From an uncultured Eubacteriales bacterium (GTDB lineage: Bacteria > Acidobacteriota > Aminicenantia > Aminicenantales > Aminicenantaceae), in the NCBI GenBank assembly GCA_964456985.1, contig CAYWDH010000010.1, forward strand, positions 850 through 64,849: a stretch of 64,000 bases of DNA, given 5' to 3'. The notes beneath the pieces are model-generated. The model made no database searches. It worked only from the letters and a program-made list of their open reading frames with translations, and was not told where the DNA came from. This document shows, piece after piece, positions 1 through 64,000 of this stretch. A program made the translations under genes and the position numbers. Position 1 is the first letter of the stretch. The number at the start of each line of letters is the position of its first letter.

Positions 1-113
1 GGATTTTCAGAAAGTGATTCAATTCTTTTCATAATGCGCTTCAAGTCTTTATTAGGTATGTTTTTTAGATCTTTGAGTACGGATTTCTTAAAATATATTT
101 TATATGCGGCCAT
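1..113 (-). CDS. RelE/ParE-family type II toxin, N-terminal part (gene runs off the window edge)
   Basis: The minus-strand ATG at 113 gives MAAYKIYFKKSVLKDLKNIPNKDLKRIMKRIESLSENP, a typical RelE/ParE N-terminus. It overlaps the upstream antitoxin stop by 14 nt. Confidence 0.7.
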   Translation of the reverse strand, partial: MAAYKIYFKKSVLKDLKNIPNKDLKRIMKRIESLSEN

Positions 114-333
114 CTTTTTTGAGCTCTTTAAGAACATCTTTAAAGGGGATTAAAGGCTCGTGCACTCTCTTTTCATAGGCAGCCAGGTCTTCTGCATCTT
201 CGGCAAGAGCCATTCTGATAGCTTCGTTTACAAGTTTTGACATGGATTTGGAGGTCTCAATGGATTTGACCTTTAAGGCTTTATGCAAGGCAGGGTCAAG
301 ATATATGGTTGCCCGTTTTGATAGTGTGCTCAT
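100..333 (-). CDS. Ribbon-helix-helix (CopG/RelB-like) antitoxin
   Basis: This 77-aa ORF has an N-terminal RATIYLDPALHKALKVKS beta-strand/helix pattern typical of RHH antitoxins and overlaps the downstream toxin. Confidence 0.8.
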   Translation of the reverse strand: MSTLSKRATIYLDPALHKALKVKSIETSKSMSKLVNEAIRMALAEDAEDLAAYEKRVHEPLIPFKDVLKELKKDGRI

Positions 334-359
334 AAAAACCTCCTTTTATAATTCAATAG

Positions 360-385
360 CATTATAACATAACAACGTTATAATG
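360..385. promoter_or_regulatory. Perfect 9-bp inverted repeat CATTATAAC-N8-GTTATAATG, candidate autoregulatory operator of the TA pair
   Basis: The repeat was read directly and lies 27 nt upstream of the antitoxin start codon. A second short palindrome, ACGCA-AAA-TGCGT, lies at 392-404. Confidence 0.45.
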
Positions 386-560
386 TCTATTACGCAAAAT
401 GCGTTACGCATGATTGATATCTTTCTCAATATTAGACGCACAAAAAGAGCCCCCATTATCAAAATCACTCGCATTTCCTGTGAAAATAGGACAATTGTCT
501 ATTGACTAAAACCCCCGCACAGGGTATTCGTATGTGTATTCGTATAGTAAACGGAGATCA

Positions 561-1475
561 ATGATGAATGTCGTAGAGATCGAAAACGTGACAAAAACCT
601 TCGGCTCGGTCACAGCTGTGGATGAATTGTCCCTCAATGTCCCGAAAGGGTGCATTTACGGTTTTATCGGGCCCAATGGGTCAGGGAAAACCACCACCCT
701 GCGCATGATCATGAACATTTTCTATCCGGATTCAGGCACCATACGAACGTTCGGTGAGGAAATGAAAGGGACCAGCACTGACCGCATCGGCTATCTCCCG
801 GAAGAGAGGGGCATGTACAAAAAGATGAAAGTGCGCGACCTCCTCAAGTTTTACGGGGAGCTCAAAAGCGGGCACAGAGTGGACAAAGACGTGGACTACT
901 GGCTCGAGCGCCTGGAACTCAGCGATTGGAGCCAGAAAAAAATAGAGACCCTGAGCAAAGGCATGGGACAGAAAGTCCAGTTCATCTCCACCATTGTAGC
1001 CAGGCCCGAGCTTATCATCCTGGACGAGCCCTTTACGGGGCTGGATCCGGTCAATGTGGAAGTGATCAAAGACGCTGTCCTGGACCTCAGGTCCGATGGG
1101 TCCACAGTGATCTTCAGCACCCATGACATGAATGTCGCTGAGAAAATGTGCGATTTCATATTCATGATATTCAAGGGGCGGAAAGTCCTGGATGGGACTC
1201 TGGCATCGATCCAGCAAAAGTACGGAAGCGATACCCTCCGTATCCGGACAGAAGGCGGAAGATCCGCTCTGGACGGCATAGAAGGCATTGATAAGATCAC
1301 AGACTTCGGAAAACTCCAGGAGCTGCGTATTCATCCGGGATTCGATCATCAAGAGATCCTGAGCCAGATCATGTCCCGCACTCAGGTCTACAGCTTTGAA
1401 CTGGCCACGCCCACACTGTATGACATATTTCTGAGAATTGCCGGGCCCGAAGCCGAGGAGCACGCCGATGCGTAA
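561..1475 (+). CDS. ABC transporter ATP-binding protein (ABC-2/NatA-like)
   Basis: It has Walker A GPNGSGKTT, signature LSKGMGQK and Walker B LIILDEP. The start was moved to the MMNVVEIENV Met at 561, downstream of the ORF-track start. Confidence 0.9.
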   Translation: MMNVVEIENVTKTFGSVTAVDELSLNVPKGCIYGFIGPNGSGKTTTLRMIMNIFYPDSGTIRTFGEEMKGTSTDRIGYLPEERGMYKKMKVRDLLKFYGELKSGHRVDKDVDYWLERLELSDWSQKKIETLSKGMGQKVQFISTIVARPELIILDEPFTGLDPVNVEVIKDAVLDLRSDGSTVIFSTHDMNVAEKMCDFIFMIFKGRKVLDGTLASIQQKYGSDTLRIRTEGGRSALDGIEGIDKITDFGKLQELRIHPGFDHQEILSQIMSRTQVYSFELATPTLYDIFLRIAGPEAEEHADA

Positions 1476-2784
1476 AACACTGAGATTTATAAAACGGGAA
1501 TATCTGGCAGCAGTCAGAACAAAGGGATTCATAATCATGCTGGTCCTGATGCCGGTGCTGATGGGAGGAAGCGGTATTGCCATGTATCTCCTTCAGGGCC
1601 AGGTGGACACAAGGGATAAACGTGTGGTCATTGTAGACCGCGCCGGGATCGTAACGGACATGATTCTCAAGGAAGCCGAAAAACGCAATGCAGAAGCTGT
1701 TTTCGATAAAGAGACCGGGAAAAAGGTCAAGCCCGCTTATGTGTTCGAAACGGCGGAGCCCAATGTCTTGGATCCTCAGACCCAGAGGCTTGAGCTTTCA
1801 GAACGCATACGCAGAGGGGAGATCCACGCCTTTTTGGAGATCGGCCCCAATGTGCTTCATCCAAGGGGTAACGAGAGCTCATTCTGGATCAAATATCACG
1901 CAAAGAATGCGGCTATCGACAGCGTCCGCACCTGGCTGGACAACACGATCAATCCCTACCTCCGAACGATCCGCCTGTCAGAGGAAGGGATCGAAGGGCC
2001 CAGAGCCAACGAGATCATGACCTGGATCCGGGTGGAGCCCATGGGATTGGTATCTGTGGATGAAGCGACAGGCGCGATCAAGGAAGCCAGAAGAACGGGC
2101 GAACTGGAGACTATCCTTGTGCCGATCGTGCTTTTTTTCCTGATGTTCATGCTGGTAATGATGGGGGCCATGCCCCTTCTCCAGAGCACCATGGAGGAAA
2201 AAACACAGCGGATAGCCGAAGTCCTCCTGGGCAGTCTTCAGCCCCATCAGTTCATGGCGGGAAAGGTCATTGGAGGCTTGCTTGTATCTCTGACCGGAGC
2301 CCTGGTTTATGTCGCCGGAGGTGTCTTTTTCATGGGCCGGATGGGGTTGACTGATTTTATTCCCTTCCATGTGATCCCCTGGTTTTTTGCTTTCCTTATT
2401 CTGGAGATCGTCATGGTGGGTTCGATCCTGGCTGCAGTCGGTTCGGCCTGCAATGATCCCAAGGACGCCCAGAATATGACCTTCCCGGCCATGATTCCGG
2501 TCTTTTTGCCCATGTTCATTTTTATGCCTGTTCTGCAGGAACCGACCAGCGCTTTTGCCACCTGGCTGTCTCTTTTCCCCCTTTTCACACCTATGCTCAT
2601 GATCATCAGAACAGCCTCTCCTGTGGGTATCCCGGCGTGGCAGCCCTGGGTCGGACTGGCAGAGGTTCTGCTCTTTACTGTTTTTATCGTGTGGATCGGA
2701 GGGCGGATCTTTCGTGTCGGCATTCTTATGCAGGGAGGCCCCCCCAAGATCTCCAAAATGATCAAATGGGCTTTCCGCGGCTGA
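1468..2784 (+). CDS. ABC-2 type transporter permease (NatB-like)
   Basis: It has an N-terminal TM helix, a large extracytoplasmic loop and a C-terminal multi-TM block. The ATG at 1468 overlaps the ATPase stop by 8 nt. Confidence 0.85.
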   Translation: MRKTLRFIKREYLAAVRTKGFIIMLVLMPVLMGGSGIAMYLLQGQVDTRDKRVVIVDRAGIVTDMILKEAEKRNAEAVFDKETGKKVKPAYVFETAEPNVLDPQTQRLELSERIRRGEIHAFLEIGPNVLHPRGNESSFWIKYHAKNAAIDSVRTWLDNTINPYLRTIRLSEEGIEGPRANEIMTWIRVEPMGLVSVDEATGAIKEARRTGELETILVPIVLFFLMFMLVMMGAMPLLQSTMEEKTQRIAEVLLGSLQPHQFMAGKVIGGLLVSLTGALVYVAGGVFFMGRMGLTDFIPFHVIPWFFAFLILEIVMVGSILAAVGSACNDPKDAQNMTFPAMIPVFLPMFIFMPVLQEPTSAFATWLSLFPLFTPMLMIIRTASPVGIPAWQPWVGLAEVLLFTVFIVWIGGRIFRVGILMQGGPPKISKMIKWAFRG

Positions 2785-2818
2785 TTTATAAATAATGATT
2801 CGAATTAATGATGAATAC

Positions 2819-3382
2819 TTATTTATGGAACTTAATCCTCTTTATTATATAGTAGTAATTCCTAAAAGTTTTACCATCTGAAACAGCTATTACGTGACTA
2901 AAATACCAAGGTTTTTTTTCTTTCGGGAGTTTGAGACAGAAGAAACCTGTAGATTTTAAGGTTTTCTTTTCTCCATCTGTAGAAATTTCTTCAACTGAAT
3001 CATCACCGTCGATGACCTTTTTGTAAATAACTTTGCTTCCATCCCATAAATAAATCTTAACTTGTTCAATAGATGATCTATGCTCTTCATTTGCAATAAA
3101 TTCTATAGATTCAACATTATGCAGGTTTATATCTCTATGGATTTCAACCTTATTTACCTCGACATAATAATGTATCCTTATTGAAATTTCCGTTCGACCT
3201 CTCCCAAAACTCACAGGTTCATGATATTCAAAAATTATGTAATTTGCTGGAATAAGTTCTTTTCCAGTCTGTAAAGTTATAGTAAATTTTAAATCTTGTG
3301 TGAATACTTCTTGTGCATTTGAATACTTTACTGCAAAACAAAGTATAATGACCATAGGAATAACTAAAAATAGTTTTTTCAT
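2819..3382 (-). CDS. Hypothetical secreted protein (AT-rich islet)
   Basis: It has a signal peptide, MKKLFLVIPMVIILCFAVKYSNAQ. I recognised no family motif. Confidence 0.6.
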   Translation of the reverse strand: MKKLFLVIPMVIILCFAVKYSNAQEVFTQDLKFTITLQTGKELIPANYIIFEYHEPVSFGRGRTEISIRIHYYVEVNKVEIHRDINLHNVESIEFIANEEHRSSIEQVKIYLWDGSKVIYKKVIDGDDSVEEISTDGEKKTLKSTGFFCLKLPKEKKPWYFSHVIAVSDGKTFRNYYYIIKRIKFHK

Positions 3383-3472
3383 TTTCCCCTCTTTGAAAGG
3401 TGCTGTATGAATTAGATATCAATTGACACTATCTGTCAAGTTAAGTGTAGGTCATTCCACATTAGCTCTGAT

Positions 3473-3724
3473 TTATACATCTCTCAAATAAAAATATCGC
3501 TTCCTTTCACGATAATCATCATCCTTAAGCTCCAAGCCCACCACTTCATTAAAGCTCGTCTCCAGTAAATACGTATTTTCCTCTATAAGCGTCTTAAAAG
3601 CTTCATCAGCATCGATCCCCTCAGCAAATCCCAGAACCTGGCAATTTTCAATATCCGGCTCGACCGCCTCACTCCCAGGCTGATAAGTGTATCCCTCAGA
3701 TGTGATAAAAATATAAGCTCCCAT
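3473..3724 (-). CDS. Small acidic hypothetical protein
   Basis: The internal Met (MGAYIFITSEG) is preceded by a strong GAGGAGG RBS. I recognised no family. Confidence 0.5.
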   Translation of the reverse strand: MGAYIFITSEGYTYQPGSEAVEPDIENCQVLGFAEGIDADEAFKTLIEENTYLLETSFNEVVGLELKDDDYRERKRYFYLRDV

Positions 3725-3907
3725 GTGATCCTCCTCAAAAAAAGTTGATCCATTATGGATCACTTTTAAGGATGAATCAAATGATAAACTCTCTCCCCAT
3801 TTTATCTTGACCTTTCTCTTCCCTCTATGATATTTTTTATCTTTGGAACCAAGCTAAGGCAAAAAAGTATTAAAATATAAAGTAATTAAGACTTAGTTTT
3901 TAAAACT

Positions 3908-4837
3908 ATGCGTCTTTACGTGGGAGTCACAGACAATAACTGGTATGACTTCCTCTCCCGCCTCCCTGATTGTGATGAAGTGAACTTCTGGCAACCATCT
4001 CCTTCCAATCCATTTAAAGCCTTAAATCCAGGCGAACCTTTCCTCTTTAAGTTAAAAAGCCCCTATAACCATATTGTTGGAGGAGGTTTCTTCACATATT
4101 ACACCAAACTTCCTGTAAGCTTAGCTTGGGAAGCCTTTAAAGAAAAAAATGGGGCTTCCTCATTTATGGATATGAGATCCCTCATCTTATCAAAAAGAAA
4201 CCTATCTTCTGATACAAGAGAGGACTTCCAGATCGGATGTATCCTGCTAACACAACCTTTTTTCCTTGATAAAAATCTATGGTTTGTGCCCCCTGAATGG
4301 AGTAAAAGCATACAAACAGGAAAAGGCTACAGTCTGGATAAAGAAGCAGGCAAGATTATATGGGAGAGAATACAATTCCTCTCAGAACAAAAAGACTCTA
4401 AAGCCCTACAGCTTAGGGAAATATTGAATGAACAACAAAGGTATGGAAAAGACCAGATCATAAAACCGCGTTTAGGTCAAGGCACTTTCCGGGTCAAAGT
4501 CACAGATGCTTATCACCGCTCCTGTGCGGTTACAGGAGAGAGAGCGCTACCGGTGCTGGAAGCTGCCCACATAAAGCCCTTTTCTGAAAGCGGGCCTCAC
4601 ATGGTACAAAACGGCCTTCTCCTTCGATCCGATCTTCACAAACTCTTTGACAAAGGCTATATGACCTTAACGACTAAACTTGATGTAGAAGTGAGCCGGC
4701 GTATTAAAGAAGAATTCGATAATGGAGAGTATTACTACACCTTGCATGGAAAAAAGATGAGACATCCAGCTCACCTGGATGAGAGGCCAGAGAAGGAATT
4801 CATAACCTGGCATAATGAGAATAGGTTTAAGGGATAA
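3908..4837 (+). CDS. HNH endonuclease (HNH_2-type) with an N-terminal beta-rich reader-like domain; candidate type IV restriction enzyme
   Basis: The C-terminal CAVTGERALPVLEAAHIKPFSESGPHMVQNGLLLRSDLHKLFDKGYMT matches the HNH_2 pattern (AHI.P ... N.L.L....H..FD). The N-terminal ~150 aa (NFWQPS...PGEPFLFKLK) resembles PUA-like modules fused to such nucleases. Confidence 0.8.
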   Translation: MRLYVGVTDNNWYDFLSRLPDCDEVNFWQPSPSNPFKALNPGEPFLFKLKSPYNHIVGGGFFTYYTKLPVSLAWEAFKEKNGASSFMDMRSLILSKRNLSSDTREDFQIGCILLTQPFFLDKNLWFVPPEWSKSIQTGKGYSLDKEAGKIIWERIQFLSEQKDSKALQLREILNEQQRYGKDQIIKPRLGQGTFRVKVTDAYHRSCAVTGERALPVLEAAHIKPFSESGPHMVQNGLLLRSDLHKLFDKGYMTLTTKLDVEVSRRIKEEFDNGEYYYTLHGKKMRHPAHLDERPEKEFITWHNENRFKG

Positions 4838-4946
4838 TCGTTTATATAATTGACAGGAAATTAAAGATAAAAAATATCTCTTTATTGATAAGATATTAAT
4901 ATCATTTTTATTTTTAATTTATAAAATTTTTTTGGAAAATCACAAA

Positions 4947-5516
4947 ATGATGAAATTATATAGCTTTCTTTTTTTTGAAGGGAATAAAAATCTATTAAAG
5001 TATAGAAAAATAGGACTATTAGCATCCAGGAATGTTGTACCAGGAGTTTCTCAAATTCTAATCGAATTAGTAAATAGGTTGTCAAAATTAAACAATTGTG
5101 TTTTTATTAGTGGTTGGCATTCTCCTATTGAAAAAGAAATTCATGAAGATTTAATAAAAATAGGAAAGGCACATATTCATATTGGTGCAAAATCAATTAA
5201 TAAGATGTTTTGTCAATTAGATAAAGGAAAAACATTATTTATTTCTCATTGTGATTCGAAAGTTATCCGAATAACAAGAGAAAATGCCCTAAAAAGGAAT
5301 AAAATAATATGTAAAATTTCAGATTTATTATTAATTCCTTGGTTGGATACAAAAGGAAAAACACATAATATTGTTTCTAATTATTGTAAAATCATACCAA
5401 CTTTCATTTTGAATAAGGAATATAATTTAGATTTAATAAAACATGGTGCTTATTATTATAATTTTCCTAAAATAAAATCTCTATTGGAGAAAAATAATGC
5501 AGACTTTAACAATTGA
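4947..5516 (+). CDS. DprA/Smf-like (SLOG/Rossmann) protein
   Basis: IGLLASRN..., FISGWHSPIEKEIHEDLI and RENALKRNKIICKISDLLLIP align with the DprA blocks (VGsR, SGlAxGID..aH, FpxRNRIIaglsd). Its 3' end overlaps the methyltransferase start by 20 nt. Confidence 0.65.
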   Translation: MMKLYSFLFFEGNKNLLKYRKIGLLASRNVVPGVSQILIELVNRLSKLNNCVFISGWHSPIEKEIHEDLIKIGKAHIHIGAKSINKMFCQLDKGKTLFISHCDSKVIRITRENALKRNKIICKISDLLLIPWLDTKGKTHNIVSNYCKIIPTFILNKEYNLDLIKHGAYYYNFPKIKSLLEKNNADFNN

Positions 5517-8500
5517 GGAAATTGTAAGAATCCAATCATATATTGTCGCGGAGCAAATAAAAAAAGCAGCAAACTGGGCTGATTCCGAAGAGGATTTAAG
5601 GGTTGAAACTGAAAAGATACTCGAAGAATTTAAAAAGAAAGCTAAACTCAAAGAATTGAAAGGGCACCATGAGGTGACTATAGGAAAAGGGAGAGCAGAT
5701 TCTATATATAATTATATTGTCATAGAATACAAAAAACCGGGGAGATTATCTGATTCCAATAGCTCTTCTGGAAATAAAGAAGTTATAAATCAATTAAAGG
5801 ATCGTATGGATGTTTTAGAGAAAGAAGAAAATAGAAAGATCACAAAATTATTTGGCATTGGTCTTGATGGGAATTGGTTTGTCTTTGTTAGGTTTCGTCA
5901 TAATAATTGGGAAGTTAACAAGCCAGTACCTGTAAACAAACAAACAACAGAGAGATTTTTACGAGCATTATTAGCTCTTGCAGCAGCAGGCAAAGCTCTT
6001 CAGCCTCAATATCTTTCTGGAGACTTTGGTGCCGATTCACCCCTGTCAGGAAAAGGCATAGAAACTTTTTATAAAGCAATAATTAATACTGATAATCCAA
6101 AAGCAAAAGTCCTTTTTGAAGAATGGAAAATTTTGTTTAGTGAAGTAGGAGGATATGATATAAAATCACTTGATAACAAAATTCAAATATTAGCTGATTT
6201 TTATAATATAAAAGAAAAGCCCGAACCTTCTGCTTTGCTGTTCTCTGTACAAACCTATTATGCATTATTTATGAAACTTTTAGCTGCAGAAATAATGAAT
6301 TATTTTAATCCAATGTTTCCTTCGATTTTAAACCGTTTTCATCAAGCATCCACAAGTGAAAAACTAGTACGGGAACTGAAAGACTTGGAAAAAGGCGGTA
6401 TTTACAGGCAAATGAAGATAACAAATTTTTTAGAGGGGGACATGTTTTCATGGTATCTAGATGCATGGAATACTACAGATAAAGCTGGCAAAAAAATTGA
6501 GGTAGAAAGAGTCATAAGGGATATTATAAATAAAATGGATGAATATGATCCAGTTACTCTATCAGTTGAACCTGGGGAATCCAGGGATTTACTTAAAGAA
6601 CTCTATCAAGAGCTTTTCCCAAAAAGTGTGCGTCATGACCTTGGAGAATATTACACTCCAGATTGGCTTGCGCAATGGGTAATTGAGAAGGTAGGTATAA
6701 AGGGCAATCCAGATGAGCGAATTCTCGATCCAGCTTGTGGATCAGGAACTTTCTTAGTTCTAGCGATTCAAAAAATACGAAAATTCGCTGAAGAAAATAT
6801 GATCCCTGAAAGAGAACTTATACAAAAAATTAAAGAAAATGTTGTGGGCTTTGATTTAAATCCGCTTGCTGTTATTGCAGCACGATTGAATTATCTTATT
6901 GCCATTAGAGATTTAATTAAATATGGAGATGAGATAGAGATACCTATATATCTTTGCGATTCGGTTTTGACTCCTTCTGAATATGAAGAACTTTTTACAC
7001 CATCCGGTACTCCAGCAAAAAAAGGAGAAAAAGGATCAGTGAGAAAACTTAAAACTAGTGCAGAAACGTTTATAATTCCTTCAGAAATCGCTTCTTCCCG
7101 TAGATTTGTAGCAAGATATACAGAACAATTAGAATATTGTGTTCAACATGATTTTACACAAGAAGAATTTGTCCAGCGATTAAAAGAGGAAGATCTTCCT
7201 GTAGAAAGCAAAGAATTGCACGTAGATCTATTTAATATTTTAACTAAGTTAAATAAAGCTGATAAAAATGGAATATGGGCAAGAATCATTAAAAATGCCT
7301 TTGCTCCTCTTTTTATTAGTCCGGTTGATTATATAATTGGGAACCCTCCATGGGTTAATTGGCAAAATCTTCCTGAGGAATATAGGCAAGATAGCAAAGA
7401 ACTATGGTTTAAATATGGTCTGTTTCCTCATAAAGGAATGGATGCTATCCTTGGGAAAGGAAAAAAAGATATTTCGATGATTATGACTTATGTATCTATG
7501 GACAAATATCTAAAAAAACATGGAAAGCTTGGTTTCGTTATCACTCAATCTGTTTTTAAAACCGCAGGAGCTGGACAAGGATTTAGAGGATTTAAGATTG
7601 ATGATAAAACATCGATAGCGCCAATTTATTGTGATGATATGGTAAAAATAGAACCATTTGAAGCAGCAAATCGAACAGCAGTTATAATACTTCAGAGGGA
7701 TATAGAAGTTAATTATCCTATCCCATATACTTTATGGAAGAAGAAAAAAAGAGGGAAAATTGATTCTCATACAGAGTTACAGAATGTATTAAATAGTGTT
7801 GAACGAATCAATTTCGTTGGAAAACCGGTAGATCCTAAAGATAAGACATCTGCTTGGATGACAGGTTATAAACAAGCTCTTTATGCAGTAGATAAAATTA
7901 TAAGGAAATCAGACTACATTGCTCATGCGGGTATGTATACAGGAGGGGCTAATGCAGTTTATTGGGTGGAAAAATTAAAAGAATTAGAGGGAGGGAATGT
8001 ACTTGTTAGAAATATTACCGAAGGGGCAAAAAGAAAAGTAAGACAAGTAGAAGCAGTAATTGAAGAGGATGTCCTTTATCCCTTAGTTCGAGGAAGGGAT
8101 GTGAAAAGATGGAGAGCTTATCCATCAGCTTATATAATAATGGTACAGGATCCAATTAGACGACAGGGTATTGATGAATCGATCATGAAGCAGAAATATC
8201 CTCAAACATATGCATATCTTAAAAAGTATGAAGATGAATTAAGAGATAGAGCTGCATATAAAAGATATTTTAAAGAAACCGATCCATTTTATTCAATGTT
8301 TGATGCTGGAGAATACACATTTTCTCTATGGAAGGTAGTATGGCCATGGATTTCTACTAATTTAAAAGCAGCTGTTATTAGTAAGGATATCGAGGGAAAA
8401 ATTTTAGTACCGGAACATAATACATCTTTTGTGTCCTTTAATAATCCTGAAGAAGCGTTCTTTTTTTGTGCTTGTTATAATTCAGCACCTGCGAATTATA

Positions 8501-8772
8501 TTGCTAAATCTTCATGGTCAGGTGGGGGAGGGGGTATTGCTTCTCCTAAAATTGTTGACAGAATTTTTGTTCCCAAATTCAATAAGTCAAGTAAGTTGCA
8601 TCAAGAAATTTCATGTTTAGCAAAAAGAGTTAATGATCTTGTATTAGAAAATAAAACTGAAGAATTAACTAAAACCGAAAAGCAGCTATCAGAAAAGTTG
8701 GCCTCATTATGGAGTCTAAAAAAAGATGAACAAAGAGACATTCATGAATCTTTGGAGAAAATGGATTGTTAG
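5497..8772 (+). CDS. Large N6-adenine DNA methyltransferase with an N-terminal PD-(D/E)XK-like nuclease motif (type IIG/MmeI-like architecture)
   Basis: Motif I is LDPACGSGTFLV and motif IV is IGNPPWVNW. The N-terminus carries D68-X8-E77-X-K79 (GRADSIYNYIVIEYKKPG). A ~450-aa C-terminal region is a candidate target-recognition domain. Confidence 0.9.
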   Translation: MQTLTIEEIVRIQSYIVAEQIKKAANWADSEEDLRVETEKILEEFKKKAKLKELKGHHEVTIGKGRADSIYNYIVIEYKKPGRLSDSNSSSGNKEVINQLKDRMDVLEKEENRKITKLFGIGLDGNWFVFVRFRHNNWEVNKPVPVNKQTTERFLRALLALAAAGKALQPQYLSGDFGADSPLSGKGIETFYKAIINTDNPKAKVLFEEWKILFSEVGGYDIKSLDNKIQILADFYNIKEKPEPSALLFSVQTYYALFMKLLAAEIMNYFNPMFPSILNRFHQASTSEKLVRELKDLEKGGIYRQMKITNFLEGDMFSWYLDAWNTTDKAGKKIEVERVIRDIINKMDEYDPVTLSVEPGESRDLLKELYQELFPKSVRHDLGEYYTPDWLAQWVIEKVGIKGNPDERILDPACGSGTFLVLAIQKIRKFAEENMIPERELIQKIKENVVGFDLNPLAVIAARLNYLIAIRDLIKYGDEIEIPIYLCDSVLTPSEYEELFTPSGTPAKKGEKGSVRKLKTSAETFIIPSEIASSRRFVARYTEQLEYCVQHDFTQEEFVQRLKEEDLPVESKELHVDLFNILTKLNKADKNGIWARIIKNAFAPLFISPVDYIIGNPPWVNWQNLPEEYRQDSKELWFKYGLFPHKGMDAILGKGKKDISMIMTYVSMDKYLKKHGKLGFVITQSVFKTAGAGQGFRGFKIDDKTSIAPIYCDDMVKIEPFEAANRTAVIILQRDIEVNYPIPYTLWKKKKRGKIDSHTELQNVLNSVERINFVGKPVDPKDKTSAWMTGYKQALYAVDKIIRKSDYIAHAGMYTGGANAVYWVEKLKELEGGNVLVRNITEGAKRKVRQVEAVIEEDVLYPLVRGRDVKRWRAYPSAYIIMVQDPIRRQGIDESIMKQKYPQTYAYLKKYEDELRDRAAYKRYFKETDPFYSMFDAGEYTFSLWKVVWPWISTNLKAAVISKDIEGKILVPEHNTSFVSFNNPEEAFFFCACYNSAPANYIAKSSWSGGGGGIASPKIVDRIFVPKFNKSSKLHQEISCLAKRVNDLVLENKTEELTKTEKQLSEKLASLWSLKKDEQRDIHESLEKMDC

Positions 8773-8800
8773 TAAGTATAATACATTGGAGCCATTCTAA

Positions 8801-11506
8801 ATGCATAACATAGATTTTCAAAAATTAGATATGGTTGTATCTAAAAATCCGCTTCTTACTAATTATGGAAAAGGTCGAATATTAAAGATTAAGAATGGCA
8901 TGGCTAAGGTAGAGTACATTCCTCATGTTTTTAGCAGTCCACCATACTTTGCTCACACAAAACTATTAAAGCTGGAAGAAACAAAAAGAATTCCTTCACC
9001 AATTGAACTTTTAGAGGATCACCAAATTGAAGAGACGTGGAAATTTGATTTGCGTCAGATGGCAGCGAGATTTCTTACTGCAAATAAAGGAGGACAGCTC
9101 TCAAACACACGTACAGAATTACTGCCTCATCAGATTTTTACTGCTTATGAAGTGGTGAAAAGTCAAAGAAGAAGATTTTTACTAGCTGATGAAGTGGGTT
9201 TAGGTAAAACCATAGAGGCTGGAATTATATGGCAGGCACTTTTTCAAAGGGGAGTTGCCAGCCGGACTCTTATTATTTCTCCAGCTGGTTTAACGTTGCA
9301 GTGGCAGGAAGAAATGCAAGAGAAATTCGGGGCATTTTTTGAGATATTTAATCGCGATTTTTATACCATAAATCCCCGTATTTGGGATTTAAAAACGACG
9401 GCCATTGCTTCGATTGATACTTTGAAGCGTACAGAACACAAAAATAAATTATTAGAAAACCGAAAATGGGATTTAATTATTTTTGACGAAGCTCACAAAC
9501 TCAGTGCAAGAGAATATGGAACGAAGTTAGATAAGACGGAAAATTTCAAATTAGCTGAGGATCTCAAAAACTATACAAATGCTTTAATTTTAATAACAGC
9601 AACACCCCATCAGGGAGAAGACAATCATTCTCGGTTTATAAACATGGTAGAGTTATTAGATAAAAATATTGATTTTAGTGCTTTAGCTTATAAGGATTTG
9701 CCATTATTTCACACGGTAGCTGAATCAAATAGCACGCCATATTTTGAATATATACTTCGGACTCCAAAATCAGCAGTTACCGATGCTTCTGGCCATAAGG
9801 TTTTTAAAGGAAGGCAAACTCATAAATATGCTTTCAATATGTTTCCCGATGAAAAGATATTTTATCAGGCTGTAACAGATTATATTACAAGAGGATATTC
9901 ATACTTAGAAAGGATTGCAGATAAACAGAAACGTTTGGCTCTAGGATTTGTGCTTTCAACCTTTCAAAAGATTGCTGCAAGTAGCACAATAGCAATTAAG
10001 GATTCACTTAGAAGGCGGAAAATGTTTCTTGAAAACAAAAGAGTTATTATTCAAGAAGAAAGTCTGTTTGAAGATGATAGATTTATAGGAGAATATGAGG
10101 AATCACAAGTTGCATTCAAATATGATGAGCAATTCATTAAAAGCGAAATCAAAAAAATTGATTCCCTTTTAGATATGAACGTAGTTAATGATGTAAAGTC
10201 AGTTGAGATAATAAAGTTTATAAAGTCAATATTAAGGAAGATAAAAAACGAAAAAGATAAAAAGATTGTTATTTTCACTGAATATTTAGCTACCCAGAAT
10301 AATTTAATTAATATTTTAGAAAAAGAGTTCGGCAATGGATGTGTGACTTATATAAATGGAAGTCTTAATGTTGATAAAAGAAGACTAAATAGATATAAAT
10401 TCAGGGATGATAACAACATTCACTTTCTTGTATCCACTGAATCAGGTGGTGAAGGGATAAATCTTCAGTTTTCCCACATTTTGTTTAATTACGATTTACC
10501 TTGGAATCCTATGAGAATAGAACAAAGAATTGGACGTATATATAGATATGGCCAGGATAAAGTTGTGCAAATATATAATTTTAGAACCAAAGAAACAATA
10601 GAAGATAAGATCTATAAATATATAGAAGCGAAAATCGAACGATCAGCAAAAGCATTATCTAAAGTTACTGGGGAGGATGTTGAAGATATTGTCTCTACGA
10701 TGTATGGAGAGATGGAAAATGAAATTGATTATAATGAAATATACAAAAGATCTTTAGTTGAAGGAGACATTAAAGAATCTAAAGATGAGATTGACAGAGG
10801 TATTGCAAGAGCCAAGAGAGCTTATGAGTTAGCAAAAGAGAAACTATTCAAAGAAGCGTCCTCATATAATTTCGATAATTATGAAAAACATTTAAAGACC
10901 GAACTGTCTCTTCAGGATTTGGAGTCATTTGTAAAAAGGTATTTAAAAATTAGGCGAAAACAAGTATTTGAGTCGGATGGAGTATATTCTTTTATTACTC
11001 CAAATGAATTAGAGGATGATTCGATTGAAAAAAAATATAAAAAAGTAACTTTTAGCAGGAAAAAAGCTATTGATCATCCAGAATTGGAATTTTTTGCTAT
11101 AGGACATCCATTCATTGATAAAGTGATGTCCCTTTGTGGTTCTATAGAGTTTGGTGGATATGTAACCTCAAGATTATTGCATAATGAAAATTATAAAGGA
11201 GTAAAGGGTATTCAATTTAATTATATAGTGCGCAATAGAATACAGCGGCAGGAAGAGGAAGAATTTCTTTTTGATATGTATACCATATTTATAGATAAAG
11301 ATTATCGGATAAATGATGAGATCGCATATTTATGTCAGCGTAATTATTCTTTAAATGAAAACGACAGTCTTGAACATAAGATTGATATTGATGTTCAAAA
11401 AGCAGAAAATATCGCAAAAGAATATCTTCAACAAAAAATAAAAAAAATATGGGATTGGGAAGAGGATGTAGAATTATTAAATATCGCTTTAGTTTATATT
11501 GAGTGA
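8801..11506 (+). CDS. SNF2-family helicase/translocase
   Basis: The motifs are ADEVGLGKTIEAG (I), IIFDEAHKL (II), LITATPHQG (III), STESGGEGINLQ (V) and QRIGRIYRYGQ (VI). The C-terminal ~300 aa is uncharacterised. Confidence 0.9.
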   Translation: MHNIDFQKLDMVVSKNPLLTNYGKGRILKIKNGMAKVEYIPHVFSSPPYFAHTKLLKLEETKRIPSPIELLEDHQIEETWKFDLRQMAARFLTANKGGQLSNTRTELLPHQIFTAYEVVKSQRRRFLLADEVGLGKTIEAGIIWQALFQRGVASRTLIISPAGLTLQWQEEMQEKFGAFFEIFNRDFYTINPRIWDLKTTAIASIDTLKRTEHKNKLLENRKWDLIIFDEAHKLSAREYGTKLDKTENFKLAEDLKNYTNALILITATPHQGEDNHSRFINMVELLDKNIDFSALAYKDLPLFHTVAESNSTPYFEYILRTPKSAVTDASGHKVFKGRQTHKYAFNMFPDEKIFYQAVTDYITRGYSYLERIADKQKRLALGFVLSTFQKIAASSTIAIKDSLRRRKMFLENKRVIIQEESLFEDDRFIGEYEESQVAFKYDEQFIKSEIKKIDSLLDMNVVNDVKSVEIIKFIKSILRKIKNEKDKKIVIFTEYLATQNNLINILEKEFGNGCVTYINGSLNVDKRRLNRYKFRDDNNIHFLVSTESGGEGINLQFSHILFNYDLPWNPMRIEQRIGRIYRYGQDKVVQIYNFRTKETIEDKIYKYIEAKIERSAKALSKVTGEDVEDIVSTMYGEMENEIDYNEIYKRSLVEGDIKESKDEIDRGIARAKRAYELAKEKLFKEASSYNFDNYEKHLKTELSLQDLESFVKRYLKIRRKQVFESDGVYSFITPNELEDDSIEKKYKKVTFSRKKAIDHPELEFFAIGHPFIDKVMSLCGSIEFGGYVTSRLLHNENYKGVKGIQFNYIVRNRIQRQEEEEFLFDMYTIFIDKDYRINDEIAYLCQRNYSLNENDSLEHKIDIDVQKAENIAKEYLQQKIKKIWDWEEDVELLNIALVYIE

Positions 11507-11570
11507 TTATTTGTTTGATGATTACTTGTCTAGCCCATATGATATATTTTTGACTATTCTTTTATGAAAG

Positions 11571-12563
11571 GTGACCAAAATGAAAAAAAATATGTGGATG
11601 GTAAGAGCTGGAGAAGGGGGATATCTTTTCCAGGATTTCAAAGAGAACAATTTAGTCGCTATAGGTTGGGGAAAAATTGGCAATTTAAAAGAAATCAAAG
11701 GAGTTTCTGAGATAAAAAAGCGACTAAAAGAATCTTATACTGACCGAAAAGCAGGTTGGATTGTAATGAGTGCTAGTCAGGTAAACAAGTTCAGGTTTGA
11801 TTTCAAAAAGGAAGACTATGTCATTACGTATGATTCTCAGGAAAGGAAATATTGGATCGGGGAAATAACTGGAGATTATGAATACCACGAAAAAATAATA
11901 GAAAAATATCCTAATTTAAGAAAAGTAAGGTGGGAAAAAGAGATAGACAGAGACAAACTTTCTGTCTCTACAAAGAATACATTAGGAGCCATATCAACGA
12001 TTTTTTATATAGGGGATGATGCAAGGAAGGAAATTTTAGACTTTCTCAAGGGAAAAGAAATCACTGATGAGTCTGCTGAAGAAACAGAAGATTTATTAAA
12101 AGAGGATATGAAACAAAAGGCCCATGAGTTTATTAAGGATAAGGTTGCTAAACTCGATTGGTCTGATATGGAACGACTGGTGGCAGGGATTTTAAGGGCT
12201 ATGGGATATAAAACAAGAATATCACCTCAAGGTCCGGATAGAGGCAGGGATATTGAGGCATCCCCTGATGGGCTAGGACTTGTTGATCCCAGGATAATTG
12301 TAGAGGTAAAAGACAAATCCGGACAGATGGGAAGAAGCGAAATAACAAGTTTTACAGGTGGATTAAGGCCTGGACATAAGGGAATCTATGTGAGTACTGG
12401 TGGATTTTCGAGAGATGCAAAATATGAAGCTGAAAGAGCCAATATTCCCATTACATTGATTGATCTGGATGGCCTTATTAGTCTGATTGTCCAATATTAT
12501 GATTCTTTTGATTCTGAAACCAAAACTTTAATTCCTCTAACAAAAATATATTGGCCTGAGTAG
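11571..12563 (+). CDS. Mrr-like restriction endonuclease with an N-terminal reader-like domain
   Basis: The C-terminal Mrr_cat pattern is GPDRGRDIEA...IIVEVKDKSG...IYVSTGGFSRDA. The N-terminal MWMVRAGEGGYLFQDF...VAIGW...RKVRW domain is common in Mrr-type enzymes. Confidence 0.8.
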   Translation: MTKMKKNMWMVRAGEGGYLFQDFKENNLVAIGWGKIGNLKEIKGVSEIKKRLKESYTDRKAGWIVMSASQVNKFRFDFKKEDYVITYDSQERKYWIGEITGDYEYHEKIIEKYPNLRKVRWEKEIDRDKLSVSTKNTLGAISTIFYIGDDARKEILDFLKGKEITDESAEETEDLLKEDMKQKAHEFIKDKVAKLDWSDMERLVAGILRAMGYKTRISPQGPDRGRDIEASPDGLGLVDPRIIVEVKDKSGQMGRSEITSFTGGLRPGHKGIYVSTGGFSRDAKYEAERANIPITLIDLDGLISLIVQYYDSFDSETKTLIPLTKIYWPE

Positions 12564-12611
12564 TTCCCAAATTTTTTAGGGAATATATATTGTTGATTTT
12601 TTTAGGAAATT

Positions 12612-13520
12612 TTATGTACTAACCGAGATATGACCTGAATTTATCTTTATGTCCCCAGTAACACAGAATTTTCCAACTGGGCAATCTCCTTCTCGTGGGC
12701 ATATTAGGTCTTTTCTTTTTCTGCAGCCATATTTAGATAGATGCCAAAGCGGTTCGTCTAATTGTAATGTATAAGTAAGGTCTTCATCATTTAATTGATG
12801 AATAGCCTCTCTCCAAACTTCATTTATAAGAGAGGAGATTCTGTTATTTCTACTGCCATTGTATTCACCTATTAACGCCCCTGTTCTAAAGCTAGATCTG
12901 GCAACGTGTACATCAACTGGCAATGGTACTTTGTCCAGATTTTTCAGATTAATATTTAAATTGTCTTTAAGCATTCTTATCCATAAAGGATAGATTTTGT
13001 TTCCTGTAAAGCTTGGAAAATTTTTCTTAAAAGTATAATCAAATTTTTTACTGTAAATTATAGATGCATCAGAGCTCGCCTCTTTTACAATGTTCAGAGG
13101 ATCATCTTCATAGATTTTATTTAATGATTCTGCTACTTTAAACCAAATATTAGAATCTTTAGTGGGCCTTTGTGATAATTTATGCTTCTGCATAGCCTTT
13201 TTTACATCTTCAATATTATGCTTAACAACTTCTTTTGGGAAAAAGAGCCATTTCGTTGGTTCATCATTAAAAGTTATTCTCCCAGATTCCCATAATCTAT
13301 TAGCATTTCTCATGTAATCTATAGAAACAACCATTGTTATGAACATTAAGTATTCATATTTGGATGCTCCGGGTACTTCTGATCCCCATTTAATTGTATC
13401 TGGTTTTACATCTTCGGGCATATTGTTATGACCAAAAATTCCTTCTTTAGAATTAAATTTAGAATGAAGTATTTTTGCAACCTGCTTGGCCTTATTTATG
13501 TCTTTATTTAGATTAAACAT
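12612..13520 (-). CDS. HhH-GPD-like (endonuclease III-like) protein with a C-terminal Cys cluster; candidate DNA glycosylase
   Basis: LPVDVHVARSSFRTG parallels the EndoIII VDTHIFRV block. LDEPLWHLSKYGC and C-X6-C-X5-C (CPREGDCPVGKFC) parallel the Fe-S cluster loop. The call rests on motif-level similarity only. Confidence 0.55.
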   Translation of the reverse strand: MFNLNKDINKAKQVAKILHSKFNSKEGIFGHNNMPEDVKPDTIKWGSEVPGASKYEYLMFITMVVSIDYMRNANRLWESGRITFNDEPTKWLFFPKEVVKHNIEDVKKAMQKHKLSQRPTKDSNIWFKVAESLNKIYEDDPLNIVKEASSDASIIYSKKFDYTFKKNFPSFTGNKIYPLWIRMLKDNLNINLKNLDKVPLPVDVHVARSSFRTGALIGEYNGSRNNRISSLINEVWREAIHQLNDEDLTYTLQLDEPLWHLSKYGCRKRKDLICPREGDCPVGKFCVTGDIKINSGHISVST

Positions 13521-13995
13521 TTTTATTTATGTCAAGTATTGGGCTTTTGCTTGAATCATTTAATATATTTTTAGAAATTTCTCCCTTTTGTATTAATCTG
13601 ATCACTTCTGGGAGTAGCCCTATATCTCCTTGAAAAGAAAAACCTATAGAGACAAAGTTGATTTTTGCCTTTTTACAAGATTCTTGAATGCAATATAAAT
13701 AATTGCGATTGGCACCCCCTTTAAAGAAGACTACCCAATTATATCCTGAATTTTTTAATTTATCTGCGATAATAGGAACGAATTGTTTTGCTTTTTCCTT
13801 AGTCATGATTTCATTGTAGGGGGCGATAATCTTCTCTGCAGGTAAGAGTTCATGTTTTGCACTTAAAATATACATATCACAATCATTTTTTCTATTGTAG
13901 ACGGCTTTTATTCGTGCTGATTTATATAGTTTATAGGCTTGAGTGGGGGAGTTGTGTTTTTTGTTTCCGCAAGCAGTTACCAATGCTATTTTCAT
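13513..13995 (-). CDS. Small alpha/beta protein, DUF6884-like pattern
   Basis: LVTACGNKK...AYKLYKS...YILSAKHELLPAEKIIAPYNEIM fits my recollection of the DUF6884 signature (CSxxK, LY, ILSAKhGLl, PYd). Its stop overlaps the downstream HhH-GPD-like start by 8 nt. Confidence 0.5.
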   Translation of the reverse strand: MKIALVTACGNKKHNSPTQAYKLYKSARIKAVYNRKNDCDMYILSAKHELLPAEKIIAPYNEIMTKEKAKQFVPIIADKLKNSGYNWVVFFKGGANRNYLYCIQESCKKAKINFVSIGFSFQGDIGLLPEVIRLIQKGEISKNILNDSSKSPILDINKNV

Positions 13996-14132
13996 TTTAT
14001 ATGTTTTTATTAAGTATTTATTCCGTTTTGTATACTATGAATTAATTATCTCTTTTGAATGTTGCTGATATAATTTAAGGATTTTATTAATCTTTTTGAG
14101 ATATTTCCAAGTATAATAAATTTGACTTAATG

Positions 14133-15164
14133 TTACTCTCTTTTTTTGAAATGAGGTTCGGATTCAGAAGAACCTATAAAATAAAAATAATGATGCATTA
14201 CTCGAGCAAGTCTAGAAATAAACATAAGAGCAGAATAGACCCTATTACCCAACTCATATTCGTTGGTATCTTTTTTTACTATGTTTTCCCCAAATATCGT
14301 AGTTGCTTCTGTTTTATCTATAACAAAACCATGGTCTTTGTATGAATAGACAAGGTCTTTTGCAATTGTAGTTGGTTTTTGTTTTAAATTAGATGAATGT
14401 GCTTTTAGGAGGCGCTCTGCATATTGAACAGCTGATTCTGCTACACGCTCAAAATATCCTAGATGAATAGGCTTTAAGGACATATTCAAGTATTTAGCAA
14501 ACATATCTGAGGCATGAGGATAGTGTTTAACTAGATCAGCAATGTGCTCAATAGAAGCCTTAAGCCCTAGTGCTGGAAGATTATCGATTTGGGGATCAAT
14601 AGGACCAAGTTCACTGAGACTTCCCATGTGTATTTCATCTGCAGCACAGCAGATTAGTGTTGCACCAGACTTGGCCTGGCGAGGTACGACTACAATAAAT
14701 TTCCCACATGAATATTCACGACATAACTTACCAATCAGATATGCTGAGTCTATAAATCCACCGCTTGAGTAAAGCACAAGTAGGATTGGATTCCTTTCGG
14801 AGAAAGAGGTTGCTGCTGAGTAAATGTGGTCTGCATCACTTTTAACCATTCGTCCTTCATCATGGAGTATGAGGATGTTGTATTTATTTGCTATTGTGCT
14901 CTGATTGATCTGGTATTTTATATAGTCTTGAATAAGTTTATCGCGCTTCTTCGCAGAATCGGAAGGGGCATCGGGACTCAGTGATGTGAAAAGAGTATCC
15001 ACAAGTAGGTTAATATTATATTTTTTCTTATTTTTATCTTTACTAGTGGTTGCTGACTGTGGTGATGGTGTAGGTTCAACATTAGGAGTCCTTTTATTTT
15101 TGGGTTTTGGTTCAGCTGCTTTTTTTTGTTTGGTGCTTTTTTTCTTAGTTGCTTTACTAGGCAT
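14133..15164 (-). CDS. SDH-family ClpP-fold serine protease with a Lys/Pro-rich N-terminal tail
   Basis: PILLVLYSSGGFIDSAY...VVVPRQAKSGATLICCAADEIHMG..SELGPIDPQ matches the serine dehydrogenase proteinase (SDH_sah) pattern. The first ~45 aa are KKKSTKQKKAAEPKPKNKR... Confidence 0.8.
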   Translation of the reverse strand: MPSKATKKKSTKQKKAAEPKPKNKRTPNVEPTPSPQSATTSKDKNKKKYNINLLVDTLFTSLSPDAPSDSAKKRDKLIQDYIKYQINQSTIANKYNILILHDEGRMVKSDADHIYSAATSFSERNPILLVLYSSGGFIDSAYLIGKLCREYSCGKFIVVVPRQAKSGATLICCAADEIHMGSLSELGPIDPQIDNLPALGLKASIEHIADLVKHYPHASDMFAKYLNMSLKPIHLGYFERVAESAVQYAERLLKAHSSNLKQKPTTIAKDLVYSYKDHGFVIDKTEATTIFGENIVKKDTNEYELGNRVYSALMFISRLARVMHHYFYFIGSSESEPHFKKRE

Positions 15165-15491
15165 ATATTATCCTCTTAATTTTAGAAAAATCATGCAGAT
15201 TTTTATGGAATACCGTATTGTTTTTTCTTGTTATATAATTCTGAATATAAACATGAAATAATGTAATTAATATAATAAATTTTTTTATCATTATCCTTTT
15301 GCGTTTAATGCTTTTAACTGTAATATTGTCTTCAACATAAATATTAACAAAATAAACAACACTATTCAAGAAAAAAGTATATTAGATGAAGAATATCATT
15401 TGTATATATGTATTTTTTTATTAACAGGAAGCAAGTTTAAATAAGATTTCTCAATTGATGCTTTAAAAAACATATTAAATAAAATTATATA

Positions 15492-16409
15492 TTAACAATC
15501 TCTAAATTTGATTATTTTTATTATATCTCTACCGGTTTCGTCTTCAATATTTATATATATTTTTTTTACGGAATTTTCGCTATCTTTTGATATTGTAAAA
15601 AAACATGTATACAGTCCATCCTCAGTTAAAGGAATAACTGAATGTAATTTTCTTTTATTGTCTAATAAATTTATGAATGGCATCTCTCTATTTTCTTCTT
15701 TATAGATTTCATTCTCTCCTTTGTAAATTTTAAGACTTTCATTATTAACATTCCATTTTTTATTGAATATTTCAATTTTTATAGCTTTTGTTTTTTCTTC
15801 TTTTATTAAAAGTCTTATATAGAGAAAAAAATTGTTGTTTTCTTTTTTACAAGTTATCCAAACATTACTAAAGATATGTGGAAGAAAGTTATATACAATG
15901 AATATTGAAACAATACCTATACCTAAAACTACAGCAAGAAATAACAAATTTACAGCTCGTTCTCCCATTATTAATTTTGGAATATTAGAGAATATTAATA
16001 TAGAAGCCATTACACTAGTAAGGACAACAATTCCAAATGATGCGAGTAATGATCGAGGATTAGGTCTTGAAAGTGGAAGGTATTCTCTAATCCTCCTAAA
16101 AAATTCAAAAATAGATATTATCAAAAGTATAAATCCAAATATTCTAAGAAAATTAATAGATAGATCTTTTAGAAAATAAACAAAGTTGTTTAAGCAATTT
16201 AAGTTTAAAATTAATTCATTCATACTGAAAGTAACTACCCACATAATAGTTATAAACATTAATATAATTAGGAAATAAGAAAATATTTTTTCTATAAATG
16301 AAAGAGCAAATTTAATACCTAAATCTCTACCTTCATAAGCGCAAATAGAAATATATATAATTGCTATTACTCCAAAAATAACTAAAGAAATAGTAGTGAT
16401 AGAAATCAT
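15492..16409 (-). CDS. Multi-pass membrane protein with a C-terminal soluble domain
   Basis: It has about six hydrophobic segments followed by a ~110-aa soluble tail. Its start overlaps the stop of the upstream B12-rSAM gene (ATGA-type, 4 nt). Confidence 0.6.
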   Translation of the reverse strand: MISITTISLVIFGVIAIIYISICAYEGRDLGIKFALSFIEKIFSYFLIILMFITIMWVVTFSMNELILNLNCLNNFVYFLKDLSINFLRIFGFILLIISIFEFFRRIREYLPLSRPNPRSLLASFGIVVLTSVMASILIFSNIPKLIMGERAVNLLFLAVVLGIGIVSIFIVYNFLPHIFSNVWITCKKENNNFFLYIRLLIKEEKTKAIKIEIFNKKWNVNNESLKIYKGENEIYKEENREMPFINLLDNKRKLHSVIPLTEDGLYTCFFTISKDSENSVKKIYINIEDETGRDIIKIIKFRDC

Positions 16410-17809
16410 AACTTTATTTCCTTTCCTAAAGATGTTTCTAATTCGTATTCTAAAGTTGTTCTTATCTGTTTATTAGAATATTTTTTTTCAATTTCTAAAC
16501 ATAGAGTAACTAATTTCCTTCCTTTTTGCCCTCTATGAAAAGGGAAAAAATCACTTTTTTCATTTAACCAGTCATTTATATTGTATTTCTTCTCCTTTAA
16601 ACATTGTTTAAATAGAGCAGTATTAGGGTGAACATGCACAGGATTGCATGTAACTTCGTCTGGATTAATAATACTTAATAGGTTCAAAGTGTCATCTAAT
16701 TCATCTTCAGTTTCGCCTGGATATCCTAATATTATCCAAATACCAATATTTATCTTATTTTTTTTTATTATTTTACAAATATCAATAATTTCATCGTTAG
16801 TCATTCTAATATTTTTATTCATTGCATCTCTTATTTTCTCTGAACCAGATTCAAGTCCAAAATATATTTTTTTACCACCTGCTTCTGAATAATTCTTAAT
16901 TAAGTTTTCATCGATACAATCAAATCTTGTGTGCATATAAAGACTTAAACTAGAATTTAATTTTTTTATTTCTTTAAATATATCGATTGCCCTTTGTTTG
17001 TTATAAGTAAGTGTATCATCTTGGAAACGTAAATTTTTAATATGATACTTATTTAACAGGAATTTAATTTCTTCTGAAACTCTTTTTGGTTCTTGAAAAC
17101 GATATTTTTCCCAAAGTTGAGGAGAATAACAAAAATTACAGCGATAAGGGCATCCTCTTGTTGTTATCAAAGAGATAGTATTTATATTGCCAAAATTAAA
17201 AATTTCTTGATATTGAGGATATTCAGTAAAAGGTATAATGTCAGTATTATTTAACTCATTATTATTTAAATTACGTCTTGGATTTGTCTTTATTATTTCC
17301 CCTCTTTTGTTTCTGAGGACTATGCCTTCTATTTGTTCTAGTGATTGATTAGTATCTATTGAATTAATTATTTGTAATAAAGTTATTTCTCCTTCCCCAA
17401 TAACGAGTATATCAAATATATTTGAATATCTTTCTAAAAACATTTCTTGCATGATCGAAATATGTGGTCCTCCTCCAATGATAAGAATTTTAGAGTCAAA
17501 ATTTTTAATCTCTTTTGCTATTCTTATTCCATAATTACGTGTGGGGGAAGTTAAACTTATTCCTACACAATCGATATTATTTTCCTTTTCTAAAATTAGC
17601 CTTGTACTTTTAATTAAATTAATTTTTTCAGAGAACTTATTTTTTAGATATGCAAAAAATGAGTCAAGAACCAAAACCTCATGGCCTATATTTCTCAGAA
17701 TAGAAGCAAGTAAATTTATTCCAAAGACTGGATTGGAAGAATTAATTTTAGAAATTTGCCTCTTTCCTATATTCCTATTAAAGTCTGCTTCAATTAATAA
17801 TATTTTCAT
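16406..17809 (-). CDS. B12-binding-domain radical SAM protein
   Basis: It has an N-terminal Rossmann-like B12 domain (MKILLIEADF..., ILIIGGGPH) and a radical-SAM cluster, TTRGCPYRCNFCYSP. The start was set at the Met preceded by an AGGAGG RBS, not the ORF-track start at 17890. Confidence 0.85.
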   Translation of the reverse strand: MKILLIEADFNRNIGKRQISKINSSNPVFGINLLASILRNIGHEVLVLDSFFAYLKNKFSEKINLIKSTRLILEKENNIDCVGISLTSPTRNYGIRIAKEIKNFDSKILIIGGGPHISIMQEMFLERYSNIFDILVIGEGEITLLQIINSIDTNQSLEQIEGIVLRNKRGEIIKTNPRRNLNNNELNNTDIIPFTEYPQYQEIFNFGNINTISLITTRGCPYRCNFCYSPQLWEKYRFQEPKRVSEEIKFLLNKYHIKNLRFQDDTLTYNKQRAIDIFKEIKKLNSSLSLYMHTRFDCIDENLIKNYSEAGGKKIYFGLESGSEKIRDAMNKNIRMTNDEIIDICKIIKKNKINIGIWIILGYPGETEDELDDTLNLLSIINPDEVTCNPVHVHPNTALFKQCLKEKKYNINDWLNEKSDFFPFHRGQKGRKLVTLCLEIEKKYSNKQIRTTLEYELETSLGKEIKL

Positions 17810-17816
17810 ATATTTT

Positions 17817-18683
17817 TTACCAAGCCCTCCTAGATTGAAGAATTTTAATTTTAATATTAATCCTTTCTGCCATATAAATTGCAAGTTCAAGCATTTTAGA
17901 AATTCTTGTTCTTCTTACTGCTCTATTAACTGGAGGATAATCGATGCTATAAAGGTGAATTTCTATAGGATTTATAATTTTTAAAATTTCAATGTAATCG
18001 AAATTTTTTAGAGAGTTGAAGTTCTTGATGCCTGAAGAAAGAACAGCAGATGAAATTTTAATATTTCTTATTTTACTAAGATCGTTAACAATTTTTTTAA
18101 ATGAGATATTTCTATCAGGTTGATTTATATATTTAAATGTATTCTCATCAGAAACATCAAGTTTAAAAATTTTTTCATCAAATTTATCTATTGTCTTTAA
18201 AACTTTAGTATTAGCTAACATACTTCCATTTGAAAATAGTGCCAATGGCTTATTTGGAAAATATTTGTCACGTAATATCCTCGTATAATAAAATATTTCA
18301 GAGAACATTGGATGAAAGGTTGGTTCGCCATTGCCTGCAAAGGTTATATAATCTAAATGTGTTTTTTTTAAGGCATGAAATTCAAATGATGATATCAATT
18401 TTTTCTTAATTTTATAAATATCAAACTTATTAACTTCTCTGCTCAATGTATTTTTTTTGCCCCCACAATCACAGTATAAGCAGTTAAAATTACAAACTTT
18501 CTTTTCAAAGGGAAATAGATTTATTCCCAAGGAGTAGCCCAATCGTCTAGAAAGAACAGGGCCATAAACAACCATATTTTTACAGTTCCATATGAAATTT
18601 TTATAATCAACTTCTCTTTTGTAATTTATAAGGGATATTTTCCCTTTTATTATATTTTCAATGGTTTCTATCTTTTCATTCAT
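17817..18683 (-). CDS. Radical SAM protein (COG0731-like pattern)
   Basis: GPVLSRRLGYSLGINLFPFEKKVCNFNCLYCDCGG contains CxxxCxxC with the conserved GPV.SRRLG.SLGI lead-in. Confidence 0.8.
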   Translation of the reverse strand: MNEKIETIENIIKGKISLINYKREVDYKNFIWNCKNMVVYGPVLSRRLGYSLGINLFPFEKKVCNFNCLYCDCGGKKNTLSREVNKFDIYKIKKKLISSFEFHALKKTHLDYITFAGNGEPTFHPMFSEIFYYTRILRDKYFPNKPLALFSNGSMLANTKVLKTIDKFDEKIFKLDVSDENTFKYINQPDRNISFKKIVNDLSKIRNIKISSAVLSSGIKNFNSLKNFDYIEILKIINPIEIHLYSIDYPPVNRAVRRTRISKMLELAIYMAERINIKIKILQSRRAW

Positions 18684-18689
18684 AAAATA

Positions 18690-19433
18690 TCAATGGCCCT
18701 CCCAATGAAATATTGTTTTTTCGATTAATAAAAAAAGTTTATTTAATAAATAGCCAATTACTCCTGTAAGTATTATTATTGAATACATTTTAGGAATTTG
18801 AAACATCAAGTGAGAATCATATATTAATTTTCCTAGGCCAAATCTGGTCCCAATAAACATTTCTGTAACAACAACAAGAATTAAGGCTATAGAAATGCTT
18901 ATTCTTAAACCAGCAAAAATATGAGGAAACGATTCTGGAAAAATAATTTTAATGAATATTTGGAAATTACTAGCTTTCATAACTTTAGTAGATTTAATTC
19001 TCGCTTCGTTGCAATTTTTTACACCATATATTGTATAGATTATAATAATAAGTGAGCAGGAGAATATGACTACAGAAAGCTTCGCTTTATCACCTATTCC
19101 GAAGAAAAGCAAAAACATGGGAAAAAGTGCAGATGCAGGAATTGAACGGAAAAAGTCAATTATAAATTCAAAATATTCAAAAGATTTTTTAAAATAGCCT
19201 AGTATAAGGCCAAGTGGAGTCCCAATAGAGACAGCTAGTAAAAATCCCAATATGAGCCTATAACAAGTTGCAAAAAGATCTGACCATATTTCTCCCTTAA
19301 ATAATAAAAGGAAAAGTTTTTCTATTACATCTATTGGAGAAGGAAACAGAATTGGATTAACAATTTTTATTAAACTAAACATAAACCAAACAAAAATAAA
19401 AATAATCGGTCCAAGTATTATTCTTCTTTTCAT
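18690..19433 (-). CDS. ABC transporter permease (NitT/TauT/SsuC-type)
   Basis: It has six TM segments and an EAA-like loop (KASNFQIFIKIIFPESFPHIFAGLRIS). It overlaps the ATPase gene by 4 nt. Confidence 0.85.
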   Translation of the reverse strand: MKRRIILGPIIFIFVWFMFSLIKIVNPILFPSPIDVIEKLFLLLFKGEIWSDLFATCYRLILGFLLAVSIGTPLGLILGYFKKSFEYFEFIIDFFRSIPASALFPMFLLFFGIGDKAKLSVVIFSCSLIIIIYTIYGVKNCNEARIKSTKVMKASNFQIFIKIIFPESFPHIFAGLRISISIALILVVVTEMFIGTRFGLGKLIYDSHLMFQIPKMYSIIILTGVIGYLLNKLFLLIEKTIFHWEGH

Positions 19434-20206
19434 TTCAAAATGGCCTTCCTGAATATATCTACAGCTTCTTTTTTTAGGCGAGAAAAATCATTAGAAATCA
19501 TCATTTGTTGTTTTCTTGGGCGAGGAAGATCGATATTCATTATATTTGCTACTTTTGTTGGCTTTTTTGCTAAAAAGACCAGTTTGTCTGCTAAATAAAT
19601 AGACTCATCGATGTCATGCGAAACAAACAGTATAGTAGATTTGGTCTTATTCCAAATTTCTAAGATTTTATCTTCCATAAAAACACGTGTCTGAAAATCT
19701 AAAGAATTAAATGGTTCATCCATTAAAAGGATTTGTGGTTTATTAATAATTGCTCTTGCTATCGCTACAAATTGCTGTTGGCCAGTACTAAGTTCATATG
19801 GATAGAGATTATTTTCAATGTTAATTCCCAGTTTATGTTCAAGCTCAAGAACACTCTTATGTCTTTCCTTTTTCTTTATTCCTTCCAATTCTAAAGGAAA
19901 GGCAATATTATCAATATTTTTTCTCCAAGGCAAAAGGGTTTGTTGAAAATTTTGAAAGATATATGCTGTTTTAGATTCACTTGGGTTTTTTCCATTTATT
20001 AAAACTTTACCTCCATTATAAGGTAATAAACCGGATAATATGTTTAAAAAAGTGGTCTTCCCACTTCCATTTGGCCCAAAGAATGTTACAAACTCTCCCT
20101 TTTTTATTACCAAATTAAGATCTTCAATTACAGATAAATATGTAGATTTTTTTTTGTTTCGATGAAAAGATTTGTATAAATGTTTTACAATTACATAATC
20201 ATTCAT
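19430..20206 (-). CDS. ABC transporter ATP-binding protein (SsuB/TauB-type)
   Basis: It has Walker A GPNGSGKTT, signature LSTGQQQ and Walker B ILLMDEPF. Confidence 0.9.
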   Translation of the reverse strand: MNDYVIVKHLYKSFHRNKKKSTYLSVIEDLNLVIKKGEFVTFFGPNGSGKTTFLNILSGLLPYNGGKVLINGKNPSESKTAYIFQNFQQTLLPWRKNIDNIAFPLELEGIKKKERHKSVLELEHKLGINIENNLYPYELSTGQQQFVAIARAIINKPQILLMDEPFNSLDFQTRVFMEDKILEIWNKTKSTILFVSHDIDESIYLADKLVFLAKKPTKVANIMNIDLPRPRKQQMMISNDFSRLKKEAVDIFRKAILK

Positions 20207-20220
20207 TGTTTTTTCTTGAA

Positions 20221-21183
20221 TTATTGTTCATAATAAATCAATGAAGTATCTATTTCCTTATTTAAAACTCCCCATTCAAATAATAAATTGGCGAGTTTTT
20301 GGATAGAATTTCTGTCAATGTTTTCTAATTTCCAATATTTTAGTGGTTTGAGTTTATCTATAACTTCTACTTCTATATTTGTCCATTTTGCAAGTATCTT
20401 TTTTACCTCAGGAATATTTTTGGGATTATCTAAAAAGTCTAGTGCATTATACATTGCTTTTTTTATTTTTTTTGCATCTTCTGGATATTTTTTTATGAAT
20501 TCTGATGAAAAAGCACTTCCCGATCCAGGCAAAGGACTCATTACATATTTTGCTAATGGGGCTTTTTCTAATACTCTTGAAATACCCTTTACAATACTTA
20601 CTGTTGCAATTGGTTCTAATGCGAAAATAGCATCTACTTGTTTGGATTCAAGGGCTTGAATTTGCAATGAAGGTTTCAGTTGTATAATATCAATATCAGT
20701 TTCTGGATTCATAAAATTACTAAGAATAATTTTGGTATAGGTAAGAATAGTTGATCCAGGGTATATCCCTATCTTTTTTCCTTTGAGGTCTGATATATTT
20801 TCTATTTTAGAGTCTTTTTTTACTAAAATATAATCAGGAAAAAATTTTTCGTTTATTACATTTACTATATATATTTTAAATTGTCCGGGTTTTTGTTGCT
20901 CTATAGAAAAAACAACAGGGAAAGCACTAGTAGCAGTCCCATCAATTCTTCCACTAATAAGAGCTTCTGCCATTAGATTTGCAGAAGAAAACTCAACAGC
21001 ATCAACTTCAATTCCTTCTTTTTTAAAAAAACCTTTTTCGATTGCTACAAAGAAATGTTGATAAATTTCTGTCTTTTGATAACCAATTTTTATTTTTCTT
21101 GTTTGTTCAATACAACAAAGTTGCATTGAAATGATAATAATTATTAATAATGATATAATATTTTTTCTCAATGCTCTCTCCAA
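20221..21183 (-). CDS. ABC substrate-binding protein (NMT1/THI5/SsuA-like)
   Basis: It has an N-terminal anchor/signal and a periplasmic-binding-protein pattern (GKKIGIYPGST, VDAIFALEP). Confidence 0.8.
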   Translation of the reverse strand: MERALRKNIISLLIIIIISMQLCCIEQTRKIKIGYQKTEIYQHFFVAIEKGFFKKEGIEVDAVEFSSANLMAEALISGRIDGTATSAFPVVFSIEQQKPGQFKIYIVNVINEKFFPDYILVKKDSKIENISDLKGKKIGIYPGSTILTYTKIILSNFMNPETDIDIIQLKPSLQIQALESKQVDAIFALEPIATVSIVKGISRVLEKAPLAKYVMSPLPGSGSAFSSEFIKKYPEDAKKIKKAMYNALDFLDNPKNIPEVKKILAKWTNIEVEVIDKLKPLKYWKLENIDRNSIQKLANLLFEWGVLNKEIDTSLIYYEQ

Positions 21184-21479
21184 TTTTTTTATAACTAAAT
21201 CTTTATTTCGTATTCCATTTTATTTATTAATTACTGGTTTTTTTAAGTTTTCATCATCTGTGTCTAATTTTTTACTTCTAAATTGTTCTGTTTTTATAGT
21301 ATATATATATTTAATAAACAATTCCAGTCGATGGAAAGTCAAATAATTTAGATAAATTTCAAGTTAAGTTATGATCTTATACGTTTTAATTATTCATAGA
21401 TAATATATTGCTAATGTATCTAATAATTTTTTTTAATCTAGATAGTTAATATTTTATGATGTGATAATATATTTTTGTT

Positions 21480-21917
21480 TTATCCACCCAACATCTCCAG
21501 CAATTCCGAACAGCCCGTATAATTCAGAATCAATTCCTTATTATCCTCTATCAATTCCTTCTCCTGCCCCAGCACCTCCTCAATAAGCTCCAAAATATCT
21601 CCTTCGCCTTCCCAATTTTCCTCAATAATGGCTGGATCTTTGGTCCGTTTTTTTATCTCATTGGCAATAAAAGCGCAGAAGTAGATATCATCAATATAGC
21701 CGTAAGGGCCGTGGATCTCTTCAGAGATCACATCAGCAGGAATGATAAAATAGGCAATAGCACAGGATACCAATGGCTTTAACCGGTAAGGCATCCGGGA
21801 GTCATCCAAGAGATTGGTCATGAGTTTATACCATTCAGGTGTAAGGAAAATAAAGTCATCATGTCTTCCCTCATAGGCCTTAATATCGTTTTTTAATTTG
21901 TCATAAAAATTTTTCAT
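21480..21917 (-). CDS. DUF1232 (YkvA)-like protein
   Basis: AIAYFIIPADVISEEIHGPYGYIDDIYF resembles the DUF1232 core (Y.i.P.DliPD...G..DD). It begins 13 nt downstream of the helicase-nuclease stop. Confidence 0.5.
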   Translation of the reverse strand: MKNFYDKLKNDIKAYEGRHDDFIFLTPEWYKLMTNLLDDSRMPYRLKPLVSCAIAYFIIPADVISEEIHGPYGYIDDIYFCAFIANEIKKRTKDPAIIEENWEGEGDILELIEEVLGQEKELIEDNKELILNYTGCSELLEMLGG

Positions 21918-21930
21918 ATCACACCTTCAC

Positions 21931-24747
21931 TTATTTTTTAAAGTAGGGACATATTTCTTTAAACTCATCGCAAAAAGGACAAAATTCCTCTCTTGGCTCA
22001 AATTCCTGGTTTTTGATCTTTTGGATCCAGCCTGAAAGATTGGATTCCGCGGTTTTTCTTTTGCCATCATCCCAGTCTATAGTCTGCGGCTCATTATCCT
22101 CTAGAAAATAAAGAGAGCGGTCCGAGATGTTGAGGTTCAATCCTTTTTCAGCACCTAGTGCGTAGATATCCATCTGATGGTCGTACTGCTCTATACTTGA
22201 GGCTTTGGAACGAGTGGTTTTAAAGTCAACGATCTCTTTATAATCATTATTTCCATTTCTTATGAGATCGATCTTGCCTCTTACCACTGCTCCCTCTTGT
22301 TCAAAGGCAAAGGGCTCCTCTGCGGAAAAGAGATCGGAGCGGGATGGTTTTTGTTTTTCCATGTAGTTTTTTATCTGATCGACAGCTTGTCGTTTTTTTT
22401 GGATCTCTTTTTCTCCTTTTAACTTTTCAGGCATAAGCCAGGTTTTATCAACATAGTCTAGGATTTTATTGAGCTTTACTTCTTTCTCTTCGAGGATGTC
22501 CTTGTGTATGAGTTCCAACGCTCTATGCACAGAAGCTCCAAAATAAAAATAGCTTGATATGGGAGGCTTTAATCCGTCAATGACAAAATACTTATATCTT
22601 AGAGGACACTGCAGGTAGTAGGATATGTGGCTGTAGGTTATTCTAAGCCGGGGCTCTTCAGAAGCTTTATCCAGGTGTTCGATATGGATAGGGGAGTTGA
22701 GGATTTTCTGGCTTCTTTGAATAGCGCCTTTTGTGTTTTTGCCCAAAAGTTCGTTTACAAACCGGGAAGGGCCGCCTCCTCTTTTGTTGACCACGTCAGA
22801 TGATCCGATAATCAGGAGATCTCTGGCGCGGGATGCAGCCACATAGAAGAGTTTTCTCTCGTCCACAATGTGAGGGTCTTCGACTTCGGGTTTGCCGCTT
22901 GTTCTAAGTTCATAGGGGATCTCATACTTTTCCCTTCTTCTTCGGGTAGGGAACCGTCCCTCCATGGCAGCGCCTATGACCACGACCGGGAATTCAAGGC
23001 CTTTAGCCTGATGCACAGTCATGATCTGGAGGGCATCTTGAGTGGGTTCAGTGAATGAGTCAATGCCGCTCTGTTTGAGCAGCTTCATGTAGGAGATAAA
23101 AGGGTAGATTACATTTGTGCCTCTGTATTCATCAAATTCAGAGATGATTCTTGTGAATATACCGATGTTTTTTATAGCCTCTTTGTTTTTTTGTTTTTCC
23201 ATGCGGTTGAAATATCCTGAGATGCGCTGGAGGTCGTAGAATATTTCCAGGATGGATTGATTTTTTCTTTGTTGGACTTTTTTCTTAAGTTCAATAAGAG
23301 CTAATAATTTCTCTCTATCTTTTTTTCTTTTTATCCCTATGGATTTGATGTCTTTTTCGTTTTGAAGCGAGGTGATGTCTTCTTTAAACTTTTCTAGCTT
23401 TTTTTCGGTTTTTTTATCCAGGCCGAGGAGTTTACATCTTATGAATCTGTCACCCCAGGGCTTGGGGGCAGACAGGAATAGAAACAAATTATAGATGTCT
23501 GAGATCTCTTGTCTTTCAAAAAATCCTCCATCTCTGTGCACGATATAGGGAATTTTGTATTTTCCCAGAGATTCTTTGTAAGGATCTGCATAGGATCTTA
23601 CACTTCTTAAAAGAATAGCCACATCCTTGTAGTGTGTGATGGTTCCGTCCAGTTTCAGTTTCTTTAATATTTTGACAACCGAATCAGCTTCATCTTCTGC
23701 TGTTTTTTCGTGGACGTAAAGAATATCGTTTTTCCATTCTTTACGGATGCATCGGAGTGATTTGGCTGAGCGGCACTCGTTGCACACTATGAGGCGTGAG
23801 CTGTGGATAATAATAGGCTCAACGGAACGGAAATTATCCTCTAATTTCACAGTTTTGATCGGCTTGTATTTTTCAGGAAATTCCAGAATGTTTTTAACCG
23901 TGGCTCCTCTGAAGCGGTAAATGCTTTGGTCATCATCTCCCACCACAGCGATATTCATCTTAGGCTCTGCAATCAAGCTCAGTATCATATCCTGCACGGT
24001 ATTGGTGTCCTGGTATTCGTCGATCAATACATATGTGTAGCGGTTTTGTATTGTTTCAAGGACGTCTTTGTTTTCTTTAAGCATTTGAAGGGTATGCTTC
24101 TGGAGGCTGCTGAAATCCGTGGCATTGGTTTCCATGAGCAGATCCAGGTAGTTTTTGTAGGCATTGGCAATAAGGAGCTGTTCTTCCCAGAAGGCCTGGC
24201 TGTCTTCATCGGCGCTTTTTAGATTTTTTTCGCAGTAGGAGATGAATTCTTCGGGGTTGATAAGCTCTTCCGTAGCCAGATTAAAGGTGCGGAGAGCAGA
24301 GGCATAGAAATCGCTTTCTCTTCCTTTCATGACTTTACCGAAGCCGAGTTCTTTTCTTCGGGAATAGATAAAGAGAAGCTGGGCCGCTTCATCCAGCACC
24401 CAGAAGCCTTTTGGGAAGGGGCTTTTTGAGCGGAACTCATTGAGGAGGGAGTAGCAGAGGGAATGGATGGTTGAGACCTGCATAAGCTCTACATTTTCGT
24501 TTTTGAGCTTGGACTGGATCCTGTCTTTAAGCTCTAGGGCTGCTTTTTCCGTGAAAGTGGTCACCAGCAGATTTTGAGGGTTGGCTTTGCCTGAGGATAT
24601 AAGATAGGCAGTTCTCTGGCTTATCACTTCTGTTTTTCCGGAGCCTGGCCCGGCTATGATAAGGAGAGGTCCGTCATGATAATTAATGGCTTCTTCTTGG
24701 GCAGGAGTTAGCTGTTTTTTGGGTTGGGAGCTATTTTCAGTTGCCAT
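21931..24747 (-). CDS. UvrD/PcrA-family helicase fused to a C-terminal Cas4/AddB-like PD-(D/E)XK nuclease with a Cys cluster
   Basis: Helicase motifs are GPGSGKTEV, DEYQDTN, VGDDDQSIYRFRGA, TVHQAKGLEFPVV and YVAASRARD. Nuclease motifs are YYLQCPLRYKY, GKIDLI...EIVDFKT, QMDIYAL and CPFCDEFKEICP. Confidence 0.9.
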   Translation of the reverse strand: MATENSSQPKKQLTPAQEEAINYHDGPLLIIAGPGSGKTEVISQRTAYLISSGKANPQNLLVTTFTEKAALELKDRIQSKLKNENVELMQVSTIHSLCYSLLNEFRSKSPFPKGFWVLDEAAQLLFIYSRRKELGFGKVMKGRESDFYASALRTFNLATEELINPEEFISYCEKNLKSADEDSQAFWEEQLLIANAYKNYLDLLMETNATDFSSLQKHTLQMLKENKDVLETIQNRYTYVLIDEYQDTNTVQDMILSLIAEPKMNIAVVGDDDQSIYRFRGATVKNILEFPEKYKPIKTVKLEDNFRSVEPIIIHSSRLIVCNECRSAKSLRCIRKEWKNDILYVHEKTAEDEADSVVKILKKLKLDGTITHYKDVAILLRSVRSYADPYKESLGKYKIPYIVHRDGGFFERQEISDIYNLFLFLSAPKPWGDRFIRCKLLGLDKKTEKKLEKFKEDITSLQNEKDIKSIGIKRKKDREKLLALIELKKKVQQRKNQSILEIFYDLQRISGYFNRMEKQKNKEAIKNIGIFTRIISEFDEYRGTNVIYPFISYMKLLKQSGIDSFTEPTQDALQIMTVHQAKGLEFPVVVIGAAMEGRFPTRRRREKYEIPYELRTSGKPEVEDPHIVDERKLFYVAASRARDLLIIGSSDVVNKRGGGPSRFVNELLGKNTKGAIQRSQKILNSPIHIEHLDKASEEPRLRITYSHISYYLQCPLRYKYFVIDGLKPPISSYFYFGASVHRALELIHKDILEEKEVKLNKILDYVDKTWLMPEKLKGEKEIQKKRQAVDQIKNYMEKQKPSRSDLFSAEEPFAFEQEGAVVRGKIDLIRNGNNDYKEIVDFKTTRSKASSIEQYDHQMDIYALGAEKGLNLNISDRSLYFLEDNEPQTIDWDDGKRKTAESNLSGWIQKIKNQEFEPREEFCPFCDEFKEICPYFKK

Positions 24748-24767
24748 TTTTCCCTTATGCTCTTCTT

Positions 24768-25865
24768 TTATATCAGTGTATGAGGCCTTTCAAAGGCAAT
24801 CACAATGAGTTCGTCTCCTTTGCTGAACACTTCGAATACAGATGGCTTGGGATTGAGAAGCACTTTGTCCTGTGTTTTCACTCCGATGGGGATCACGGGG
24901 TTTTTTTTGTCTCTGTTGGAATAGATGTCAGCTCCTAGCTGGGAAAAGCTCTTTCCTATGTAATCTTTTGGCACTGGGATGAGGTATATCTCATTGGTCT
25001 CTTCTGAAATGGTCAGGAGGTTTCTGTAGACTTTACTGAGGCCGTGGACAAGGGAGGTCTGGGCAAGGAGGAGAGAGCTGAAATCGCCTGCGGAAATGAT
25101 CTCATCTGCGCCGGCGCGTTTTAGATGATCGATATTTTGAGGGGAGACTCCTTCTACGGCTGTATAGGTTTTGGGAAGGTTGAATTCGCTGCACAGACTT
25201 CTAATTCCCATACACACGAGAATGGATTTGGCATCTGCCAGGTCTCCCTGTTTGGGATCAGCTAAGACCACCACTGTATAGGCATTATGCACATTGGCTC
25301 TTTTTAAAATGATCTCATTTGTGGGGTCGCCTTTTATGATGTAGACATCTTCGAATTCAGGTACGTCTTCGTGTTCTGGAAAATCCACCTCATCTTCCTG
25401 ATCGGTTATGATCACAATTGGTCTTTTGTTCGTTACTATTTTGGCGTGGACTTCTTTTACCAAAGGCAGGCCTTTGGTATTCCAGTTGCAGATCACTATG
25501 TGATTTTTTAATTCATATTTTGGCATTTTTCTTTTACCTCCTATACGATGTTCCACCAGCATTGAGGCAATGGTGGCTGTGAAGATCCCTACAATACCAA
25601 GGCTCATGACCAGGATCATAGTCACGATGATCTTGCCTATTGTGGTCTGCGGAACACCGCTGTCTAAGCCGCTGAAGAGATACACAGCAATATTCCAGAG
25701 GGATTTGGGGAGTGAGTTGAATTCTGTATTTTGAGCGCCTTCAGTGAACCAGAGAATGGAGGCTCCGATAAGCCATATGAATATGATGATGGTAATCAGG
25801 CGGGCGATTTTGTAGTCTCTGAAGAGCTTTGTGAGCGGCCATGCAATGCGGTTTATATTTTTCAT
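24768..25865 (-). CDS. Two-TM ion channel with a cytoplasmic RCK/TrkA-N domain and a non-canonical pore
   Basis: Two TM helices flank a pore-loop region, LWNIAVYLFSGLDSGVPQTTIGK, which lacks a TVGYG filter. An RCK-like Rossmann domain follows (HIVICNWNTKG...). Its stop lies 20 nt upstream of the helicase start. Confidence 0.8.
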   Translation of the reverse strand: MKNINRIAWPLTKLFRDYKIARLITIIIFIWLIGASILWFTEGAQNTEFNSLPKSLWNIAVYLFSGLDSGVPQTTIGKIIVTMILVMSLGIVGIFTATIASMLVEHRIGGKRKMPKYELKNHIVICNWNTKGLPLVKEVHAKIVTNKRPIVIITDQEDEVDFPEHEDVPEFEDVYIIKGDPTNEIILKRANVHNAYTVVVLADPKQGDLADAKSILVCMGIRSLCSEFNLPKTYTAVEGVSPQNIDHLKRAGADEIISAGDFSSLLLAQTSLVHGLSKVYRNLLTISEETNEIYLIPVPKDYIGKSFSQLGADIYSNRDKKNPVIPIGVKTQDKVLLNPKPSVFEVFSKGDELIVIAFERPHTLI

Positions 25866-26011
25866 GGATGTGTTTTTATGTTATCTATCTAATTTTTTGC
25901 TTAGCTGACAATTAGAGATAAACATATCACAACAGGAATCATTTGGTCAATGGGAGCTTCTTTTAGGTGGGCTTGATGAACAGGAAAATGGTTTGTTTTT
26001 TAAACAACCAT

Positions 26012-26440
26012 TTAATACATGACGATTTTGGCCACTTCTTTTGGGTACTTATTCAGTTTCTTGCGATAATCCTCTAAATTCTTGAGATCATATTGAAGCC
26101 TTTTTTTTGCTTTTTTCAACATGAAATTATATAAATCTCGCTTTGCATTTATTCTAGCCCTAGCCCTTTTTTTTGCTTTATCTTCTCTTTTAGTGGAAAC
26201 TAGAGTGGCGGCAAGTTTAATCTTGAGTTCCTCTGTTAAATCAAGAATTTCTAGTCTAATTTGAAATTCTCGTATTGTCTTTCTAGAAAACTCAACCTCT
26301 CTTCCTAATCTCTCTAGTTGAACTTCTGAAGTTCTTTTAAAAAATTTATCTGCTAACTGGCATGATATAAGAGACATTGTTATAAAAAATAGTAATAAGA
26401 TTCTAGATGATTTGGTGAAGAAAATTATTTTGTTAAACAT
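26012..26440 (-). CDS. Coiled-coil lipoprotein, hypothetical
   Basis: It has the lipobox LISC followed by a charged helical sequence. Confidence 0.5.
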   Translation of the reverse strand: MFNKIIFFTKSSRILLLFFITMSLISCQLADKFFKRTSEVQLERLGREVEFSRKTIREFQIRLEILDLTEELKIKLAATLVSTKREDKAKKRARARINAKRDLYNFMLKKAKKRLQYDLKNLEDYRKKLNKYPKEVAKIVMY

Positions 26441-26941
26441 ATTAACCTCCTTTTGCTATGAAGAATATGTCTAATTATCAACCCTTATATTTATATAAAC
26501 CCCAATATTAAATAAGCAGTAAGATTAATATTGACGTCGTGCAAATCAATCTTTTTAAAACATGGGAAACATGATGATGAGAGACAAATCCTGCGGGAGT
26601 AAAAGACATGACAAACTGCACGTAAGGTCAATTTAGAATTAAGAAAGTGCATAAATGAATTATATGGGGATCAATCAACATTAGCAACTCTCGCACATCA
26701 CTTTTATTGATGAGAGGGAAAAAACTCAGTTCAGAAAAGATGGCTAGCTAGCGTTCAGGTCTGGAGAAGTTGCTTGATCATAACAAAAACTTAGATGTCA
26801 ATTTTCTAAATAATTATTGTATTGGTATTAAGTGATATATATTTGAAATATCTACTTAAATTAAAAAATTCTTTATTGAATCAATTTGATTGAATATAAT
26901 CAGATTGTTACAAAAAGGGAAATTGTTCGGAGGCAATAACC

Positions 26942-29068
26942 ATGACGACTGTAATCAAAATACTGAATCAAATTGAAAACAAAGAATTAGTATTACCGGA
27001 ATTCCAAAGGGAATTCACATGGAACAGGGATCAAGCCAAAAAGCTTATCGCTTCTTTTCTAAGTGATTTTCCTACAGGAGCTCTTTTATTCTGGAAGACA
27101 AAAGAGAACATTGCTTTGAAAAATATGCCTGACTTTACCCCAGATGGAAGGGTAGAGGTAATTTTAGATGGCCAGCAGCGTTTGACAACGCTTTATCTTC
27201 TTATTAAAGATGACATTCCATTATATTACAGCAAGAAAGATATTGGTGATGGAAAGGATATTAGACACCTCTATTATAATCTTGAAACAGGGGAACTTGA
27301 ATATTATAAGAAGGCAAAGATGCAGAACAATCCGAGATGGGTTAGAGTTACTGATTGCTACAAAGAGGAGAGAGTTGATGATTATGATATTGCTGAAGAG
27401 ATCAGCCAGAAGGAAGACATTGAATTTAGGTCGATTTCTAGAATATTAAGAGACAATCTAACTAAATTAAGAAACATAAAAGAAAAAGACTATCAAATAA
27501 TATATGTCAAAGACACATCAAATCTAAGGGAAGCATTGACAGTATTTGATAGAATCAATAGTGCGGGCACACCATTATCCCAAGCAGATATTGCCCTGGC
27601 TCATATGTGCAGCAGATGGCCGGATACAAGACGCATTTTTAAAGAAAAAATAAGGGAATTAAAAAAATACGGCTTTGAATTCGATCTAACATTTTTAGTT
27701 CGGGCAATGAATGCGGTTGTCAACAAGCGGGCAGAATACAAACAACTCCATGATAATACCGAGGAAGAACTCAAAAAAGGATTTAAGAAATTAGAGGGGA
27801 TACTTGATTATTTGGTAAATATACTGAGAGACAGAGCCTATATCTATGGGACTGATGATTTAAATACCACTAATGTATTGATTCCTATGATTGGTTATTT
27901 GTCGTTATATGGGCCCGAATTCAATAGTGAATCCACGATGAAAAAGATGTTTTACTGGATGTACACTGCATTGTATAAGAGAAGATTTGCTAGCAGTGTG
28001 GACCAAAAGTTGGAGGATGACCTTGGCTGCTTAAAGCCTGATTTTACTCCGGATAAAGATCCGACTGATGATCTTCTTGATAATCTCAAGGAGGATCAAG
28101 GGGACCATGAGGTTACAAAATCAAATCTCTGTATGCGTGGAATAATCCACCCTTTGTATAACATGGCAAACATTGTAATTCGGGCAAATGGCGGATTTGA
28201 TTGGGGTAAAGGAATAAACCTTTCACAGCCCTATGGAAAAAAATTCAAAGTGGAATGTCATCACATCTTTCCTCATTCGATCTTACTAAAGAGTGGTTAT
28301 GAGACAACTAATCTGCATCATCAAAAATTAATTAACGAGATCGCGAATCGAGTTCCATTGACCAAAAAATCTAATATGGAAATATTTACCAAAGAACCGC
28401 GTGAATATTTTCCTGTTCTTGAGAAAAGATACCCTGGTAATCTAGAACGCTTTTTCATTCCTATGAACAAAAAGCTATGGAAAATTAAGAATTTTGAGGG
28501 CTTTCTTGAAAAAAGAAGAGAATTAATAGCAGAGGGGATTAATGAATTTATGAAAAATCTGATTGAGAGCCAAGATACAGGTGCGGAAACAGAAGATATT
28601 TTATCGCTGGTGAAGCAAAATGAAGGAGAAAAATTGGAATTCAAGTCTTCATTGAGGTGGAATCTTAATCAACAGGATTGGGATAAAAATCTTGAAAAGG
28701 TTGTGTTAAAGACAATATCTGCGTTTTTGAATGCCTCAGGAGGGAAGTTGCTTATTGGCGTGAAAGATGACGGGTCAATATTCGGAATAGAAAAAGAACT
28801 GAAAAGATTCGGCAATGAGGATAAATTTGAAATCCATCTGTCGAACATTATTGAGGCAAATATTGGGAAAAATTTTATGCCATATATTCATATTGAGTTT
28901 CATGAATTAGAAGGGAAAACAATTTGTTTGGTGAGTGTAGAAAAAAGTCCAAGACCTGCTTATCTAAGATGCGGAAATCAAGAGCAGTTTTTTGTTAGAT
29001 TAGGAAACCACTCTAAGGAATTGAGTGTTGCTGAGGCCCTGGATTATGTTAAAGAGCATTGGGATTGA
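26942..29068 (+). CDS. GmrSD-type (DUF262 + DUF1524/HNH) nuclease fused to a C-terminal AlbA_2 (Schlafen-like) DNA-binding domain
   Basis: DUF262 motifs are LPEFQREFTW and DGQQRLTT. DUF1524 motifs are ECHHIFPHS and NRVPLTKKSN. The C-terminal part, EGEKLEFKSSL...ISAFLNASGGKLLIGVKDDGSIFGIE, is typical of AlbA_2. Confidence 0.85.
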   Translation: MTTVIKILNQIENKELVLPEFQREFTWNRDQAKKLIASFLSDFPTGALLFWKTKENIALKNMPDFTPDGRVEVILDGQQRLTTLYLLIKDDIPLYYSKKDIGDGKDIRHLYYNLETGELEYYKKAKMQNNPRWVRVTDCYKEERVDDYDIAEEISQKEDIEFRSISRILRDNLTKLRNIKEKDYQIIYVKDTSNLREALTVFDRINSAGTPLSQADIALAHMCSRWPDTRRIFKEKIRELKKYGFEFDLTFLVRAMNAVVNKRAEYKQLHDNTEEELKKGFKKLEGILDYLVNILRDRAYIYGTDDLNTTNVLIPMIGYLSLYGPEFNSESTMKKMFYWMYTALYKRRFASSVDQKLEDDLGCLKPDFTPDKDPTDDLLDNLKEDQGDHEVTKSNLCMRGIIHPLYNMANIVIRANGGFDWGKGINLSQPYGKKFKVECHHIFPHSILLKSGYETTNLHHQKLINEIANRVPLTKKSNMEIFTKEPREYFPVLEKRYPGNLERFFIPMNKKLWKIKNFEGFLEKRRELIAEGINEFMKNLIESQDTGAETEDILSLVKQNEGEKLEFKSSLRWNLNQQDWDKNLEKVVLKTISAFLNASGGKLLIGVKDDGSIFGIEKELKRFGNEDKFEIHLSNIIEANIGKNFMPYIHIEFHELEGKTICLVSVEKSPRPAYLRCGNQEQFFVRLGNHSKELSVAEALDYVKEHWD

Positions 29069-29269
29069 TTGTAATAATGTTTTAAGATTGCATTCTCTTA
29101 AAATAGCTTATAGGCATAGTGTTAGTCACATGACTATAAATTAATCCCCCCCTCCATGATAATTAACGGATTGGCCACACACACACAAATATTTCCTATT
29201 CCTGGCATCTTTTCATAAATTGCTTTATAATTTTTCCAAATTGTGGACAGGGTTGAACCTAAACGGCTT

Positions 29270-29992
29270 ATGTACAAAATATCAGTCGGCAGCGTCACCA
29301 TAGATGTTGTAAGAAGAGACATAAAGAACATTCATCTCTACATAGATCCCCCTTATGGAAGAGTGTGGATGTCAGCACCGAAATGGCTTGCTGAAAAAGA
29401 GTTGCGGTCATTTGCCCTCTCGAAATTGCAATGGATAAAACACCATCAGGAACGATTCATAAAGCTAAAACTACGACAAGCAAGGAAATATATTTCCGGT
29501 GAAAGCCATTATTTTTTAGGAAAGCCCTACAAACTCAATGTTATTCACCAATCCCCGCACTCGCGTGATAAAGTGAGGATCCGGGATGATAGATTTCTGG
29601 ACCTCTATGTGCGCAAAGGAAGCGATAGGGAGCGAAGAGAAAGGATCCTAACGGAATGGTACCGGAAGCAATTGAAAGATATTCTCCCATACTTTATCGA
29701 AAAATGGGAGGAAAGGATCGGAGTGGATGCCGATGATTGGGGTGTTAGGCGGATGAAGACCAAATGGGGCTCATGCAATGTTACGGCAAAACGCATTTGC
29801 TTGAATCTGGAGCTAGTCAAAAAACCTCCACTTTGTCTTGAATATATTTTGATTCATGAATTGGTGCACTTTCTGGAGCCTTCTCATAACAGCAGGTTCA
29901 AAGCCTTCATGGATAAGTTCATGCCGGATTGGAGGATTATGGAGAAGGAGCTCAATAGACTTCCTATAGAACATAGCGATTGGGTTTATTGA
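29270..29992 (+). CDS. YgjP-like (DUF45/M48-type) zinc metallopeptidase
   Basis: It has HELVHFLEPSH (HExxH) and WGSC...RICLNLEL. The start was set at the MYKISVGS Met. Confidence 0.8.
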   Translation: MYKISVGSVTIDVVRRDIKNIHLYIDPPYGRVWMSAPKWLAEKELRSFALSKLQWIKHHQERFIKLKLRQARKYISGESHYFLGKPYKLNVIHQSPHSRDKVRIRDDRFLDLYVRKGSDRERRERILTEWYRKQLKDILPYFIEKWEERIGVDADDWGVRRMKTKWGSCNVTAKRICLNLELVKKPPLCLEYILIHELVHFLEPSHNSRFKAFMDKFMPDWRIMEKELNRLPIEHSDWVY

Positions 29993-30231
29993 TGACACTT
30001 TAAAAGATTTGGATATTGGCGGAGAAGATAAAAGCAGATCATTCGCATTGTGATATATTCTCCATTAGATTCAATAGATATACAGCGCGGGAATTTATTT
30101 TTGTTCTGCAAGAAGATCATTCCAAAGTTAAGAATACAATTATCAATAGTTTCTTGAGATCTGAATGGGGAAAAGGAAAAAATCCTCATTTTACTTTTAG
30201 TAAGCAGTTCTGAGATCCCCTCTCGTAATTA

Positions 30232-30249
30232 GGGGACGAGCCCGGACCC
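30232..30249 (+). repeat. Isolated 5'-terminal fragment of the ~100-nt repeat family (GGGGACGAGCCCGGACCC)
   Basis: It matches the invariant 5' end of the family with two mismatches, and the similarity stops after ~18 nt. Confidence 0.3.
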
Positions 30250-30319
30250 AGAACTCTTCTTTTAAATTGACAATTCTATTATCAAATAGTATTTTTCTTA
30301 TAAGTAAAAGGAGGGAATA

Positions 30320-31660
30320 ATGAGATCGGGTAAAATATCTGTTTTATTTCTGTTTTTAATAGTCTTCTCAGTTCAGGCCCAGAACAAGAATCTAGATAAC
30401 CGCTGTCAAACTGTGGAATTGCCTGATCATAAGACATTTAAAGTAGATGCAAGAGAAATGAATCAAAAATATAATTCCAGATTCAAATCCCAGGACAGAG
30501 TCCAGATCATTCTTAAAAATATGAATCCGTTTCTTTTTGAATACAAGGTGACTATCAATGCAGTGCCGGTTCCGGAACCTGCATTAGAATATTTTTTCTC
30601 AATTTTGCCTGGGTTAGAAGAAATCGTGTCCGTTGAGGCAGCTGAAAACCGCGTCTTAATTAAAAAAGAGGATCTAGATGATTACAATAAAGCCATGGAG
30701 GAAGCTATTGAGCTGTATGAGAAGATAAGAAGTGAAATTAATAACGCGAACAAACTACTTAAAGATCATCAACATATTCTCCAATCAGAAAGGGCATCAT
30801 GTGCGGACCTGGTTGATACAGCACAAAATCTAAAAAAAGAAATGGAAGAAGGAATAAAAAAGATTGAAAAAATGGCAGATGACTTCAAATGTGCTATCTG
30901 TTCCATAGAGAAAAAAGTTGAGCCATATAAAGATAGTATAGACGTATCATTCAAAGACAAAATAAATGAGCTTAATCGTGGTTATAAACTAGTTGAAGAA
31001 AATATAAAAGACTACAAGAAAAGATTAAACTCCCTTAAAAAAACACTAGGGCGTCTTGAAAATTTCACTAAAAGCTACACCATCGGGCCTTATGGTGCGC
31101 CAACTGACGTAAAGGTCGAGATTGAACGAAAAAATCTCAAAATTAAAGGGGCGAAATTCGAGTCATTGATGACAGCAAAACTAAATTTCGGAGGAGGCCC
31201 GCGCTTCGCACTAGCCGCAGGTGTGGGTTTTTCATTCCTGGATAAAAGAACTTACATAAAAGCTTGGGGCTTTGAGCTTGATCGCAGTGGAAATCCTGTA
31301 GTACCGAGAAATGATACTGCGGTCGTTAGTAAGGGGGAAGACTCGAACAGTCGTTCTTTTATACTTTTAATGCTCCACACTCGGGTGTTTGATTTATTTG
31401 AGCAGGGAACCTTTCATATTTCTTTAGGGATTACAGGCAAAACAGAAGATGACAAAGTTGTAGAGTACATAGGAGGTGTTTCCCTGGGTCTTGCTGAAGA
31501 GCGGCTCTTTATGACTCTGGGCTTACACTACGGAAAACTTCAGGAGCTGGATAAACAGGTGTATATCGGCGCTCCTGTTCCGGAAGATGTGAATGATATT
31601 CCGGTAACGAATAAATGGGAATGTGCTCTTGCCTTTTCCCTGACCTACAAGATCAAATGA
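30320..31660 (+). CDS. Secreted hypothetical protein (coiled-coil N-half, beta-rich C-half)
   Basis: It has a strong RBS (AAAGGAGGG) and the signal peptide MRSGKISVLFLFLIVFSVQAQ. The C-terminal alternating-hydrophobic strands suggest an outer-membrane barrel. Confidence 0.6.
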   Translation: MRSGKISVLFLFLIVFSVQAQNKNLDNRCQTVELPDHKTFKVDAREMNQKYNSRFKSQDRVQIILKNMNPFLFEYKVTINAVPVPEPALEYFFSILPGLEEIVSVEAAENRVLIKKEDLDDYNKAMEEAIELYEKIRSEINNANKLLKDHQHILQSERASCADLVDTAQNLKKEMEEGIKKIEKMADDFKCAICSIEKKVEPYKDSIDVSFKDKINELNRGYKLVEENIKDYKKRLNSLKKTLGRLENFTKSYTIGPYGAPTDVKVEIERKNLKIKGAKFESLMTAKLNFGGGPRFALAAGVGFSFLDKRTYIKAWGFELDRSGNPVVPRNDTAVVSKGEDSNSRSFILLMLHTRVFDLFEQGTFHISLGITGKTEDDKVVEYIGGVSLGLAEERLFMTLGLHYGKLQELDKQVYIGAPVPEDVNDIPVTNKWECALAFSLTYKIK

Positions 31661-31713
31661 TACAAGCAGAACATAATCCTTTGTATTGATTAAGCATCGA
31701 TACTGATTTTTAT

Positions 31714-32148
31714 TTATTTTTGATCCTTTTTCTTTTTGATTGCTTCAGCAGCCCGATGTAAAAATTTACCAAAGTATTTAGGATTGTAGCTGACGATGAA
31801 GCTTACCACAGAGACAACGCTTGCCAGCCGTGCGTATTGTTCAGGAGTCTGCGGGGATATGGGCGGTGATTGTAAAACGATTATCATGCCGGAGATGATC
31901 AATAGGTACACTATAAATCCCCTGATAATTCCTGAAAGATAGGGATTAATGGGATCAACTGGAAATTCATCAGTTTCTTCCTGTTTGCTAATGACGTGTA
32001 ATGTGGCACAACGACCGAGCGCGCCAAGAAGGCCTGTGAGTATGCTTAATAGCGCTACGTTTGTTGGCGTGTATACCAGCAGAACAATGATCCAATTGAT
32101 GAAATCATTCAGGAATGTCGTATCAGGTGTTTTGGACGCTATCTTAGG
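31714..32148 (-). pseudogene. 5'-truncated duplicate of the membrane-protein gene at 33108-33686
   Basis: It is near-identical at the nucleotide level to 33127-33553. The frame is closed by a TAA just upstream and has no native start. The fragment ends exactly where repeat copy B begins. Confidence 0.65.
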
Positions 32149-32155
32149 TGTTTAA

Positions 32156-32258
32156 GGGGACGGGCCCGGACATCTTCAATCATATCAATAAGATAACCCC
32201 ATTTTTCCACAACCAGCCTCCCTGAAGTACTCCTATTTTTTAGCCCCTAAATCAGCAG
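32156..32258 (+). repeat. ~100-nt repeat family, copy B (most divergent 3' half)
   Basis: It reads GGGGACGGGCCCGGACATCTTCAATCATATCAATAAGATAACCCCATTTTTCCACAACC...AAATCAGCAG. Confidence 0.85.
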
Positions 32259-32312
32259 CTTAATGCGTAAGAGCTTAACTGACAGGTAATCATGTAAGAC
32301 GGCTTTGTTTAA

Positions 32313-32603
32313 TTAGTCTTCTCTATCAGATCTTATGAGTTTCTCTTTTGATGATTTTGAAACAGAAAATCCCGTTTTTTTTGTGACTAAATTTAAAATT
32401 TTGTCGAACTGGACTTCCTCAATAAGATTATCATCAACCATACCATATACAACTGTTTTATCTTCCATTATTTCAATACGATCCAATGATATGGGGCAGC
32501 CTTCTGGGTAGATGCCTTCTGTGGCTTCATGAAAAGACTTTGCTAAGAAATCCTCCACATATTCCTGATCGAGTTTTTTTGGGATATTAATTTTTAAGAT
32601 CAT
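32313..32603 (-). CDS. Hypothetical protein
   Basis: The ORF has a GGGAGG RBS before the MILKINIP Met. I recognised no family. Confidence 0.45.
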   Translation of the reverse strand: MILKINIPKKLDQEYVEDFLAKSFHEATEGIYPEGCPISLDRIEIMEDKTVVYGMVDDNLIEEVQFDKILNLVTKKTGFSVSKSSKEKLIRSDRED

Positions 32604-32613
32604 TTTATCCTCC

Positions 32614-32979
32614 CTAAAGTTCAATACATTGACTTAGAGCTCTTCCTGTGACTTCAATGTATTCTGCTTGAGACAATACTTTTTTTGTGCCACTTGGACG
32701 TGGGATTTTTGATAACATTACTGACGAGCTTTGTGAGTTAATTTTTCCATCTGTGACAAACAGATCGTAAGCTCCTCCCTTGTAAACAAAATACAAATTT
32801 TTGGTCCCGTCACTTTTTTCGACACATATGATTATCCGTTTGATGTAGATAATGTTTCTACCATTATTTTGACCGCAGACAAAAATCTTGTTCGTGGCCA
32901 ATTCATATCCAGTGACTAGCTTTAATGGTGAATACTCCAATAATCTCCCCGATAATTGTTCACAATTTGACATTCTCAT
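32614..32979 (-). CDS. Hypothetical protein
   Basis: It is an ORF in an operon-like arrangement with 32313-32603. I recognised no family. Confidence 0.45.
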   Translation of the reverse strand: MRMSNCEQLSGRLLEYSPLKLVTGYELATNKIFVCGQNNGRNIIYIKRIIICVEKSDGTKNLYFVYKGGAYDLFVTDGKINSQSSSVMLSKIPRPSGTKKVLSQAEYIEVTGRALSQCIEL

Positions 32980-33107
32980 ACCTCCTTAAATTAGAATATA
33001 GAATAAAAATCAGAAAATTTTGATTAAAGAAACATGTTGCTCACCTCCTTTACCAATGATTCTTGCAGAGGAGAAGATCTTTATTTTCAATGAAGAAAGC
33101 ATTCCAC

Positions 33108-33686
33108 TTAATCAGGAGTATTACTTTGATCTTTTTTCTTTTTGATTGCTTCAGCAGCTCGATGTAAAAATTTACCAAAGTATTTAGGATTGTAGCTGAC
33201 GATGAAGCTTACCACAGAGACAACGCTTGCCAGCCGTGCGTATTGTTCAGGAGTCTGCGGGGATATGGGCGGTGATTGTAAAACGATTATCATGCCGGAG
33301 ATGATCAATAGGTACACTATAAATCCCCTGATAATTCCTGAAAGATAGGGATTAATGGGATCAACTGGAAATTCATCAGTTTCTTCCTGTTTGCTAATGA
33401 CGTGTAATGTGGCACAACGACCGAGCGCGCCAAGAAGGCCTGTGAGTATGCTTAATAGCGCTACGTTTGTTGGCGTGTATACCAGCAGAACAATGATCCA
33501 ATTGATGAAATCATTCAGGAATGTCGTATCAGGTGTTTTGGATGCTATTTTTGAGCGATAAGGAAACGAATTAACGATCGTTCCAGCTAAAAATATCAAT
33601 ATCCATAATACAATGGTGATAATAGTTAGAGTTTTTCCTAAGTTGCTAAGCCCGTTAGTTTTTAAAAGTTTCGTTTTATTTTGCAT
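33108..33686 (-). CDS. Four-TM membrane protein (intact copy)
   Basis: It has hydrophobic segments and a Lys-rich C-terminus. It is the parent of the truncated duplicate at 31714-32148. Confidence 0.65.
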   Translation of the reverse strand: MQNKTKLLKTNGLSNLGKTLTIITIVLWILIFLAGTIVNSFPYRSKIASKTPDTTFLNDFINWIIVLLVYTPTNVALLSILTGLLGALGRCATLHVISKQEETDEFPVDPINPYLSGIIRGFIVYLLIISGMIIVLQSPPISPQTPEQYARLASVVSVVSFIVSYNPKYFGKFLHRAAEAIKKKKDQSNTPD

Positions 33687-33709
33687 GTTATTAACCTCTT
33701 TCCTTCTTA

Positions 33710-33928
33710 TTATCTATCACTTCCCCCAATACAATATGTGCAGTTATCATAACCCTCTTCATGAGCTTGTTCCAATGTGTCTGGTGAGAAAGGTTTAGCG
33801 TGGCCCGCTTCAATAATTTCATCAATCTGACATTGATAAGTTTCCTCATCAAGCTTGTGGACTTCCATGGTGTTTGTGTTGCCACAGTATCTTTTGCCGT
33901 ATAAAGGATGCCCGTGTCTTCTTGCCAT
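33710..33928 (-). CDS. Small Cys-containing metal-binding protein (Ada Zn-binding-like pattern)
   Basis: HGHPLYG...C...H...C...PFSP..EQAHEEGYDNCTYC resembles the small Ada-like metal-binding domain (F.s...A...GY..C..C). It has a strong AAGGAGG RBS. Confidence 0.5.
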   Translation of the reverse strand: MARRHGHPLYGKRYCGNTNTMEVHKLDEETYQCQIDEIIEAGHAKPFSPDTLEQAHEEGYDNCTYCIGGSDR

Positions 33929-34063
33929 TATTCATTACCTCCTTAAATAAAAAGGTTTGACTATCAATTCACCTTTTTGGGTCCCACCATCAATTCCTTT
34001 TACTGACAACAGCTGTATGTTTATAATGATCACCAAGGAACGAATTTGCTGATTATATGGCGA

Positions 34064-35431
34064 TCATCCCTCATAGGCCGTTATTACCTTTTCTAATTCT
34101 TTATGAAATAATTTCCGAATCCACTGCATTCTCGCCTCGCAGTCATTAGGACGTAGAGCTGCTCCAGTTCTTTCGTAGGCACTTCCCATACAGCCGCTGC
34201 CGCAGAAATTCCTCCATGGACATTCTTGACATTCTTCGATTAGATTAGGACGATCAAAGCATTCCTGTTTGATGTTTCGGAGCTTTTGCCCGGCTACAAT
34301 TTCATCAAATTTAGAATTCCTCACATTGCCAAGACAATATTCCTGGCCACTATGAAAGCATTGGCAGGGGAAAACATTACCTGCTGGATCAACTCTTACC
34401 TGGGTTCCGATAGAACATCGTGTTTGGGCTCCTGATCGAGAGATGTTCATGGAAAAACAGTCAGCCAGAAGATCCATTTCTCCTTTCAGTTCCGAAGCTT
34501 TTTCAGAAACAATATCCCAGAAGCGAAGGATTTCCTCATTGGAAAGCTTCAATTCTTCCCAGTTGGATTTTGCTCTCCCAGATGGTGACAGAGGAGGAAA
34601 CTGAATGACCGGTATGCCGCGATCCAGGCCAAACTGAATGATATCTGGGGTTTCGTCTATATTAAGCTTGGACGGTGTGAAAGCAATCACGATATCTTTT
34701 CCCAAATCTTGAGAGAGCAAAAGATCAAGGCCTTTAACCGTTTGACTGAATGCCCCTTGTCCACGTAGCAAGTCATGAGTTTCGGGAGTAGCCCCATCCA
34801 AACTGATCTGGATTTTCAATTGATACTCTGCCAGTTTCTGGCTGATATCTTGGTTAATTAAAGTCCCATTTGTTCCAATAGAGACCATAAGCCCTTCAGC
34901 AATGGCAGAATCAATGATATTGAATAAATCATCCCTTAAAAGAGGCTCGCCTCCGCCAATGGATGTGGACTGCGCCCCTGCGTTCTTGGCTGCTCTAAAC
35001 AGGCTGCGGATCTCTTCAAGGCTGAGTTCATTAGGATGGGGATTTCCTGCTGAGAGATAGCAGTGTCTGCATCTCAAATTGCATTGTTTTGTTATCTCGA
35101 GCGCAAGACAGCTGAAGAGGTTATCTGGTTTTGTGTCCTTTGAAGTCTTGAGAAGGACCTTGTCATGCAAAAGACCTTCGAGAAATTCTTTAACAATTTT
35201 AGTCATATCTTTTTGAGAAATTCCGTTATTTCTTGAGATAAGTTGAGCAATATTTTTAACTGAATTCTGACCGTCGCATAGATTAAGAATGTCCATGCTG
35301 TCAGAATTGATAAAAGCCCAAGCAGGAACTTCAGTGTTTAGTACAAAATAGACGTGTTCATGGCCGCTATTCCATGTGAATTCTTCAAAATAGAGGTCAG
35401 TTGTGGAACGGGGAACATAAAAATCTTTCAT
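34064..35431 (-). CDS. Radical SAM/SPASM peptide-modifying enzyme with an N-terminal PqqD-like RRE
   Basis: The radical-SAM cluster is ITKQCNLRCRHCY. The SPASM region is CSIG...FPCQC...CQECPWRNFCGSGC. The N-terminal ILNLCDGQNSVKNIAQLI is PqqD/RRE-like. Confidence 0.9.
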   Translation of the reverse strand: MKDFYVPRSTTDLYFEEFTWNSGHEHVYFVLNTEVPAWAFINSDSMDILNLCDGQNSVKNIAQLISRNNGISQKDMTKIVKEFLEGLLHDKVLLKTSKDTKPDNLFSCLALEITKQCNLRCRHCYLSAGNPHPNELSLEEIRSLFRAAKNAGAQSTSIGGGEPLLRDDLFNIIDSAIAEGLMVSIGTNGTLINQDISQKLAEYQLKIQISLDGATPETHDLLRGQGAFSQTVKGLDLLLSQDLGKDIVIAFTPSKLNIDETPDIIQFGLDRGIPVIQFPPLSPSGRAKSNWEELKLSNEEILRFWDIVSEKASELKGEMDLLADCFSMNISRSGAQTRCSIGTQVRVDPAGNVFPCQCFHSGQEYCLGNVRNSKFDEIVAGQKLRNIKQECFDRPNLIEECQECPWRNFCGSGCMGSAYERTGAALRPNDCEARMQWIRKLFHKELEKVITAYEG

Positions 35432-35474
35432 TTTGAATTATACACATTTATGTCTGAGTAAAAATTTCTGGATC

Positions 35475-36287
35475 TTAATACGAAAAGTTCCTTATTTTAT
35501 CAAGAGCTACGAGCAACTCAGGCGCAGGAATACCCACCCACCACCACCGATCGACGATAACTCCGGCTGTTGGTCCCCAAATCCCGTCGATAATTCCAGG
35601 GAAAGGTTGGATTGCCTTGAGAACATTGAGAGAGGGATGAGCAGGCAGAGGATTGCTGTCAGCTAAAATTTGGGGTCCAAAACCAAGGAGTTTTGATGTT
35701 TGTCTGGCTGTGCCCACTTTCTGTGCATAAATAGGAGTATCAAACACAATGGGAGTGAATACACAACCCTCGTCTTCTTTGAGTTTAATGTTGTGCCTCT
35801 CCATTAAACCAAACACTTTTTCGCTGAACTGAACCATAAGCTCTTTACTGCCAACCATACGTTTGATCAGCCCATAGCTGTCCATAACCGGGATAGGATC
35901 ATCATAGATCTTATCGTGAATCCTAAAGAAGCCCAACCTTTCCAGAAGCATAGGATTCATACCCCCGTGTTCCGGAAGGTGGAGGAAAACGTAGCTGTCC
36001 CACTTATCAGCGATGCTAGCGACTTCTCCCTCTATTATGATCCCTCCTGATATCCCTTTAGCCAGAAGAGATTGGAACAGGCTTTCCTGGGCTTTTACTT
36101 TTATATCTGGAAGTTCTTTTTGTGTGTAATTAAAAACCCTTGGCTCAAACACATAACTCTTGTCGGACAGATCAATTTTGTGTTCTTTTAGAAGCGTTTG
36201 AACGGTCTTGCTTAATTCCTGCATAAGGTCTGGGTTTGTGGAGATCGCTTTTTTTATTTCCATTGAACGATTAAAATTCCATCTCAT
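35475..36287 (-). CDS. Hypothetical protein with an internally duplicated leader-like motif and a Trp-rich C-terminus
   Basis: Two copies of one motif are present: DLMQELSKTVQTLLKEHKIDLSDKSYVFEPRVF and ELMVQFSEKVFGLMERHNIKLKEDEGCVFTPIVF. The C-terminus reads GIIDGIWGPTAGVIVDRWWWVGIPAPE. It lies directly upstream of the rSAM/SPASM gene. Confidence 0.6.
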   Translation of the reverse strand: MRWNFNRSMEIKKAISTNPDLMQELSKTVQTLLKEHKIDLSDKSYVFEPRVFNYTQKELPDIKVKAQESLFQSLLAKGISGGIIIEGEVASIADKWDSYVFLHLPEHGGMNPMLLERLGFFRIHDKIYDDPIPVMDSYGLIKRMVGSKELMVQFSEKVFGLMERHNIKLKEDEGCVFTPIVFDTPIYAQKVGTARQTSKLLGFGPQILADSNPLPAHPSLNVLKAIQPFPGIIDGIWGPTAGVIVDRWWWVGIPAPELLVALDKIRNFSY

Positions 36288-36365
36288 ATGAAACCTCCCT
36301 TTAAATTATTTCTCTTTTCATCTATATAAGTGTTTAAGAACCAGCTGTCAAAGCATTGCTTAGAA

Positions 36366-36401
36366 ATGTCCTTTTATGTCCATCTATGTCCGTTTTTGTC
36401 C
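36366..36401. promoter_or_regulatory. Four direct hexamer repeats (ATGTCC x3, TTGTCC x1) at exact 10-bp spacing; candidate operator/activator array
   Basis: The hexamers were read directly at 36366, 36376, 36386 and 36396. They lie in the divergent intergenic region between 35475-36287 (-) and 36519-38306 (+). Confidence 0.5.
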
Positions 36402-36518
36402 TATTAAATTTCTTTGAAAATAAATATAAGAAAAATTTTTCAATTTTTTGCTTCTTAATTCGACTAAATCAGTTAGCAAGAAATATATTTAAAATCCGCA
36501 AAAAGGGAGTACTAAACA

Positions 36519-38306
36519 TTGGGCGGGAAAGAGATTTTCAACTCTTGGAAAGAGATTTCCCAGTATTTACAGCATGATGGGAGGACATGTCGCAGATGGG
36601 AGAAAAGCCTTGAGCTGCCTGTCCGCCGATATGATAATGATTCATCCCGTTCAAGAGTATTTGCTCTTAGATCAGAACTCGATGAATGGATCAAAAAGAG
36701 AAAGAACAACAACAATTCAATCAAAACTCACCAATCTTTTTTTTGGCCAAGACGGACCACTTTATTTCTCTTTTCTATTGCTTTAACAACAGTAGTGTTC
36801 ATAAGTCTGTTGTTTGGATTCCCTGGGAAATTATGGAAAGGTTCACCAGGGAGTATCTCTATTGGGATATATCCGATTGAAAGTTCAACTTCATCGGAAT
36901 ATGATGACTACCTTGCCCAGGAGATCACTAATGAAATTATTGATTATTTAACATTGTTTGAGAATCTAAATATTACTAAGCTAGCTGTCTTACCAAATGC
37001 ACAAGAAAAAAAATTTTTTAAAAATTACAGCAGAGCTGACTTTTTATTGAAGGGAGATATCCAAAAGAACGGAGATGACATTAAATTTCAGTTTAATCTT
37101 ATAAAAGCGAAAAACAACAAGATAGTTATAGATCACGAGTTTCATAAAAAATATGCTGATATTCAGCTCATTAAGGAAGTGGTTGCCAGGAAGATCCACT
37201 CAAAATTGAACATCCCGTTTGATGAGCAAATAGCTGAATCTTTTGCAGCGTCTTCCATAAATCAGGAACCCTATGATATGTTCCTTAAAGGAAATTATAT
37301 ACTGAACAGCATCAAGAATAATGAATCTGACCCATGGAAATTGTACCACAAAGGGAAATATTACTATGGATTGACCACTCGGGAGAGCAATGAAGTTGCG
37401 ATCGAGCTTTTTTGCGCTGCCATAGATCTTGATGAACATTTTGAAGAGGCCTATGTTGGTCTGGCACAATGTTATATAAATTATTTAAATTTTGGATGGG
37501 ATTATGACATCAGTTGGCTGAAAAAAGCTTCTGATCTGCTTAGTAAAGTTGAATCAAATACATTTCCTTGTCCGGAATATTATAGTTCTCTGGCAAAGCT
37601 GTTTTTAATCAAATACATCTATTTTAATGAAGAGACTCAGCTTAAAGCGTTTGATACAGTTAAAAAAGGACTGAAAAATTACCCAAATAGCTCTGATTTG
37701 AACAGCATTGCGAGTTACTACTATTATCTTAGATACGGCAAAGAAGGAAACGAGCTGGATTTCAAACAAGCTCTTGAATATGGAGAGACAAGCTTTTTGA
37801 TAAAACCATTTTCAATTAGTAATCTATTTTTTACTAATTTATTACTATTGGACGGACAGTTCAGCAGAGCTCTTGATATATGTGAATTAGTGAAAAAAGT
37901 TGATAACACTTCTATGACTGATTTTCGAATCGGAGAAATCTATTACTATATGGGAAATTTGGAGAGGAGTGCATCAATATTCAATCAAATGGAATCTCCA
38001 TTACATTTAAAAGTAGGGGCTTTGTATTATTTGGGTATGATTGCATCACAAAACAAAAATTCAGAAGAAGTACAAAATATCGTTTTAAAAATCAATAATT
38101 TACCAAAACCATTTTCCTGGCATAATTTTAGAGTTTCATCCATGTATTTTGGAATTGATGAGGAGGAAGAAGGATTCAGATATCTGGATGACTTTTTCAG
38201 AGAACCCAGCACACAAAGACTAAAATTCAACTATAAAAGATATATCTTACTCGATAGAAATTTCGATAAATTTAATTCAATTATTAGGAGAAAGTATTTT
38301 GAGTGA
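36519..38306 (+). CDS. Membrane-anchored regulator-like protein: N-terminal HTH, one TM, periplasmic TPR-rich domain
   Basis: The N-terminal KEISQYLQHDGRTCRRWEKSLELPVRR is excisionase/MerR-type HTH-like. A TM segment (TTLFLFSIALTTVVFISLLFGF) and TPR-like repeats follow. It uses a TTG start. Confidence 0.7.
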   Translation: MGGKEIFNSWKEISQYLQHDGRTCRRWEKSLELPVRRYDNDSSRSRVFALRSELDEWIKKRKNNNNSIKTHQSFFWPRRTTLFLFSIALTTVVFISLLFGFPGKLWKGSPGSISIGIYPIESSTSSEYDDYLAQEITNEIIDYLTLFENLNITKLAVLPNAQEKKFFKNYSRADFLLKGDIQKNGDDIKFQFNLIKAKNNKIVIDHEFHKKYADIQLIKEVVARKIHSKLNIPFDEQIAESFAASSINQEPYDMFLKGNYILNSIKNNESDPWKLYHKGKYYYGLTTRESNEVAIELFCAAIDLDEHFEEAYVGLAQCYINYLNFGWDYDISWLKKASDLLSKVESNTFPCPEYYSSLAKLFLIKYIYFNEETQLKAFDTVKKGLKNYPNSSDLNSIASYYYYLRYGKEGNELDFKQALEYGETSFLIKPFSISNLFFTNLLLLDGQFSRALDICELVKKVDNTSMTDFRIGEIYYYMGNLERSASIFNQMESPLHLKVGALYYLGMIASQNKNSEEVQNIVLKINNLPKPFSWHNFRVSSMYFGIDEEEEGFRYLDDFFREPSTQRLKFNYKRYILLDRNFDKFNSIIRRKYFE

Positions 38307-38505
38307 AAAATTAGAAATTGAAGTAACCCCGAATTTAGAAAAATGTCTTGAGGTTCTTAAAGAGGCTGTTCAGGAACTACCTTCTGGCGAACTTAAGGAC
38401 AAATCAGAGGGGGCCCTTGAATATATGTCTCGGACATTTAAGGGGGAGCCCCAACCCAATAAAGGGAGATCTTGTTTTCCTGGTATGATATTTATTCCAG
38501 GATGA
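38299..38505 (+). CDS. Small hypothetical protein (68 aa) overlapping the stop of the upstream gene
   Basis: Its TTG start overlaps the upstream stop by 8 nt. I recognised no family, so coding status is uncertain. Confidence 0.35.
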   Translation: MSEKLEIEVTPNLEKCLEVLKEAVQELPSGELKDKSEGALEYMSRTFKGEPQPNKGRSCFPGMIFIPG

Positions 38506-38555
38506 TGATTTTTTAATCCATTCTTAATCATTTATTATTTTTGAACATATCAGAA

Positions 38556-38696
38556 GTGACTTTCATTTTAACGGACGACTGCAACTTCTACTGCATTCAG
38601 TGTTTTTCCAAAGAAGGAAAATTTCTCTTTAGCTTTGGAAGGCAAGGGCAGGGCCCGGGGGAACTTTTATGCAAGATAGATACACTGGGGATATAG
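38556..38696 (+). pseudogene. Gene remnant: radical-SAM cluster motif joined to an NHL-repeat-like motif
   Basis: The 46-codon frame VTFILTDDCNFYCIQCFSKEGKFLFSFGRQGQGPGELL carries CxxxCxxC followed by an NHL-type G.G.G.G.L segment. It is far too short for either domain. Confidence 0.4.
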
Positions 38697-38785
38697 GTGA
38701 TTTCCGGGAGGCTTGTGTTGAACTTTTTGTCAGTAAAGGGTATAATTTCAAAAAATTTTCCTAGACTGATCCAAATGGGGGAAAA

Positions 38786-39163
38786 ATGCCAACACAAAAG
38801 AAAAAAATACTAGTTGTTTGCAGCGTTTACGAAAATCTAAAGATGCTGAGCTCAATTTTAGCCGGAGAGGGCAGAACCATTATAAAAGCCATGTCCAAAG
38901 AAAAAGCGCTTGAATCAGCCAGAAACGACTGTCCGGATATTGCAGTGATGGACTTTGACCTTTCGGATTTTGGGGGCGGCGATCTGGCTTCAGCAATAAG
39001 AGATATGCGGTCAGAGAATCCAATGCCTATTGTTTTTATCACTTCACTCATCAGCGAAGCAGAAGAAAGGTGCCGCATGATCGATGGACCCATATGCTTT
39101 CTGTCCAAACCACTGGATGTCAAAAGACTAAAGGAAGAAATAAACAGCCTCCTAAATCTTTAG
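38786..39163 (+). CDS. Stand-alone receiver (CheY-like) domain protein, atypical acidic pocket
   Basis: The phospho-acceptor context IAVMDFDL, the T/S (FITSL) and the K (LSKP) are present. The usual N-terminal DD pair is replaced by CS (ILVVCSVYEN). Confidence 0.75.
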   Translation: MPTQKKKILVVCSVYENLKMLSSILAGEGRTIIKAMSKEKALESARNDCPDIAVMDFDLSDFGGGDLASAIRDMRSENPMPIVFITSLISEAEERCRMIDGPICFLSKPLDVKRLKEEINSLLNL

Positions 39164-39266
39164 GGGGACGGGCCCGGATATCTTCAATCATATCAACAAC
39201 ATAACCCCACTTTTCCACAACCGCCTACCCTGGAGAGCTGCTGTTTTTGGGGGCAAAATCAACATC
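39164..39266 (+). repeat. ~100-nt repeat family, copy C
   Basis: It starts immediately after the TAG stop of the receiver gene. Confidence 0.9.
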
Positions 39267-39281
39267 ATCTTTATCTGATAA

Positions 39282-39689
39282 CTATCTTATATCTATAAAG
39301 AAATTATCACTCTCTTCATCCCATGTTATTTTATAACTACAATCAAAATAATCTGAATAAGGTCCATCTGCAGTGCACTGAAAGGTACTACATTGGCCGC
39401 CTTCTAAATGGATAGATTCGACATAGGAAGAGACCGTTTCATCTGGTCTATCTGAAATATATTCAACTGTAAGAGTTATCTTTACAAAATAGGCTTTAGC
39501 ATCTCCATAATTTTTTATATTTCCTGTGAACAATATATTTCCTGACCTGTCTTCCTTAGTGAAGATATTTCCAAATATGATACAGTTTGCTCTACTTTCT
39601 CCTCTTCCCTCGGATATTGAAAACAAACCCATATCACAACAGATACTTAAAATTGTGACAAAAAGCAAAATCACATATGTCTTCTTCAT
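39282..39689 (-). CDS. Hypothetical lipoprotein
   Basis: It has the signal MKKTYVILLFVTILSICC with an LSIC lipobox. Confidence 0.55.
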   Translation of the reverse strand: MKKTYVILLFVTILSICCDMGLFSISEGRGESRANCIIFGNIFTKEDRSGNILFTGNIKNYGDAKAYFVKITLTVEYISDRPDETVSSYVESIHLEGGQCSTFQCTADGPYSDYFDCSYKITWDEESDNFFIDIR

Positions 39690-39727
39690 TATCCCCCCTC
39701 TCTGAGAACTCATCATTTCCCCTTTAG

Positions 39728-40189
39728 CTAGAAATAATAAGAAATTCCGGCTTTTAGAAAAATAATGTGATACTCGGTCCTTATGGCAAATCTCTTGGTA
39801 AGATGAAGTTTGACCCCTGCTCCTACATCGGGCAAAAAACCTCCTTTTTTTTCAGAAAAGTTACTTACAGCGCCCATACCCAATAACAGATAGGGCTCTA
39901 TAGGAAATGAAGGAAAAGGAGAAATGATAATGTCACCTGTTAGCATAAAGAGCCAGTTTTCACCGATGAAAATTCCGTATTCAACTCTAATCCCTTTAGA
40001 TAACGTGTGTCCAATGCTGAACATGGCTCCTGGATAAAATATGAAATCATACATACCAAAACCGTATCCCGTCACACTCATTTCCAAGCCTTTTTCTTGT
40101 CCGAACATGTTTCCAGAGGAGATCACCAGAAACAAGACAAGAAAAATCCCTCCTGTGACTTTGACCGACTTTGTTTTTAAATTTCTCAT
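39728..40189 (-). CDS. Small outer-membrane beta-barrel protein (OmpW/OprF-N-like)
   Basis: It has a signal peptide, alternating-hydrophobic strands and a C-terminal ...GISYYF aromatic end. Confidence 0.55.
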   Translation of the reverse strand: MRNLKTKSVKVTGGIFLVLFLVISSGNMFGQEKGLEMSVTGYGFGMYDFIFYPGAMFSIGHTLSKGIRVEYGIFIGENWLFMLTGDIIISPFPSFPIEPYLLLGMGAVSNFSEKKGGFLPDVGAGVKLHLTKRFAIRTEYHIIFLKAGISYYF

Positions 40190-40431
40190 TTTTTCCTCCT
40201 TTTAGTTGTTCTGATACAAAGATAAGCTTTTCGATGGAAAGAGTTGTCACTGTGTTGTAAAAAATTTGTCAAAAGTTTGTTAAGAGTTTTAGATGAATGG
40301 AGTTATAGATGAAGTGTTACCGTTCTTGCTTCTTATCGGCGGCTTCCAGTATCATAGAGAAGAAACAAGGGACTCTATTTCTTTAAAAGTGATAAAATGA
40401 TCAATACCGGAGGGTAAAAAGGAGGTTAAAG

Positions 40432-42219
40432 ATGAAAAAGTCAGTCTTTTTTGTTTTGTTTATAGGGATTATCTTTGGTCTTTTAGCTGCTCAAACAGAA
40501 AAGAGCAAAGACATAGAGATCGAGATCATTCTTCACCAGATGATCGAGATGAAAGACGGTGTCCACATTGCTGCCAATATCTACAAACCAGCGCAAATGA
40601 GTAAGCCTCTTCCGGCAATTTTTGCCTTCACTCCTTATATTTCAGATGAGGGGCAGGAGAGGGGCACCTTTTTTGCTCAACACGGGTATGTGTATGTGCA
40701 CGCAGATGTGAGGGGCCGGGGAAACTCTGAGGGCGAATTCTATCCTTTGGAGAAAGATGGGATGGACGGAGCCCAGGTCGTAGAGTGGATCGCCCGACAG
40801 ACCTGGTGTGATGGCCGGGTTGGAATGAGAGGGGGCTCTTACAGAGGCATGGTGCAGTGGCAGACCTTGAAGCATTTCCCTCCGGCGCTCAAGACCATTG
40901 TTCCTACGGCTGCGGCTGCTCCGGGAGTGGATTTTCCCATGTCCAATAATGTGTTTACCTCCTACGTCACCCAGTGGCTTGCTTTTGTGAAAGGGGAGAC
41001 CGGGAATGTGAACCTCTTTTCTGACCAGAAATTCTGGATGAGCAAGTTCTATAAGATGTACAGCGAACACATTCCTTTTGCCCGGCTGGCAGAGCTGACG
41101 GGCAGCAATGAGAAGATTTTCGAGCGCTGGATATCCCATCCTTATTTCGACAAACTTTGGAAAGACACCGCGTTCCCGGATAAAGACTATGAAAAGATCG
41201 ATATTCCGATCCTGACCATAACCGGACACTTTGACGGCGACCAGCCGGGAGCTCTGCATTACTTCCATCATCATATGGAGTATGGATCACAGGAGGCAAG
41301 GGAGAAACATTACTTATTGGTCGGACCATGGGACCACCCAGGCACACGGCATCCTCAAAAAGAACTGGGGGGATTGACATTTGGTGACAATGCTGTTTTG
41401 GATATGGAAAAACTCCATCTTGAGTGGTATGACTGGGTCTTTAAAGGCAAAGAGAGACCCGGGCTTCTGAAAAAGAGGATCTGCTATTATGTGATGAATG
41501 AAAATGTGTGGAAATACGCGGAGAGTCTGGATGACATATCAAATAAAACGCAGGAGTGGTATCTTTCATCTGAGGGAGGTGAAGCCGGAGACGTGTTTCA
41601 TTCGGGAAAACTCGTGCCGGATGCGCCTCAAGGGATGCAAAAGCCGGATACCTTTGAGTATGATCCCCTAAAGATAATGACCAAAGACGAATATTTCAAG
41701 AGCCGCACCGAGGCTTATTTCCTGGACCAGAGAGCGGCTTTTAGCGAGGATAAACTCATCTATCACAGTGCTCCACTTGAAGAGGCGCTGGAAGTGGCTG
41801 GATATGTGAAGGTCAGGCTTTTTATAGAACTTAATGTGCCGGATACGGATCTGGCTGTGGCGCTTTATGAGATAAGGCCTGACGGACAGAGCATCTATTT
41901 GGCCGAGGATTTTATACGGGCTCGCTTTCGTGAGTCGCTTTCCAGGGCTGAGCTCATCAAACCAGGGGAGATCAATGAATATGTGTTTGAGAGGGCATAC
42001 TTTTTTGCTCGTAAGCTGGAGAAGGGAAGCCGGCTGCGGCTTGTCGTGTCCTGTTTGAATTCACCTGATATCGAGAAGAATTACAATTCCGGAGGAGTGG
42101 TGGCAGAGGAGACAGCCGAAGATGCGCGGACAGCGGTCATAAAGCTCTATCATGACAAGGATCACCCCAGCCTCATTATCTTTGGGGACGGGCCCGGGCA
42201 TCTTAAATCATATCAATAA
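40432..42219 (+). CDS. CocE/NonD-family (peptidase S15-like) hydrolase
   Basis: It has a signal peptide, the GGSYRG nucleophile elbow and a family-typical N-terminus (DGV.IAANIYKP). The last ~12 codons are supplied by repeat copy D. Confidence 0.85.
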   Translation: MKKSVFFVLFIGIIFGLLAAQTEKSKDIEIEIILHQMIEMKDGVHIAANIYKPAQMSKPLPAIFAFTPYISDEGQERGTFFAQHGYVYVHADVRGRGNSEGEFYPLEKDGMDGAQVVEWIARQTWCDGRVGMRGGSYRGMVQWQTLKHFPPALKTIVPTAAAAPGVDFPMSNNVFTSYVTQWLAFVKGETGNVNLFSDQKFWMSKFYKMYSEHIPFARLAELTGSNEKIFERWISHPYFDKLWKDTAFPDKDYEKIDIPILTITGHFDGDQPGALHYFHHHMEYGSQEAREKHYLLVGPWDHPGTRHPQKELGGLTFGDNAVLDMEKLHLEWYDWVFKGKERPGLLKKRICYYVMNENVWKYAESLDDISNKTQEWYLSSEGGEAGDVFHSGKLVPDAPQGMQKPDTFEYDPLKIMTKDEYFKSRTEAYFLDQRAAFSEDKLIYHSAPLEEALEVAGYVKVRLFIELNVPDTDLAVALYEIRPDGQSIYLAEDFIRARFRESLSRAELIKPGEINEYVFERAYFFARKLEKGSRLRLVVSCLNSPDIEKNYNSGGVVAEETAEDARTAVIKLYHDKDHPSLIIFGDGPGHLKSYQ

Positions 42220-42283
42220 CTTAACCCTACTTTTCCACAACTCCCTACCCTGGAGAGCCGCCGTTTTTAGGGGCAAAAACGGT
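42184..42283 (+). repeat. ~100-nt repeat family, copy D
   Basis: It overlaps the 3' end of the hydrolase ORF and provides the GDGPGHLKSYQ tail and the stop codon. Confidence 0.9.
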
Positions 42284-42309
42284 TTGATCTTTTGCCCTAT
42301 TTCGGGGAG

Positions 42310-42780
42310 TTATAGTTTTTCAAAGAGATCGAGCTGTGGTTTTTCTTTTAATAAATATTTCTTTACCTTATTCCAGAATGTTTGTGCAGTGATATATATG
42401 TTTTTAGCTTCCTCTCCAGTTATGAAAATTTTTGGATCATAAATACAGTTATTTCTTTTGATTCGATATTTCTGTATCTTCCTAATTAGATAATCATATT
42501 CTGGCCCTAGAAATATACTTGCAGCTAAAAATGTAGTTTTATGTTGTTCTCCATCTGAAGGACGGAATCCGTTTAAAAGTAATATCACCCGTCCAATTTG
42601 AAGCAGTCCATCATAGCAAAGTTTAAACGCTGCTTCTTTAATATTTTCTTTGACTAGTTTGGAAGCTTCAAAATTTCTTTTAGCTGAATAGATCAAGTTA
42701 TTTAGATAATCAATGTCTGTTCTTTGTTTTTTTAGTTTTCCTTCTTTTACCAGGCGCTTTAATGAGTTTTCTAAATTCAT
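42310..42780 (-). CDS. HEPN-domain protein (toxin-like partner of the nucleotidyltransferase)
   Basis: It is helical and has the size and position typical of HEPN in HEPN/MNT pairs. It overlaps the upstream gene. Confidence 0.65.
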   Translation of the reverse strand: MNLENSLKRLVKEGKLKKQRTDIDYLNNLIYSAKRNFEASKLVKENIKEAAFKLCYDGLLQIGRVILLLNGFRPSDGEQHKTTFLAASIFLGPEYDYLIRKIQKYRIKRNNCIYDPKIFITGEEAKNIYITAQTFWNKVKKYLLKEKPQLDLFEKL

Positions 42781-43363
42781 CCCTACTTCCTTTTATCAGG
42801 ATGTAATTATCAACAATATCTTTATAGAAATACCTATTCTCTAAATTTTTTATAAATTCTTCTTTTCTCGATATATGATAGTTGATTTCTCTATTGATTT
42901 TATCTTCAATATTTTTTATTGCTTCATACACATGATCTTCATTGGGTTTGCCTACTATGAAAAGGTCTATATCTGAATCAGATTTAAGTCCTCCTTTTGC
43001 GTATGAACCAAAAATAAAAGCAAACGCAATGTTTTCTATTCCTTTTAAAAGACTTTTTAGTTCAACTTCAATACCAATGGTTTTCTTGACTATTGACTCA
43101 ACTTCCTTGAGAAGTGTAAATTCCTTATTCAATCTATAGACGTTAAGGCCTCCTATTTTTCTCATAGTAATGAGATTTATTTTTAAAAGTCTGTTCAATT
43201 CTCTTTGTGCTGTGCCAGCAGAAGTGTTATTAAATTTTGCAATTTCACTTAAATAATACTCTTTGTCTTGATTATAGATAAATAGAATGATGATTTTTTT
43301 TCTAATAGTGGATTTTGTGAGCAAATCTAACATTTTTTCAATCTTGAGTAAAATTTTACTCAA
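42710..43363 (-). CDS. Winged-HTH + minimal nucleotidyltransferase (MNT) protein
   Basis: The N-terminal wHTH reads YLSEIAKFNNTSAGTAQRELNRL. The NTase motif is FGSYAKGGLKSDSDIDLFIV. Confidence 0.8.
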   Translation of the reverse strand: MSKILLKIEKMLDLLTKSTIRKKIIILFIYNQDKEYYLSEIAKFNNTSAGTAQRELNRLLKINLITMRKIGGLNVYRLNKEFTLLKEVESIVKKTIGIEVELKSLLKGIENIAFAFIFGSYAKGGLKSDSDIDLFIVGKPNEDHVYEAIKNIEDKINREINYHISRKEEFIKNLENRYFYKDIVDNYILIKGSRDEFRKLIKAPGKRRKTKKTKNRH

Positions 43364-43403
43364 TAATGAGTAAATGTCAAGTAACTTTTAATGGAGGAAT
43401 GGA

Positions 43404-43504
43404 GGGGACGGGCCCGGGCATCTCCAATCATATCAATAACATAACCCTACTTTTCCACAGCCCCCCACCCTGGAGAGTCGTCGTTTTTAGGGGCAAAATC
43501 ATCG
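43404..43504 (+). repeat. ~100-nt repeat family, copy E
   Basis: It lies in the divergent intergenic region between 43363 (-) and 43581 (+). Confidence 0.9.
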
Positions 43505-43580
43505 TTTTAATGAACTTCTCTGGATCAAGTTTCGTATCTTTTATAAAGCCGACTTTTTAACTCAAAAGGAGATATTGAAG

Positions 43581-44219
43581 ATGAGCAATGAAACGGATTT
43601 TGTGAAAAGGTGGATCCGGTTCGGAATTATATGTGGTATCCTTGCTGGCACCATATACGGACTTTCAGTCTCAGGTCTTATCCCGGACGCTCACGCCTAT
43701 TTACTGTTCCTGTTTTTTGGCCCGCTCCTATGCGCCAGCTCAGGCGGCCTGTATTATTTTATTAAGCATCACCAGAACTCGATCCCCCTTCAAGTGGGAA
43801 CTCTGTTCCTCATTATCTCCGGCGCTCTGGTGACCCTCATGGCTTCGATGCAGGGAGCTCTCAAAGTAGTCTTCCAGAATATCCCTTCGGATTCGATCTC
43901 AGAATCAGGCCAGGCAGCACGGGAAATGGCACTCAGAAGTGGAGATTCTCTTCAGCTGGGCGCTGATATCGCATGGGATATGTTTATTTTTATGAGTATC
44001 TTTTTTTTGAGCATAGCGGCCCTAAAGCATCCAAGATTAGGATGGGTCTTTGGTCTACCTGGGATCCTCATCGGATTGGTTGGGTTGGGGTTTAATCTCT
44101 ACACGTTTCCCCATAATCCAGGTACAGCCGGGCTCATCGATACAGGACCTTTGGTTGGTCTCTGGTTTGTGGCGGTTTCTGTGCGGGTTATCTTTTCTCT
44201 CAAATGGATCGAACATTAA
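43581..44219 (+). CDS. Multi-pass membrane protein, hypothetical
   Basis: It has about six hydrophobic segments. The ATG at 43581 is preceded by an AAAGGAG RBS. Confidence 0.6.
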   Translation: MSNETDFVKRWIRFGIICGILAGTIYGLSVSGLIPDAHAYLLFLFFGPLLCASSGGLYYFIKHHQNSIPLQVGTLFLIISGALVTLMASMQGALKVVFQNIPSDSISESGQAAREMALRSGDSLQLGADIAWDMFIFMSIFFLSIAALKHPRLGWVFGLPGILIGLVGLGFNLYTFPHNPGTAGLIDTGPLVGLWFVAVSVRVIFSLKWIEH

Positions 44220-44328
44220 CTTTTATCTTTTACATCGATTAAGTCTATGCACAATGCTTTTATTTCTTGTTTTTCTTTAGGAGGGAGCGACTTAACTGAT
44301 CTATCAAAGGAAGGTTTGAATTCATACT

Positions 44329-44592
44329 TTATAAGGATTTGATGTGCTTTTTGGCTTCCTCAGAAGTCTTGTAGGCTTTCCCTTTTTCTGCCACCAGCTT
44401 TTCGATTTTCTTCCATTCTTCTTTGGAATATATGGACTTTTCTGTGATCTCACAAGGGGAGAGAAGGACGCCTTTTTGAGTGACTTTGAACATTACTGTG
44501 GATCCTGATTCCAATTTAAGGATATCTCTTATAGTTGAAGGAATGGTTACCTGGCCTTTGGATGTCACTTTTGCGGTCTCTGTATAATTCAT
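44329..44592 (-). CDS. AbrB/MazE/SpoVT-family antitoxin-like DNA-binding protein
   Basis: It carries the VTSKGQVTIPSTIRDILKLESGSTVMF swapped-hairpin motif. Confidence 0.8.
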   Translation of the reverse strand: MNYTETAKVTSKGQVTIPSTIRDILKLESGSTVMFKVTQKGVLLSPCEITEKSIYSKEEWKKIEKLVAEKGKAYKTSEEAKKHIKSL

Positions 44593-44813
44593 GTAATATC
44601 TCCTTAATGTATTATATCCTTACATTCTTACTATACAACTATATATATAATTGGAGGTCTAGTCAAGAAATTTAGTTTTTGCTGGGGTCAGAGTAAAGTT
44701 CCTCTGTGATATAAATATCCACAGCGAGTGAATAGCTATGATTTATAGCATAATCAATGATCTTGATGAAATCGTCAATGAGGAGTGTATAAAAGTCGTG
44801 ATTATAAAGATGC

Positions 44814-45476
44814 CTATGACTTTTTCACAACAGCGAACCGGGACCTTTCTTTAAGATGAGCTGATAGGTCGACTCCGATCTTTAAGATTATAAGCAGGGT
44901 TAATCCGGCCTCAGGTCTCTTGAATAGGATGACAAGAAAAGCTCCGAAGATCAATGTCAAATGAAGTATGAAAATTCTGGAATACGGTGTTGTCATCAAT
45001 TTTTTGATAGTAGCTCTTTTGCGTTCTCCCTTTAGAATATAATTATAAATAAAGGAAAAGCCGTGGCTTAAAAAAAGAGCTATCACAGCATATACGGCTT
45101 TCTCATCTATGAATAGATCATGAATAAAGTTATGGAAGTTACTGATATCCGCGTTTGCCCATTTGCCGAAAACAGCTATGACAAAAATACCATGGCCCGC
45201 GCAAAATCCGCCGTAATGGATCATGAAAAAGGGCACGGTAAATGCTTTGGAGGCTATCTTTTTCCCTTCGCCCTGAGCAAGAATGAGTTTAAAGATATTA
45301 AAGAATCCGATGATGAGATTTTCCGACCAGAACAGAAATATGATTAAAAAAACCGACCAATCCAGCAGAAGACACCCGATCAGAGGGAGAAGGTTAGCCG
45401 CGATCAATGAAAGAGCGGAAAAGGAGAAGAGCCTTTTCCATTTTTCTATCCTGATTGAAGCTTTTTCAATATCCAT
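44814..45476 (-). CDS. Multi-pass membrane protein, hypothetical
   Basis: It has about six hydrophobic segments. The family is not confidently recognised. Confidence 0.6.
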   Translation of the reverse strand: MDIEKASIRIEKWKRLFSFSALSLIAANLLPLIGCLLLDWSVFLIIFLFWSENLIIGFFNIFKLILAQGEGKKIASKAFTVPFFMIHYGGFCAGHGIFVIAVFGKWANADISNFHNFIHDLFIDEKAVYAVIALFLSHGFSFIYNYILKGERKRATIKKLMTTPYSRIFILHLTLIFGAFLVILFKRPEAGLTLLIILKIGVDLSAHLKERSRFAVVKKS

Positions 45477-45528
45477 CTGACTTCATATTATCTCCATATT
45501 TGCTTTTTTCTCAATCAATATTTTAATA

Positions 45529-45631
45529 GGGGGACGGGCCCGGGCATCTGCAATCATATCAACAACATAACCCTACTTTTCCACAACCCTCTACCCTGAA
45601 GAGCCCCCATTTTTGGGGGCCAAATCAGCAG
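45529..45631 (+). repeat. ~100-nt repeat family, copy F
   Basis: It lies in the divergent intergenic region and contains the hairpin GCCCCC-ATTTTT-GGGGGC. Confidence 0.9.
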
Positions 45632-45783
45632 TTTATAGATCTTCAGTTTCTTCCAGAGATTTGACCGGCGAATAAAATCCTCTTTCTATCATTTTCGTCT
45701 GACTTGACAGGAAATACTTGTTTTTTTATATTGTTGGTATCAAAAATAAAGGGGATATAAATAAAGCAAAAAGGATAAAAACT

Positions 45784-47022
45784 ATGAGATATAAAAGATG
45801 CAAACCTTTTTTGGGATTAATTCTCATTCTTTTATTTCCTATTCTCGGAAATGCCGAAGAACCGAAGGTGATCAGCCCCCTAAGCGGTGTTACCTGGGTG
45901 ATGGGAGAAACCTACACCATTGAATGGAGTGGATTTTCAGGCAGTACCGTTGATGTTCTCTTATATCGGGGTGAAGCCATACAGCTGGAGTTGAATGATG
46001 TCTCTAATAAAGGCTCCCTGTCATTCGAGGTTCCGATTTACAGCGATGGGACAGATTATCAGATCATTATTTGGTCCAAGGACCGCAAACAACATGCAAG
46101 CTCCGGAGATTTTACCATTACCAAACCCGTTGAAGAAGGCAGTCAGATAGTCTTAACGCCCGAAGAGAATGAGCAGTGGATCATACATAAGGAGTACAAG
46201 GTCACATGGAGCGGATTTTCAGGCTCGGCTGTAGATATTATTCTCTATAAAGGCTCTTTGCAGCAGCTGACAAGAAAAGATGTGCCGAATACCGGAAGCT
46301 ACTGGTTCACTGTTCCCAGCTTGATGGATGGAAGCGATTACCGGTTTATAATTATAGCAGGGGATCAACATGCTGGCTCCAAATACTTCAGTATTGTTCG
46401 CCGGCCTGTTGTGGCTCAGCCCCACAAAGATGATGTGCTGAGTACAGGTAGTCTTTGCATGATCGTCTGGGATGGATTTTCGACAGGATCTAATGTGGAG
46501 GGCATGAGTGTGGAGTTATTCCAGAATCAAAAAAAGATCATGACCATTGCCAGTACGACAGACACTGTGGGGCACCATAATTGGCGGGTGCCCTCTGATT
46601 TATCCGGACCCGGCTATCAAATCAGGGTCAGTTCCAACTTCAATGATGAGGAAGCTGTCTCAGATGAATTCGAGATTCGAGTCAAGCTTACTGTCACACC
46701 TGCTGTCCCCGTCATAGAACAACACAAACCGACCCTAAGAGTGCTGCCAACAATCACCAGCCCAAAAGCAAATGCAAAGTGGAAAGCAGGAAATAAGTAT
46801 GAGATCAAATGGGTCGGGATTAAGGGGGAGAGGGTGAGGATTGAACTTTTTCAGGGACCTGTTAGAAGATTGGTTATAGCTAAATCTGCAGTCAATAAGG
46901 GGTTCCATAAATGGAACATTCCTGTCAGCTTCAAAGGACCGAATTACCGTATTGTCATAAGCCCAGCAGTCTACACTAAAACACCAGCCCAGATAAATTC
47001 CCCAACCTTTTCCATATACTAG
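45784..47022 (+). CDS. Secreted protein built of four ~90-aa tandem domains (Kre9/KNH-like, GPI-anchored Ser/Thr-rich family pattern)
   Basis: It has a signal peptide after the MRYKRCKPF start. Four repeats each carry W.G..G..V.I.L..G and a G..Y.I.I motif. Confidence 0.7.
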   Translation: MRYKRCKPFLGLILILLFPILGNAEEPKVISPLSGVTWVMGETYTIEWSGFSGSTVDVLLYRGEAIQLELNDVSNKGSLSFEVPIYSDGTDYQIIIWSKDRKQHASSGDFTITKPVEEGSQIVLTPEENEQWIIHKEYKVTWSGFSGSAVDIILYKGSLQQLTRKDVPNTGSYWFTVPSLMDGSDYRFIIIAGDQHAGSKYFSIVRRPVVAQPHKDDVLSTGSLCMIVWDGFSTGSNVEGMSVELFQNQKKIMTIASTTDTVGHHNWRVPSDLSGPGYQIRVSSNFNDEEAVSDEFEIRVKLTVTPAVPVIEQHKPTLRVLPTITSPKANAKWKAGNKYEIKWVGIKGERVRIELFQGPVRRLVIAKSAVNKGFHKWNIPVSFKGPNYRIVISPAVYTKTPAQINSPTFSIY

Positions 47023-47123
47023 GGGGACGGGCCCGGCTATCTTCAATCATATCAATAACATAACCCTACTTTTCCACAACCCTCCACCCTGAAGGGCCGT
47101 CGTTTTTGGGCCCAAAAATCACA
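47022..47123 (+). repeat. ~100-nt repeat family, copy G
   Basis: It starts immediately after the TAG stop of 45784-47022. Confidence 0.9.
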
Positions 47124-47210
47124 AATTCAACAACCACAATCAAATCAGCACCAGTGCCTTTAAGACTTTCACCTTGTTATATGGAAAAAAAGTGATAGAA
47201 TGTTCTGTAT

Positions 47211-48473
47211 ATGAAAAAACTGTTTTTTTCGCAAGCCCTCATTCTTTTTACTCTTGCCCTAACCGCTTCTCCCCAGACTTCTCCCCAAACTTCTCCCCAA
47301 GCAAATGAGTCTTTCACACTCCAGGAGTTGATCGATATCGGTCTGAAGCAAAATCCTAAGATCACAGAAACCCGCTTCAAGGTCGAATCGCTTCATGAAG
47401 CCTATCTTGCCTCCAAGCGGCTTTCCAATCCGGAGTTTGAATACACTACCGGAGATGCTGAATCCTACGAGGGAGACATTCAAAGGACCACTCGGAACAT
47501 TTCGATCCATCAGCCCATAGAAAACCCTATCAAACGGCATTACCGCCTCCAGATGAATAAAAAATCATGGGAAGCCGCAGAACTCGATTATAAGTATTCG
47601 AAACTGGAGACCGCCACCACAATCAAAGAGATTTTCTATGAGATCCTTTTCTTGAAGCAAAATGCAGAGTTATCCTATCAAAAAAAAGACTCCATCCAGA
47701 AAATCCATCAACTGGTCCAAAAAAGAGCAGATCTCGGAGAGGTCAAAGAACTGGAAGCCCTCAAGCTTTCCGTAGAGATGCTCAGAGCCCAGAATGAATG
47801 GAATGAGATCAAAACAGAATTAGATCTGGCCAAGGACAGGCTCAATAAATTCCTCGGGGATTCTCTTCCCCAGGATTTCGAAGTCCAGGGAGAGCTCGGA
47901 TATTTTCCTTTGAATGCGACTGAAAATGAAGAATATTTTATAAATAAAAGCCTCAACAGCCATCCCCTGATCAAACAGAAGAAGATACTGGTAGAGGAAG
48001 CTCAGGACAATATCAGCTATGTGAAGTGGCAGCGGATCCCGGATTTCAACCTCGCCGCATTCAGCCAAAAAATGCTTCACGGCACAAACCAGGGGATCGG
48101 GATCTCTTTTGACATCCCTTTATGGGACTTCAAATCCAGAGAGATATTCGAGGCAGAGAACAAAGCGCTGAGCCGGAGCCAGGAATTAAGGGGGCTGGAA
48201 ATAGAACTTGCCAACCAAATCAGGTCAAAAATAAATCGTTTAAAGCTTTCCGGAGAGACCATAAAGCTTTTTGAAGACGCCCTTTTAAAACAGGCCCATG
48301 AAAGCCTGCGTATTTCCAGGTTGAGCTACAGTCACGGAGAGATATCATTGATCGAATTTCTGGATACCCAGAGGACCTACTACAGCATTCTCAGTGACTA
48401 TCAGGAATCTTTGTTAAAGTGGAATCTGGATAAAGTCTCTCTGGAAAGAGCGTTGGGAGAAGAGTTGAAATGA
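47211..48473 (+). CDS. czcC: TolC-family outer-membrane efflux protein (CzcC-like)
   Basis: It has a signal peptide and two OEP-type helical repeats. It is the first gene of an OMP-MFP-RND operon. Confidence 0.8.
   Translation: MKKLFFSQALILFTLALTASPQTSPQTSPQANESFTLQELIDIGLKQNPKITETRFKVESLHEAYLASKRLSNPEFEYTTGDAESYEGDIQRTTRNISIHQPIENPIKRHYRLQMNKKSWEAAELDYKYSKLETATTIKEIFYEILFLKQNAELSYQKKDSIQKIHQLVQKRADLGEVKELEALKLSVEMLRAQNEWNEIKTELDLAKDRLNKFLGDSLPQDFEVQGELGYFPLNATENEEYFINKSLNSHPLIKQKKILVEEAQDNISYVKWQRIPDFNLAAFSQKMLHGTNQGIGISFDIPLWDFKSREIFEAENKALSRSQELRGLEIELANQIRSKINRLKLSGETIKLFEDALLKQAHESLRISRLSYSHGEISLIEFLDTQRTYYSILSDYQESLLKWNLDKVSLERALGEELK
47265..47300 (+). repeat. Three tandem copies of a 12-nt unit (RCTTCTCCCCAR) encoding (S/T)SPQ x3
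   Basis: It was read directly as GCTTCTCCCCAG ACTTCTCCCCAA ACTTCTCCCCAA, just after the signal peptide of the TolC-like protein. Confidence 0.8.
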
Positions 48474-49711
48474 AAAAATATATTCAGTTTTTGATCCTTT
48501 TTGTATTTGCATTAATGTTCGCTCTTTCGTGCTCCAGTAAAAATCCTTCCCAAACCTCATCTGATAATAATGAACCGCTCACCAATGAACAGTCTGCTGA
48601 AGAACATGAGCATCATACCTTGAAAATATCCGAGGAGCAGCAAAAAGAATGGGGGATAGCAGTCGGCTCTCCAAGAAGACAAACAGCTGCCTTTCAAATC
48701 GAAGTTCCCGGAACACTTGAGCTCAATCAGAACAGAACAGCTCATATCTCAAGTTTTGTCAATGGGAAGATATCCGATCTTTCGGCAGACCTTGGGGACA
48801 AGGTCAAAAAGGGACAAACCCTGCTGGTCATCAATTCCCCGGATTATGCAAAAGCCCAGGCCGATTTTCTTATAACGAGAGCGGAAATGAATTTCAGCAG
48901 CGAGGAATATGAAAGGGCTGAGATGCTGCTTAAAGAAAAGGCCATAGAGGAAAAAGAGTTTCTCAAACGGAAGGCAGAATATGAAAGACTCGCTACAGAA
49001 AATGGAGCCCTCGGGTCTCAACTCCACTCATACGGAATCACTCACGATCAGATCGACGTCCTTATCGAAAAATGCAAACACCTGAGAGAAAAGGAATACA
49101 AATGCGATATCGCAGAACCTTTTCTTCCGGTCCTGGCTCCCTTATCAGGAACCGTGATATTCAGAGATGCGGTCAGAGGAGATCACGTTGAGCCTGGAAA
49201 AGTGCTTTTCACTACTTCTGACCTGACCACTCTATGGGCTGAATTGGATGCATATGAAAAGGATATTCCTCATATTAAAAAAGACAGCACAATCCTGATT
49301 CAGTCTTCTTTGTACCCTCAGAGAACTTTTCCGGCTGCCATCACCTATATCAGCGATGTGATCGATCCTGAACTCAGGACCATAAAGATAAGAGCAGAGG
49401 TCAAAAACACGGAAAATTTGCTCAAGCCCCACATGTACATCACAGGTTTGATTGAAAGCCAGAACACCCAAGAGCAGATCCTCACGGTTCCGGAGGGAGC
49501 AGTTCAAAGCCTGGAGGGAGAAAAAATTGTCTTTGTCCTGAACCCGGATCAGGAATTCGAGGCAAGACATGTCAAGCTGGGAGATAAAATAGGAGACCAA
49601 ATGATCATAAAAGAGGGGCTTACTGAAAACGATCGGGTTGTCCTGGATGGAGCCTTCACATTAAAAAGCGAACTCAATAAAGCCGAATTTGGCCATCACC
49701 ATGCGCATTAG
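48470..49711 (+). CDS. czcB: RND efflux periplasmic adaptor (CzcB/HlyD-type), His-rich termini
   Basis: It has the lipoprotein-type signal LSCS, a biotinyl-lipoyl-like/barrel pattern, EEHEHH near the N-terminus and GHHHAH at the C-terminus. Its start overlaps the upstream stop (ATGA). Confidence 0.85.
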   Translation: MKKYIQFLILFVFALMFALSCSSKNPSQTSSDNNEPLTNEQSAEEHEHHTLKISEEQQKEWGIAVGSPRRQTAAFQIEVPGTLELNQNRTAHISSFVNGKISDLSADLGDKVKKGQTLLVINSPDYAKAQADFLITRAEMNFSSEEYERAEMLLKEKAIEEKEFLKRKAEYERLATENGALGSQLHSYGITHDQIDVLIEKCKHLREKEYKCDIAEPFLPVLAPLSGTVIFRDAVRGDHVEPGKVLFTTSDLTTLWAELDAYEKDIPHIKKDSTILIQSSLYPQRTFPAAITYISDVIDPELRTIKIRAEVKNTENLLKPHMYITGLIESQNTQEQILTVPEGAVQSLEGEKIVFVLNPDQEFEARHVKLGDKIGDQMIIKEGLTENDRVVLDGAFTLKSELNKAEFGHHHAH

Positions 49712-49789
49712 AGCTTGGGCTTCAGGGCTCAAAAGGCCAAATACGAAATACGGTATAAATAAAAATGGAAGAAGAAAGATCTTCGTCAA

Positions 49790-52700
49790 ATGATTTCCAA
49801 AACGATTGAATTCTCTCTCAGGCACCGCTTGTTCGTGGTCCTGGCCACTGTGGCGTTGGCTCTTTTGGGATATTTCGCCTTTCAAAGGCTTCCTATAGAC
49901 GTGTTTCCTGATCCTTCTCCCCCATTGGTTCAAATATATACGGAAGCCCCGGGAATGGCCCCAGAGGAAGTGGAAAGGCTGATATCCTACCCTGTGGAAT
50001 CCTCAATGTTCGGGCTTCCTAAAATAGATAAGATACGGTCGACCTCCTCCTTTGCACTTTCCATTGTCAATGTCTATTTTGCAGAGAAAACAGATATATA
50101 CTGGGCCCGCCAGCTGGTATCCCAGCGCCTGAACGAGATCCGGGATATCATCCCGGAACAGGCCCATAATCCGGTTTTAGGACCCATATCAACGGGGCTG
50201 GGGCTGGTCTATCTTTATTATTTAGAGAGTGAAAATCACTCCACTATGGAGCTCCGCACTATACAGGACTGGCTTATCAAATATGAGCTAAAATCTGTGC
50301 CGGAAGTTTCTCAGGTCCTGAGTATCGGAGGGGATGTCAAGGAGTTTAAAATTTTGATCAATCCCCAGTCACTTCTGAAATACAATCTCACGATTTCCGA
50401 TATCATCGCTAAGGTCAAACAGAACAACCAGAATATCGGAGCCGGCTTTATCACGAGGGGAAAAGAAGAATATATCGTAAGGAGTGTCGGGCTTGCCAGG
50501 ACCATTGAGGACCTGGAAAATATCGTTGTTGCAAACTACGAGGGCATTCCGGTCTTTCTCCGGGATATGGCCCAGGTCAAAGTTCTCCCGGCTGTTAAAA
50601 GGGGAGCCGCTCTTGCCAACGGAGAGGGCGAGAAAGTTGTGGGAATGGTGCTCAAATTGTTTGGCTCAAACACAGCCAGGGTCATCCAGAACTTAGAGGA
50701 GAGAATTTCAGAAATAAACAAGGTGCTGCCTGAGGGAGTGAAGATCGTCCCGTTCTACAACCAGGCATCCCTTGTAAAAAAATGCTTTTCCACTGTTTCG
50801 CTGAATCTTGTGGTCGGAATTGTTCTTGTGATCATTGTTCTTTTCCTTTTTATGGGAGATTTCCCGTCCGCGCTCATAGCTGTTTTTTCCCTTCCTTTTT
50901 CTATTCTTCTTTCATTCATCTTGATGAACCGGATCGGTCTTTCTGCAGACTTGATGTCCTTTGGGGGACTGGCCATTGCCATTGGTCTTATTGCGGATGC
51001 GGCCATAATCATGGTGGAGAACATCCACCGGCATGTGCAGTTTGGGGATCAAGATAAGTTCACCGCTGTTGTATCTGCAGGAGAGGAAGTGGGCCGGCCG
51101 CTCTTTTTTGCCATTGCCATTATCATCCTCGTCTTTCTTCCTATATTCACCTTAACCGGGGTCGAGGGGATCATGTTCCGTCCAATGGGATACACCATTT
51201 CCTTTGCCATAGCCGGTTCGCTGCTTTTTGCTGTGATTTCTGTCCCTGCTCTCTCCTTTTATCTGCTGAGGAAGAGAAAAAGATCCGTAGAACACTCCTT
51301 TTTGATGAAGCACATTAAAAGAGCCTATTCTCCCTTCTTCTCTTATTGCCAGCGACATAAGAAAACGGTTTTTATCAGCACGGCCTTTGTTTTTTTGATA
51401 GGGATGGTCATAGTCCCTTTTTTAGGGAGGGAATATATGCCGCGCCTTGAAGAAGGGACGCTTCACCTCCGTGCTTCCTTTGACCCGAATATAAGTTTGA
51501 ATGAGACCATTTCCATCACCTCAGGGATTGAAAAAACAATCAAGCAGCTGCCTGAAGTGACGGGGGTTTTAAGCCGGATAGGAAGAGGGGAGGTAGGAAG
51601 CCATGCTCATTTTGTGAACAATGCTGAGATCCTGATCAAGCTCAAACCCATACAAAAGTGGACCCATTTCAGAGATAAGGACGAACTCATTGATGAGCTG
51701 GAGCACAGCCTGGAAAAATTCCCGGGAATGAACCTTAATATCACGCAGCCCATTGCTCATAATCTGGATGAGCTGATAACCGGGGTTAAGGCACAGCTGG
51801 CTGTCAAACTCTACGGGGAGGATTTCGATGTGCTTAGAGAAAAATCCTCTGAGATCAAAGAAGCCCTTGGCTCGGTGAGAGGCGCGGCTGACCTCCAGAT
51901 CGAACAGTTCGTCGGACAGAATTATATCCAGATACAGCTCCATAGGGAAAAAATAGCCCGGTATGGTTTGAACATCCGGGAAATCCAGCAGACCATTGAG
52001 GCTGCGGTGGGGGGGATAACCTTGGGGCAGGTGTACGATCAGCAAAGGAGGTTTAATATCTTCCTCCGCTTTGCTCCTGAATTCAGGGCCAACATGGAGC
52101 ATATCCAGAATTTGCTCATCCGGCTTCCTGAAAAAGGATACATCCCCCTTGCTCAAATAGCATCTATTGAAGAAACAGAAGGCCCCCGTTTGGTCAACAG
52201 GGAAGGAAACAGGAGATACATCACCATACAGTGCAATGTGAGGGGAAGAGATATGGGAAGCTTTGTGGATGAAGCGCAAAAGACCATTCAGGAGGAAGTG
52301 AATCTCCCGGCGGGATATATGGTGAAATGGGGCGGCCAGTTTCAGCTCCAGCAGGAAGCTAATAAAAGATTTTTGGTGATCATTCCGATCACGCTGGCTG
52401 TGGTGGCTCTTCTTCTGTTTTCTATATTCTATTCGTTTAAGGAAGTGCTTATCATACTCATCAATATTCCTCTGGCTCTTACAGGAGGGATCATTGCTTT
52501 GAAGATTTCAGGGCTATATTTGAGCGTGCCGGCCTTCATAGGGTTCATTGCCATTTTCGGGATCGCTCTGGAGGACGGTCTTGTTCTTATGTCCTCTTTC
52601 CATAAACATCTGAAGCAGGGCTTGGATTTGGAGCGTGCGGTTTTAGAGGGGGTCCATATCAAACTGAGGCCTGTTCTCATGACTTCCTTTACCACAATAT

Positions 52701-52876
52701 TTGGAGTGATGCCGTTGCTTTTATCCAGAGGGCCCGGAGCTGAGATCCAGAGGCCTCTGGCCGCAGTGGTGGTGGGAGGCCTCATCACATCAACGCTTGT
52801 CACCTTGGTCGTCCTCCCCCTCATCTTCCAAAAATTAAGGGGGGACGGGCCCGGGCATCTCCAATCATATCAATAA
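49790..52876 (+). CDS. czcA: Heavy-metal-efflux (HME) RND pump, CzcA/CusA family
   Basis: It is 1028 aa with 12-TM RND topology and family blocks (FPDPSPPLVQIYTEAPG, DAAIIMVENI). The last ~12 codons come from repeat copy H. Confidence 0.93.
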   Translation: MISKTIEFSLRHRLFVVLATVALALLGYFAFQRLPIDVFPDPSPPLVQIYTEAPGMAPEEVERLISYPVESSMFGLPKIDKIRSTSSFALSIVNVYFAEKTDIYWARQLVSQRLNEIRDIIPEQAHNPVLGPISTGLGLVYLYYLESENHSTMELRTIQDWLIKYELKSVPEVSQVLSIGGDVKEFKILINPQSLLKYNLTISDIIAKVKQNNQNIGAGFITRGKEEYIVRSVGLARTIEDLENIVVANYEGIPVFLRDMAQVKVLPAVKRGAALANGEGEKVVGMVLKLFGSNTARVIQNLEERISEINKVLPEGVKIVPFYNQASLVKKCFSTVSLNLVVGIVLVIIVLFLFMGDFPSALIAVFSLPFSILLSFILMNRIGLSADLMSFGGLAIAIGLIADAAIIMVENIHRHVQFGDQDKFTAVVSAGEEVGRPLFFAIAIIILVFLPIFTLTGVEGIMFRPMGYTISFAIAGSLLFAVISVPALSFYLLRKRKRSVEHSFLMKHIKRAYSPFFSYCQRHKKTVFISTAFVFLIGMVIVPFLGREYMPRLEEGTLHLRASFDPNISLNETISITSGIEKTIKQLPEVTGVLSRIGRGEVGSHAHFVNNAEILIKLKPIQKWTHFRDKDELIDELEHSLEKFPGMNLNITQPIAHNLDELITGVKAQLAVKLYGEDFDVLREKSSEIKEALGSVRGAADLQIEQFVGQNYIQIQLHREKIARYGLNIREIQQTIEAAVGGITLGQVYDQQRRFNIFLRFAPEFRANMEHIQNLLIRLPEKGYIPLAQIASIEETEGPRLVNREGNRRYITIQCNVRGRDMGSFVDEAQKTIQEEVNLPAGYMVKWGGQFQLQQEANKRFLVIIPITLAVVALLLFSIFYSFKEVLIILINIPLALTGGIIALKISGLYLSVPAFIGFIAIFGIALEDGLVLMSSFHKHLKQGLDLERAVLEGVHIKLRPVLMTSFTTIFGVMPLLLSRGPGAEIQRPLAAVVVGGLITSTLVTLVVLPLIFQKLRGDGPGHLQSYQ

Positions 52877-52937
52877 CTTACATTACTTTTCCACAATCGC
52901 CTACCCTGGAAGGATGTCATTTTTGGGGGCAAAAAAG
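52839..52937 (+). repeat. ~100-nt repeat family, copy H
   Basis: It overlaps the 3' end of the RND pump ORF and provides the GDGPGHLQSYQ tail and the stop. Confidence 0.9.
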
Positions 52938-53139
52938 AGCATATGGAACCCAATCAAATTTTATTAAGAGATGTAGCCGAAGATTAAAATCATGTCATCC
53001 TTGGCGCATTTTCCTTTATATAGGCGTATCCTGTTCTTTAGTTCTATGGAATTTTCAATGGAAAACAAAGAGAGCAACGATTCCTCCTTCCTGAAGGTTT
53101 AATTTAAAAAGAGTGAATATTAGTAAGGGAGGAAAACAA

Positions 53140-53673
53140 ATGAGAAAATCAATTCGTTTCATTGTTTTCATTGTCATTGCTACAGGGTGTGTTTCTCTGG
53201 GGCTGGCCCAGGAGATATTTGATGTCGGAGTCATTGACTCGTCCAAAGTGATACAGACTTCTGCAGAAGGGAAAAAAGCGATTTTTACGCTCAAACAAAA
53301 AGAGCAGCAAATTATTGATGGACTGGCAAAAATAGACAAGCAGGTCAAAGAATTACAGTCTAAACTGGACACTCAAAAATTACTGCTTACGCCCGAATCC
53401 CAGCAGCAGATAGCCTTTGATATGGAACAACTGCAGACTAAAAGGAAAAGAGCTGAGGAGGATTATGCCAAAGAATACAAGCAGTTAGAGTTCAGCCTTG
53501 TTTCCAAAATCAGGAATGAAGTTTTTCCAATCATTGAAACTGTGGCCAAAGAGAAGAATTTCCGTCTGGTACTCGATCTGTCTGTAACGGGAGCTGCCTA
53601 TGTTGACCCTGTGATCGACATCACAGAGGAGGTAATCCAGAGATATGATGAGGCCATGTCTTCGTCTGAATAG
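53140..53673 (+). CDS. OmpH/Skp-family periplasmic chaperone
   Basis: It has the signal MRKSIRFIVFIVIATGC, a long coiled region and the EKNFRLVLD motif. An AAGGGAGG RBS precedes the 53140 ATG. Confidence 0.8.
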   Translation: MRKSIRFIVFIVIATGCVSLGLAQEIFDVGVIDSSKVIQTSAEGKKAIFTLKQKEQQIIDGLAKIDKQVKELQSKLDTQKLLLTPESQQQIAFDMEQLQTKRKRAEEDYAKEYKQLEFSLVSKIRNEVFPIIETVAKEKNFRLVLDLSVTGAAYVDPVIDITEEVIQRYDEAMSSSE

Positions 53674-53753
53674 ACGTAGAGACATATTATCTGGGATTAG
53701 GTTCTAGATAGCCGGGCTTCTATATGTCCGGTTGGGATAAAATGCAAAGTAGT

Positions 53754-53850
53754 GATTTTTACCCCCAAAAAACAGAGCTTCTCTGGGTAAGGGAATGTGG
53801 AAAAGTAAAGTAAGTTATTGATATAAAAGAATATCCCCGGGCCCGTCCCC
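53754..53850 (-). repeat. ~100-nt repeat family, copy I (the only inverted copy)
   Basis: Its reverse complement reads GGGGACGGGCCCGGGGATATTC...CTTTTCCACATTC...TTTTTTGGGGGTAAAAATC. Confidence 0.85.
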
Positions 53851-53912
53851 ATAATTATTTGACAATTCCCGTATAATTCAAGTAAAACCTTTATAAGAAT
53901 AAGGCTCTGAGC

Positions 53913-55931
53913 ATGAAAACCAAACGCCCCCTTCAATGCCCTTTGTTTGCTGCTTGTTTATTGATTTTTTTCCTTTTTTGCTCCCACTCCTCACGCCCCT
54001 TGTTCTCCGACTCTTTCCCTGCTCCTGCTCCCGCGCCTCAAGAAAAGAGCCTGACCATCATCCACACCAATGACCTCCACTCACATCTCCTGGGCCACTC
54101 CCCGAACACAGACTACTCGCCAGACATACTTAATGACGATGACACCTTAGGCGGTTGGGCCCGTATCGCCGTCGCTATACAAAGAGAAAAGGCAGCCCGG
54201 GAAAATCCGGTTCTTGTGCTGGATGCAGGCGATTTTCTTATGGGAACTCTTTTTCATATGATAAGCCGGGAAGAGGCCGTCGAGCTTGTGCTGATGAAAG
54301 AGATGGGCTTTGACCTCACCACCCTGGGAAACCACGAGTTTGATTTAAAACCCGCCGGATTATCCCGTATCCTGCGAGCGGCTGCATCAAAGGGTGGAAT
54401 GCCCCAGATCATTGCGTCGAACATGATCTTTGATCCTGTCGAAGAGGCAGATGACACCCTGGAGCAGGATTTCAATCAGGGACTTATCAAACCGTATGTG
54501 GTCTTAAAGAGGAGTGGGATCCGGATCGGGGTCTACGGACTACTCGGAGCTGATGCCACTGAGACAGCGCCTTTTGCATGGCCTGTGACATTCCGCGATA
54601 TCATTGAAACATCAGAGGAGATGGTGCAAACACTCCGGGAGAAGGAAGGGGTCGATCTTGTGATCTGCCTTTCCCATTCCGGGATTTGGGATGATAAGAA
54701 AAAGTCCGAAGACGAAATTCTGGCGAAAAAGGTCCCGGGCATAGACATCATCATAAGCGGACACACCCATACAAAACTCACAGAGCCGATCTTTCACAAC
54801 AACACCATCATTGTCCAGGCCGGAGACTACGGACGAAATGTTGGGGTTCTGGATTTTGCGGTCAATGAGGACCGCACGATTGTGTTTAAGGATTACCGTC
54901 TTTTAGAGATAAATGACTCGATCAAAGGAGACGAGCGGCTCACAAAGCTCATTGAGTCAGAAAAAGAGATGGTGGAGAACGAGGTGCTTAAGGACCGCCA
55001 CCTGAAGTTCTATCAGCCTCTGGCAGAAACAGATTTTGACCTTTGCCTGGAGGATGAGGAGACCGGACTGGGGAACCTGGTCACAGATGCCATACGCTGG
55101 GCCGTAAACAGGCGTGTTTACGAACCGGACCGCCCCTTATCAAAAGTAAGAGTCGCGCTTCAGTCTAACGGCCTTATCCGGAGCGATATTGTGAAAGGAA
55201 AGACCGGAGTGGTGGGCGTTTCAGACCTTTTCCGGGTGGAACCCCTGGGAATTGGTCTGGATGGCACAATGGGTTATCCGCTCCTTACCTTTTATCTTTA
55301 CGCTTCTGAGATCAAAAAGGCCATGGAAGTCGCTACATCCATTTATCCTATAAAAGGGAGTGATTATTTTCTCCAGTTTTCAGGGATCAAGGTGACTTAT
55401 AATCCAAAGCGCGTGATATTTGACAGGGTCACAGATATATGGATCGAAGGGAAAGACGGCACGTATAAGCCGTTGGATTATTCCCCTTCCAACAAAGAGC
55501 TTTACAGAGTGGCCTCCAATTATTTCAATTCTTCTTTTATCAAATTTGTGGGAAGTTATACAAAAAACATCCTGAAGATCGTACCCAAGGACGCAGAAGG
55601 AAATCCCATCCAGGACCTCGCAAATGCAAGAGTGGATGCTGACCCGGATACACCCGGGATACAGGAGCTTAAAGAATGGGAGACCTTGTTTAAATACATG
55701 GGGACTTTTGAGGACAGGGACGGAGACGGGCTCAATGAAATTTCCGAAAGATACAGCCTTACAGAGGGCCGTTTTGTTTCATCCCCGAGTCTCAATCCGA
55801 TAAAGCTGCTCAAACGCGGAAATTTTCTCACATGGCTTGCGTTTTGTGCATTTGTTTTAGGACTCGGTATTTTTTCCCTGCTGATCTATATTGTAGTAAA
55901 AAAAATAAGGGGACGGGCCCGGGCATCTTAA
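53913..55931 (+). CDS. Bifunctional metallophosphatase/5'-nucleotidase (UshA-like) with a C-terminal TM anchor
   Basis: It has the motifs IIHTNDLHSHL, DAGDF, GNHEFD and ISGHTH. The final RGRARAS codons and the stop come from repeat copy J. Confidence 0.85.
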   Translation: MKTKRPLQCPLFAACLLIFFLFCSHSSRPLFSDSFPAPAPAPQEKSLTIIHTNDLHSHLLGHSPNTDYSPDILNDDDTLGGWARIAVAIQREKAARENPVLVLDAGDFLMGTLFHMISREEAVELVLMKEMGFDLTTLGNHEFDLKPAGLSRILRAAASKGGMPQIIASNMIFDPVEEADDTLEQDFNQGLIKPYVVLKRSGIRIGVYGLLGADATETAPFAWPVTFRDIIETSEEMVQTLREKEGVDLVICLSHSGIWDDKKKSEDEILAKKVPGIDIIISGHTHTKLTEPIFHNNTIIVQAGDYGRNVGVLDFAVNEDRTIVFKDYRLLEINDSIKGDERLTKLIESEKEMVENEVLKDRHLKFYQPLAETDFDLCLEDEETGLGNLVTDAIRWAVNRRVYEPDRPLSKVRVALQSNGLIRSDIVKGKTGVVGVSDLFRVEPLGIGLDGTMGYPLLTFYLYASEIKKAMEVATSIYPIKGSDYFLQFSGIKVTYNPKRVIFDRVTDIWIEGKDGTYKPLDYSPSNKELYRVASNYFNSSFIKFVGSYTKNILKIVPKDAEGNPIQDLANARVDADPDTPGIQELKEWETLFKYMGTFEDRDGDGLNEISERYSLTEGRFVSSPSLNPIKLLKRGNFLTWLAFCAFVLGLGIFSLLIYIVVKKIRGRARAS

Positions 55932-56011
55932 ATATTATCAATAGCTTAACCCTACTTTTCCACAACCCCCTACCCTGGAGCATCGCCATTTTTGGGGGCA
56001 AAAATCAGCAG
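55909..56011 (+). repeat. ~100-nt repeat family, copy J
   Basis: It overlaps the 3' end of the nucleotidase ORF. Confidence 0.9.
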
Positions 56012-56102
56012 TTGCAGACTCCTATTTTCAAAGATTATGATGCCCCTGATTTCCTACTTGACAGGGCACCTTATCCTGTAATAGTTTTATAGAGAAGAGC
56101 CC

Positions 56103-57692
56103 ATGGATTTTATCTTTGATTCCTGCAGCCGAAGAGACTTTATTAAAATGTCTTCCACAGTTGGACTTGCAGGCCTTCTCTCTAGCTGCGGTCTGTTCCG
56201 CTCACTTCCCAATAAACCAAATGTTCTGTTTGTGATTGTGGATGATTTGAGGCCGGAGCTGGGATGTTACGGCAACCCGGAGATCAAGACTCCTCATTTC
56301 GACCGGTTTTCCACTGAGTCTGTTCTTTTTTCAAGAGCCTACTGCCAGGCAGCTGCCTGTGCCCCTTCGAGAGCCTGTGTTATGACAGGAAAACGGCCGG
56401 ACACCACTCGGGTCTGGAGTCTGGGAGATAAATTTCGTGAGCTCAATCCCGCGATTGTGACTATGCCCCAGCATTTTCACAAATTCGGTTATCATACGGT
56501 TTCCATGGGAAAGATCTTCCATAACCACATGCCGGACCCTGTGTCCTTTGATGAACCGGACCTCAGGCCCCCTGCCTTCAACACACCTGAGCTCAGGGAC
56601 CGAGATCCTGAGTCTTTTTATCATGATGAAGAGCTCAAAAGAGAGCTTGCAGAAGTCAGAAAACAGAGGCTGGCTGAAAATCCCAATGCCTATGCGGGAG
56701 GATGGGCTTACGGACAGTCTACAGAATGCTATGATGGCCCGGACAGCGAGTTCTATGATGGCGCCCAGACTGATCTGGCTCTTAATAAGTTAAAAGAGCT
56801 CAAAGGGAGGGAGGAGCCCTTTTATCTTGCTGTGGGGTATTACCGGCCTCATCTGCCTTTTGTGTCCCCTAAAAAGTATTGGGACCTCTACGACCGGCAG
56901 AAACTTTCTCTGGCTCCAAATCCGTTTCTTCCCAAAAATGCTCCGCTTTATGCTATGAATTCCGCCTATGAATTGACCGGATGTTATGACCTGGAGTGGG
57001 TCAAGCATCCATCGGTTGAGAAACTGCCTGAAGATACGGCGCGGCGTCTCAAACACGGATACTATGCCAGTGTGAGTTTTGTGGATGCCTGTTTTGGGAG
57101 GTTGATGGATGGATTGAAGCGCCTTGGACTTGATAAGAACACCGTGGTTGTGGTTTGGGGCGATCACGGCTGGAAATTAGGGGAACATGGAAGCTGGTGC
57201 AAGCAGACAAACTACAATATAGACACGCGGGTTCCTCTTTTTATAAAGGTCCCCGGATATAAAGCCATGGGCCGAGCTAGTGACAGTCTGGTGGAGCTGG
57301 TGGATCTTTACCCCACTCTATGTGATCTGGCTGGGATAAGCGTGCCGGATGATATGGAGGGGATCAGTCTGAAGCCCGTGCTTAAAAATCCGGAGGCTGA
57401 AGTCAAGTCAGCGGTGTTCAGCCAGTATCATCAGCGGCCTAAGGTCACGCCGGATGGGGGCCGGTACATGGGATACTCCATGGTCACGAGCCGCTATCAT
57501 TATGTGGAATGGTACACCTGGGACAATCAGCGCAAAGAGCGTGGGCAAAAAGTGGGAGTTGAGCTCTACGACAACCAAAACGATCCTCAGGAAAATCTCA
57601 ACATTGCGGATGAGCCCCGAAATCAGGCATTGGTGCAGAGTCTTTCTGAGCAGCTTAGAAACGGTTGGGGGGACGGGCCCGGGCATCTTTAA
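56103..57692 (+). CDS. Formylglycine-type sulfatase (iduronate-2-sulfatase-like) with a TAT signal
   Basis: It has the twin-arginine motif SRRDFIK, the active-site CAPSRA (C-x-P-x-R) and VVWGDHGW. The final GDGPGHL codons and the stop come from repeat copy K. Confidence 0.9.
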   Translation: MDFIFDSCSRRDFIKMSSTVGLAGLLSSCGLFRSLPNKPNVLFVIVDDLRPELGCYGNPEIKTPHFDRFSTESVLFSRAYCQAAACAPSRACVMTGKRPDTTRVWSLGDKFRELNPAIVTMPQHFHKFGYHTVSMGKIFHNHMPDPVSFDEPDLRPPAFNTPELRDRDPESFYHDEELKRELAEVRKQRLAENPNAYAGGWAYGQSTECYDGPDSEFYDGAQTDLALNKLKELKGREEPFYLAVGYYRPHLPFVSPKKYWDLYDRQKLSLAPNPFLPKNAPLYAMNSAYELTGCYDLEWVKHPSVEKLPEDTARRLKHGYYASVSFVDACFGRLMDGLKRLGLDKNTVVVVWGDHGWKLGEHGSWCKQTNYNIDTRVPLFIKVPGYKAMGRASDSLVELVDLYPTLCDLAGISVPDDMEGISLKPVLKNPEAEVKSAVFSQYHQRPKVTPDGGRYMGYSMVTSRYHYVEWYTWDNQRKERGQKVGVELYDNQNDPQENLNIADEPRNQALVQSLSEQLRNGWGDGPGHL

Positions 57693-57770
57693 TCATATCA
57701 ATAACATATCCAACTTTTCCACAGATCGCTACCCTGAAGCACCGCCATTTTTGGGGGGTAAAATCAGCCG
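57667..57770 (+). repeat. ~100-nt repeat family, copy K
   Basis: It lies between the convergent sulfatase and SDR genes and ends 3 nt before the SDR stop codon. Confidence 0.9.
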
Positions 57771-57773
57771 TTT

Positions 57774-58673
57774 TCACATCCGGTTCCCGCCGCCCACATA
57801 CAGGACCTGCCCCGTGATCCAGTCCGCCTGTACGGAGGCAAAGAACACAGCAGCCATAGCAATATCCTCGGGCTTTCCTATTCTTCTCAGGGGGTAACTG
57901 GCTGATAACTGTTTTACGAGCTCCTCAGGCATCCAGCCAGTCTGGACCGCACCCGGAGAAACCACATTGACCGTGATCCCATAAGGTCCCAGTTCTGATG
58001 CGGCTGCACGGGCATAGCTCTCAGCTCCATATTTGCTGGCCCCATAGGAGACATTTGAAGCGTGCCCTCCGGCTCCGTCCGTGGAGATATTAATGATCCG
58101 TCCCCATTTGAAATCGTTCTCTATATGCCGTTTTGCGTATTCAGCCATCATCAGAGCCACTGCGCGGCTGTTCACTGAGAAATGCTTATCATGCGAATTG
58201 GATGTGATGGGCTGAAGGCTGTATTCATTTACGAACAATGGACTCTTTTCTATTACCTTCTTTGGGAGAAATGTATCCGGCTGGTCAAAAGCCGCATTGT
58301 TCACAACGATTTGGACCTTGCCGAGGTGTTCTTCAGCAAGATCAAACATTCGGGGGATGTTGTCTGCATCAGAGAGGTCCGCTTCCCATGCGAAACAAGC
58401 CCCCCCTGATTCCTTGATCTTCTGTTCAATCCTGTCGGCTGACCGGGAGATCATTTTGCAGTAATAGGCTCTGCCGGGATTTACAGCTTTCCGGGCATTC
58501 TCTTCACTCTCCCCATAGAGCTCAGGATCTTGACGCAGAAAATTAATAAAGACTCTGGCGCCTTCCCTGGCAAATCTCAAGACCGCGGCCGCTCCGATTC
58601 CGTGATTGGCTCCTGTGACAATGACAACCTTATCTTTAAGTCCTGTATCGATCATTTTATCCCTTCCATACAA
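57774..58673 (-). CDS. SDR-family oxidoreductase
   Basis: It has TGANHGIGAA (TGxxxGxG), NNAA and YGASK (YxxxK). Confidence 0.9.
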   Translation of the reverse strand: MYGRDKMIDTGLKDKVVIVTGANHGIGAAAVLRFAREGARVFINFLRQDPELYGESEENARKAVNPGRAYYCKMISRSADRIEQKIKESGGACFAWEADLSDADNIPRMFDLAEEHLGKVQIVVNNAAFDQPDTFLPKKVIEKSPLFVNEYSLQPITSNSHDKHFSVNSRAVALMMAEYAKRHIENDFKWGRIINISTDGAGGHASNVSYGASKYGAESYARAAASELGPYGITVNVVSPGAVQTGWMPEELVKQLSASYPLRRIGKPEDIAMAAVFFASVQADWITGQVLYVGGGNRM

Positions 58674-58799
58674 AAAATTGCTCTTGAATTGAGGTCAGTT
58701 TACATTTTTACCCGAACTTTGTAAATGCAGATACATACTGAACATGATGTCAATATGCCCGACCGAATAAGCCTAAATAAAAAAAAATAAAAATTCTGC

Positions 58800-58828
58800 T
58801 TGACATATTAATAAGTTAATACTATTAT
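58800..58828 (+). promoter_or_regulatory. Sigma70-like promoter TTGACA-N17-TATTAT flanked by two AAGTTAAT direct repeats (candidate PadR operator)
   Basis: It was read directly. AAGTTAAT occurs at 58814-58821 and 58830-58837, about 60 nt upstream of the PadR TTG start. Confidence 0.4.
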
Positions 58829-58889
58829 AAAGTTAATGGTATTAATAAATGAAGAACAATGTTACATTATTTCTTAGAGGAGGTATAGA

Positions 58890-59261
58890 TTGGGTCAGGA
58901 AAACGAAATCAATAAGAAATTTCAGAAAGAATTGAACGCAGGCACGGCCTCGCTGGTTCTGCTCAGTATCCTTTCCCGGGCAGACGAGCCGCTCTATGGG
59001 TACAAGATCTCCAAACTCATGGACTCAGTGGATGATAAAGGCACTCCCATGATGAAACAGGGAGCCCTTTACCCTGTGCTGCGTTCACTCCACAGCAGCG
59101 GATTGCTGGATAGCTATGTGGATCCCTCTGTTTCAGGGCCGCCTCGCCGTTACTACAAAATCACGGATGCCGGTCTCAAGACCTTGAAAACCTGGAGGGA
59201 AATCTGGGATCAAACCAAAACATTTGTGGACCGGACTTTAAAGGGGAAAAGTCATGTGTAA
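58890..59261 (+). CDS. PadR-family transcriptional regulator
   Basis: It has LYGYKISKLM...GALYPVLRSLHSSGLL...RRYYKITDAG. It uses a TTG start after an AGAGGAGG RBS. Confidence 0.85.
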   Translation: MGQENEINKKFQKELNAGTASLVLLSILSRADEPLYGYKISKLMDSVDDKGTPMMKQGALYPVLRSLHSSGLLDSYVDPSVSGPPRRYYKITDAGLKTLKTWREIWDQTKTFVDRTLKGKSHV

Positions 59262-60144
59262 AAATGTCTCAGAATATTTAACGAAGCTCAGGAAAGAACT
59301 GGGCCAAAGCGTTGATCGATCCCTTATCCAGGATGCTCTCTCCGATGCTGAAACCCACCTCAGAAACGCTCTGGAAGAGGAACTGTCCGAAAATCCAAAT
59401 GTTTCCGAAGCCAAGCTCCTCACTCCCCTTATTGAAAAATACGGTACGCCCAGCGAGGTTGCCTCTGCATACAGGGCAATGGAACCTCATATCACATCTG
59501 CCCCAGGCCGCCTATATCGCCCCGGAAAAAGATCCCTTTTAGGAAAATTATTTAGCGTGCTGACTGAATCCAGTGCATGGGGCGCTTTCGTCTACCTTGT
59601 TTTTGCCTTTATTCCGGCCGTCATCTTCGGAGGCTGGGCTCTTTTTGCCGGACTCGCTTCTGCTTCCATGCTCGTTTTCATCATAGGACTCCCCCTCTTC
59701 GGAGGCTATCTTCTTTCCCTTCGAGGGATCGCGCTGCTGGAGGGCCGTATCATCGAAGCGTTCCTGGGAGTCCGCATGCCGCAAAGACCGCTGTTTTTTA
59801 AAAAAGGCCTTGGTTGGTGGGATAAATTCATGGCCTTAGTCAGGGACCCTTATTCCTGGAAGGCGCTAGTATATTTTGTGCTTCTTTTACCTCTGGGATT
59901 TATCTACACAGCTCTTTTCAGCCTGCTTTTCACCTTCTCTTTGATCTTTATCCTAAGTCCTGTGCTTGAACTTGTATTCCGCCTTCCGCTGGATCTGGTC
60001 GGAGATAATGTTTTCACACCTCTCTGGCTTTTGCCCTTCGTGTGTCTTGGCGGTCTCCTTCTCCTGCCGCTGACATTTCATTTGGCAAAGCTTTTCGGCA
60101 GAGTTCACGGCCGGTTCGCCAAATCCATGTTGGTACGAAAGTAA
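59254..60144 (+). CDS. PadR-associated membrane sensor-like protein (DUF1700/HAAS-like N-terminus + multi-TM domain), paralog 1
   Basis: The N-terminal helical module reads YLTKLRKEL...IQDALSDAETHLRNALEE...KYGTPSEVASAY, followed by 4-5 TM segments. It overlaps the PadR stop. Confidence 0.65.
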   Translation: MCKNVSEYLTKLRKELGQSVDRSLIQDALSDAETHLRNALEEELSENPNVSEAKLLTPLIEKYGTPSEVASAYRAMEPHITSAPGRLYRPGKRSLLGKLFSVLTESSAWGAFVYLVFAFIPAVIFGGWALFAGLASASMLVFIIGLPLFGGYLLSLRGIALLEGRIIEAFLGVRMPQRPLFFKKGLGWWDKFMALVRDPYSWKALVYFVLLLPLGFIYTALFSLLFTFSLIFILSPVLELVFRLPLDLVGDNVFTPLWLLPFVCLGGLLLLPLTFHLAKLFGRVHGRFAKSMLVRK

Positions 60145-60156
60145 AAGGATGGAAAC

Positions 60157-61080
60157 ATGATAAAAAACATCACAGAATATTTAGACAAACTCAAAGAAGA
60201 GATGAGAGGATGCGATCCGGCCATCATCCAGGATGCCCTCTCCGATGCTGAGGAGCACCTGCAGAACGCGCTGGAAGAAGCGTCGGTGGGCTCTCTGGAG
60301 ATTTCAGAGCAAGCCGCTCTGGAATCATCCATTGAAAGATACGGTACCCCAATGGAGGTTGCTTCAGCATACAGAGAGATCGAATCCCGCATGCGGCCTG
60401 CCCTGGCCCCTTCAGAACCCGCACGCACAAAAAAGCGCTCCTTTTGGGCAAAATTATTCGGCGCTGCCGGAGAATCCCGAACATGGGGAGCCTTTCTTTA
60501 TATCCTGATCTCCGGCCTTACAGCTGTCGTGTACGGGACATGGGCTCTTTTGGGGGGCGCGTTTTCTCTTTTTTCGCTCGTCTTGATCATCGGGATCCCT
60601 GTGACCGGCCTTTTCCTTCTCTCTCTCAGGGAGATCGCTCTTGTGGAAGGCCGCCTTATTGAAGCGCTCATCGGCATCCGCATGCCGCGAAAGCCGGTGT
60701 TTTTGCGCCGCGGCCTGAATTGGAGACAAAAATACAAAGCTCTGGTCACTGAATCTCACACCTGGAAAATCTTTGCCTATCTGATTCTGCATTTTCCTCT
60801 GGGTTTTACATATTTTTTTATCACCTTCATACTGCTTTCCCTGTCCCTTAAGTTCGCTCTTTATCCGGTCTGGTTTTGGGTGCTCGGGCGCCCCTTGATC
60901 ACCTTAAACCAGCCGTTCTATCCTAATCCATGGTTTATTCCTCTGATTGCAGTGTGCGGGATCGCCCTCTTCTTTGCCTCCCTCCATCTTATCCGATTCA
61001 TGGGCAGAATTCACGGCCGGTTTGCCAAATACATGCTGATAAGAAAGCAGGAACAGACACATCAAGGAGGCACGCCATGA
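60157..61080 (+). CDS. PadR-associated membrane sensor-like protein, paralog 2
   Basis: It has the same architecture and clear similarity to 59254-60144 (YLDKLKEEM...IQDALSDAEEHLQNALEE...RYGTPMEVASAY; C-terminal RIHGRFAKYML vs RVHGRFAKSML). Confidence 0.65.
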   Translation: MIKNITEYLDKLKEEMRGCDPAIIQDALSDAEEHLQNALEEASVGSLEISEQAALESSIERYGTPMEVASAYREIESRMRPALAPSEPARTKKRSFWAKLFGAAGESRTWGAFLYILISGLTAVVYGTWALLGGAFSLFSLVLIIGIPVTGLFLLSLREIALVEGRLIEALIGIRMPRKPVFLRRGLNWRQKYKALVTESHTWKIFAYLILHFPLGFTYFFITFILLSLSLKFALYPVWFWVLGRPLITLNQPFYPNPWFIPLIAVCGIALFFASLHLIRFMGRIHGRFAKYMLIRKQEQTHQGGTP

Positions 61081-63470
61081 TAAAAAGCTATATACTTATT
61101 GCATTAAGAAATCTGAAAAAACAAAAGACCTTTTCCTGGATCAACATTTTCGGAATGGCTGTGGGCATGGCAGGCTTTATACTGTTTGCCCTTATGGCCG
61201 GTTCCAAACTCAGGGCCGACAAGTTCCATGAAAAAGCAGATCAGATCTACAGCGTGGTCCAGGTCTTTCAAAAAGAAAACAAAGAGGACCAGCACCTGGC
61301 ATATACTCCCGGGCCCATGGCCAAAGCACTGCGCAGTGAATTTCCCGAGATAAAGGATGCGTGCCGTGTTTATCCGGCCGGTCAGGTCACTCTTAAAAAG
61401 GGGGAAGATGCCTTTTCCGAGCGCAGCGTGCTGTTCGTCGATCCATCCTTTTTATCTTTGTTTTCTTTTAAAATGACAGCCGGTGACCCTGGAACTGCGC
61501 TCAGCGAGCCGTATTCTCTGGTTTTATCCGAAGCCTCCGCCCGGAAATATTTCGGAGATGAAAATCCTATTGGCAGGGTGCTGACTTTAAATAAGGACAC
61601 AAGCCTGCGGATTACAGGAGTTACAAAAAACATAACCCGGACTTCTTCCATCAAATTTAATTTTCTGGTCTCTCTGGAAACGGTTCGGGCCTTCTCCGGC
61701 ATCCTGGATGATTGGTCAGCCCATCGAATGGCCACTTTTCTTCTGGTCCGTGATGGGTTTGATCGGTCCGGTTTTGAGGAAAGGCTTCCTGATTTTCTCT
61801 CCAAGCATTTTAACAGCGGGCCGGAATCACCTAAAAAAATATATCTTTTTCCTTTTCTCGATTTTCGGTTAAAGTCCAGGCATATCACTTCTTTCATGGG
61901 AAGCAGCAGCCCGGCCAGTGTGGTTATCATCTTTTCCGTCGGTATTCTGCTTCTTCTTGTGGTGAGCATCAACTTTGTCAATCTGGCTACTGTACGCTCC
62001 ATGCACAGGACCAAAGAGATCGGGCTCCGCAAAGTTGTCGGCGCCAGGAGGCCCCAACTGATCCTCCAGTTTTTGGGCGAGTCCATGGTTTTATCTATCA
62101 TCGCCATCCCTTTGGCCGTTATCCTGTATGAGATCATACACCCCATTTTTTATGCCTCTATGGGGGATTTGGCTATGGTGTCCTTTGTCCCTCAAGTATC
62201 GAACTCCATCTGGAACTATCCCTTCCTTCTAAAATACCTAGTGGGTGCGGCTGTGCTCACAGGCCTTTTCTCCGGACTCTATCCTGCCTTGTTTCTTTCG
62301 AGTCTGCAGCCTCTGCATGTACTGAAGGAAAACTTCCAGCCGGGGCGAAAAAAGAAAAGAGGGAGCAAAGCTATGATCGTGTTCCAGTTTTCGCTTTCCA
62401 TACTATTCATCTCATGTGCTTCCCTGTTGAAATACCAATCAAAGCATCTGTTCGAGGCTGATTTTGGATACAGCAGGGAGAATGTAGCTTATGTGGAACT
62501 GGGAAAAGAGGCCCGGGACAAGCTTGACGTTTTGAAAACAGAAATCGCCCGCCATCAGGAGGTGGTTCAAGTCTCTGGGGCAGGAAGCCTTCCTGTGGTC
62601 TGGGAGTCTCCGGAACCGGTCCGCTTACCGGATGCAGCTGAGGATGAATCCGTTACCATGCAGGCCTACGGAGTAGACTATGGTTTTGTGGAAACGCTTG
62701 AGATCCAGATGCAGAAAGGCCGCAGCTTCAGCCGGGATTTTGCGGACGCAGACAGCCTCATCCTCAATGAAGCGGCCCTTAAAAAGCTCAAATGGGAACA
62801 TCCCATAGGCAGACAATTAGTTGTTAGCGGCCGGACTGGAACAGTGGTCGGGGTAGCTGACGATTTTCTCTTTGCGGATATAGGATTTCAACTCCCTCCT
62901 GCAGTTCTGTATCTGGCGCCTGAAGAATCCCGGGTTCTGCTTGTAAGATATTCCTCTGAAGAGGGATTTCCCGAACTCCGGAAATACATTAAAAAGCAGT
63001 GGGTGACCTTTATGCCGGATAGCCCTTTTGAGTGTTTGACATTGTCAGATTATTTCAACAGGGTGTTCGGCCTTCTGGGCAAGCTGACCGGGTTTCTGAA
63101 CATGATCGGAATGACAGCCATTTTGTTCTCCTGCCTTGGGCTTTTGGGACTGACCTCCTATCTGACAAAGCAGAGGACCAAAGAGATAGGGATCCGCAAA
63201 GTGCTGGGCGCCTCAACGGGGAAAATCATGTGGAAAATGACGCGTGAGTTTCTCGTTCTGGTGGCTGTGGCGAATGTGGTCGCTCTGGGGCTTGTGTATT
63301 TCGGCTGGAGCAAGGCCCTTCAGACCGGATTGTTGTTCATAACTCCCATTAATGCGGGCACCTATATTATGGCTGTGACTGTTTCGCTTGCCGCTGCGTT
63401 TCTGGCTGTTTTGACCCAGACTCTGAAAGCAGCCCGGACTAACCCGGCGCGCTCCCTACGTTGCGAATAA
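61077..63470 (+). CDS. FtsX/MacB-like duplicated ABC permease
   Basis: The MIKSYILIALRNLKKQK start overlaps the upstream stop (ATGA). It has two FtsX blocks (EIGLRKVVGARRPQL and EIGIRKVLGASTGKI) and a MacB periplasmic-core-like region. Confidence 0.85.
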   Translation: MIKSYILIALRNLKKQKTFSWINIFGMAVGMAGFILFALMAGSKLRADKFHEKADQIYSVVQVFQKENKEDQHLAYTPGPMAKALRSEFPEIKDACRVYPAGQVTLKKGEDAFSERSVLFVDPSFLSLFSFKMTAGDPGTALSEPYSLVLSEASARKYFGDENPIGRVLTLNKDTSLRITGVTKNITRTSSIKFNFLVSLETVRAFSGILDDWSAHRMATFLLVRDGFDRSGFEERLPDFLSKHFNSGPESPKKIYLFPFLDFRLKSRHITSFMGSSSPASVVIIFSVGILLLLVVSINFVNLATVRSMHRTKEIGLRKVVGARRPQLILQFLGESMVLSIIAIPLAVILYEIIHPIFYASMGDLAMVSFVPQVSNSIWNYPFLLKYLVGAAVLTGLFSGLYPALFLSSLQPLHVLKENFQPGRKKKRGSKAMIVFQFSLSILFISCASLLKYQSKHLFEADFGYSRENVAYVELGKEARDKLDVLKTEIARHQEVVQVSGAGSLPVVWESPEPVRLPDAAEDESVTMQAYGVDYGFVETLEIQMQKGRSFSRDFADADSLILNEAALKKLKWEHPIGRQLVVSGRTGTVVGVADDFLFADIGFQLPPAVLYLAPEESRVLLVRYSSEEGFPELRKYIKKQWVTFMPDSPFECLTLSDYFNRVFGLLGKLTGFLNMIGMTAILFSCLGLLGLTSYLTKQRTKEIGIRKVLGASTGKIMWKMTREFLVLVAVANVVALGLVYFGWSKALQTGLLFITPINAGTYIMAVTVSLAAAFLAVLTQTLKAARTNPARSLRCE

Positions 63471-63495
63471 AATGTTCATTATATTTTAATTTCCT

Positions 63496-63524
63496 TTGAC
63501 TTTTGAAAGAAATATCTGTACAAT
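63496..63524 (+). promoter_or_regulatory. Sigma70-like promoter TTGACT-N17-TACAAT upstream of the second PadR gene
   Basis: It was read directly. The imperfect inverted repeat GAAATATC...GATATCTTTC brackets the -10 element. Confidence 0.35.
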
Positions 63525-63568
63525 GGTTTTGATATCTTTCATAAATTGAAGGTAATGGAGCAAATATC

Positions 63569-63901
63569 ATGAAATTCCTCACACGCCAGGAAGAACTGGT
63601 TCTTCTTTCGGTTTTTAAATTAAAGGAAAAAGCATATCTGATTTCTATCCAAGAATACCTCGATCATTATACAGGAAAGAACTGGTCGATCAGTTCGGTT
63701 TATATCCCATTAAGCCGGCTGGAAAAAAGAGGGTATTTAAAGACAACCATTGGCGAGGCTACTGAGAAGCGCGGGGGAAAAGCCATTAAGTACTATCAAT
63801 TGACAAAGATTGGACTTGAAGGCCTTGCTGAACTTGAGAATATTAACGAGACCATGTGGAGAGGTGTTAAAGGATTAATAGAAAAACTTGAAACCCCCTA
63901 A
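63569..63901 (+). CDS. PadR-family transcriptional regulator (second module)
   Basis: It has YLISIQEYL...SVYIPLSRLEKRGYL...KYYQLTKIG. Confidence 0.85.
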   Translation: MKFLTRQEELVLLSVFKLKEKAYLISIQEYLDHYTGKNWSISSVYIPLSRLEKRGYLKTTIGEATEKRGGKAIKYYQLTKIGLEGLAELENINETMWRGVKGLIEKLETP

Positions 63902-63909
63902 ATAAAGCC

Positions 63910-64000
63910 ATGCGAAAAAAGCCTCCTCGAATAGCCGCCGCACTTCTCAGATGGGTTTTGCCGCTAAAGGATAGGGATTATCTTTTAGGGGATTACGAAG
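63910..64000 (+). CDS. N-terminal prefix of a second FtsX-type permease (runs off the window edge)
   Basis: MRKKPPRIAAALLRWVLPLKDRDYLLGDYE is the typical permease-prefix sequence that follows PadR genes. Confidence 0.6.
   Translation, partial: MRKKPPRIAAALLRWVLPLKDRDYLLGDYE

Follow-up and report, generated by a model that had tools for sequence, protein, structure and literature searches.

We found that three adjacent genes (g1, g2 and g3) in a 64,000-nucleotide stretch of bacterial DNA, hereafter the window, probably constitute a helicase-coupled restriction–modification (RM) module, in which a small DprA-like protein would regulate a nuclease–methyltransferase fusion and an SNF2 motor and from which a fourth gene, g4, stands apart. 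Judged from sequence, g1, g2 and g3 appear to act as one conserved, operon-like unit (4947–11506) of three genes rather than four. Their domain content, intact catalytic motifs, conservation and co-divergence, together with the DprA fold of g1, can be read directly from the comparisons below. The triad seems to be a hitherto undescribed form of the defence by helicase and methylase that DISARM, BREX-3, Hma/BR and ARMADA represent.

Gene content of the locus

All four genes are co-directional open reading frames (Table 1). The tight packing noted in a preliminary description of this DNA largely stood: g1 and g2 overlap by 20 nt as described, although the gap between g2 and g3 is 28 nt rather than 29, and that between g3 and g4 is 64 nt rather than 65 (GTG start of g4) or 73 nt (ATG start). 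A TTG codon at 4932 would also be open as a start for g1, and the public record holds a protein identical to the 189-residue form. The AT-rich setting was likewise borne out, with a G+C content of 24–37% in g1–g4 versus 52% in the flanking ABC transporter genes. Defence genes are densely clustered in the window, forming an island that includes an HNH gene, PDC-M57A, radical-SAM genes, UvrD-PDDEXK and GmrSD-SLFN. A promoter and terminator scan gave signal no better than that of shuffled sequence.

Table 1. Positions in the window of the four genes and their motifs
Feature	Position	Strand	Length or residues
g1, mini-DprA	4947–5516	+	189 aa from ATG
g1 signature motif GWHSPIEKE	5112–5138		
g1 signature motif ALKRNK	5286–5303		
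g1 signature motif PWLDTKGKT	5337–5363		
g2, Type IIG-like nuclease–methyltransferase fusion	5497–8772	+	1091 aa
g2 nuclease motif G-R-A-D68-X8-E77-Y-K79	5689–5733		
g2 motif I, DPACGSGTFL	6727–6756		residues 411–420
g2 motif IV, NPPW	7342–7353		residues 616–619
g3, RapA-like SWI2/SNF2 ATPase	8801–11506	+	901 aa
g3 motif I, GLGKT	9197–9211		
g3 motif II, DEAH	9485–9496		
g3 motif III, TATP	9596–9607		
g3 motif VI, QRIGRIYRYGQ	10523–10555		
g4, Mrr-type restriction endonuclease	11580–12563	+	327 aa (ATG, public record)
g4, alternative GTG start	11571–12563		
g4 catalytic motif	12231–12260 and 12300–12314		

In the g2 product a PD-(D/E)XK nuclease is joined to an N6-adenine methyltransferase of the gamma class and, at the C terminus, to a specificity region, which together make it a predicted one-polypeptide enzyme of the Type IIG kind. 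It matched the PADLOC profile REase_MTase_IIG (PDLC03630) over its full length (1064.6 bits; positions 13–1098 of 1100) and the Pfam families N6_Mtase, Eco57I and MmeI_Mtase. We recovered both the methylase motifs, in gamma order, and the N-terminal D-X8-E-X-K motif that had been reported. Across 14 members of the family DPACGSGTFL and NPPW are conserved, three acidic residues (E31, D68 and E77) do not vary, and at least 90% retain K79. There are at least 7,230 homologues of g2, and many family members are solitary (for example L091, within a 5.8-Mb genome). In L098 the sole partner is an HTH controller, and the relatives that have such a controller lie on plasmids. Because these relatives stand alone, the family would consist of self-sufficient Type IIG-like enzymes; because many are solitary or accompanied only by the HTH gene, g2 may need no helicase and g3 could act independently. 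Taken alone, g2 would pass for a standard Type IIG RM enzyme, and one branch of its family reads as having coupled such an enzyme to a motor. Our searches found no close relative of g2 with a solved structure and identified no characterised member of the family.

The g3 product has the SNF2-rel_dom and Helicase_C domains of Pfam, a weak RapA_C match in its C-terminal region and intact helicase motifs; its best solved relative is RapA (179 bits). PADLOC profiles scored 350 bits (BrxHI/II), 324 bits (HmaA) and 276 bits (DrmD). Against the NCBIfam DrmD equivalog (NF038317) g3 scored 308.5 bits, below the cutoff of 610; it is a homologue but not an equivalog of DrmD. The likeness to the DrmD–DrmMI pair of DISARM that had been drawn earlier is in this sense fair. 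Pfam and PADLOC detected neither a PRTase domain nor a nuclease domain in g3, which also weakly matched a DarB-like PHROG.

The g1 product lies just above the threshold of the Pfam family DNA_processg_A (32.1 bits; cutoff 29.6). Its AlphaFold model (pLDDT 81, pTM 0.81) aligned in Foldseek with the Rossmann domains of Helicobacter pylori and Streptococcus pneumoniae DprA at TM scores of 0.71–0.75, with matches to 4ljl (E = 9e-10, TM 0.71), 3uqz (TM 0.74) and the ShosA structure 8zva (E = 1.7e-8), and next below these to MoCo-carrier and LOG proteins. The model thus has the Rossmann-like DprA/SLOG fold, in agreement with the earlier proposal. g1 is a stand-alone Rossmann core that has neither the SAM nor the C-terminal domain of canonical DprA, and this, together with its low score for the canonical DprA/Smf equivalog (TIGR00732; 28.4 bits, cutoff 191), rules it out as the canonical transformation protein. 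It is basic (pI 9.7), and its wider family numbers 646 representatives at E ≤ 1e-3; g1 had no PHROG match and no plasmid match. It matched the PADLOC profile PsyrA in part (E = 3.5e-10; profile positions 119–293 of 398) and ShosA at E = 0.008. The view that a DprA-like component is unprecedented in defence did not hold, given the PsyrA match and the existence of PsyrA/RqlI (PMC4670107) and ShosA (PMC11961720).

Downstream, g4 encodes a protein that begins with DUF8426, predicted to be a reader of YTH/PUA-like fold, and continues with Mrr_cat (84 bits; Pfam). It matched PADLOC PDC-S02 (PDLC04819) over its full length (314 bits; positions 1–330 of 334). The top Foldseek matches of its AlphaFold model were MspJI and AspBHI, and its N-terminal half matched YTH domains (YTHDF2). 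D220, D224 and K244 are invariant in the family, which has at least 4,443 homologues in bacteria and archaea and is listed by PADLOC as a single-gene candidate, PDC-S02. The top 119 homologues besides its own record, archaeal ones included, share 55–82% identity, and the family is large and widely transferred. A nuclease with a catalytic D…(E)XK motif and an N-terminal reader in a stand-alone gene points to a predicted Type IV Mrr-like enzyme of the PDC-S02 kind.

Conservation of the g1–g2–g3 triad

Of 18 g2-family loci, about ten have a g3-like gene immediately after g2, in surroundings that are unrelated to one another, although RapA-like SNF2 genes are rare. g1 lies upstream of g2, mostly overlapping it, in L001, L003, L085, L087, L088 and L095; that is, in six of about ten helicase-linked loci versus none of eight comparable g2 loci that have no helicase, in a small sample of about ten loci that come mostly from metagenome bins and some of which may share ancestry. 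The same order g1–g2–g3 is found in L001/L005, L003 and L085 amid housekeeping genes such as those for EPSP synthase and tRNA synthetases, which in L085 abut the module on both sides. Four loci have g2 and g3 without g1 (L089, L006, L016 and L099). Among the sampled g2-family loci, g1 was never found without g3, nor g1 and g3 without g2. The overlaps at g1/g2 junctions measure 20, 14 and 14 nt, with a spacing of 1 nt elsewhere, and g2 and g3 are spaced by 1–79 nt. The three genes co-diverge across loci: over the ten non-independent pairs of five loci, pairwise identities correlated at r = 0.98 for g1 versus g2 and at r = 0.87 for g2 versus g3.

L087 and L088 hold additional genes inside the module. 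In L087 a 6-kb cassette separates g2 from g3 and both genes are retained, which matches the embedding behaviour that has been described in modification-based systems of several genes (bioRxiv 10.1101/2024.01.29.577857).

The Mrr gene is missing from all five other full g1–g2–g3 loci. Thus, of the four-gene co-conservation that had been proposed, the part concerning g1–g3 recurs and the part concerning g4 does not. This absence and the widespread, independent family of g4 place it outside the conserved module, and we read it as an independent predicted Type IV (modification-dependent) neighbour.

Related arrangements were seen farther afield. On haloarchaeal plasmids, an MmeI-like Type IIG gene of 1,383 amino acids overlaps a RapA-like SNF2 gene. 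L179 has, in order, a PLD-SNF2 gene, a Type IIG gene (PDLC03628, 958 bits), an embedded IetAS and a mini-DprA, and in L182 an Eco57I/MmeI-type methylase gene overlaps a mini-DprA, with no SNF2 gene detected nearby. Distant mini-DprA genes therefore again adjoin Type IIG-like methylases, once with a PLD-SNF2 helicase. Besides PsyrA/RqlI and ShosA, a precedent for DprA-fold regulators is a PsyrTA pair that lies within the operon of a Type I RM system.

Competing explanations and a proposed mechanism

Chance adjacency, in which four unrelated single-gene defence genes have piled up in an AT-rich island, would suit the density of defence genes in the window, the status of g4 as a mere neighbour and the often solitary relatives of g2. 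For g1–g3 it is largely refuted by the recurrence of their order and spacing amid entirely different flanks, housekeeping genes included, by their co-divergence and by the frequency with which the rare SNF2 gene follows g2, and as an account of the locus we consider it very improbable. A less remote, although still unlikely, explanation is that two systems are interleaved, a self-sufficient Type IIG g2 being embedded in a PsyrTA-like pair made of g1 and g3 (helicase toxin and DprA-fold antitoxin). Consistent with this, g1 matches the PsyrA profile, PsyrA/RqlI restrains the helicase that it binds (PMC4670107), PsyrTA-like RecQ-plus-DprA pairs themselves occur inside RM operons, relatives of g2 appear to work as solitary genes, and g1 never lacked g3 among the sampled loci. 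By contrast, g2–g3 without g1 occurs at four loci whereas g1–g3 without g2 was never seen; g1 overlaps g2 and not g3; g3, with no PRTase domain and no detected nuclease domain, has no obvious toxicity alone; and in L182, where no SNF2 was detected in the vicinity, it is a Type IIG-like methylase to which the distant mini-DprA shows translational coupling.

An origin of the module by loss of genes from a multi-gene system, as a remnant or pared-down version of class 1 DISARM, type 3 BREX, Hma/BR or ARMADA, seems improbable to us. Each of these has an SNF2 helicase alongside an N6-adenine methylase, their helicases are RapA-like in architecture (PMC12839542), and DrmD, BrxHII and HmaA are homologues of g3. 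However, the scores against the named equivalogs all fall far under their cutoffs, the module of L085 has housekeeping genes on either side, and at every locus the partner genes of those systems are absent within about 10 kb. In addition, g2 has a conserved PD-(D/E)XK nuclease, whereas PglX/DrmMI-type methylases, to our knowledge, have no active nuclease domain. We give least credence to the idea that the module, like the DarB-type dyad, serves a mobile element in counter-defence or establishment; it would then methylate and protect incoming DNA while the DprA-like protein coats the transferred single strand. Methylase–SWI2/SNF2 dyads are common in the polyvalent anti-restriction proteins of phages and plasmids (PMC5512222), g3 weakly matches the DarB-like PHROG, and DprA protects incoming single-stranded DNA; yet the nuclease residues of g2 are conserved, no conjugation, integrase or phage structural genes adjoin the module, whether in the window, L085, L003 or L089, and g1 has neither a PHROG nor a plasmid match.

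For the preferred reading, a helicase-coupled RM module regulated by g1, we infer all activities, the division of labour among the genes and the role of g1 as follows. g2 would read a specific site and methylate host adenines (m6A), and its own PD-(D/E)XK domain would cut unmodified DNA. In this branch it would be coupled to g3, an ATP-burning double-stranded-DNA translocase, which may move the complex off a site or from one site to another, or may displace bound proteins, such that cleavage would need long-range communication. Such a mode would resemble that of Type I, ISP and III enzymes and of the SNF2–methylase cores of DISARM, BREX-3, Hma/BR and ARMADA. We propose that g1, which is fast-evolving, basic and probably made in step with g2, has a sensory or regulatory role; its binding partner would be single-stranded DNA (or a nucleotide ligand), the helicase, or both, and it would gate or restrain the nuclease–motor pair as PsyrA/RqlI does a RecQ-like helicase and ShosA a toxin. 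Beside the module, g4 may cover phages that escape by DNA modification.

More speculatively, mini-DprAs could be a general, unrecognised class of regulators, sensing single-stranded DNA or nucleotides, that gate Type IIG-like enzymes and helicases, and the triad a distinct type of defence system that arose more than once (window-type loci, L179 and L182). If true, the mini-DprA triad would link RM immunity to the DprA–helicase axis of PsyrTA and ShosTA, and a g1-type regulator might switch the enzyme between methylation and motor-driven cleavage once replication or entry intermediates of the invader are present.

Comparison with known systems

The triad is undefined in PADLOC-DB 2.0, NCBIfam 20.0 and Pfam, and in the part of the literature that could be searched. 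The earlier suggestion that the set fits no described type therefore stands for the triad; g4 is already described as PDC-S02, and g2 alone as Type IIG. Type IIG enzymes, such as those of the Eco57I, BpuSI and MmeI families, combine a nuclease, a gamma N6-adenine methylase and a TRD in a single chain, and we know of no classical member that requires a motor. g2 shares their single-chain architecture, the full-length PADLOC match and the conserved nuclease and methylase motifs, but in its branch the gene is fixed beside one for a RapA-like SNF2 ATPase, in many cases with a mini-DprA gene as well.

The pairing of a RapA-like SWI2/SNF2 protein with a large adenine methylase is shared with DISARM (DrmD and DrmMI), BREX-3 (BrxHII and PglXI), Hma/BR (HmaA and HmaB) and ARMADA II (ArmA and ArmB) (PMC12839542; bioRxiv 10.1101/2025.09.22.677730), as is the embedding of other defence cassettes between genes. 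Unlike these systems, the triad comes without DrmA/B/C, PglZ/BrxC, a DUF499 ATPase or a YprA/DUF1998 helicase, its methylase has its own active-looking nuclease, and it alone has a DprA-fold protein. Pfam and PADLOC found no DrmA, DrmB (DUF1998) or DrmC (PLD) in g1–g4 or in most sizeable open reading frames of positions 534–38306, confirming an absence noted before; these three, PglZ, BrxC, DUF499 and YprA were likewise not found within about 10 kb at any related locus, and the window contained no PglZ, BrxC or DUF499 AAA+ ATPase. Class 1 DISARM is thus excluded, as also indicated by the DrmD score of g3, and so are BREX type 3 and the DUF499-centred Hma (BR) system, for which PglZ plus BrxC or a DUF499 ATPase would lie beside the methylase and SNF2 helicase (definition from PMC12839542).

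PsyrTA (RqlHI) and ShosTA share with the triad a DprA-fold partner in a defence or toxin–antitoxin pair: PsyrA/RqlI physically binds and restrains a RecQ-like helicase (PMC4670107), and ShosA is a labile DprA-fold antitoxin that binds single-stranded DNA (PMC11961720). g1 differs from both in being a Rossmann core only (189 aa versus 308–400 aa), with no SAM or HTH domain, and in having as partners an SNF2 ATPase and an RM fusion rather than a PRTase-containing toxin. With no PRTase domain in g2, g3 or their neighbours and a PsyrA match that is partial, we rejected assignment to either system. g4, for its part, shares with MspJI, AspBHI and PDC-S02 a two-domain plan of a base reader followed by a PD-(D/E)XK nuclease, and differs from MspJI and AspBHI in having DUF8426 at its N terminus and no SRA domain.

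Type ISP enzymes are single polypeptides that join an Mrr nuclease, an SF2 motor, a methylase and a TRD. Like LlaGI and LlaBIII of this type and the methylase–SNF2 dyad DarB (PMC5512222), the module brings these activities together, with a nuclease of the PD-(D/E)XK or Mrr type and a methylase of the gamma class. In contrast to them, it divides these activities between g2 and g3, places the nuclease on the methylase chain rather than on the motor, and uses a RapA/SNF2-type motor, which sets it outside Type ISP. Since the set of activities is shared, Type ISP enzymes and DarB may serve as a model of how the module could couple translocation to cleavage or to methylation.

Gene layout and conservation of the module

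The preliminary description of this region claimed a four-gene restriction–helicase module consisting of a DprA-like protein, a nuclease–methyltransferase, an SNF2 helicase and an Mrr-like nuclease. In our analysis these are a mini-DprA (g1, 189 aa; a stand-alone DprA-fold protein with the Rossmann core only), a nuclease–methyltransferase fusion (g2, 1091 aa), a RapA-like SNF2 ATPase (g3, 901 aa) and an Mrr-type nuclease (g4). ORF calls confirmed four real, co-directional genes and the 20-nt overlap of g1 and g2; the gaps, which had been stated differently, are 28 nt between g2 and g3 and 64 nt between g3 and g4, or 73 nt if g4 starts at the ATG of the public record. The AT-rich setting was also confirmed, with a G+C content of 24% in g1, 34% in g2, 32% in g3 and 37% in g4, compared with 52% in the ABC transporter genes of the window. 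A promoter and terminator scan gave scores no better than those of shuffles.

Coordinates of genes in the window and of features at related loci
Locus	Coordinates	Strand	Feature
Window	534–2784		ABC transporter genes
Window	3908–4837	+	HNH_2 gene
Window	4947–5516		g1
Window	5497–8772		g2
Window	8801–11506		g3
Window	11571/11580–12563		g4
Window	12612–13995	-	DUF6884 gene pair
Window	14133–21183	-	Lowest-G+C block
Window	21931–25865	-	UvrD–nuclease fusion and RCK/TrkA-domain genes
Window	26942–29992	+	GmrSD_N–SLFN_AlbA_2 fusion and metallopeptidase genes
L087	11237–17149		Cassette between g2 and g3
L088	7190–8014		FRG-domain gene
L092/L093	11285–12301		g4-like gene
L177	3872–10958		Type IIG–SNF2 pair
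L178	5415–10361		YpsA SLOG fragment, 524-aa protein and g3-like SNF2 helicase
L179	5689–9004		IetA–IetS pair
L183	3202–13281		RecQ–DprA pair in Type I RM operon

We scanned 170 comparison loci (L-numbers) using HMMs for g1 and g4 and single-sequence phmmer for g2 and g3. The order g1–g2–g3 recurred in L001/L005 (g2 70% identical to that of the window), L003 (71%) and L085 (65%; between EPSP synthase and tRNA synthetase genes). A 6-kb cassette separates g1–g2 from g3 in L087 (52%), an FRG-domain gene separates g1 from g2–g3 in L088 (48%), and the short contig L095 carries g1–g2 (g1 54% identity). Neither tblastn nor HMM searches turned up a counterpart of g4 in any of the five other complete g1–g2–g3 loci. 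We therefore rejected the four-gene module: co-conservation held for g1–g2–g3 and did not extend to g4, which is a neighbour of a conserved three-gene module.

The L087 cassette encodes an AAA_15 ATPase, a 686-aa protein without an assigned function and an SLFN_AlbA_2/HATPase_c_4 protein. The 274-aa FRG-domain protein of L088 overlaps the start of g2, in the usual place of g1, and about 600 nt 5' of it is a longer DprA-like gene, of 287 aa.

Of the g2-family loci that had downstream sequence and at least about 40% identity, about ten carried a g3-like SNF2 gene 3' of g2 (the window, L001, L003, L085, L087, L088, L089, L006, L016 and L099), whereas eight had none (L007, L008, L014, L018, L091, L092, L101 and L102). 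g1 was present in 6 of the 10 helicase-linked loci but in 0 of the 8 helicase-less ones. Pairwise identities across five loci co-varied (r = 0.98 for g1 versus g2 and r = 0.87 for g2 versus g3, over ten non-independent pairs). Two indels, an insertion of 8 residues and a deletion of 4, are common to the g1-linked g2 proteins and missing from other g2 proteins, indicating that the g1-linked proteins form one clade. From these alignments and gene neighbourhoods we conclude that g2–g3 is a conserved pair and g1 an accessory fixed in one branch; there is indirect support for g2 and g3 acting as one system.

The HNH_2 gene on the same strand 109 nt upstream of g1 (309 aa, 42% G+C; PADLOC 'HNH' PDLC04132, 72 bits) was considered as a fifth component and rejected. 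No related g1–g2–g3 locus carries it, so that it is probably a defence gene in its own right.

Predicted activities of the encoded proteins

g1 scored barely over the threshold of Pfam DNA_processg_A (32.1 bits; threshold 29.6) and far under the cutoff of the DprA equivalog profile (28 bits; cutoff 191), which rules it out as the transformation protein DprA. Its AlphaFold model (pLDDT 81, pTM 0.81; five-sequence alignment) bore out the proposed DprA fold, as Foldseek matched it to the Rossmann domains of DprA from H. pylori and from S. pneumoniae (TM 0.71–0.75) and to the ShosA crystal structure 8zva. Weaker matches were to MoCo-carrier and LOG proteins, which belong to the same superfamily as DprA (SLOG). 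The model indicates that g1 is the core domain of DprA alone, and the protein is basic (pI 9.2–9.8 in four of five orthologues). Close homologues are rare (n = 5 by word-indexed protein search), and those with enough flank lie immediately 5' of a g2 orthologue, followed by a g3 orthologue. For further g1 loci, a metagenome scan yielded two short contigs, a degenerate DNA pattern for GGFHSPME two viral contigs and a plasmid search none. In a profile search covering 1.84 billion cluster representatives, the relatives numbered 646 at E ≤ 1e-3, of which 132 passed E ≤ 1e-10. The larger set consists mostly of stand-alone proteins of 160–250 aa, which we term mini-DprAs.

g2 matched Pfam N6_Mtase, Eco57I and MmeI_Mtase and, over its full length, the PADLOC Type IIG profile (1065 bits). 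The nuclease and gamma-class methylase motifs reported previously both stand: for D-X8-E-X-K (D68...E77-Y-K79), all 14 of the diverse family members compared have D68 and E77, as well as E31, and at least 90% of them keep K79; the methylase motifs I (DPACGSGTFL) and IV (NPPW) are conserved too, in gamma order. Relatives of g2 are often solitary, as in L091, where the neighbours are metabolic genes of a 5.8-Mb genome, and plasmid relatives (about 30% identity) have an upstream HTH gene as their sole companion. The family thus appears to be a Type IIG RM enzyme that is sufficient on its own.

g3 matched Pfam SNF2-rel_dom and Helicase_C, and its best solved relative is RapA (179 bits). It also matched the BrxHI/II, HmaA, DrmD and DpdE profiles, all well under the NCBIfam equivalog cutoffs. 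In viral contigs, the search for g3 relatives gave a single close match, on the same contig as L099. We also observed another SLOG-fold gene adjoining a g3-type helicase: on Nitrosococcus halophilus plasmid pNHAL01 (L178), a 78-aa fragment of a circularly permuted YpsA SLOG protein lies just 5' of a g3-like helicase (34% identity), with a 524-aa protein without a family match also just upstream.

The family history of g4 is quite unlike that of g1–g3, as judged from sequence comparison. g4 matched Pfam Mrr_cat and, over its full length, the PADLOC single-gene candidate PDC-S02; its family (DUF8426 plus Mrr_cat) has at least 4443 proteins, and the best 119 matches beyond its own record are 55–82% identical and include archaeal proteins. 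Foldseek matched its two-domain AlphaFold model (pLDDT 84) to MspJI and AspBHI, which are modification-dependent enzymes, and its N-terminal half to m6A-reading YTH domains. The most likely reading is that g4 is an independent Type IV enzyme. In L006, g3 is followed by an Mrr gene whose N-terminal domain differs (Mrr_N), and in L092 a g4 homologue (28% identity over its full length) overlaps the 3' end of a helicase-less g2; we read both as Type IV genes that were acquired independently. Such recurrence of Mrr-type genes near g2 reflects the well-known combination of modification-dependent with modification-blocked restriction and does not make them a fixed module component. In L092/L093, the g4-like gene (DUF8426 plus Mrr_cat) overlaps the g2 stop codon, and an AAA_15 ATPase gene lies just 5' of the g2-family gene.

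Related pairings and the surrounding island

g3-like helicases matched many haloarchaeal plasmids, including those of Halobacterium salinarum. On Halalkalicoccus jeotgali plasmid 2 (L177), a gene for a 1383-aa MmeI-like Type IIG protein overlaps that for a 980-aa RapA-like SNF2 protein, and no further system genes were seen near the pair. The two-gene logic of Type IIG plus RapA-like SNF2 thus appears to recur on haloarchaeal plasmids with a different Type IIG family.

Mini-DprAs also accompany other methylases. The L179 operon encodes a PLD–SNF2 protein, a Type IIG fusion (PDLC03628, 958 bits), an embedded IetAS and a terminal, distant mini-DprA (E 1e-18 to the g1 profile), and in L182 a mini-DprA overlaps the 3' end of an Eco57I/MmeI-type methylase by 4 nt. 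In L180, a mini-DprA lies among unassigned genes adjoining a UvrD and PD-(D/E)XK pair and TIR proteins. The association with Type IIG-like methylases recurs in a few cases, with different enzyme families; because it is seen in three gene orders, it suggests that the two are functionally linked, and not just an accident of one lineage. The IetA–IetS pair of L179 is complete and lies between the Type IIG gene and the mini-DprA; in both L087 and L179, other defence cassettes sit inside relatives of the module.

The window, screened for tRNA genes as marks of the island borders, has none. Beyond g4, two overlapping genes on the opposite strand encode a 160-aa DUF6884 protein (PADLOC PDC-M57A, E 1e-12) and a 302-aa protein without a family match, and may be a two-gene candidate defence system. 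The window's lowest-G+C block (23–30% from 15 kb to 21 kb) encodes two radical SAM proteins, one a B12-binding enzyme (PADLOC PDC-M51A) and the other with weak pVip (viperin-like) matches, together with an SDH serine protease that is ClpP-like and an ABC transporter whose binding protein is NMT1-like. The island reaches about 30 kb, given the further defence-type genes that follow: a 938-aa UvrD helicase–PD-(D/E)XK nuclease fusion adjoining an RCK/TrkA-domain protein, and a 708-aa GmrSD_N plus SLFN_AlbA_2 fusion with a YgjP-like metallopeptidase.

Proposed mechanism and comparison with known systems

We favour, with some confidence, reading g1–g2–g3 as a three-gene helicase-coupled RM system. 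g2 would recognise a site, methylate host DNA and cut unmodified DNA, and ATP-driven translocation of g3 on duplex DNA would couple cleavage or methylation to long-range tracking, as in Type I, ISP and III enzymes. Such coupling has been proposed for the DarB methylase–SNF2 dyad (PMC5512222). g1, presumably made in step with g2, may sense single-stranded DNA or a nucleotide, bind the motor, or both, and so gate the g2–g3 pair; in this specific role we have much less confidence.

The likeliest alternative, though an improbable one, is a PsyrTA-like pair of g1 and g3 bracketing an independent RM gene. RqlI/PsyrA is DprA-like and binds and restrains the RecQ-like helicase RqlH/PsyrT (PMC4670107), and an E. 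coli IncF plasmid (L183; NZ_OX030731.1) carries a PsyrTA/RqlHI-like pair, a RecQ-family helicase and a 462-aa DprA, between hsdM–hsdS and hsdR of a Type I RM operon; g3 is RapA-like and is also found with g2 where g1 is missing. We give still less weight to a reduced DISARM- or BREX-like remnant, to which the profile matches of g3 might point: DrmA, DrmB and DrmC, whose lack had been noted, were found neither at the window locus nor at related loci, nor were PglZ, BrxC/DUF499 or a YprA-type helicase. Chance adjacency is slightly less probable again, the recurring order and co-varying identities of g1–g3 weighing on the other side, and a DarB-like anti-restriction module, which would share the methylase–SNF2 pairing, is very unlikely.

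The helicase-coupled RM reading places g1–g3 among the widespread helicase-plus-methylase systems (DISARM, BREX, Hma/BR and ARMADA). BrxHII and Hma/BR helicases are described as RapA-like, with a Tudor domain, a Swi2/Snf2 core, an inactive REase and an alpha/beta domain (PMC12839542; 2026), and in ARMADA II, too, a methylase is paired with a DrmD-like SNF2 (bioRxiv 10.1101/2025.09.22.677730). None of the extra genes that define these systems, however, is present here or at related loci. The claim of an undescribed system held in part: no profile library (PADLOC-DB 2.0, NCBIfam 20.0, Pfam or PHROGs) defines the triad, and the literature searched gave no description of a DprA-like, Type IIG and SNF2 system; but the module has three genes, and its DprA partner, thought to belong to no known system, has precedents in RqlI/PsyrA and in ShosA, a DprA-fold, single-stranded-DNA-binding, unstable antitoxin (PMC11961720). 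The partnership of a DprA-fold protein with a Type IIG-like enzyme appears new, and the module would extend the immunity role of this fold beyond the two known toxin–antitoxin pairs. Because close relatives of g2 work without a motor, the same enzyme family with and without a helicase offers a natural comparison for what the motor adds. With one nuclease–methylase chain, a RapA-like motor and a small DprA-fold protein, g1–g3 is the smallest version of a helicase-plus-methylase system that we found.

Follow-up and report, generated by a model that had tools for sequence, protein, structure and literature searches.

A mobile three-gene cassette of a UvrD-Cas4-like helicase-nuclease, a DUF1232-like protein and an RCK channel, possibly acting against invading DNA

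Three genes on the minus strand of the window (the whole stretch of DNA that was analysed, 64,000 nucleotides) make up a horizontally mobile and accessory cassette, which moves between distant microbes. Its limits, 21,480 to 25,872, were drawn from the extent of DNA homology with other genomes and with metagenomes. The cassette encodes a UvrD-family helicase fused to a Cas4-like nuclease, a small DUF1232-like protein and an RCK-type ion channel. Among the functions considered, action against invading DNA appears to be the most likely for this mobile block, an attribution that we make tentatively. It would probably serve as a defence module built around the helicase-nuclease, to which an ion channel is optionally added as membrane effector.

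Extent, distribution and gene linkage

The initial annotation described the locus as a tight operon, and this observation was confirmed, including the domains. The channel gene (24,768–25,865, minus strand; 365 aa, two transmembrane segments plus RCK) is separated by 20 nt from the helicase-nuclease gene (21,931–24,747, minus strand; 938 aa, UvrD plus a four-Cys PD-(D/E)XK domain), which in turn lies 13 nt from the DUF1232-like gene (21,480–21,917, minus strand; 145 aa). The edges of the cassette are exactly those of the three genes. Upstream, homology stops at 25,872, 7 nt before the ATG of the channel (blastn against locus L005, 91%), and downstream at 21,479–21,485, at the stop codon of the DUF1232-like gene (blastn against L177, L178, L218 and L220), while the flanks vary from genome to genome. 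Since Logan contigs from two runs span both junctions, the block is not an assembly chimera. Base composition, considered as a sign of foreign origin, did not mark the cassette: its GC content of 0.429 is typical for the genome (59th percentile), and it is the flanks that deviate (0.308 and 0.365).

A close orthologue of the DUF1232-like gene was found in two of the nine species of the genus and in 3/61 relatives (4/61 with a 35%-identical homologue), and in none of 400 other genomes of the phylum. Searches of plasmids, phages and IMG/VR viral contigs yielded no copies. Promoter and terminator scans were uninformative, with counts equal to the shuffled expectation, and the sequence was present only in DNA metagenome runs, no RNA runs being matched.

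The three-gene set recurs in at least 11 distinct other loci, from Aminicenantes, 'Eubacteriales', Spirochaetota, archaeal bins and metagenomes, an arrangement that exceeds chance. Two gene orders were observed: channel, helicase-nuclease and DUF1232 in the window and in L005/6, L007, L008, L009/10, L169 and L172/173, and helicase-nuclease, DUF1232 and channel in L031 and L170. Intergenic gaps in these loci range from -4 to 38 nt, and the stop and start codons overlap in L169. The linkage of the three genes that the initial annotation had pointed out is thus real in other genomes as well; the three-gene set as a conserved unit did not stand, however, because its constant core is a pair of genes. 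The helicase-nuclease gene lies directly upstream of the DUF1232-like gene in 32 of the 34 genome loci with room, and in all but one of the metagenome loci with room. Many of these pairs show a 4-nt start/stop overlap, i.e., they are often translationally coupled. The pair is almost invariant, and the DUF1232-like protein is an obligate partner.

The channel, in contrast, is present in 9/35 scored pair loci (about one quarter). Most pair loci lack it, and it has decayed in L093 and in L091, where it carries an internal deletion; the channel is therefore dispensable. Channel-less loci showed no recurrent alternative third gene; the genes upstream of the pair were non-recurrent (Pif1 with a 281-aa protein, BrxC/D with DEAD, an 812-aa unknown protein, PMT and others). 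A deletion allele that joins residues 1–50 of the helicase to residues 49–145 of the DUF1232-like protein was found repeatedly (L218, L220, P0202 and P0206), once with a stop codon. Where the channel is present, the three genes are co-inherited as one block: channel-bearing loci are clustered on the helicase tree, with three state changes (0 of 500 shuffles were as low), and among these loci its topology mirrors that of the channel tree. When this tree is rooted with the paralogue, the root sits on a long outgroup branch and the channel-bearing loci are basal, so that the system may originally have included the channel.

The encoded proteins

The helicase-nuclease is composed of an SF1A UvrD/PcrA-type helicase domain (residues 1–690 of 938; 22,678–24,747, minus strand) and a C-terminal Cas4/AddB-like PD-(D/E)XK nuclease domain with four Cys (residues 691–938; 21,931–22,677, minus strand). 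Pfam identified UvrD-helicase (2.9e-72), UvrD_C (1.5e-36) and PDDEXK_1 (6.1e-24, residues 702–934). In PDB the protein matched PcrA (9.3e-74), and also structures of AddA, AdnB, RecB and GajB. The helicase retains motifs I, II, III, V and VI in intact form (GPGSGKT, DEYQD, GDDDQSIYRFRGA, HQAKGLEF and YVAASRA), and the nuclease has the motifs GKIDLI and VDFK together with C714, C923, C926 and C933, predicted to bind a cluster. The NCBIfam cas4 model matched at 1.2e-09, under its cut-off. Equivalog models scored far below theirs: addA_Gpos with 171 bits (cut-off 707), recB with 126 (696) and pcrA with 352 (911). PADLOC returned only generic UvrD models for the helicase, including those of GajB (best 1.4e-70).

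Two computational outcomes could have spoken against the initial proposal, namely genes unlinked elsewhere and a helicase-nuclease that was the only repair helicase of its type in the organism. The genes are linked in other loci, as described above, and the genome has other UvrD-type helicases: a second UvrD-PD-(D/E)XK paralogue, 29% identical and vertically inherited, and a PHP-UvrD. The housekeeping paralogue is single-copy in 25/31 relatives; the helicase of the cassette is an additional, accessory one. A housekeeping PcrA/UvrD was rejected on these grounds, on the pcrA score and on the restriction of the partner gene to four of the 61 relatives.

The small protein matched PF06803 (DUF1232) with 30.2 bits (3.9e-07; cut-off 23). 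In its AF2 model (pLDDT 89.5, pTM 0.87), 11 short helices pack into a compact bundle, and its hydropathy peaks at 1.68 (KD19) in one marginal window; it is thus predicted to be soluble and all-alpha. Neither the hydropathy profile nor the model has a transmembrane helix, and a membrane anchor was rejected for this reason; transmembrane helices flanking the motif, as in YkvA-like membrane proteins, are absent. A fold search of the model against PDB gave nothing with E below 2. The soluble DUF1232 branch comprises some 530 clusters (50% identity) at E ≤ 1e-10, and in other proteins the module is fused to Schlafen AlbA_2, MZB and DpnI_C domains. Our literature search on DUF1232 together with helicases or defence found nothing relevant.

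The third and accessory gene encodes a cation channel of the MthK/CASTOR type, with two transmembrane segments and a single RCK domain. Pfam matches were Slo-like_RCK (8.9e-16), TrkA_N (2.3e-11) and Castor_Poll_mid (8.4e-09; 35.8 bits, cut-off 26.7), and two transmembrane-like hydrophobic stretches were identified. The PDB sequence of MthK matched over residues 30–353 (1.7e-14), and Foldseek aligned the AF2 model (pLDDT 81.9) to full-length MthK with E 3e-17. From sequence and model, the predicted architecture is that of MthK, i.e., two transmembrane helices around a pore helix and loop, followed by a cytoplasmic RCK domain. The pore loop FSGLDSGVPQTT (residues 64–75; 25,641–25,676, minus strand) contains a filter that is not of the K+ type and includes an acidic residue. 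It aligns to TVGYGD in the TVGYGDYSP segment of MthK, FSGLD standing opposite TVGYG, so the absence of a GYG signature, noted in the initial annotation, was borne out. Across 37 homologues S65, G66 and P72 show no variation, and D68 and S69 almost none; FSGLD is kept across the channel family in place of the T-V-G-Y/F-G of K+-selective channels.

A pore specially adapted to linkage with the helicase was rejected, since the non-GYG pore is a trait of the family, common to linked and unlinked channels, and one linked channel (L031) has a different, K+-like filter, LGEYGD. Relatives of the channel are mostly unlinked, and some lie in housekeeping operons such as lpxD-lpxC-fabZ-lpxA. In the RCK domain, the loop after beta-1 reads H-I-V-I-C-N-W-N-x-K-G and is invariant in the family. 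Because this loop (ICNWN) replaces the dinucleotide motif GxGxxG, classical nucleotide gating is not favoured.

Genomic context and known systems

The initial annotation had proposed to test for an enrichment near defence genes, and the block does lie in a defence island, with HNH, MTase-SNF2, Mrr and GmrSD-Schlafen genes as neighbours in the window. Neighbours elsewhere include GmrSD, AbiE and a SAP domain protein with a weak FokI-like match (L005), GmrSD, an SLFN helicase and MazG (L170), and TIR (L173). PADLOC matched 129 neighbours of the pair to 175 families, including type IIG RM, Hhe, Shango, HEC-05, BrxH, DrmMI and AbiLi, whereas 129 neighbours of unlinked channels, taken as a control, matched 5. 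The channel and the DUF1232-like protein were unmatched by PADLOC, whose library has no model for either. IS elements and defence islands neighbour the pair at some loci, and ordinary metabolic genes do so at many, especially in Chloroflexota.

None of the described systems matches the three-gene cassette. The closest known counterparts of its helicase-nuclease are the UvrD-Cas4-like fusions, the largest branch of pfam12705, which were predicted from genomic context to be defence components and occur in bacteria and mesophilic archaea, in type III RM loci, in Dcm-Vsr loci or as stand-alone genes (Hudaiberdiev et al. 2017, PMC5704561). The cassette protein has the same plan, an N-terminal SF1 UvrD core, here SF1A with intact motifs, and a C-terminal Cas4-type PD-(D/E)XK nuclease with four Cys. 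A conserved DUF1232-like or RCK channel partner is, however, mentioned neither in that report nor in the other literature that we found.

With AddAB, RecBCD and AdnAB the protein shares a UvrD-like motor and a RecB-type nuclease in one chain, and DNA ends are its likely substrate. It differs in being a single chain of 938 aa that is accessory rather than core, and an AddAB-type end-resection enzyme was discarded on the low equivalog scores and on the neighbours, which are a channel and a DUF1232 gene with no AddB-, RecC- or RecD-type gene adjoining. Gabija is similar in that GajB models and structures match and both helicases are of the UvrD family and found in defence islands. Unlike Gabija, the cassette has a fused Cas4-type nuclease and DUF1232 and channel partners; it was rejected as a Gabija system since there is no neighbouring GajA (OLD/TOPRIM ATPase-nuclease), the flanking genes have no PADLOC match and only the helicase hits GajB. 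Zorya was likewise rejected: the MotAB-like proteins ZorA and ZorB are missing, and the channel is unmatched by PADLOC and of the MthK 2-TM/RCK type. RexAB of phage lambda and Zorya (ZorAB with ZorC/D) combine a cytoplasmic part that senses or processes DNA with an ion-conducting membrane part. Their protein families are unrelated to those of the cassette, and the analogy is functional only.

The channel resembles MthK and the plant proteins CASTOR, POLLUX and DMI1 in its 2-TM pore and cytoplasmic RCK domain, with a sequence and fold match to full-length MthK. To our knowledge, no member of these families is encoded in an operon with a DNA enzyme, and a literature search on RCK or other ion channels in anti-phage defence found nothing relevant. 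CASTOR has a Ca2+-selective filter, ADS(A)GNHA (PMC6697748). The cassette channel shares with CASTOR a non-GYG filter with a conserved Asp and contains a D-S-G motif; its filter, FSGLDSG, is otherwise neither ADSGNHA nor TVGYG, and one RCK domain was detected per subunit, against two in tandem in CASTOR, POLLUX and DMI1. The PDB entries for CASTOR span its soluble part and not the pore.

Candidate functions

If the cassette acts against invaders, the helicase-nuclease could load on free or unprotected ends of incoming DNA, and unwind and degrade it in the manner of RecB or AddA, with the DUF1232-like protein as a putative regulatory or adaptor subunit. This pair would be able to work without the channel. 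The channel, where present, would be a second-line membrane effector, whose cytoplasmic RCK ring might open when the helicase-nuclease/DUF1232 complex, once engaged, signals to it, through protein contact or some ligand and not a classical GxGxxG-bound dinucleotide. The resulting cation flux would collapse the membrane potential, leading to an outcome of the abortive-infection type, comparable to the logic of RexAB. In this view, the sensor-plus-membrane-effector logic proposed in the initial annotation would apply. Action against invaders is favoured by the recurrent linkage with its exact boundaries, the near-constant pair, the clustering of channel-bearing loci, the accessory distribution, the defence genes nearby with the PADLOC contrast, the fusions of the DUF1232 module and the earlier prediction for UvrD-Cas4 proteins. 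Speaking against it are the metabolic neighbours at many pair loci, the dispensable channel with its mostly unlinked family, the differing filters of linked channels, a GC content typical for the genome, the generic nature of the PADLOC matches of the helicase, and the searches of plasmids, phages and viral contigs, which gave no copies. The fully wired version, in which a RecB-like helicase-nuclease would gate an MthK/CASTOR-type RCK channel via a soluble DUF1232-fold adaptor and so turn detection or processing of foreign DNA into cation flux, would be an anti-invader system not described before; we consider it possible but rather doubtful. If true, this would be the first classical tetrameric RCK channel family member recruited to immunity, and the first function assigned to a DUF1232-fold protein. 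Confirmation would establish a new defence family built on the widespread and uncharacterised UvrD-Cas4 fusion enzymes, a role for the soluble branch of the DUF1232 superfamily, and the wiring of a canonical RCK-gated tetrameric cation channel to a DNA enzyme. The two-gene and three-gene loci would then offer a natural comparison of how an abortive, membrane-based layer joins one of direct degradation, and channel biophysics would gain a CASTOR-like non-GYG filter from a prokaryote, one for which a physiological trigger is likely.

The channel might instead be a sensor or anchor and not a killer. Its RCK ring could hold the helicase-nuclease and the DUF1232 protein at the inner membrane, the entry site of foreign DNA. 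Alternatively, phage injection might produce an ionic signal that is passed on to the nuclease, for instance through entry of the divalent cations that PD-(D/E)XK nucleases need. Such a design would resemble Zorya, where a membrane complex works with a soluble nuclease/helicase. The three-gene linkage and exact cassette edges fit it equally well, the conserved Asp in the filter recalls Ca2+-selective CASTOR, the soluble DUF1232 protein could serve as the adaptor, and channel-bearing loci are basal on the paralogue-rooted helicase tree. However, a large clade has kept an intact pair with no channel, as have loci with a decayed channel, one linked channel has the K+-like filter, and the root of the tree rests on a long outgroup branch; we regard this role as unlikely. 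A similarly low probability is given to the pair being an accessory module of DNA repair, recombination or replication restart and not of immunity, with the channel as an independent ion-homeostasis gene hitch-hiking in the transferred block. The architecture shared with the housekeeping UvrD-PDDEXK paralogue, the metabolic neighbours at many pair loci, the mostly unlinked, housekeeping nature of the channel family and the loss of the channel while the pair is retained are all consistent with repair. It accounts less well for three genes that are adjacent in two different orders, with overlapping codons in L169, for the exact boundaries, for a patchy distribution among relatives that do have the housekeeping paralogue, for the PADLOC contrast (175 vs 5 families) and for the fusion of the DUF1232 module to defence-type DNA-binding domains.

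A selfish addiction cassette similar to toxin-antitoxin systems, in which the DUF1232 protein would curb a toxic nuclease or channel and persistence would come from post-segregational killing and not from benefit to the host, seems very improbable. The nuclease is potentially toxic, and the gene after it encodes a small protein to which it is translationally coupled; this arrangement, IS and defence-island neighbours, and recurrent inactivating deletions (the helicase::DUF1232 alleles, and the channel in L091) would fit such a cassette. Yet the searches of plasmids and phages gave no copies, and typical toxins are unlike the helicase-nuclease with its large size and full set of intact motifs. 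What the deletion alleles retain of the DUF1232 protein is only a C-terminal part, in one of them with a stop, and decay alleles are equally expected of a costly defence system.

Architecture of the three genes

The three genes lie in the same direction on the minus strand, with 20 nt between channel and helicase and 13 nt between helicase and DUF1232-like gene. The RCK channel (25865-24768, 365 aa; Pfam Slo-like_RCK, TrkA_N and Castor_Poll_mid) has two TM-like stretches. The helicase-nuclease (24747-21931, 938 aa; UvrD-helicase, UvrD_C and PDDEXK_1) has all its helicase motifs intact, and its nuclease cysteines (C714, then C923-x2-C926-x6-C933) follow the Cas4/AddB-type pattern. The last gene (21917-21480, 145 aa) encodes the DUF1232-like protein (Pfam DUF1232). 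Both ends of the block are spanned by Logan contigs from two sediment-metagenome runs. The initial annotation had described this operon from sequence alone; since ORFs, gaps, Pfam domains, motifs, cysteine pattern, pore alignment, AF2 model and Logan contigs all agree with it, the description is accurate.

The GYG signature, reported there as absent from the pore loop, is indeed missing: FSGLDSG aligns to TVGYGD of MthK, and the AF2 model of the channel (pLDDT 81.9) matches full-length MthK with a Foldseek E of 3e-17. The family filter (Y-L-F-S-G-L-D-S-G-x-P-x-T) keeps the central Gly, with L-D in place of Y-G. CASTOR is a non-GYG RCK channel that is Ca2+-selective and has an essential filter Asp (PMC6697748); given this precedent, the FSGLDSG-type filter makes a cation pore without K+ selectivity plausible. 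The filter is identical in channels linked and unlinked to the other two genes, and one linked channel (L031, from an archaeal bin) has LGEYGD, so the linkage is not defined by ion specificity. In the RCK domain, the beta1 loop is an invariant HxVICNWN across the family, and no GxGxxG motif was found in it.

The AF2 model of the DUF1232-like protein is compact, all-alpha and confident (pLDDT 89.5, pTM 0.87). No TM helix was seen in the model or by hydropathy, and no fold match was found in the PDB. A profile search with the module, of about 140 residues, identified 1280 cluster representatives at E <= 1e-3 (531 at <= 1e-10, 37 at <= 1e-30). Fusions (P0270, P0260, P0277, P0336 and P0352) join it to MZB plus Schlafen AlbA_2, AlbA_2 alone, DpnI_C, or DUF2064/PMI (phosphomannose-isomerase). 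MZB is the Zn domain of YprA/MrfA helicases. The DNA-related fusions would fit an adaptor or regulatory part of nucleic-acid conflict systems.

Linkage in other genomes

We scanned 80 genome loci holding channel relatives. The channel is followed by helicase and DUF1232-like gene in L005/L006 (Aminicenantes), L007, L008 ("Eubacteriales") and L009/L010 (Spirochaetota), and probably also in L027 (Sumerlaeota); in L031 the order is helicase, DUF1232, channel. Neither partner was found within 8 kb of channels 30-57% identical in Planctomycetota, Cloacimonadota, Hydrogenedentota, cyanobacteria and others. The Cloacimonadota channel closes an lpxD-lpxC-fabZ-lpxA block adjoining tig-clpP. Another unlinked homologue (L175; GCA_004196315.1, SDBT01000181.1; 56% identity) is flanked by two radical-SAM genes, with an integrase and a HicB-like gene close by.

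A second scan, anchored on DUF1232, covered 79 genome and 80 metagenome loci. Immediately 5' of the DUF1232 gene we found a UvrD-PD-(D/E)XK gene in 32 of the 34 genome loci with room for one and, deletion alleles aside, in all such metagenome loci except L237; a 4-nt overlap of start and stop codons is common. Hosts of the pair include Chloroflexota, Methanothrix, Ignavibacteriota, Spirochaetota and Bacillota bins. The channel joins it in a subset of loci only. On metagenome contigs, the order channel, helicase, DUF1232 occurs in L169, with overlapping genes, and in L172/L173, beside a TIR protein and an IS element; L170 carries GmrSD and then helicase, DUF1232 and channel, a second, independent instance of the permuted order. 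No substitute third gene recurs in the channel-less loci inspected. The linkage proposed in the initial annotation therefore holds, recurring across phyla and in two gene orders. Its three-gene unit holds in part: the conserved unit is the helicase-nuclease and DUF1232 pair, and the channel is a third component that is inherited along with it, is restricted to a clade and can be dispensed with.

Inheritance, boundaries and decay

The host genome, an 86%-complete Aminicenantes MAG (3.03 Mb, 102 contigs), contains exactly one such channel and one such DUF1232 gene. The linked helicase, which could have been the organism's only UvrD-type enzyme, is accompanied by two further UvrD-family genes: a PHP-UvrD gene on contig C4, and on contig C85 a 977-aa UvrD-PD-(D/E)XK paralogue (29% identity). 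The C85 paralogue is single-copy in 9/9 species of the genus and 25/31 relatives, and its identity falls with distance from 93% to 62%, indicating vertical inheritance. Close orthologues of the DUF1232 partner occur in two of the nine species (the host and G008, 95%) and in one further genome of the order (G058, 65%); 4 of 61 relatives match if a 35%-identical homologue (G013) is counted. In 400 other genomes of the phylum we found no close orthologue, only distant homologues (<=41% identity). The cassette helicase is not the housekeeping enzyme, the C85 paralogue being the vertically inherited copy and the DUF1232 partner patchy.

In the channel tree, eight of the linked channels fall into a single clade with SH-aLRT support of 95, and L169, L170, L027 and L031 are placed elsewhere, among unlinked channels; five state changes are needed, at least three forced by supported branches. 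With the C85 paralogue as root of the helicase tree, the channel is seen in L170, L169 and seven of the 13 members of one clade, and in none of a 34-member Chloroflexota/Methanothrix clade. This requires three state changes, and 0/500 shuffles were as low. Among the channel-bearing loci both trees branch alike (the Spirochaetota pair; then L008/L092, L172/L173, and the window with L005), which indicates that the block was co-inherited across phyla. With the helicase-tree root on a long branch, the channel may be ancestral to the system and later lost in some lineages, or may have been acquired several times.

DNA homology between window and L005 (91%) starts at 25872, 7 nt 5' of the channel ATG, and homology to L177, L178, L218 and L220 stops at 21479-21485, the DUF1232 stop codon. 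Flanks vary by genome: L005 has GmrSD, a SAP-domain protein (weak FokI-like match) and AbiE, and the window a lipoprotein ORF. Two imperfect copies of a 31-nt direct repeat (77% identity) lie at 21247-21277 and 25872-25902, the latter copy starting exactly at the upstream homology limit; the repeat could have arisen by chance in this AT-rich DNA.

In L091 an internal deletion in the channel gene brings TM1 up against residue ~145, and a stop is present; L093 retains just a channel remnant. The helicase and DUF1232 genes are intact in both, so the pair can persist without the channel. In L218, L220, P0202 and P0206 a ~3-kb deletion fuses helicase codon ~46 (EVISQR) in frame to DUF1232 codon ~50 (PADVISEE), at short similar motifs (AYLI/AYFI, VIS) and with slightly differing junctions in two different samples; the L220 allele has an additional stop. 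Positions 1-7944 of L220 (contig Ga0190344_1001668) begin at channel residue 148 and end at residue 119, the ends being 84 nt apart within one gene; between them lie the deletion allele, AbiEii/AbiEi-like genes, a 515-aa SAP/FokI-like gene and GmrSD. The contig may be a circular element of ~8 kb or a tandem arrangement.

Defence context and possible role

The cassette lies inside a defence island (window ~3.9-31 kb) with an HNH protein, a DprA-like, methylase/nuclease and SNF2 module, Mrr, a DUF6884 protein, GmrSD fused to Schlafen AlbA_2, and YgjP. Its GC (0.429) is genome-typical (mean 0.422); the flanks at 3900-21479 and 25873-33000 have 0.308 (0.4th percentile of the genome) and 0.365. Beside 32 pair loci, 129 genes match 175 PADLOC families (E <= 1e-10), against five for 129 genes beside 23 unlinked channels, a large contrast, although the control is rough, and families rather than genes are counted, with redundancy among many models. 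Among the strong matches are type IIG RM (E as low as 4.8e-288), Hhe (9e-172), Shango SngB/SngC, HEC-05, BrxH, DrmMI, AbiLi and PDC-S37. By Pfam, many neighbours of the pair are ordinary metabolic genes.

The known kind of system nearest to the cassette is the UvrD-Cas4 helicase-nuclease module, predicted to act in defence. UvrD-Cas4-like fusions form a monophyletic group with a predicted defence role, found in type III RM or Dcm-Vsr contexts or stand-alone (Hudaiberdiev et al. 2017, PMC5704561); unlike here, neither a DUF1232 nor a channel partner is mentioned in that paper. Neither the channel nor the DUF1232-like protein has a model in PADLOC v2, and the helicase is matched there only by generic UvrD models, GajB and a DRT-associated helicase. 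Our literature search found nothing matching the partners or role, and plasmid, phage and viral sequence collections gave no match.

Going beyond linkage and context, we tentatively favour a mobile defence cassette, in which the pair would attack foreign DNA, with the channel serving as membrane effector in loci that have one. That the channel is instead a sensor or anchor seems unlikely. It is equally doubtful that the pair is a non-immune DNA-repair accessory with the channel hitch-hiking; the metabolic neighbours speak for this reading, and the PADLOC contrast against it. An addiction cassette is very improbable.

Within the low-GC flanks, an ABC-importer/radical-SAM operon (15492-21183) has a GC of 0.27, below every 4.4-kb window of the genome. 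A 142-aa ORF (26012-26440, minus strand; GC 0.30) encodes a signal peptide, a lipobox-like LISC and a Lys/Arg-rich coiled region; it had no Pfam match, and related loci lack it 5' of the cassette. Elsewhere, a BrxC/BrxD-like ATPase and DEAD-box helicase pair lies within a few kb of DUF1232-like genes (L112/L253, L122, L128, L141, L142 and L157), adjoining helicase and DUF1232 genes in Methanothrix and occurring in five Methanobrevibacter loci without a UvrD-Cas4 gene.

Follow-up and report, generated by a model that had tools for sequence, protein, structure and literature searches.

An oriented ~100-bp repeat with an invariant tip at unstable gene ends: a possible one-ended recombination or mobility site

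Introduction

What kind of element recurs at the ends of approx. half of the transcription units in a single stretch of bacterial DNA, and what does it do there? The question is raised by a window of 64 kb (the whole stretch of DNA analysed here) from an uncultured Aminicenantes genome, for which a first-pass annotation described a family of oriented repeats and proposed that they might be non-autonomous mobile elements, structured 3'-UTR RNAs, or an array of protein-binding sites. The ~100-bp repeat is real, oriented, and previously undescribed; it has no match in Rfam, the literature, plasmids, or phages.

A diverged repeat family

When the window was searched for the terminal 14-mer of the repeat, GGGGACGGGCCCGG, with up to two mismatches, 11 sites were found, compared with 0.09 expected from shuffled sequences. 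Ten are on the plus strand (30232, 32156, 39164, 42184, 43404, 45530, 47023, 52841, 55909, and 57669) and one is on the minus strand (53850); the site at 30232, with one mismatch, is only a fragment. An HMM built from the copies recovers exactly the ten full copies, each approx. 103-105 nt long, and no others in the 64 kb (Table 1). Together, the two scans yield the set originally described, i.e., ten full copies, nine of them on the same strand, and one 18-nt 5' fragment. The HMM detects no copy before 30 kb or in the final 6 kb of the window, as had also been stated. Most of the original start positions stand, whereas four (45529, 47022, 52839, and 57667) were off by 1-2 nt.

Table 1. Copies of the element and related features in the window
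Feature	Coordinates	Strand	Context
Element copy	32156..32260	+	Abuts upstream 68-aa ORF frame, ending 32155; downstream genes convergent
Element copy	39164..39266	+	Directly after TAG of response-regulator gene 38786-39163; convergent gene 16 nt downstream
Element copy	42184..42287	+	Takes the place of the last 6 native codons of S15 peptidase gene 40432-42219
Element copy	43404..43508	+	Divergent intergenic region; GGGG tip 40 nt from start of nucleotidyltransferase gene 42710-43363 (-)
Element copy	45530..45634	+	Divergent region; orthologous site filled in L024, empty in L042
Element copy	47023..47127	+	Directly after TAG of 434-aa Kre9/KNH-domain gene, which ends at 47022
Element copy	52841..52944	+	Takes the place of the last 4 native codons of RND pump gene 49790-52876
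Element copy	53747..53850	-	Sole copy in opposite orientation; GGGG tip 62 nt from 5'-nucleotidase gene start
Element copy	55909..56013	+	Overlaps end of 5'-nucleotidase gene 53913-55931
Element copy	57669..57772	+	Takes the place of the last 7 native codons of sulfatase gene 56103-57692
Solo 5' tip fragment (GGGGACGAGCCCGGAC...)	30232..30249	+	Same kind of remnant as L057:9788-9845
Inverted partial fragment	56022..56045	-	~71% complementary to element positions 13-36; without 14-mer tip
Duplicate, 99.5% identical to 33126-33551	31720..32145		Right edge ~10 nt from tip of copy 32156

Scans beyond the window revealed approx. 80 further distinct copies, all from one narrow Aminicenantes lineage. 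Altogether, the HMM returned 122 matches, 110 of them full, which represent 91 distinct copies with flanks from 79 sequences. Relatives with an RND pump 84-87% identical to that of the window have no copy in their 19-kb loci, and short convergent gene ends are found where the element is absent. Pairwise identity among the window copies is only 64-88%, and comparison among copies revealed neither near-identical copies nor any sign of recent bursts. By this measure, the copies are old and diverged.

Conserved blocks within the element

The element is strand-asymmetric, approx. 96-105 bp long, and contains five fixed blocks: the terminal 14-mer, WATCAA-N4-WTA, TTTTCCACA, CCCTGRA, and T5-N6-A5. 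The 14-mer is GC-rich, begins with a GGGG tip, and contains the 8-bp palindrome CGGGCCCG. The first-pass annotation considered the 5' end to be invariant; indeed, the 14-mer, like TTTTCCACA, is unchanged in all ten window copies. In this unbiased set, the invariant columns form runs of 14 and 9, while the remaining columns average 1.7 minority bases, a clustering with P of about 1e-5 under random placement. The WATCAA-N4-WTA block, approx. 15 nt inward of the 14-mer, is presumably comparable to an IHF site; the IHF consensus occurs at fixed position 28 in 23 of 85 copies, and a relaxed pattern occurs in 52. T5-N6-A5 is a short inverted repeat, and the element has no other inverted arms. Outside the tip, positions -7 to -1 of the 5' flank are nearly free of C, and the T/A-rich sequence just before the tip shows a weakly conserved A/T-rich heptamer. 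The longest exact stretch common to copies is approx. 40 nt. That the blocks stay invariant in such old copies is more in line with host-level selection than with a purely selfish element.

Position relative to genes, stop codons, and promoters

The association with gene ends holds across the family: copies lie between convergent genes more often than between divergent genes (21 vs. 6), a co-directional gene precedes the tip in 51 cases vs. 25, two thirds of the tips face the end rather than the start of a gene, and 45 of 82 downstream genes are convergent. In co-directional gene pairs, the orientation ratio is only 25:15, i.e., 15 of 40 copies are the wrong way round for stopping the upstream gene. 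In the window, seven upstream co-directional ORFs, one more than previously counted, do make contact with the element, either by exact abutment (ORF ends at 32155, 39163, and 47022) or by running 22-36 nt into it (ends at 42219, 52876, 55931, and 57692). Six copies are directly preceded by TAA or TAG, as had been noted. The accompanying claim of a rapid stop in any incoming frame is correct for frames 1 and 3, which stop by nt 36-41, but not for frame 2, in which the consensus reads CCC TGA only at approx. nt 70, a stop that is missing in TGG variants. Given that frame 2 stays open for so long and that no more than 8 of the 51 co-directional ORFs upstream extend into the element, closing reading frames does not appear to be its purpose.

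Downstream genes keep their own TTGACA-N16-18-TATAAT promoters, located between the element and the start codon, and the element itself carries no sigma-70 promoter at a fixed distance from the downstream gene. For example, copy 47023 stands upstream of the RND operon's own promoter (TTGTTA-N16-TAGAAT), and copy 55909 precedes the TTGACA promoter at 56058 that belongs to the sulfatase gene. It is very unlikely that the element acts in the other direction, as an outward minus-strand promoter (TGGAAA-N17/18-TATGAT with an extended -10 TG) that drives a divergent upstream gene or an antisense RNA, which would enter the 3' end of the upstream gene. A consensus scan flags copies 52841, 55909, and 57669, and in three window copies a gene starts 40-62 nt beyond the tip; however, most copies have a 19-nt spacer, beyond the range of the scan, the -10-like hexamer is not conserved across subfamilies, and the tip mostly faces gene ends.

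Neighbouring copies in the window are strongly co-oriented, yet the genes of the same stretch are distributed 13+ to 11-. In one related array (L059), all four copies are antisense to the genes that they follow, and the element also occurs between tRNA genes.

RNA structure and transcription termination

Conserved sequence and intergenic location might suggest a structured non-coding RNA or a riboswitch-like 3'-UTR family, as the first-pass annotation considered possible; this reading is now hardly credible. The Rfam scan of the 64 kb returned 0 matches at the gathering threshold, and no permissive match overlaps any copy, in line with the first-pass annotation, which did not recognise the repeat as a known Rfam-type RNA. 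RNAalifold analysis of 85 plus-strand and 51 minus-strand copies yielded three invariant pairs and no covariation on either strand, and single copies fold no better than shuffled sequences, or worse. Taken together, the Rfam, RNAalifold, and shuffling results effectively refute a structured RNA family.

The plus strand has some traits of a rut-type sequence, i.e., an unstructured, C-rich, and G-poor RNA of 60-90 nt that follows a stop codon in the sense orientation: columns 15-80 contain 8.8% G vs. 28.9% C, and in three copies this strand folds worse than shuffles (z +0.2 to +1.9). The element might therefore act in the plus-strand transcript as a portable rut-like Rho site or as a 3'-UTR protein platform, and the prevalence of tips after co-directional genes, directly after stop codons, where Rho could load, agrees with this. 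Nonetheless, such an RNA-level role is improbable, because rut sites need neither an invariant 14-mer nor an invariant 9-mer, the orientation bias in co-directional pairs is weak, and both the antisense L059 array and the copies between tRNA genes speak against it.

The element does not have the G+C-rich hairpin and U tract of an intrinsic terminator; its T/A runs flank the G+C core in the wrong order. A terminator scan flags two of the ten copies (42260-42283 and 53785-53773), each with a different weak A/U or short stem, and the 24 intrinsic terminators found in the region, compared with 21 expected, are at chance level.

An unstable junction at the tip and exchange between copies

What had been described as docking on stop codons does not serve for docking; rather, the junction is hypervariable and recombination-prone and often cuts the 3' end of the upstream gene. 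Three genes, encoding the S15 peptidase, the sulfatase, and the RND pump, have lost their last 4-7 native codons to the element. The S15 peptidase now ends in ...IIFGDGPGHLKSYQ (native form, ...IELPVHK), and the RND pump ends in ...QKLRGDGPGHLQSYQ (native form, ...QKIKYKK), with a junction unlike that in 95%-identical strains. These strains also differ from one another at this junction, by tandem duplications of approx. 16-17 nt in L084 and L070 and a further approx. 18 nt in L083, or by a deletion of approx. 35 nt; L070 and L084 are independent assemblies with the same junction. Tandem duplications spanning the tip were found in 7 of 72 copies vs. 8 of 288 controls, and GGGGAC-like motifs within 40 nt upstream were found in 12 of 72 copies vs. 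10 of 288 controls. The junction duplications are 13-30 nt long, and their right edges lie at element positions 6-13.

Larger changes have the same polarity. Where the flanks of a copy are farther apart in a relative, as at approx. eight loci, the extra DNA is always on the tip side and never on the other. For example, L065 has 840 nt of extra DNA at the tip of the copy orthologous to 53747..53850, and in L068 4.5 kb with three more copies lie between the intact sulfatase end and the orthologous copy of 57669. The window also contains a recent duplication of 420 nt, which runs up to the tip of copy 32156 and has its breakpoint at a tip-like pseudo-site; its source is part of a 192-aa gene (33108-33686, minus strand), in which the native copy has the tip-like TAAGGAAACGA at the breakpoint. 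Judging from these comparisons, the invariant tip marks the spot where adjoining DNA is repeatedly lost, duplicated, or swapped.

The copies also turn over as a family. Presence/absence differences at orthologous loci, which the first-pass annotation regarded as informative about mobility, do occur: the site of copy 45530 is the one clean empty site (in L042) among the related loci, which also contain one remnant (L057:9788-9845). Chimeric copies and deletion between two copies are seen in L010 compared with L047 and L072 and in the window compared with L083; in L021 vs. L035, an orthologous copy has been replaced by one of another subfamily, and gene content between copies varies among relatives. 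These alignments indicate that copies recombine with each other, reshuffling gene modules. It should be noted that much of the comparative material consists of short-read metagenome assemblies, in which repeat joins can be chimeric; this worry is lessened because the longest exact stretch shared by copies is below the typical read length.

Such a junction could also be produced by a host cis-element. According to this reading, which we consider unlikely, the element is a polar protein roadblock or insulator: a sequence-specific protein on the 14-mer would halt RNA polymerase or replication forks that come in from the side of the tip, the upstream T/A-rich tract aids release, and junction instability is a by-product of stalling. 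The invariant blocks in old, diverged copies, the location at transcription-unit ends upstream of the next promoter, the T/A-rich, C-free flank before the tip, the co-orientation of neighbouring copies despite mixed gene orientation, and the near lack of excess of intrinsic terminators are in agreement with a roadblock, and the right edges of the duplications lie where they would be expected if synthesis stalled on entry. However, the relatives with 84-87% identical RND pumps lack the element entirely and have short convergent ends instead, and therefore it is not a general requirement. Moreover, 15 of the 40 copies in co-directional pairs face the wrong way, and the empty and filled site, remnants, and subfamily replacement look like repeat-family turnover.

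Hallmarks of mobile elements and comparison with known systems

The absence of terminal inverted repeats, target-site duplications, and a linked transposase, noted at the outset, was corroborated. When reverse-complemented, the 3' end shows no match to the 14-mer tip, and exact and mismatch-tolerant tests for target-site duplication in 89 copies gave the same results as permuted controls. A weak hint of an 8-bp duplication at +101 to +103 is confined to the ten window copies (post hoc, p about 0.01) and is absent over all copies (p 0.15); such a trace of a decayed target duplication, if real, would point to ordinary insertion by two ends. No gene for a transposase, RAYT (TnpA_REP), or integrase, including IntI, was seen among the scanned ORFs of the window and of approx. 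0.5 Mb of related loci.

REPs are imperfect palindromes of approx. 35 nt that form hairpins and start with GTAG, and their spread is thought to be due to a RAYT encoded elsewhere. The element resembles the REP/BIME sequences of Enterobacteria, especially those of the RIB/RIP type with IHF sites, in being very abundant, extragenic, lineage-restricted, and located at the 3' ends of transcription units, as well as in its IHF-type consensus, its role as a rearrangement substrate, and an enzyme thought to be encoded elsewhere. However, it is approx. 100 bp long, strongly asymmetric, and hairpin-less, with a single GC-rich tip that is invariant, and the scanned ORFs include no RAYT gene; no stem-loop arms beyond T5-N6-A5 and no consensus helix were found in 85 plus- and 51 minus-strand copies. 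MITEs (Correia/NEMIS, ERIC, RUP, and Nezha), which are defined by terminal inverted repeats and target-site duplications, are likewise short, non-coding, dispersed, and multi-copy, can insert in gene ends and supply stops, and leave filled and empty sites. The element has neither terminal inverted repeats nor a fixed-length target-site duplication, and its copies are old and block-conserved, whereas those of MITEs are recent and uniform.

The tip presumably recalls the Tn3-family terminal repeat, which is 38 bp long, with outer GGGG and inner TAAG, and comes in inverted pairs, accompanied by a 5-bp duplication and a DDE transposase. With Tn3 and one-ended transposition, IS200/IS605, and IS91/ISCR, the element variously shares the GGGG outer tip, an adjacent IHF-type site, A/T-rich targets, one fixed end with variable adjoining DNA, orientation polarity, and a lack of terminal inverted repeats. 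Apart from GGGG, the Tn3 features are missing: there is no inverted partner end, no 5-bp duplication, and no transposase in the ORFs scanned, and the inner TAAG is not conserved, being present at positions 34-37 in some copies only (column 37 has low information). Tn3 also exhibits immunity, in contrast to the ten copies in 27 kb. PATEs, which are derived from IS200/IS605, have subterminal hairpins at both ends that are recognised by a Y1 transposase; the element has none at the tip beyond a 3-bp GGG/CCC stem, and its resemblance to them is limited to orientation polarity and the lack of both terminal inverted repeats and a target duplication. Neisseria dRS3, an inverted repeat of 20 bp on either side of repeat units and the target of an IS110-like recombinase carried by a phage, belongs with NIME and 'minimal mobile elements' to intergenic arrays at sites of module exchange that are rearrangement hotspots. 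In this respect the element is alike, but there is no similarity in sequence or architecture.

Co-oriented ~100-bp sites between genes, variable gene content, and joints to pseudo-sites are also features of attC/CALIN arrays. The element might thus be an integron-like recombination site that marks cassette boundaries, with crossover at the GGGG tip, beside which the A/T-rich heptamer lies, and a recombinase encoded elsewhere. Such a cassette system is doubtful, because the inverted cores (R''/L''-L'/R'; inverse core RYYYAAC and core GTTRRRY), the hairpin, and the folded bottom strand that define attC are not found in the element, nor is there any long-range complementarity. The units between copies are long (1-7 kb), with several genes on both strands and promoters of their own, and tRNA genes and an efflux operon of housekeeping type are among their contents; no integrase was seen among the scanned ORFs of the window or the related loci, and the shuffling needs no dedicated enzyme if copies exchange within their first 40 nt, which are nearly identical.

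Proposed explanation

The reading that we tentatively favour, although somewhat short of an even chance, is that the element serves as a one-ended site for recombination or mobility, is recognised by a protein, and fills a niche like that of REP/BIME. It would act at the DNA level as a composite recognition site, presumably bound by proteins and comprising the 14-mer with CGGGCCCG, the IHF-like bend site, TTTTCCACA, CCCTGRA, and the T5-N6-A5 inverted repeat, and would occupy A/T-rich DNA at transcription-unit ends. The GGGG tip would be the active end: breakage, stalling, or strand transfer there could delete neighbouring DNA, create short tandem duplications, and form joints to tip-like pseudo-sites, which would account for the frequent contact of the tip with the upstream gene or truncation of that gene. 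Exchange between copies would take place within the first ~40 nt, which are nearly identical, and would reshuffle the gene modules lying between two copies. Most likely, the element originated as the cis-acting end of a one-ended system lacking terminal inverted repeats, served by a presumed enzyme encoded elsewhere in the genome, with a logic resembling REP/RAYT, IS200/IS605, IS91, or one-ended Tn3 transposition. The copies would have spread by transposition or by recombination and have since been kept as genomic punctuation. In this modified form, the mobile-element and protein-binding ideas of the first-pass annotation are viable, considering the blocks conserved in old copies and the one empty site.

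A bolder and rather improbable proposal is that the element is the cis-site of an undescribed DNA-transaction system. This might be a one-ended recombinase or nickase that moves or exchanges multi-gene modules at the 14-mer tip, i.e., a cassette system without hairpin sites, or a closely spaced series of polar barriers to replication or transcription. The blocks, co-oriented arrays, tip-sided indels, pseudo-site joints, and 13-30-nt duplications are compatible with both versions alike.

Two observations concern the surroundings of the copies. Genes that recur next to the copies encode PadR/MacB-FtsX paralogues, sulfatases, and toxin-antitoxin proteins rather than recombinases, a point against the favoured reading. 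In addition, the inverted partial fragment near copy 55909 lies 77 nt after the matching arm of that copy (55921-55944).

Structure and conservation of the element

Repeat finding and alignment show that the window holds ten full copies, ~100 nt in length, together with a single 18-nt 5' fragment (at 30232). An HMM built from the ten recovers all of them and nothing more in the 64 kb, at a length of ~103-105 nt each; GGGGACGGGCCCGG, allowing at most two mismatches, has 11 sites, against 0.09 expected from shuffles. The first-pass annotation had arrived at the same set, with coordinates correct to within 2 nt, and had rightly seen that nine of the ten full copies are co-oriented (nine plus, one minus) and that the large A/T-rich island is free of copies: none lies at 4.8-29 kb. 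Across the native part of the window copies occur about once per 2.8 kb, and the efflux operon has copies on both sides and none inside.

Alignment of 85 copies reveals five conserved blocks, between which the sequence varies freely (see table), and at least two subfamilies that differ throughout positions 15-47. Block 2 we take to be a candidate IHF site by the IHF consensus, WATCARNNNNTTR, which is matched exactly in 23 of the 85 copies and in a relaxed form in 52. The 3' boundary lies just past the CAAAA block, at ~position 96, as judged from an empty site in a related locus (L042), while the seven bases 5' of the tip (the GC-rich 5' end, with GGGG outermost) are nearly C-free and mostly T or A. 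It should be noted that the pattern scans demanded the exact 14-mer of the tip, so that conservation outside the window is biased, whereas the window copies were not selected by pattern and form an unbiased set. These copies are only 64-88% identical pairwise, yet the 14-mer and the 9-mer are unchanged in all ten (with the variable columns placed at random, unbroken invariant stretches of 14 and 9 columns would have P ~1e-5). They are therefore old, with their blocks preserved by selection or gene conversion.

Conserved blocks of the element and features discussed in the text (L numbers denote loci or contigs from related genomes and metagenomes)
Feature	Sequence	Positions	Strand	Details
Block 1	element	1-14		GGGGACGGGCCCGG; contains 8-bp palindrome CGGGCCCG
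Block 2	element	28-40		TATCAA-N4-WTA; IHF-like
Block 3	element	48-56		TTTTCCACA
Block 4	element	65-71		CCCTGRA
Block 5	element	~81-96		TTTTTG-N4-CAAAA
A/T-rich island	window	3908-29068		26-35% GC in places
Duplicate, truncated	window	31720-32145
Duplicate, in intact gene	window	33126-33551	-	part of a 192-aa gene of unknown function
Small gene, no family match	window	33108-33686
Radical SAM/SPASM enzyme	window	34064-35431	-
Small no-family-match gene(s)	window	35475-36287
595-aa protein	window	36519-38306	+
S15 peptidase gene	window	40432-42219
MNT-type nucleotidyltransferase and adjoining small gene	window	42310-43363	-	element copy on each side
Efflux operon	window	47211-52876
RND pump gene	window	49790-52876
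Minus-strand copy	window	53747-53850	-	sole one; other nine full copies on +
Sulfatase gene	window	56103-57692
PadR/MacB-FtsX modules	window	58890-63470		also in L001, L012, L072 and others
HepT/MNT pair	L083	5816-6617
Minisatellite	L014	9700-9833		~eight GATATATAA-like units
Minisatellite	L035	2290-2327		four GTAATAT units
tRNA-Leu(taa)/tRNA-Glu(ctc) locus	L007	5142-5882		tRNA-Leu to tip 11 nt
tRNA-Leu(taa)/tRNA-Glu(ctc) locus	L011	3927-4622		tRNA-Leu to tip 53 nt
tRNA-Leu(taa)/tRNA-Glu(ctc) locus	L016	2815-3559		tRNA-Leu to tip 33 nt

Nature of the element

The earlier suggestion of a structured 3'-UTR RNA has to be abandoned: Rfam returns nothing overlapping the element at gathering thresholds or at E<=10, the plus strand is less stably folded than shuffled sequence (z up to +1.9) and the minus strand is unremarkable, single-sequence folding yields no structure on either strand, and RNAalifold on 10, 85 or 51 copies gives only a 3-bp invariant GGG/CCC stem, with no compensatory pair or covariation on either strand. 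A rut-like RNA role, which we consider unlikely, would suit the composition of the element but not its invariant motifs or antisense arrays. An intrinsic terminator was rejected, with 24 terminator-like sites in the region against 21 expected, and with the T run of the element coming before, and the A run after, its G+C core. The element is not a promoter of the downstream gene, which is convergent in 45 of 82 cases and, where co-directional, carries its own canonical TTGACA-N16-18-TATAAT between element and start codon; an outward promoter on the minus strand was flagged in three copies and is not conserved. A sigma-54 architecture (enhancer, IHF site, -24/-12), judged by eye, fails in the second subfamily, which has no GG/GC elements, and the G-tracts of a minus-strand G-quadruplex are not kept across subfamilies. 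A small ORF or C-terminal tag was discarded, as the subfamilies differ in reading frame and, of 51 upstream ORFs, only 8 extend into it; so were a DGR variable-repeat target (sequences upstream of copies are mutually unrelated) and restriction-site avoidance (GGGCCC and CCCGGG occur at normal frequency outside the element).

With regard to mobile DNA, our tests agree with the first reading of the sequence: the element has no terminal inverted repeats, exact and mismatch tests for target-site duplication are not above permuted controls (a weak hint, confined to the window copies, is post hoc), and Pfam and NCBIfam scans of ORFs from the window and related loci found no transposase, integrase or other recombinase. 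When 487 ORFs of the loci were clustered all-against-all, the only recurrent families were PadR/MacB-FtsX paralogues, sulfatases and NHL proteins. The element fails the defining tests for REP, MITEs and IS200/IS605 derivatives, and the earlier failure to recognise it as REP/BIME, attC or an Rfam-type RNA also held. REP/BIME, including forms that bear IHF sites, are nearest by niche, and Neisseria dRS3/NIME, in which repeat arrays mark exchange points, are nearest by behaviour; Tn3-family ends and one-ended or TIR-less elements share a loose likeness in end architecture, although the Tn3-end tests failed. An integron-like cassette site could account for the arrays, but the defining features of attC failed and this possibility is very doubtful.

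We tentatively favour, at somewhat less than even odds, a one-ended site that acts at the DNA level, is recognised by a protein, and is spread by an enzyme encoded elsewhere and by recombination between copies. In its invariant palindromic tip, its IHF-type site at a fixed position and its inner blocks, the element is more like a transposon end or attachment-site arm than like any RNA or promoter.

Distribution

When one genome per species was scanned with the pattern, the element turned up in three MAGs only (two labelled 'uncultured Eubacteriales' and one Candidatus Aminicenantes AUK173), a metagenome scan contributed 67 further loci, and the viral contigs, plasmids and phages scanned gave no match. 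Over 79 sequences the HMM yielded 122 matches, 110 of them full, which leave 91 distinct flanked copies and 85 distinct bodies once duplicates are merged; the comparative loci are mostly short-read metagenome assemblies, and several overlap the same contigs. Protein homologues assign the window to Aminicenantes. Because strains with a 95%-identical RND pump carry the element, whereas relatives at 84-87% pump identity have no copy in 19-kb syntenic loci and a locus at 69% peptidase identity has none either, the family is restricted to one narrow lineage. MAGs that carry it include CAZUXT01, CAZSZS01 and JAGGYH01, and CAYULB01 (L085) is among the relatives that lack it. The main rival to a site spread by an enzyme, namely a polar roadblock or insulator maintained purely by the host, explains the total absence of the element from close relatives less well, and it seems rather unlikely even though it gives the better account of block invariance in old copies.

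A literature search, with the sequence itself and with Aminicenantes repeat terms, returned nothing relevant, and no paper in the library searched refers to the sequence or to any Aminicenantes repeat family. The element belongs to a known class, the interspersed intergenic repeats, which to our knowledge have been described from few cultured phyla, nearly all families being palindromic or having inverted ends; the present family comes from an uncultured Aminicenantes lineage and is dense, asymmetric and conserved block by block. It also breaks short-read assemblies of this lineage, and several contigs end within the repeat (public contigs that start or end inside it are L002, at its start, L005, at its end, L050, L029, L048, L070 and the Logan contig L082).

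Position relative to genes

Convergent and divergent intergenic regions are equally numerous in any genome. By crude ORF calls (simple longest-ORF picks) around the 91 copies, 21 copies have convergent neighbours and only six have divergent ones, and between co-directional genes the element has their orientation 25 times and the opposite one 15 times; it thus favours gene 3' ends, but its strand is only weakly tied to transcription. Adjacent copies are strongly co-oriented (9:1 in the window, 4:0 in both L059 and L068, 3:0 in L003), despite mixed gene strands in the same window stretch (13 plus to 11 minus). Orientation relative to local GC skew is 57:29, a ratio confounded by gene strand and redundant loci. 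Linkage to tRNA genes occurs at one locus only, where a tRNA-Leu(taa) gene and a co-directional tRNA-Glu(ctc) gene have a copy between them, with a T-rich spacer of variable length before its tip.

The tip as a fragile junction

The native 3' end is missing from three genes whose reading frames run into the element: the S15 peptidase now terminates in ...HPSLIIFGDGPGHLKSYQ* (...HPSLIELPVHK* in an 84% homologue), the sulfatase in ...NGWGDGPGHL* (...AGWQGAIKKQ* in L068) and the RND pump in ...QKLRGDGPGHLQSYQ* (...QKIKYKK* in 95%-identical strains). Artificial-looking C-terminal tails (GDGPGH...) in predicted proteins arise from the element. Moreover, the RND junction differs among 95%-identical strains: two independent assemblies, L084 and L070, agree on a ~16-17-nt tandem duplication of the flank, possibly including the element's first G, L083 has an extra ~18-nt duplication of flank plus the element's first 13 nt, and the window has a ~35-nt deletion. 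Docking onto gene ends, as the first-pass annotation put it, is correct as regards contact with those ends, but the tip is a fragile junction and not a docking device.

Of 72 copies, 7 have a tandem duplication spanning the tip, compared with 8 of 288 control positions; the units are mostly of 13-15 nt (7-9 nt of flank plus GGGGA(C/G)), and two are of 8-9 nt. The 40 nt upstream contain a second GGGGAC-like motif in 12 of the 72 copies but in only 10 of the 288 controls. In L014 and L035, A/T-rich minisatellites abut the tip upstream and appear to derive from the junction sequence. Where the flanks of a copy are further apart in some relatives (by 36 nt to 4.5 kb), the added DNA is always on the tip side (~8 loci, none opposite). 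The window also holds a recent event: ~420-nt direct duplicates, 99.5% identical and 1.4 kb apart, of which the truncated one stops ~10 nt short of copy 32156 on its tip side. At the breakpoint the native duplicate has TAAGGAAACGA, where the element has TAAGGGGACGG.

If the element is a one-ended site, several features would follow from breakage, stalling or strand transfer at its tip: the adjacent deletions, the truncation of upstream genes, the 13-30-nt duplications with the right edge at element positions 6-13, and the joints to tip-like pseudo-sites. Selection would spare such events only when they fall within the final few codons or further downstream, which would give the appearance of docking on stop codons.

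Turnover and exchange between copies

The presence/absence comparison at orthologous loci proposed earlier yielded one clean empty site, L042, which is filled in L024 and in the window (copy 45530). L057 retains only the first 22 nt of an element that is present at the same site in L008 and L022, its deletion appears to run between GGGAA microhomologies, and the fragment at 30232 in the window is a remnant of the same sort. In L010 there is a single copy, a chimera of the two that flank a PadR-permease module in relatives. The window and L083 have in common the RND flank and the element's first 38 nt, beyond which the 3' part is ~70% identical (by eye), with no homology past the element. Among all copy pairs, 10 share the upstream flank only, 18 the downstream flank only and seven both; some orthologous copies are as unlike as random pairs, and in L021 and L035 flanks that are 88-95% identical enclose bodies of only 52-64% identity.

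Crossover within the near-identical first ~40 nt would reshuffle modules and make the body seem to stay with its 3' flank. Spread by an enzyme encoded elsewhere, together with such recombination, would fit the confinement of the family to one lineage, the empty site and the remnants, and the replacement of one subfamily by another. The family is demonstrably tied to strain-level change in gene order and to remodelled protein C-termini. A partner protein, if one exists, would be a new sequence-specific DNA enzyme or binding factor and would give a handle on genome rearrangement in this group; a dedicated enzyme or a barrier function, if shown, would sharply raise the interest of the element.

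Neighbouring genes

Pfam matches show that the 4.8-29 kb stretch is a defence and horizontally acquired island. The A/T-rich island, without repeat copies, carries defence and DNA-processing genes for an HNH nuclease, a DprA-like protein, an Eco57I/MmeI-type methylase (1091 aa), an SNF2/ResIII helicase, Mrr, a ClpP-like SDH protease, B12-radical SAM enzymes, UvrD-PD-(D/E)XK and GmrSD fused to a Schlafen AlbA_2 domain. The modules of PadR, HAAS/sensor and MacB-FtsX permease comprise many diverged paralogues (19 ortholog groups in the loci read), with internal paralogous repeats at 59314/60214, 60097/61003 and 62003/63170, and one module is a unit gained or lost between two element copies (L072 vs. 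L010). Whereas in the window two element copies enclose the MNT-type nucleotidyltransferase gene and its small neighbour, in the 95%-related strain L083 an unrelated HepT/MNT pair, also between two copies, comes after the RND pump instead. The radical SAM/SPASM enzyme and the small genes beside it may constitute a peptide-modification cluster. Finally, the 595-aa protein encoded in the element-rich stretch has no Pfam match and only sub-threshold NCBIfam matches, the best of which is a faint one to the TP0183-family 'DNA metabolism protein'.
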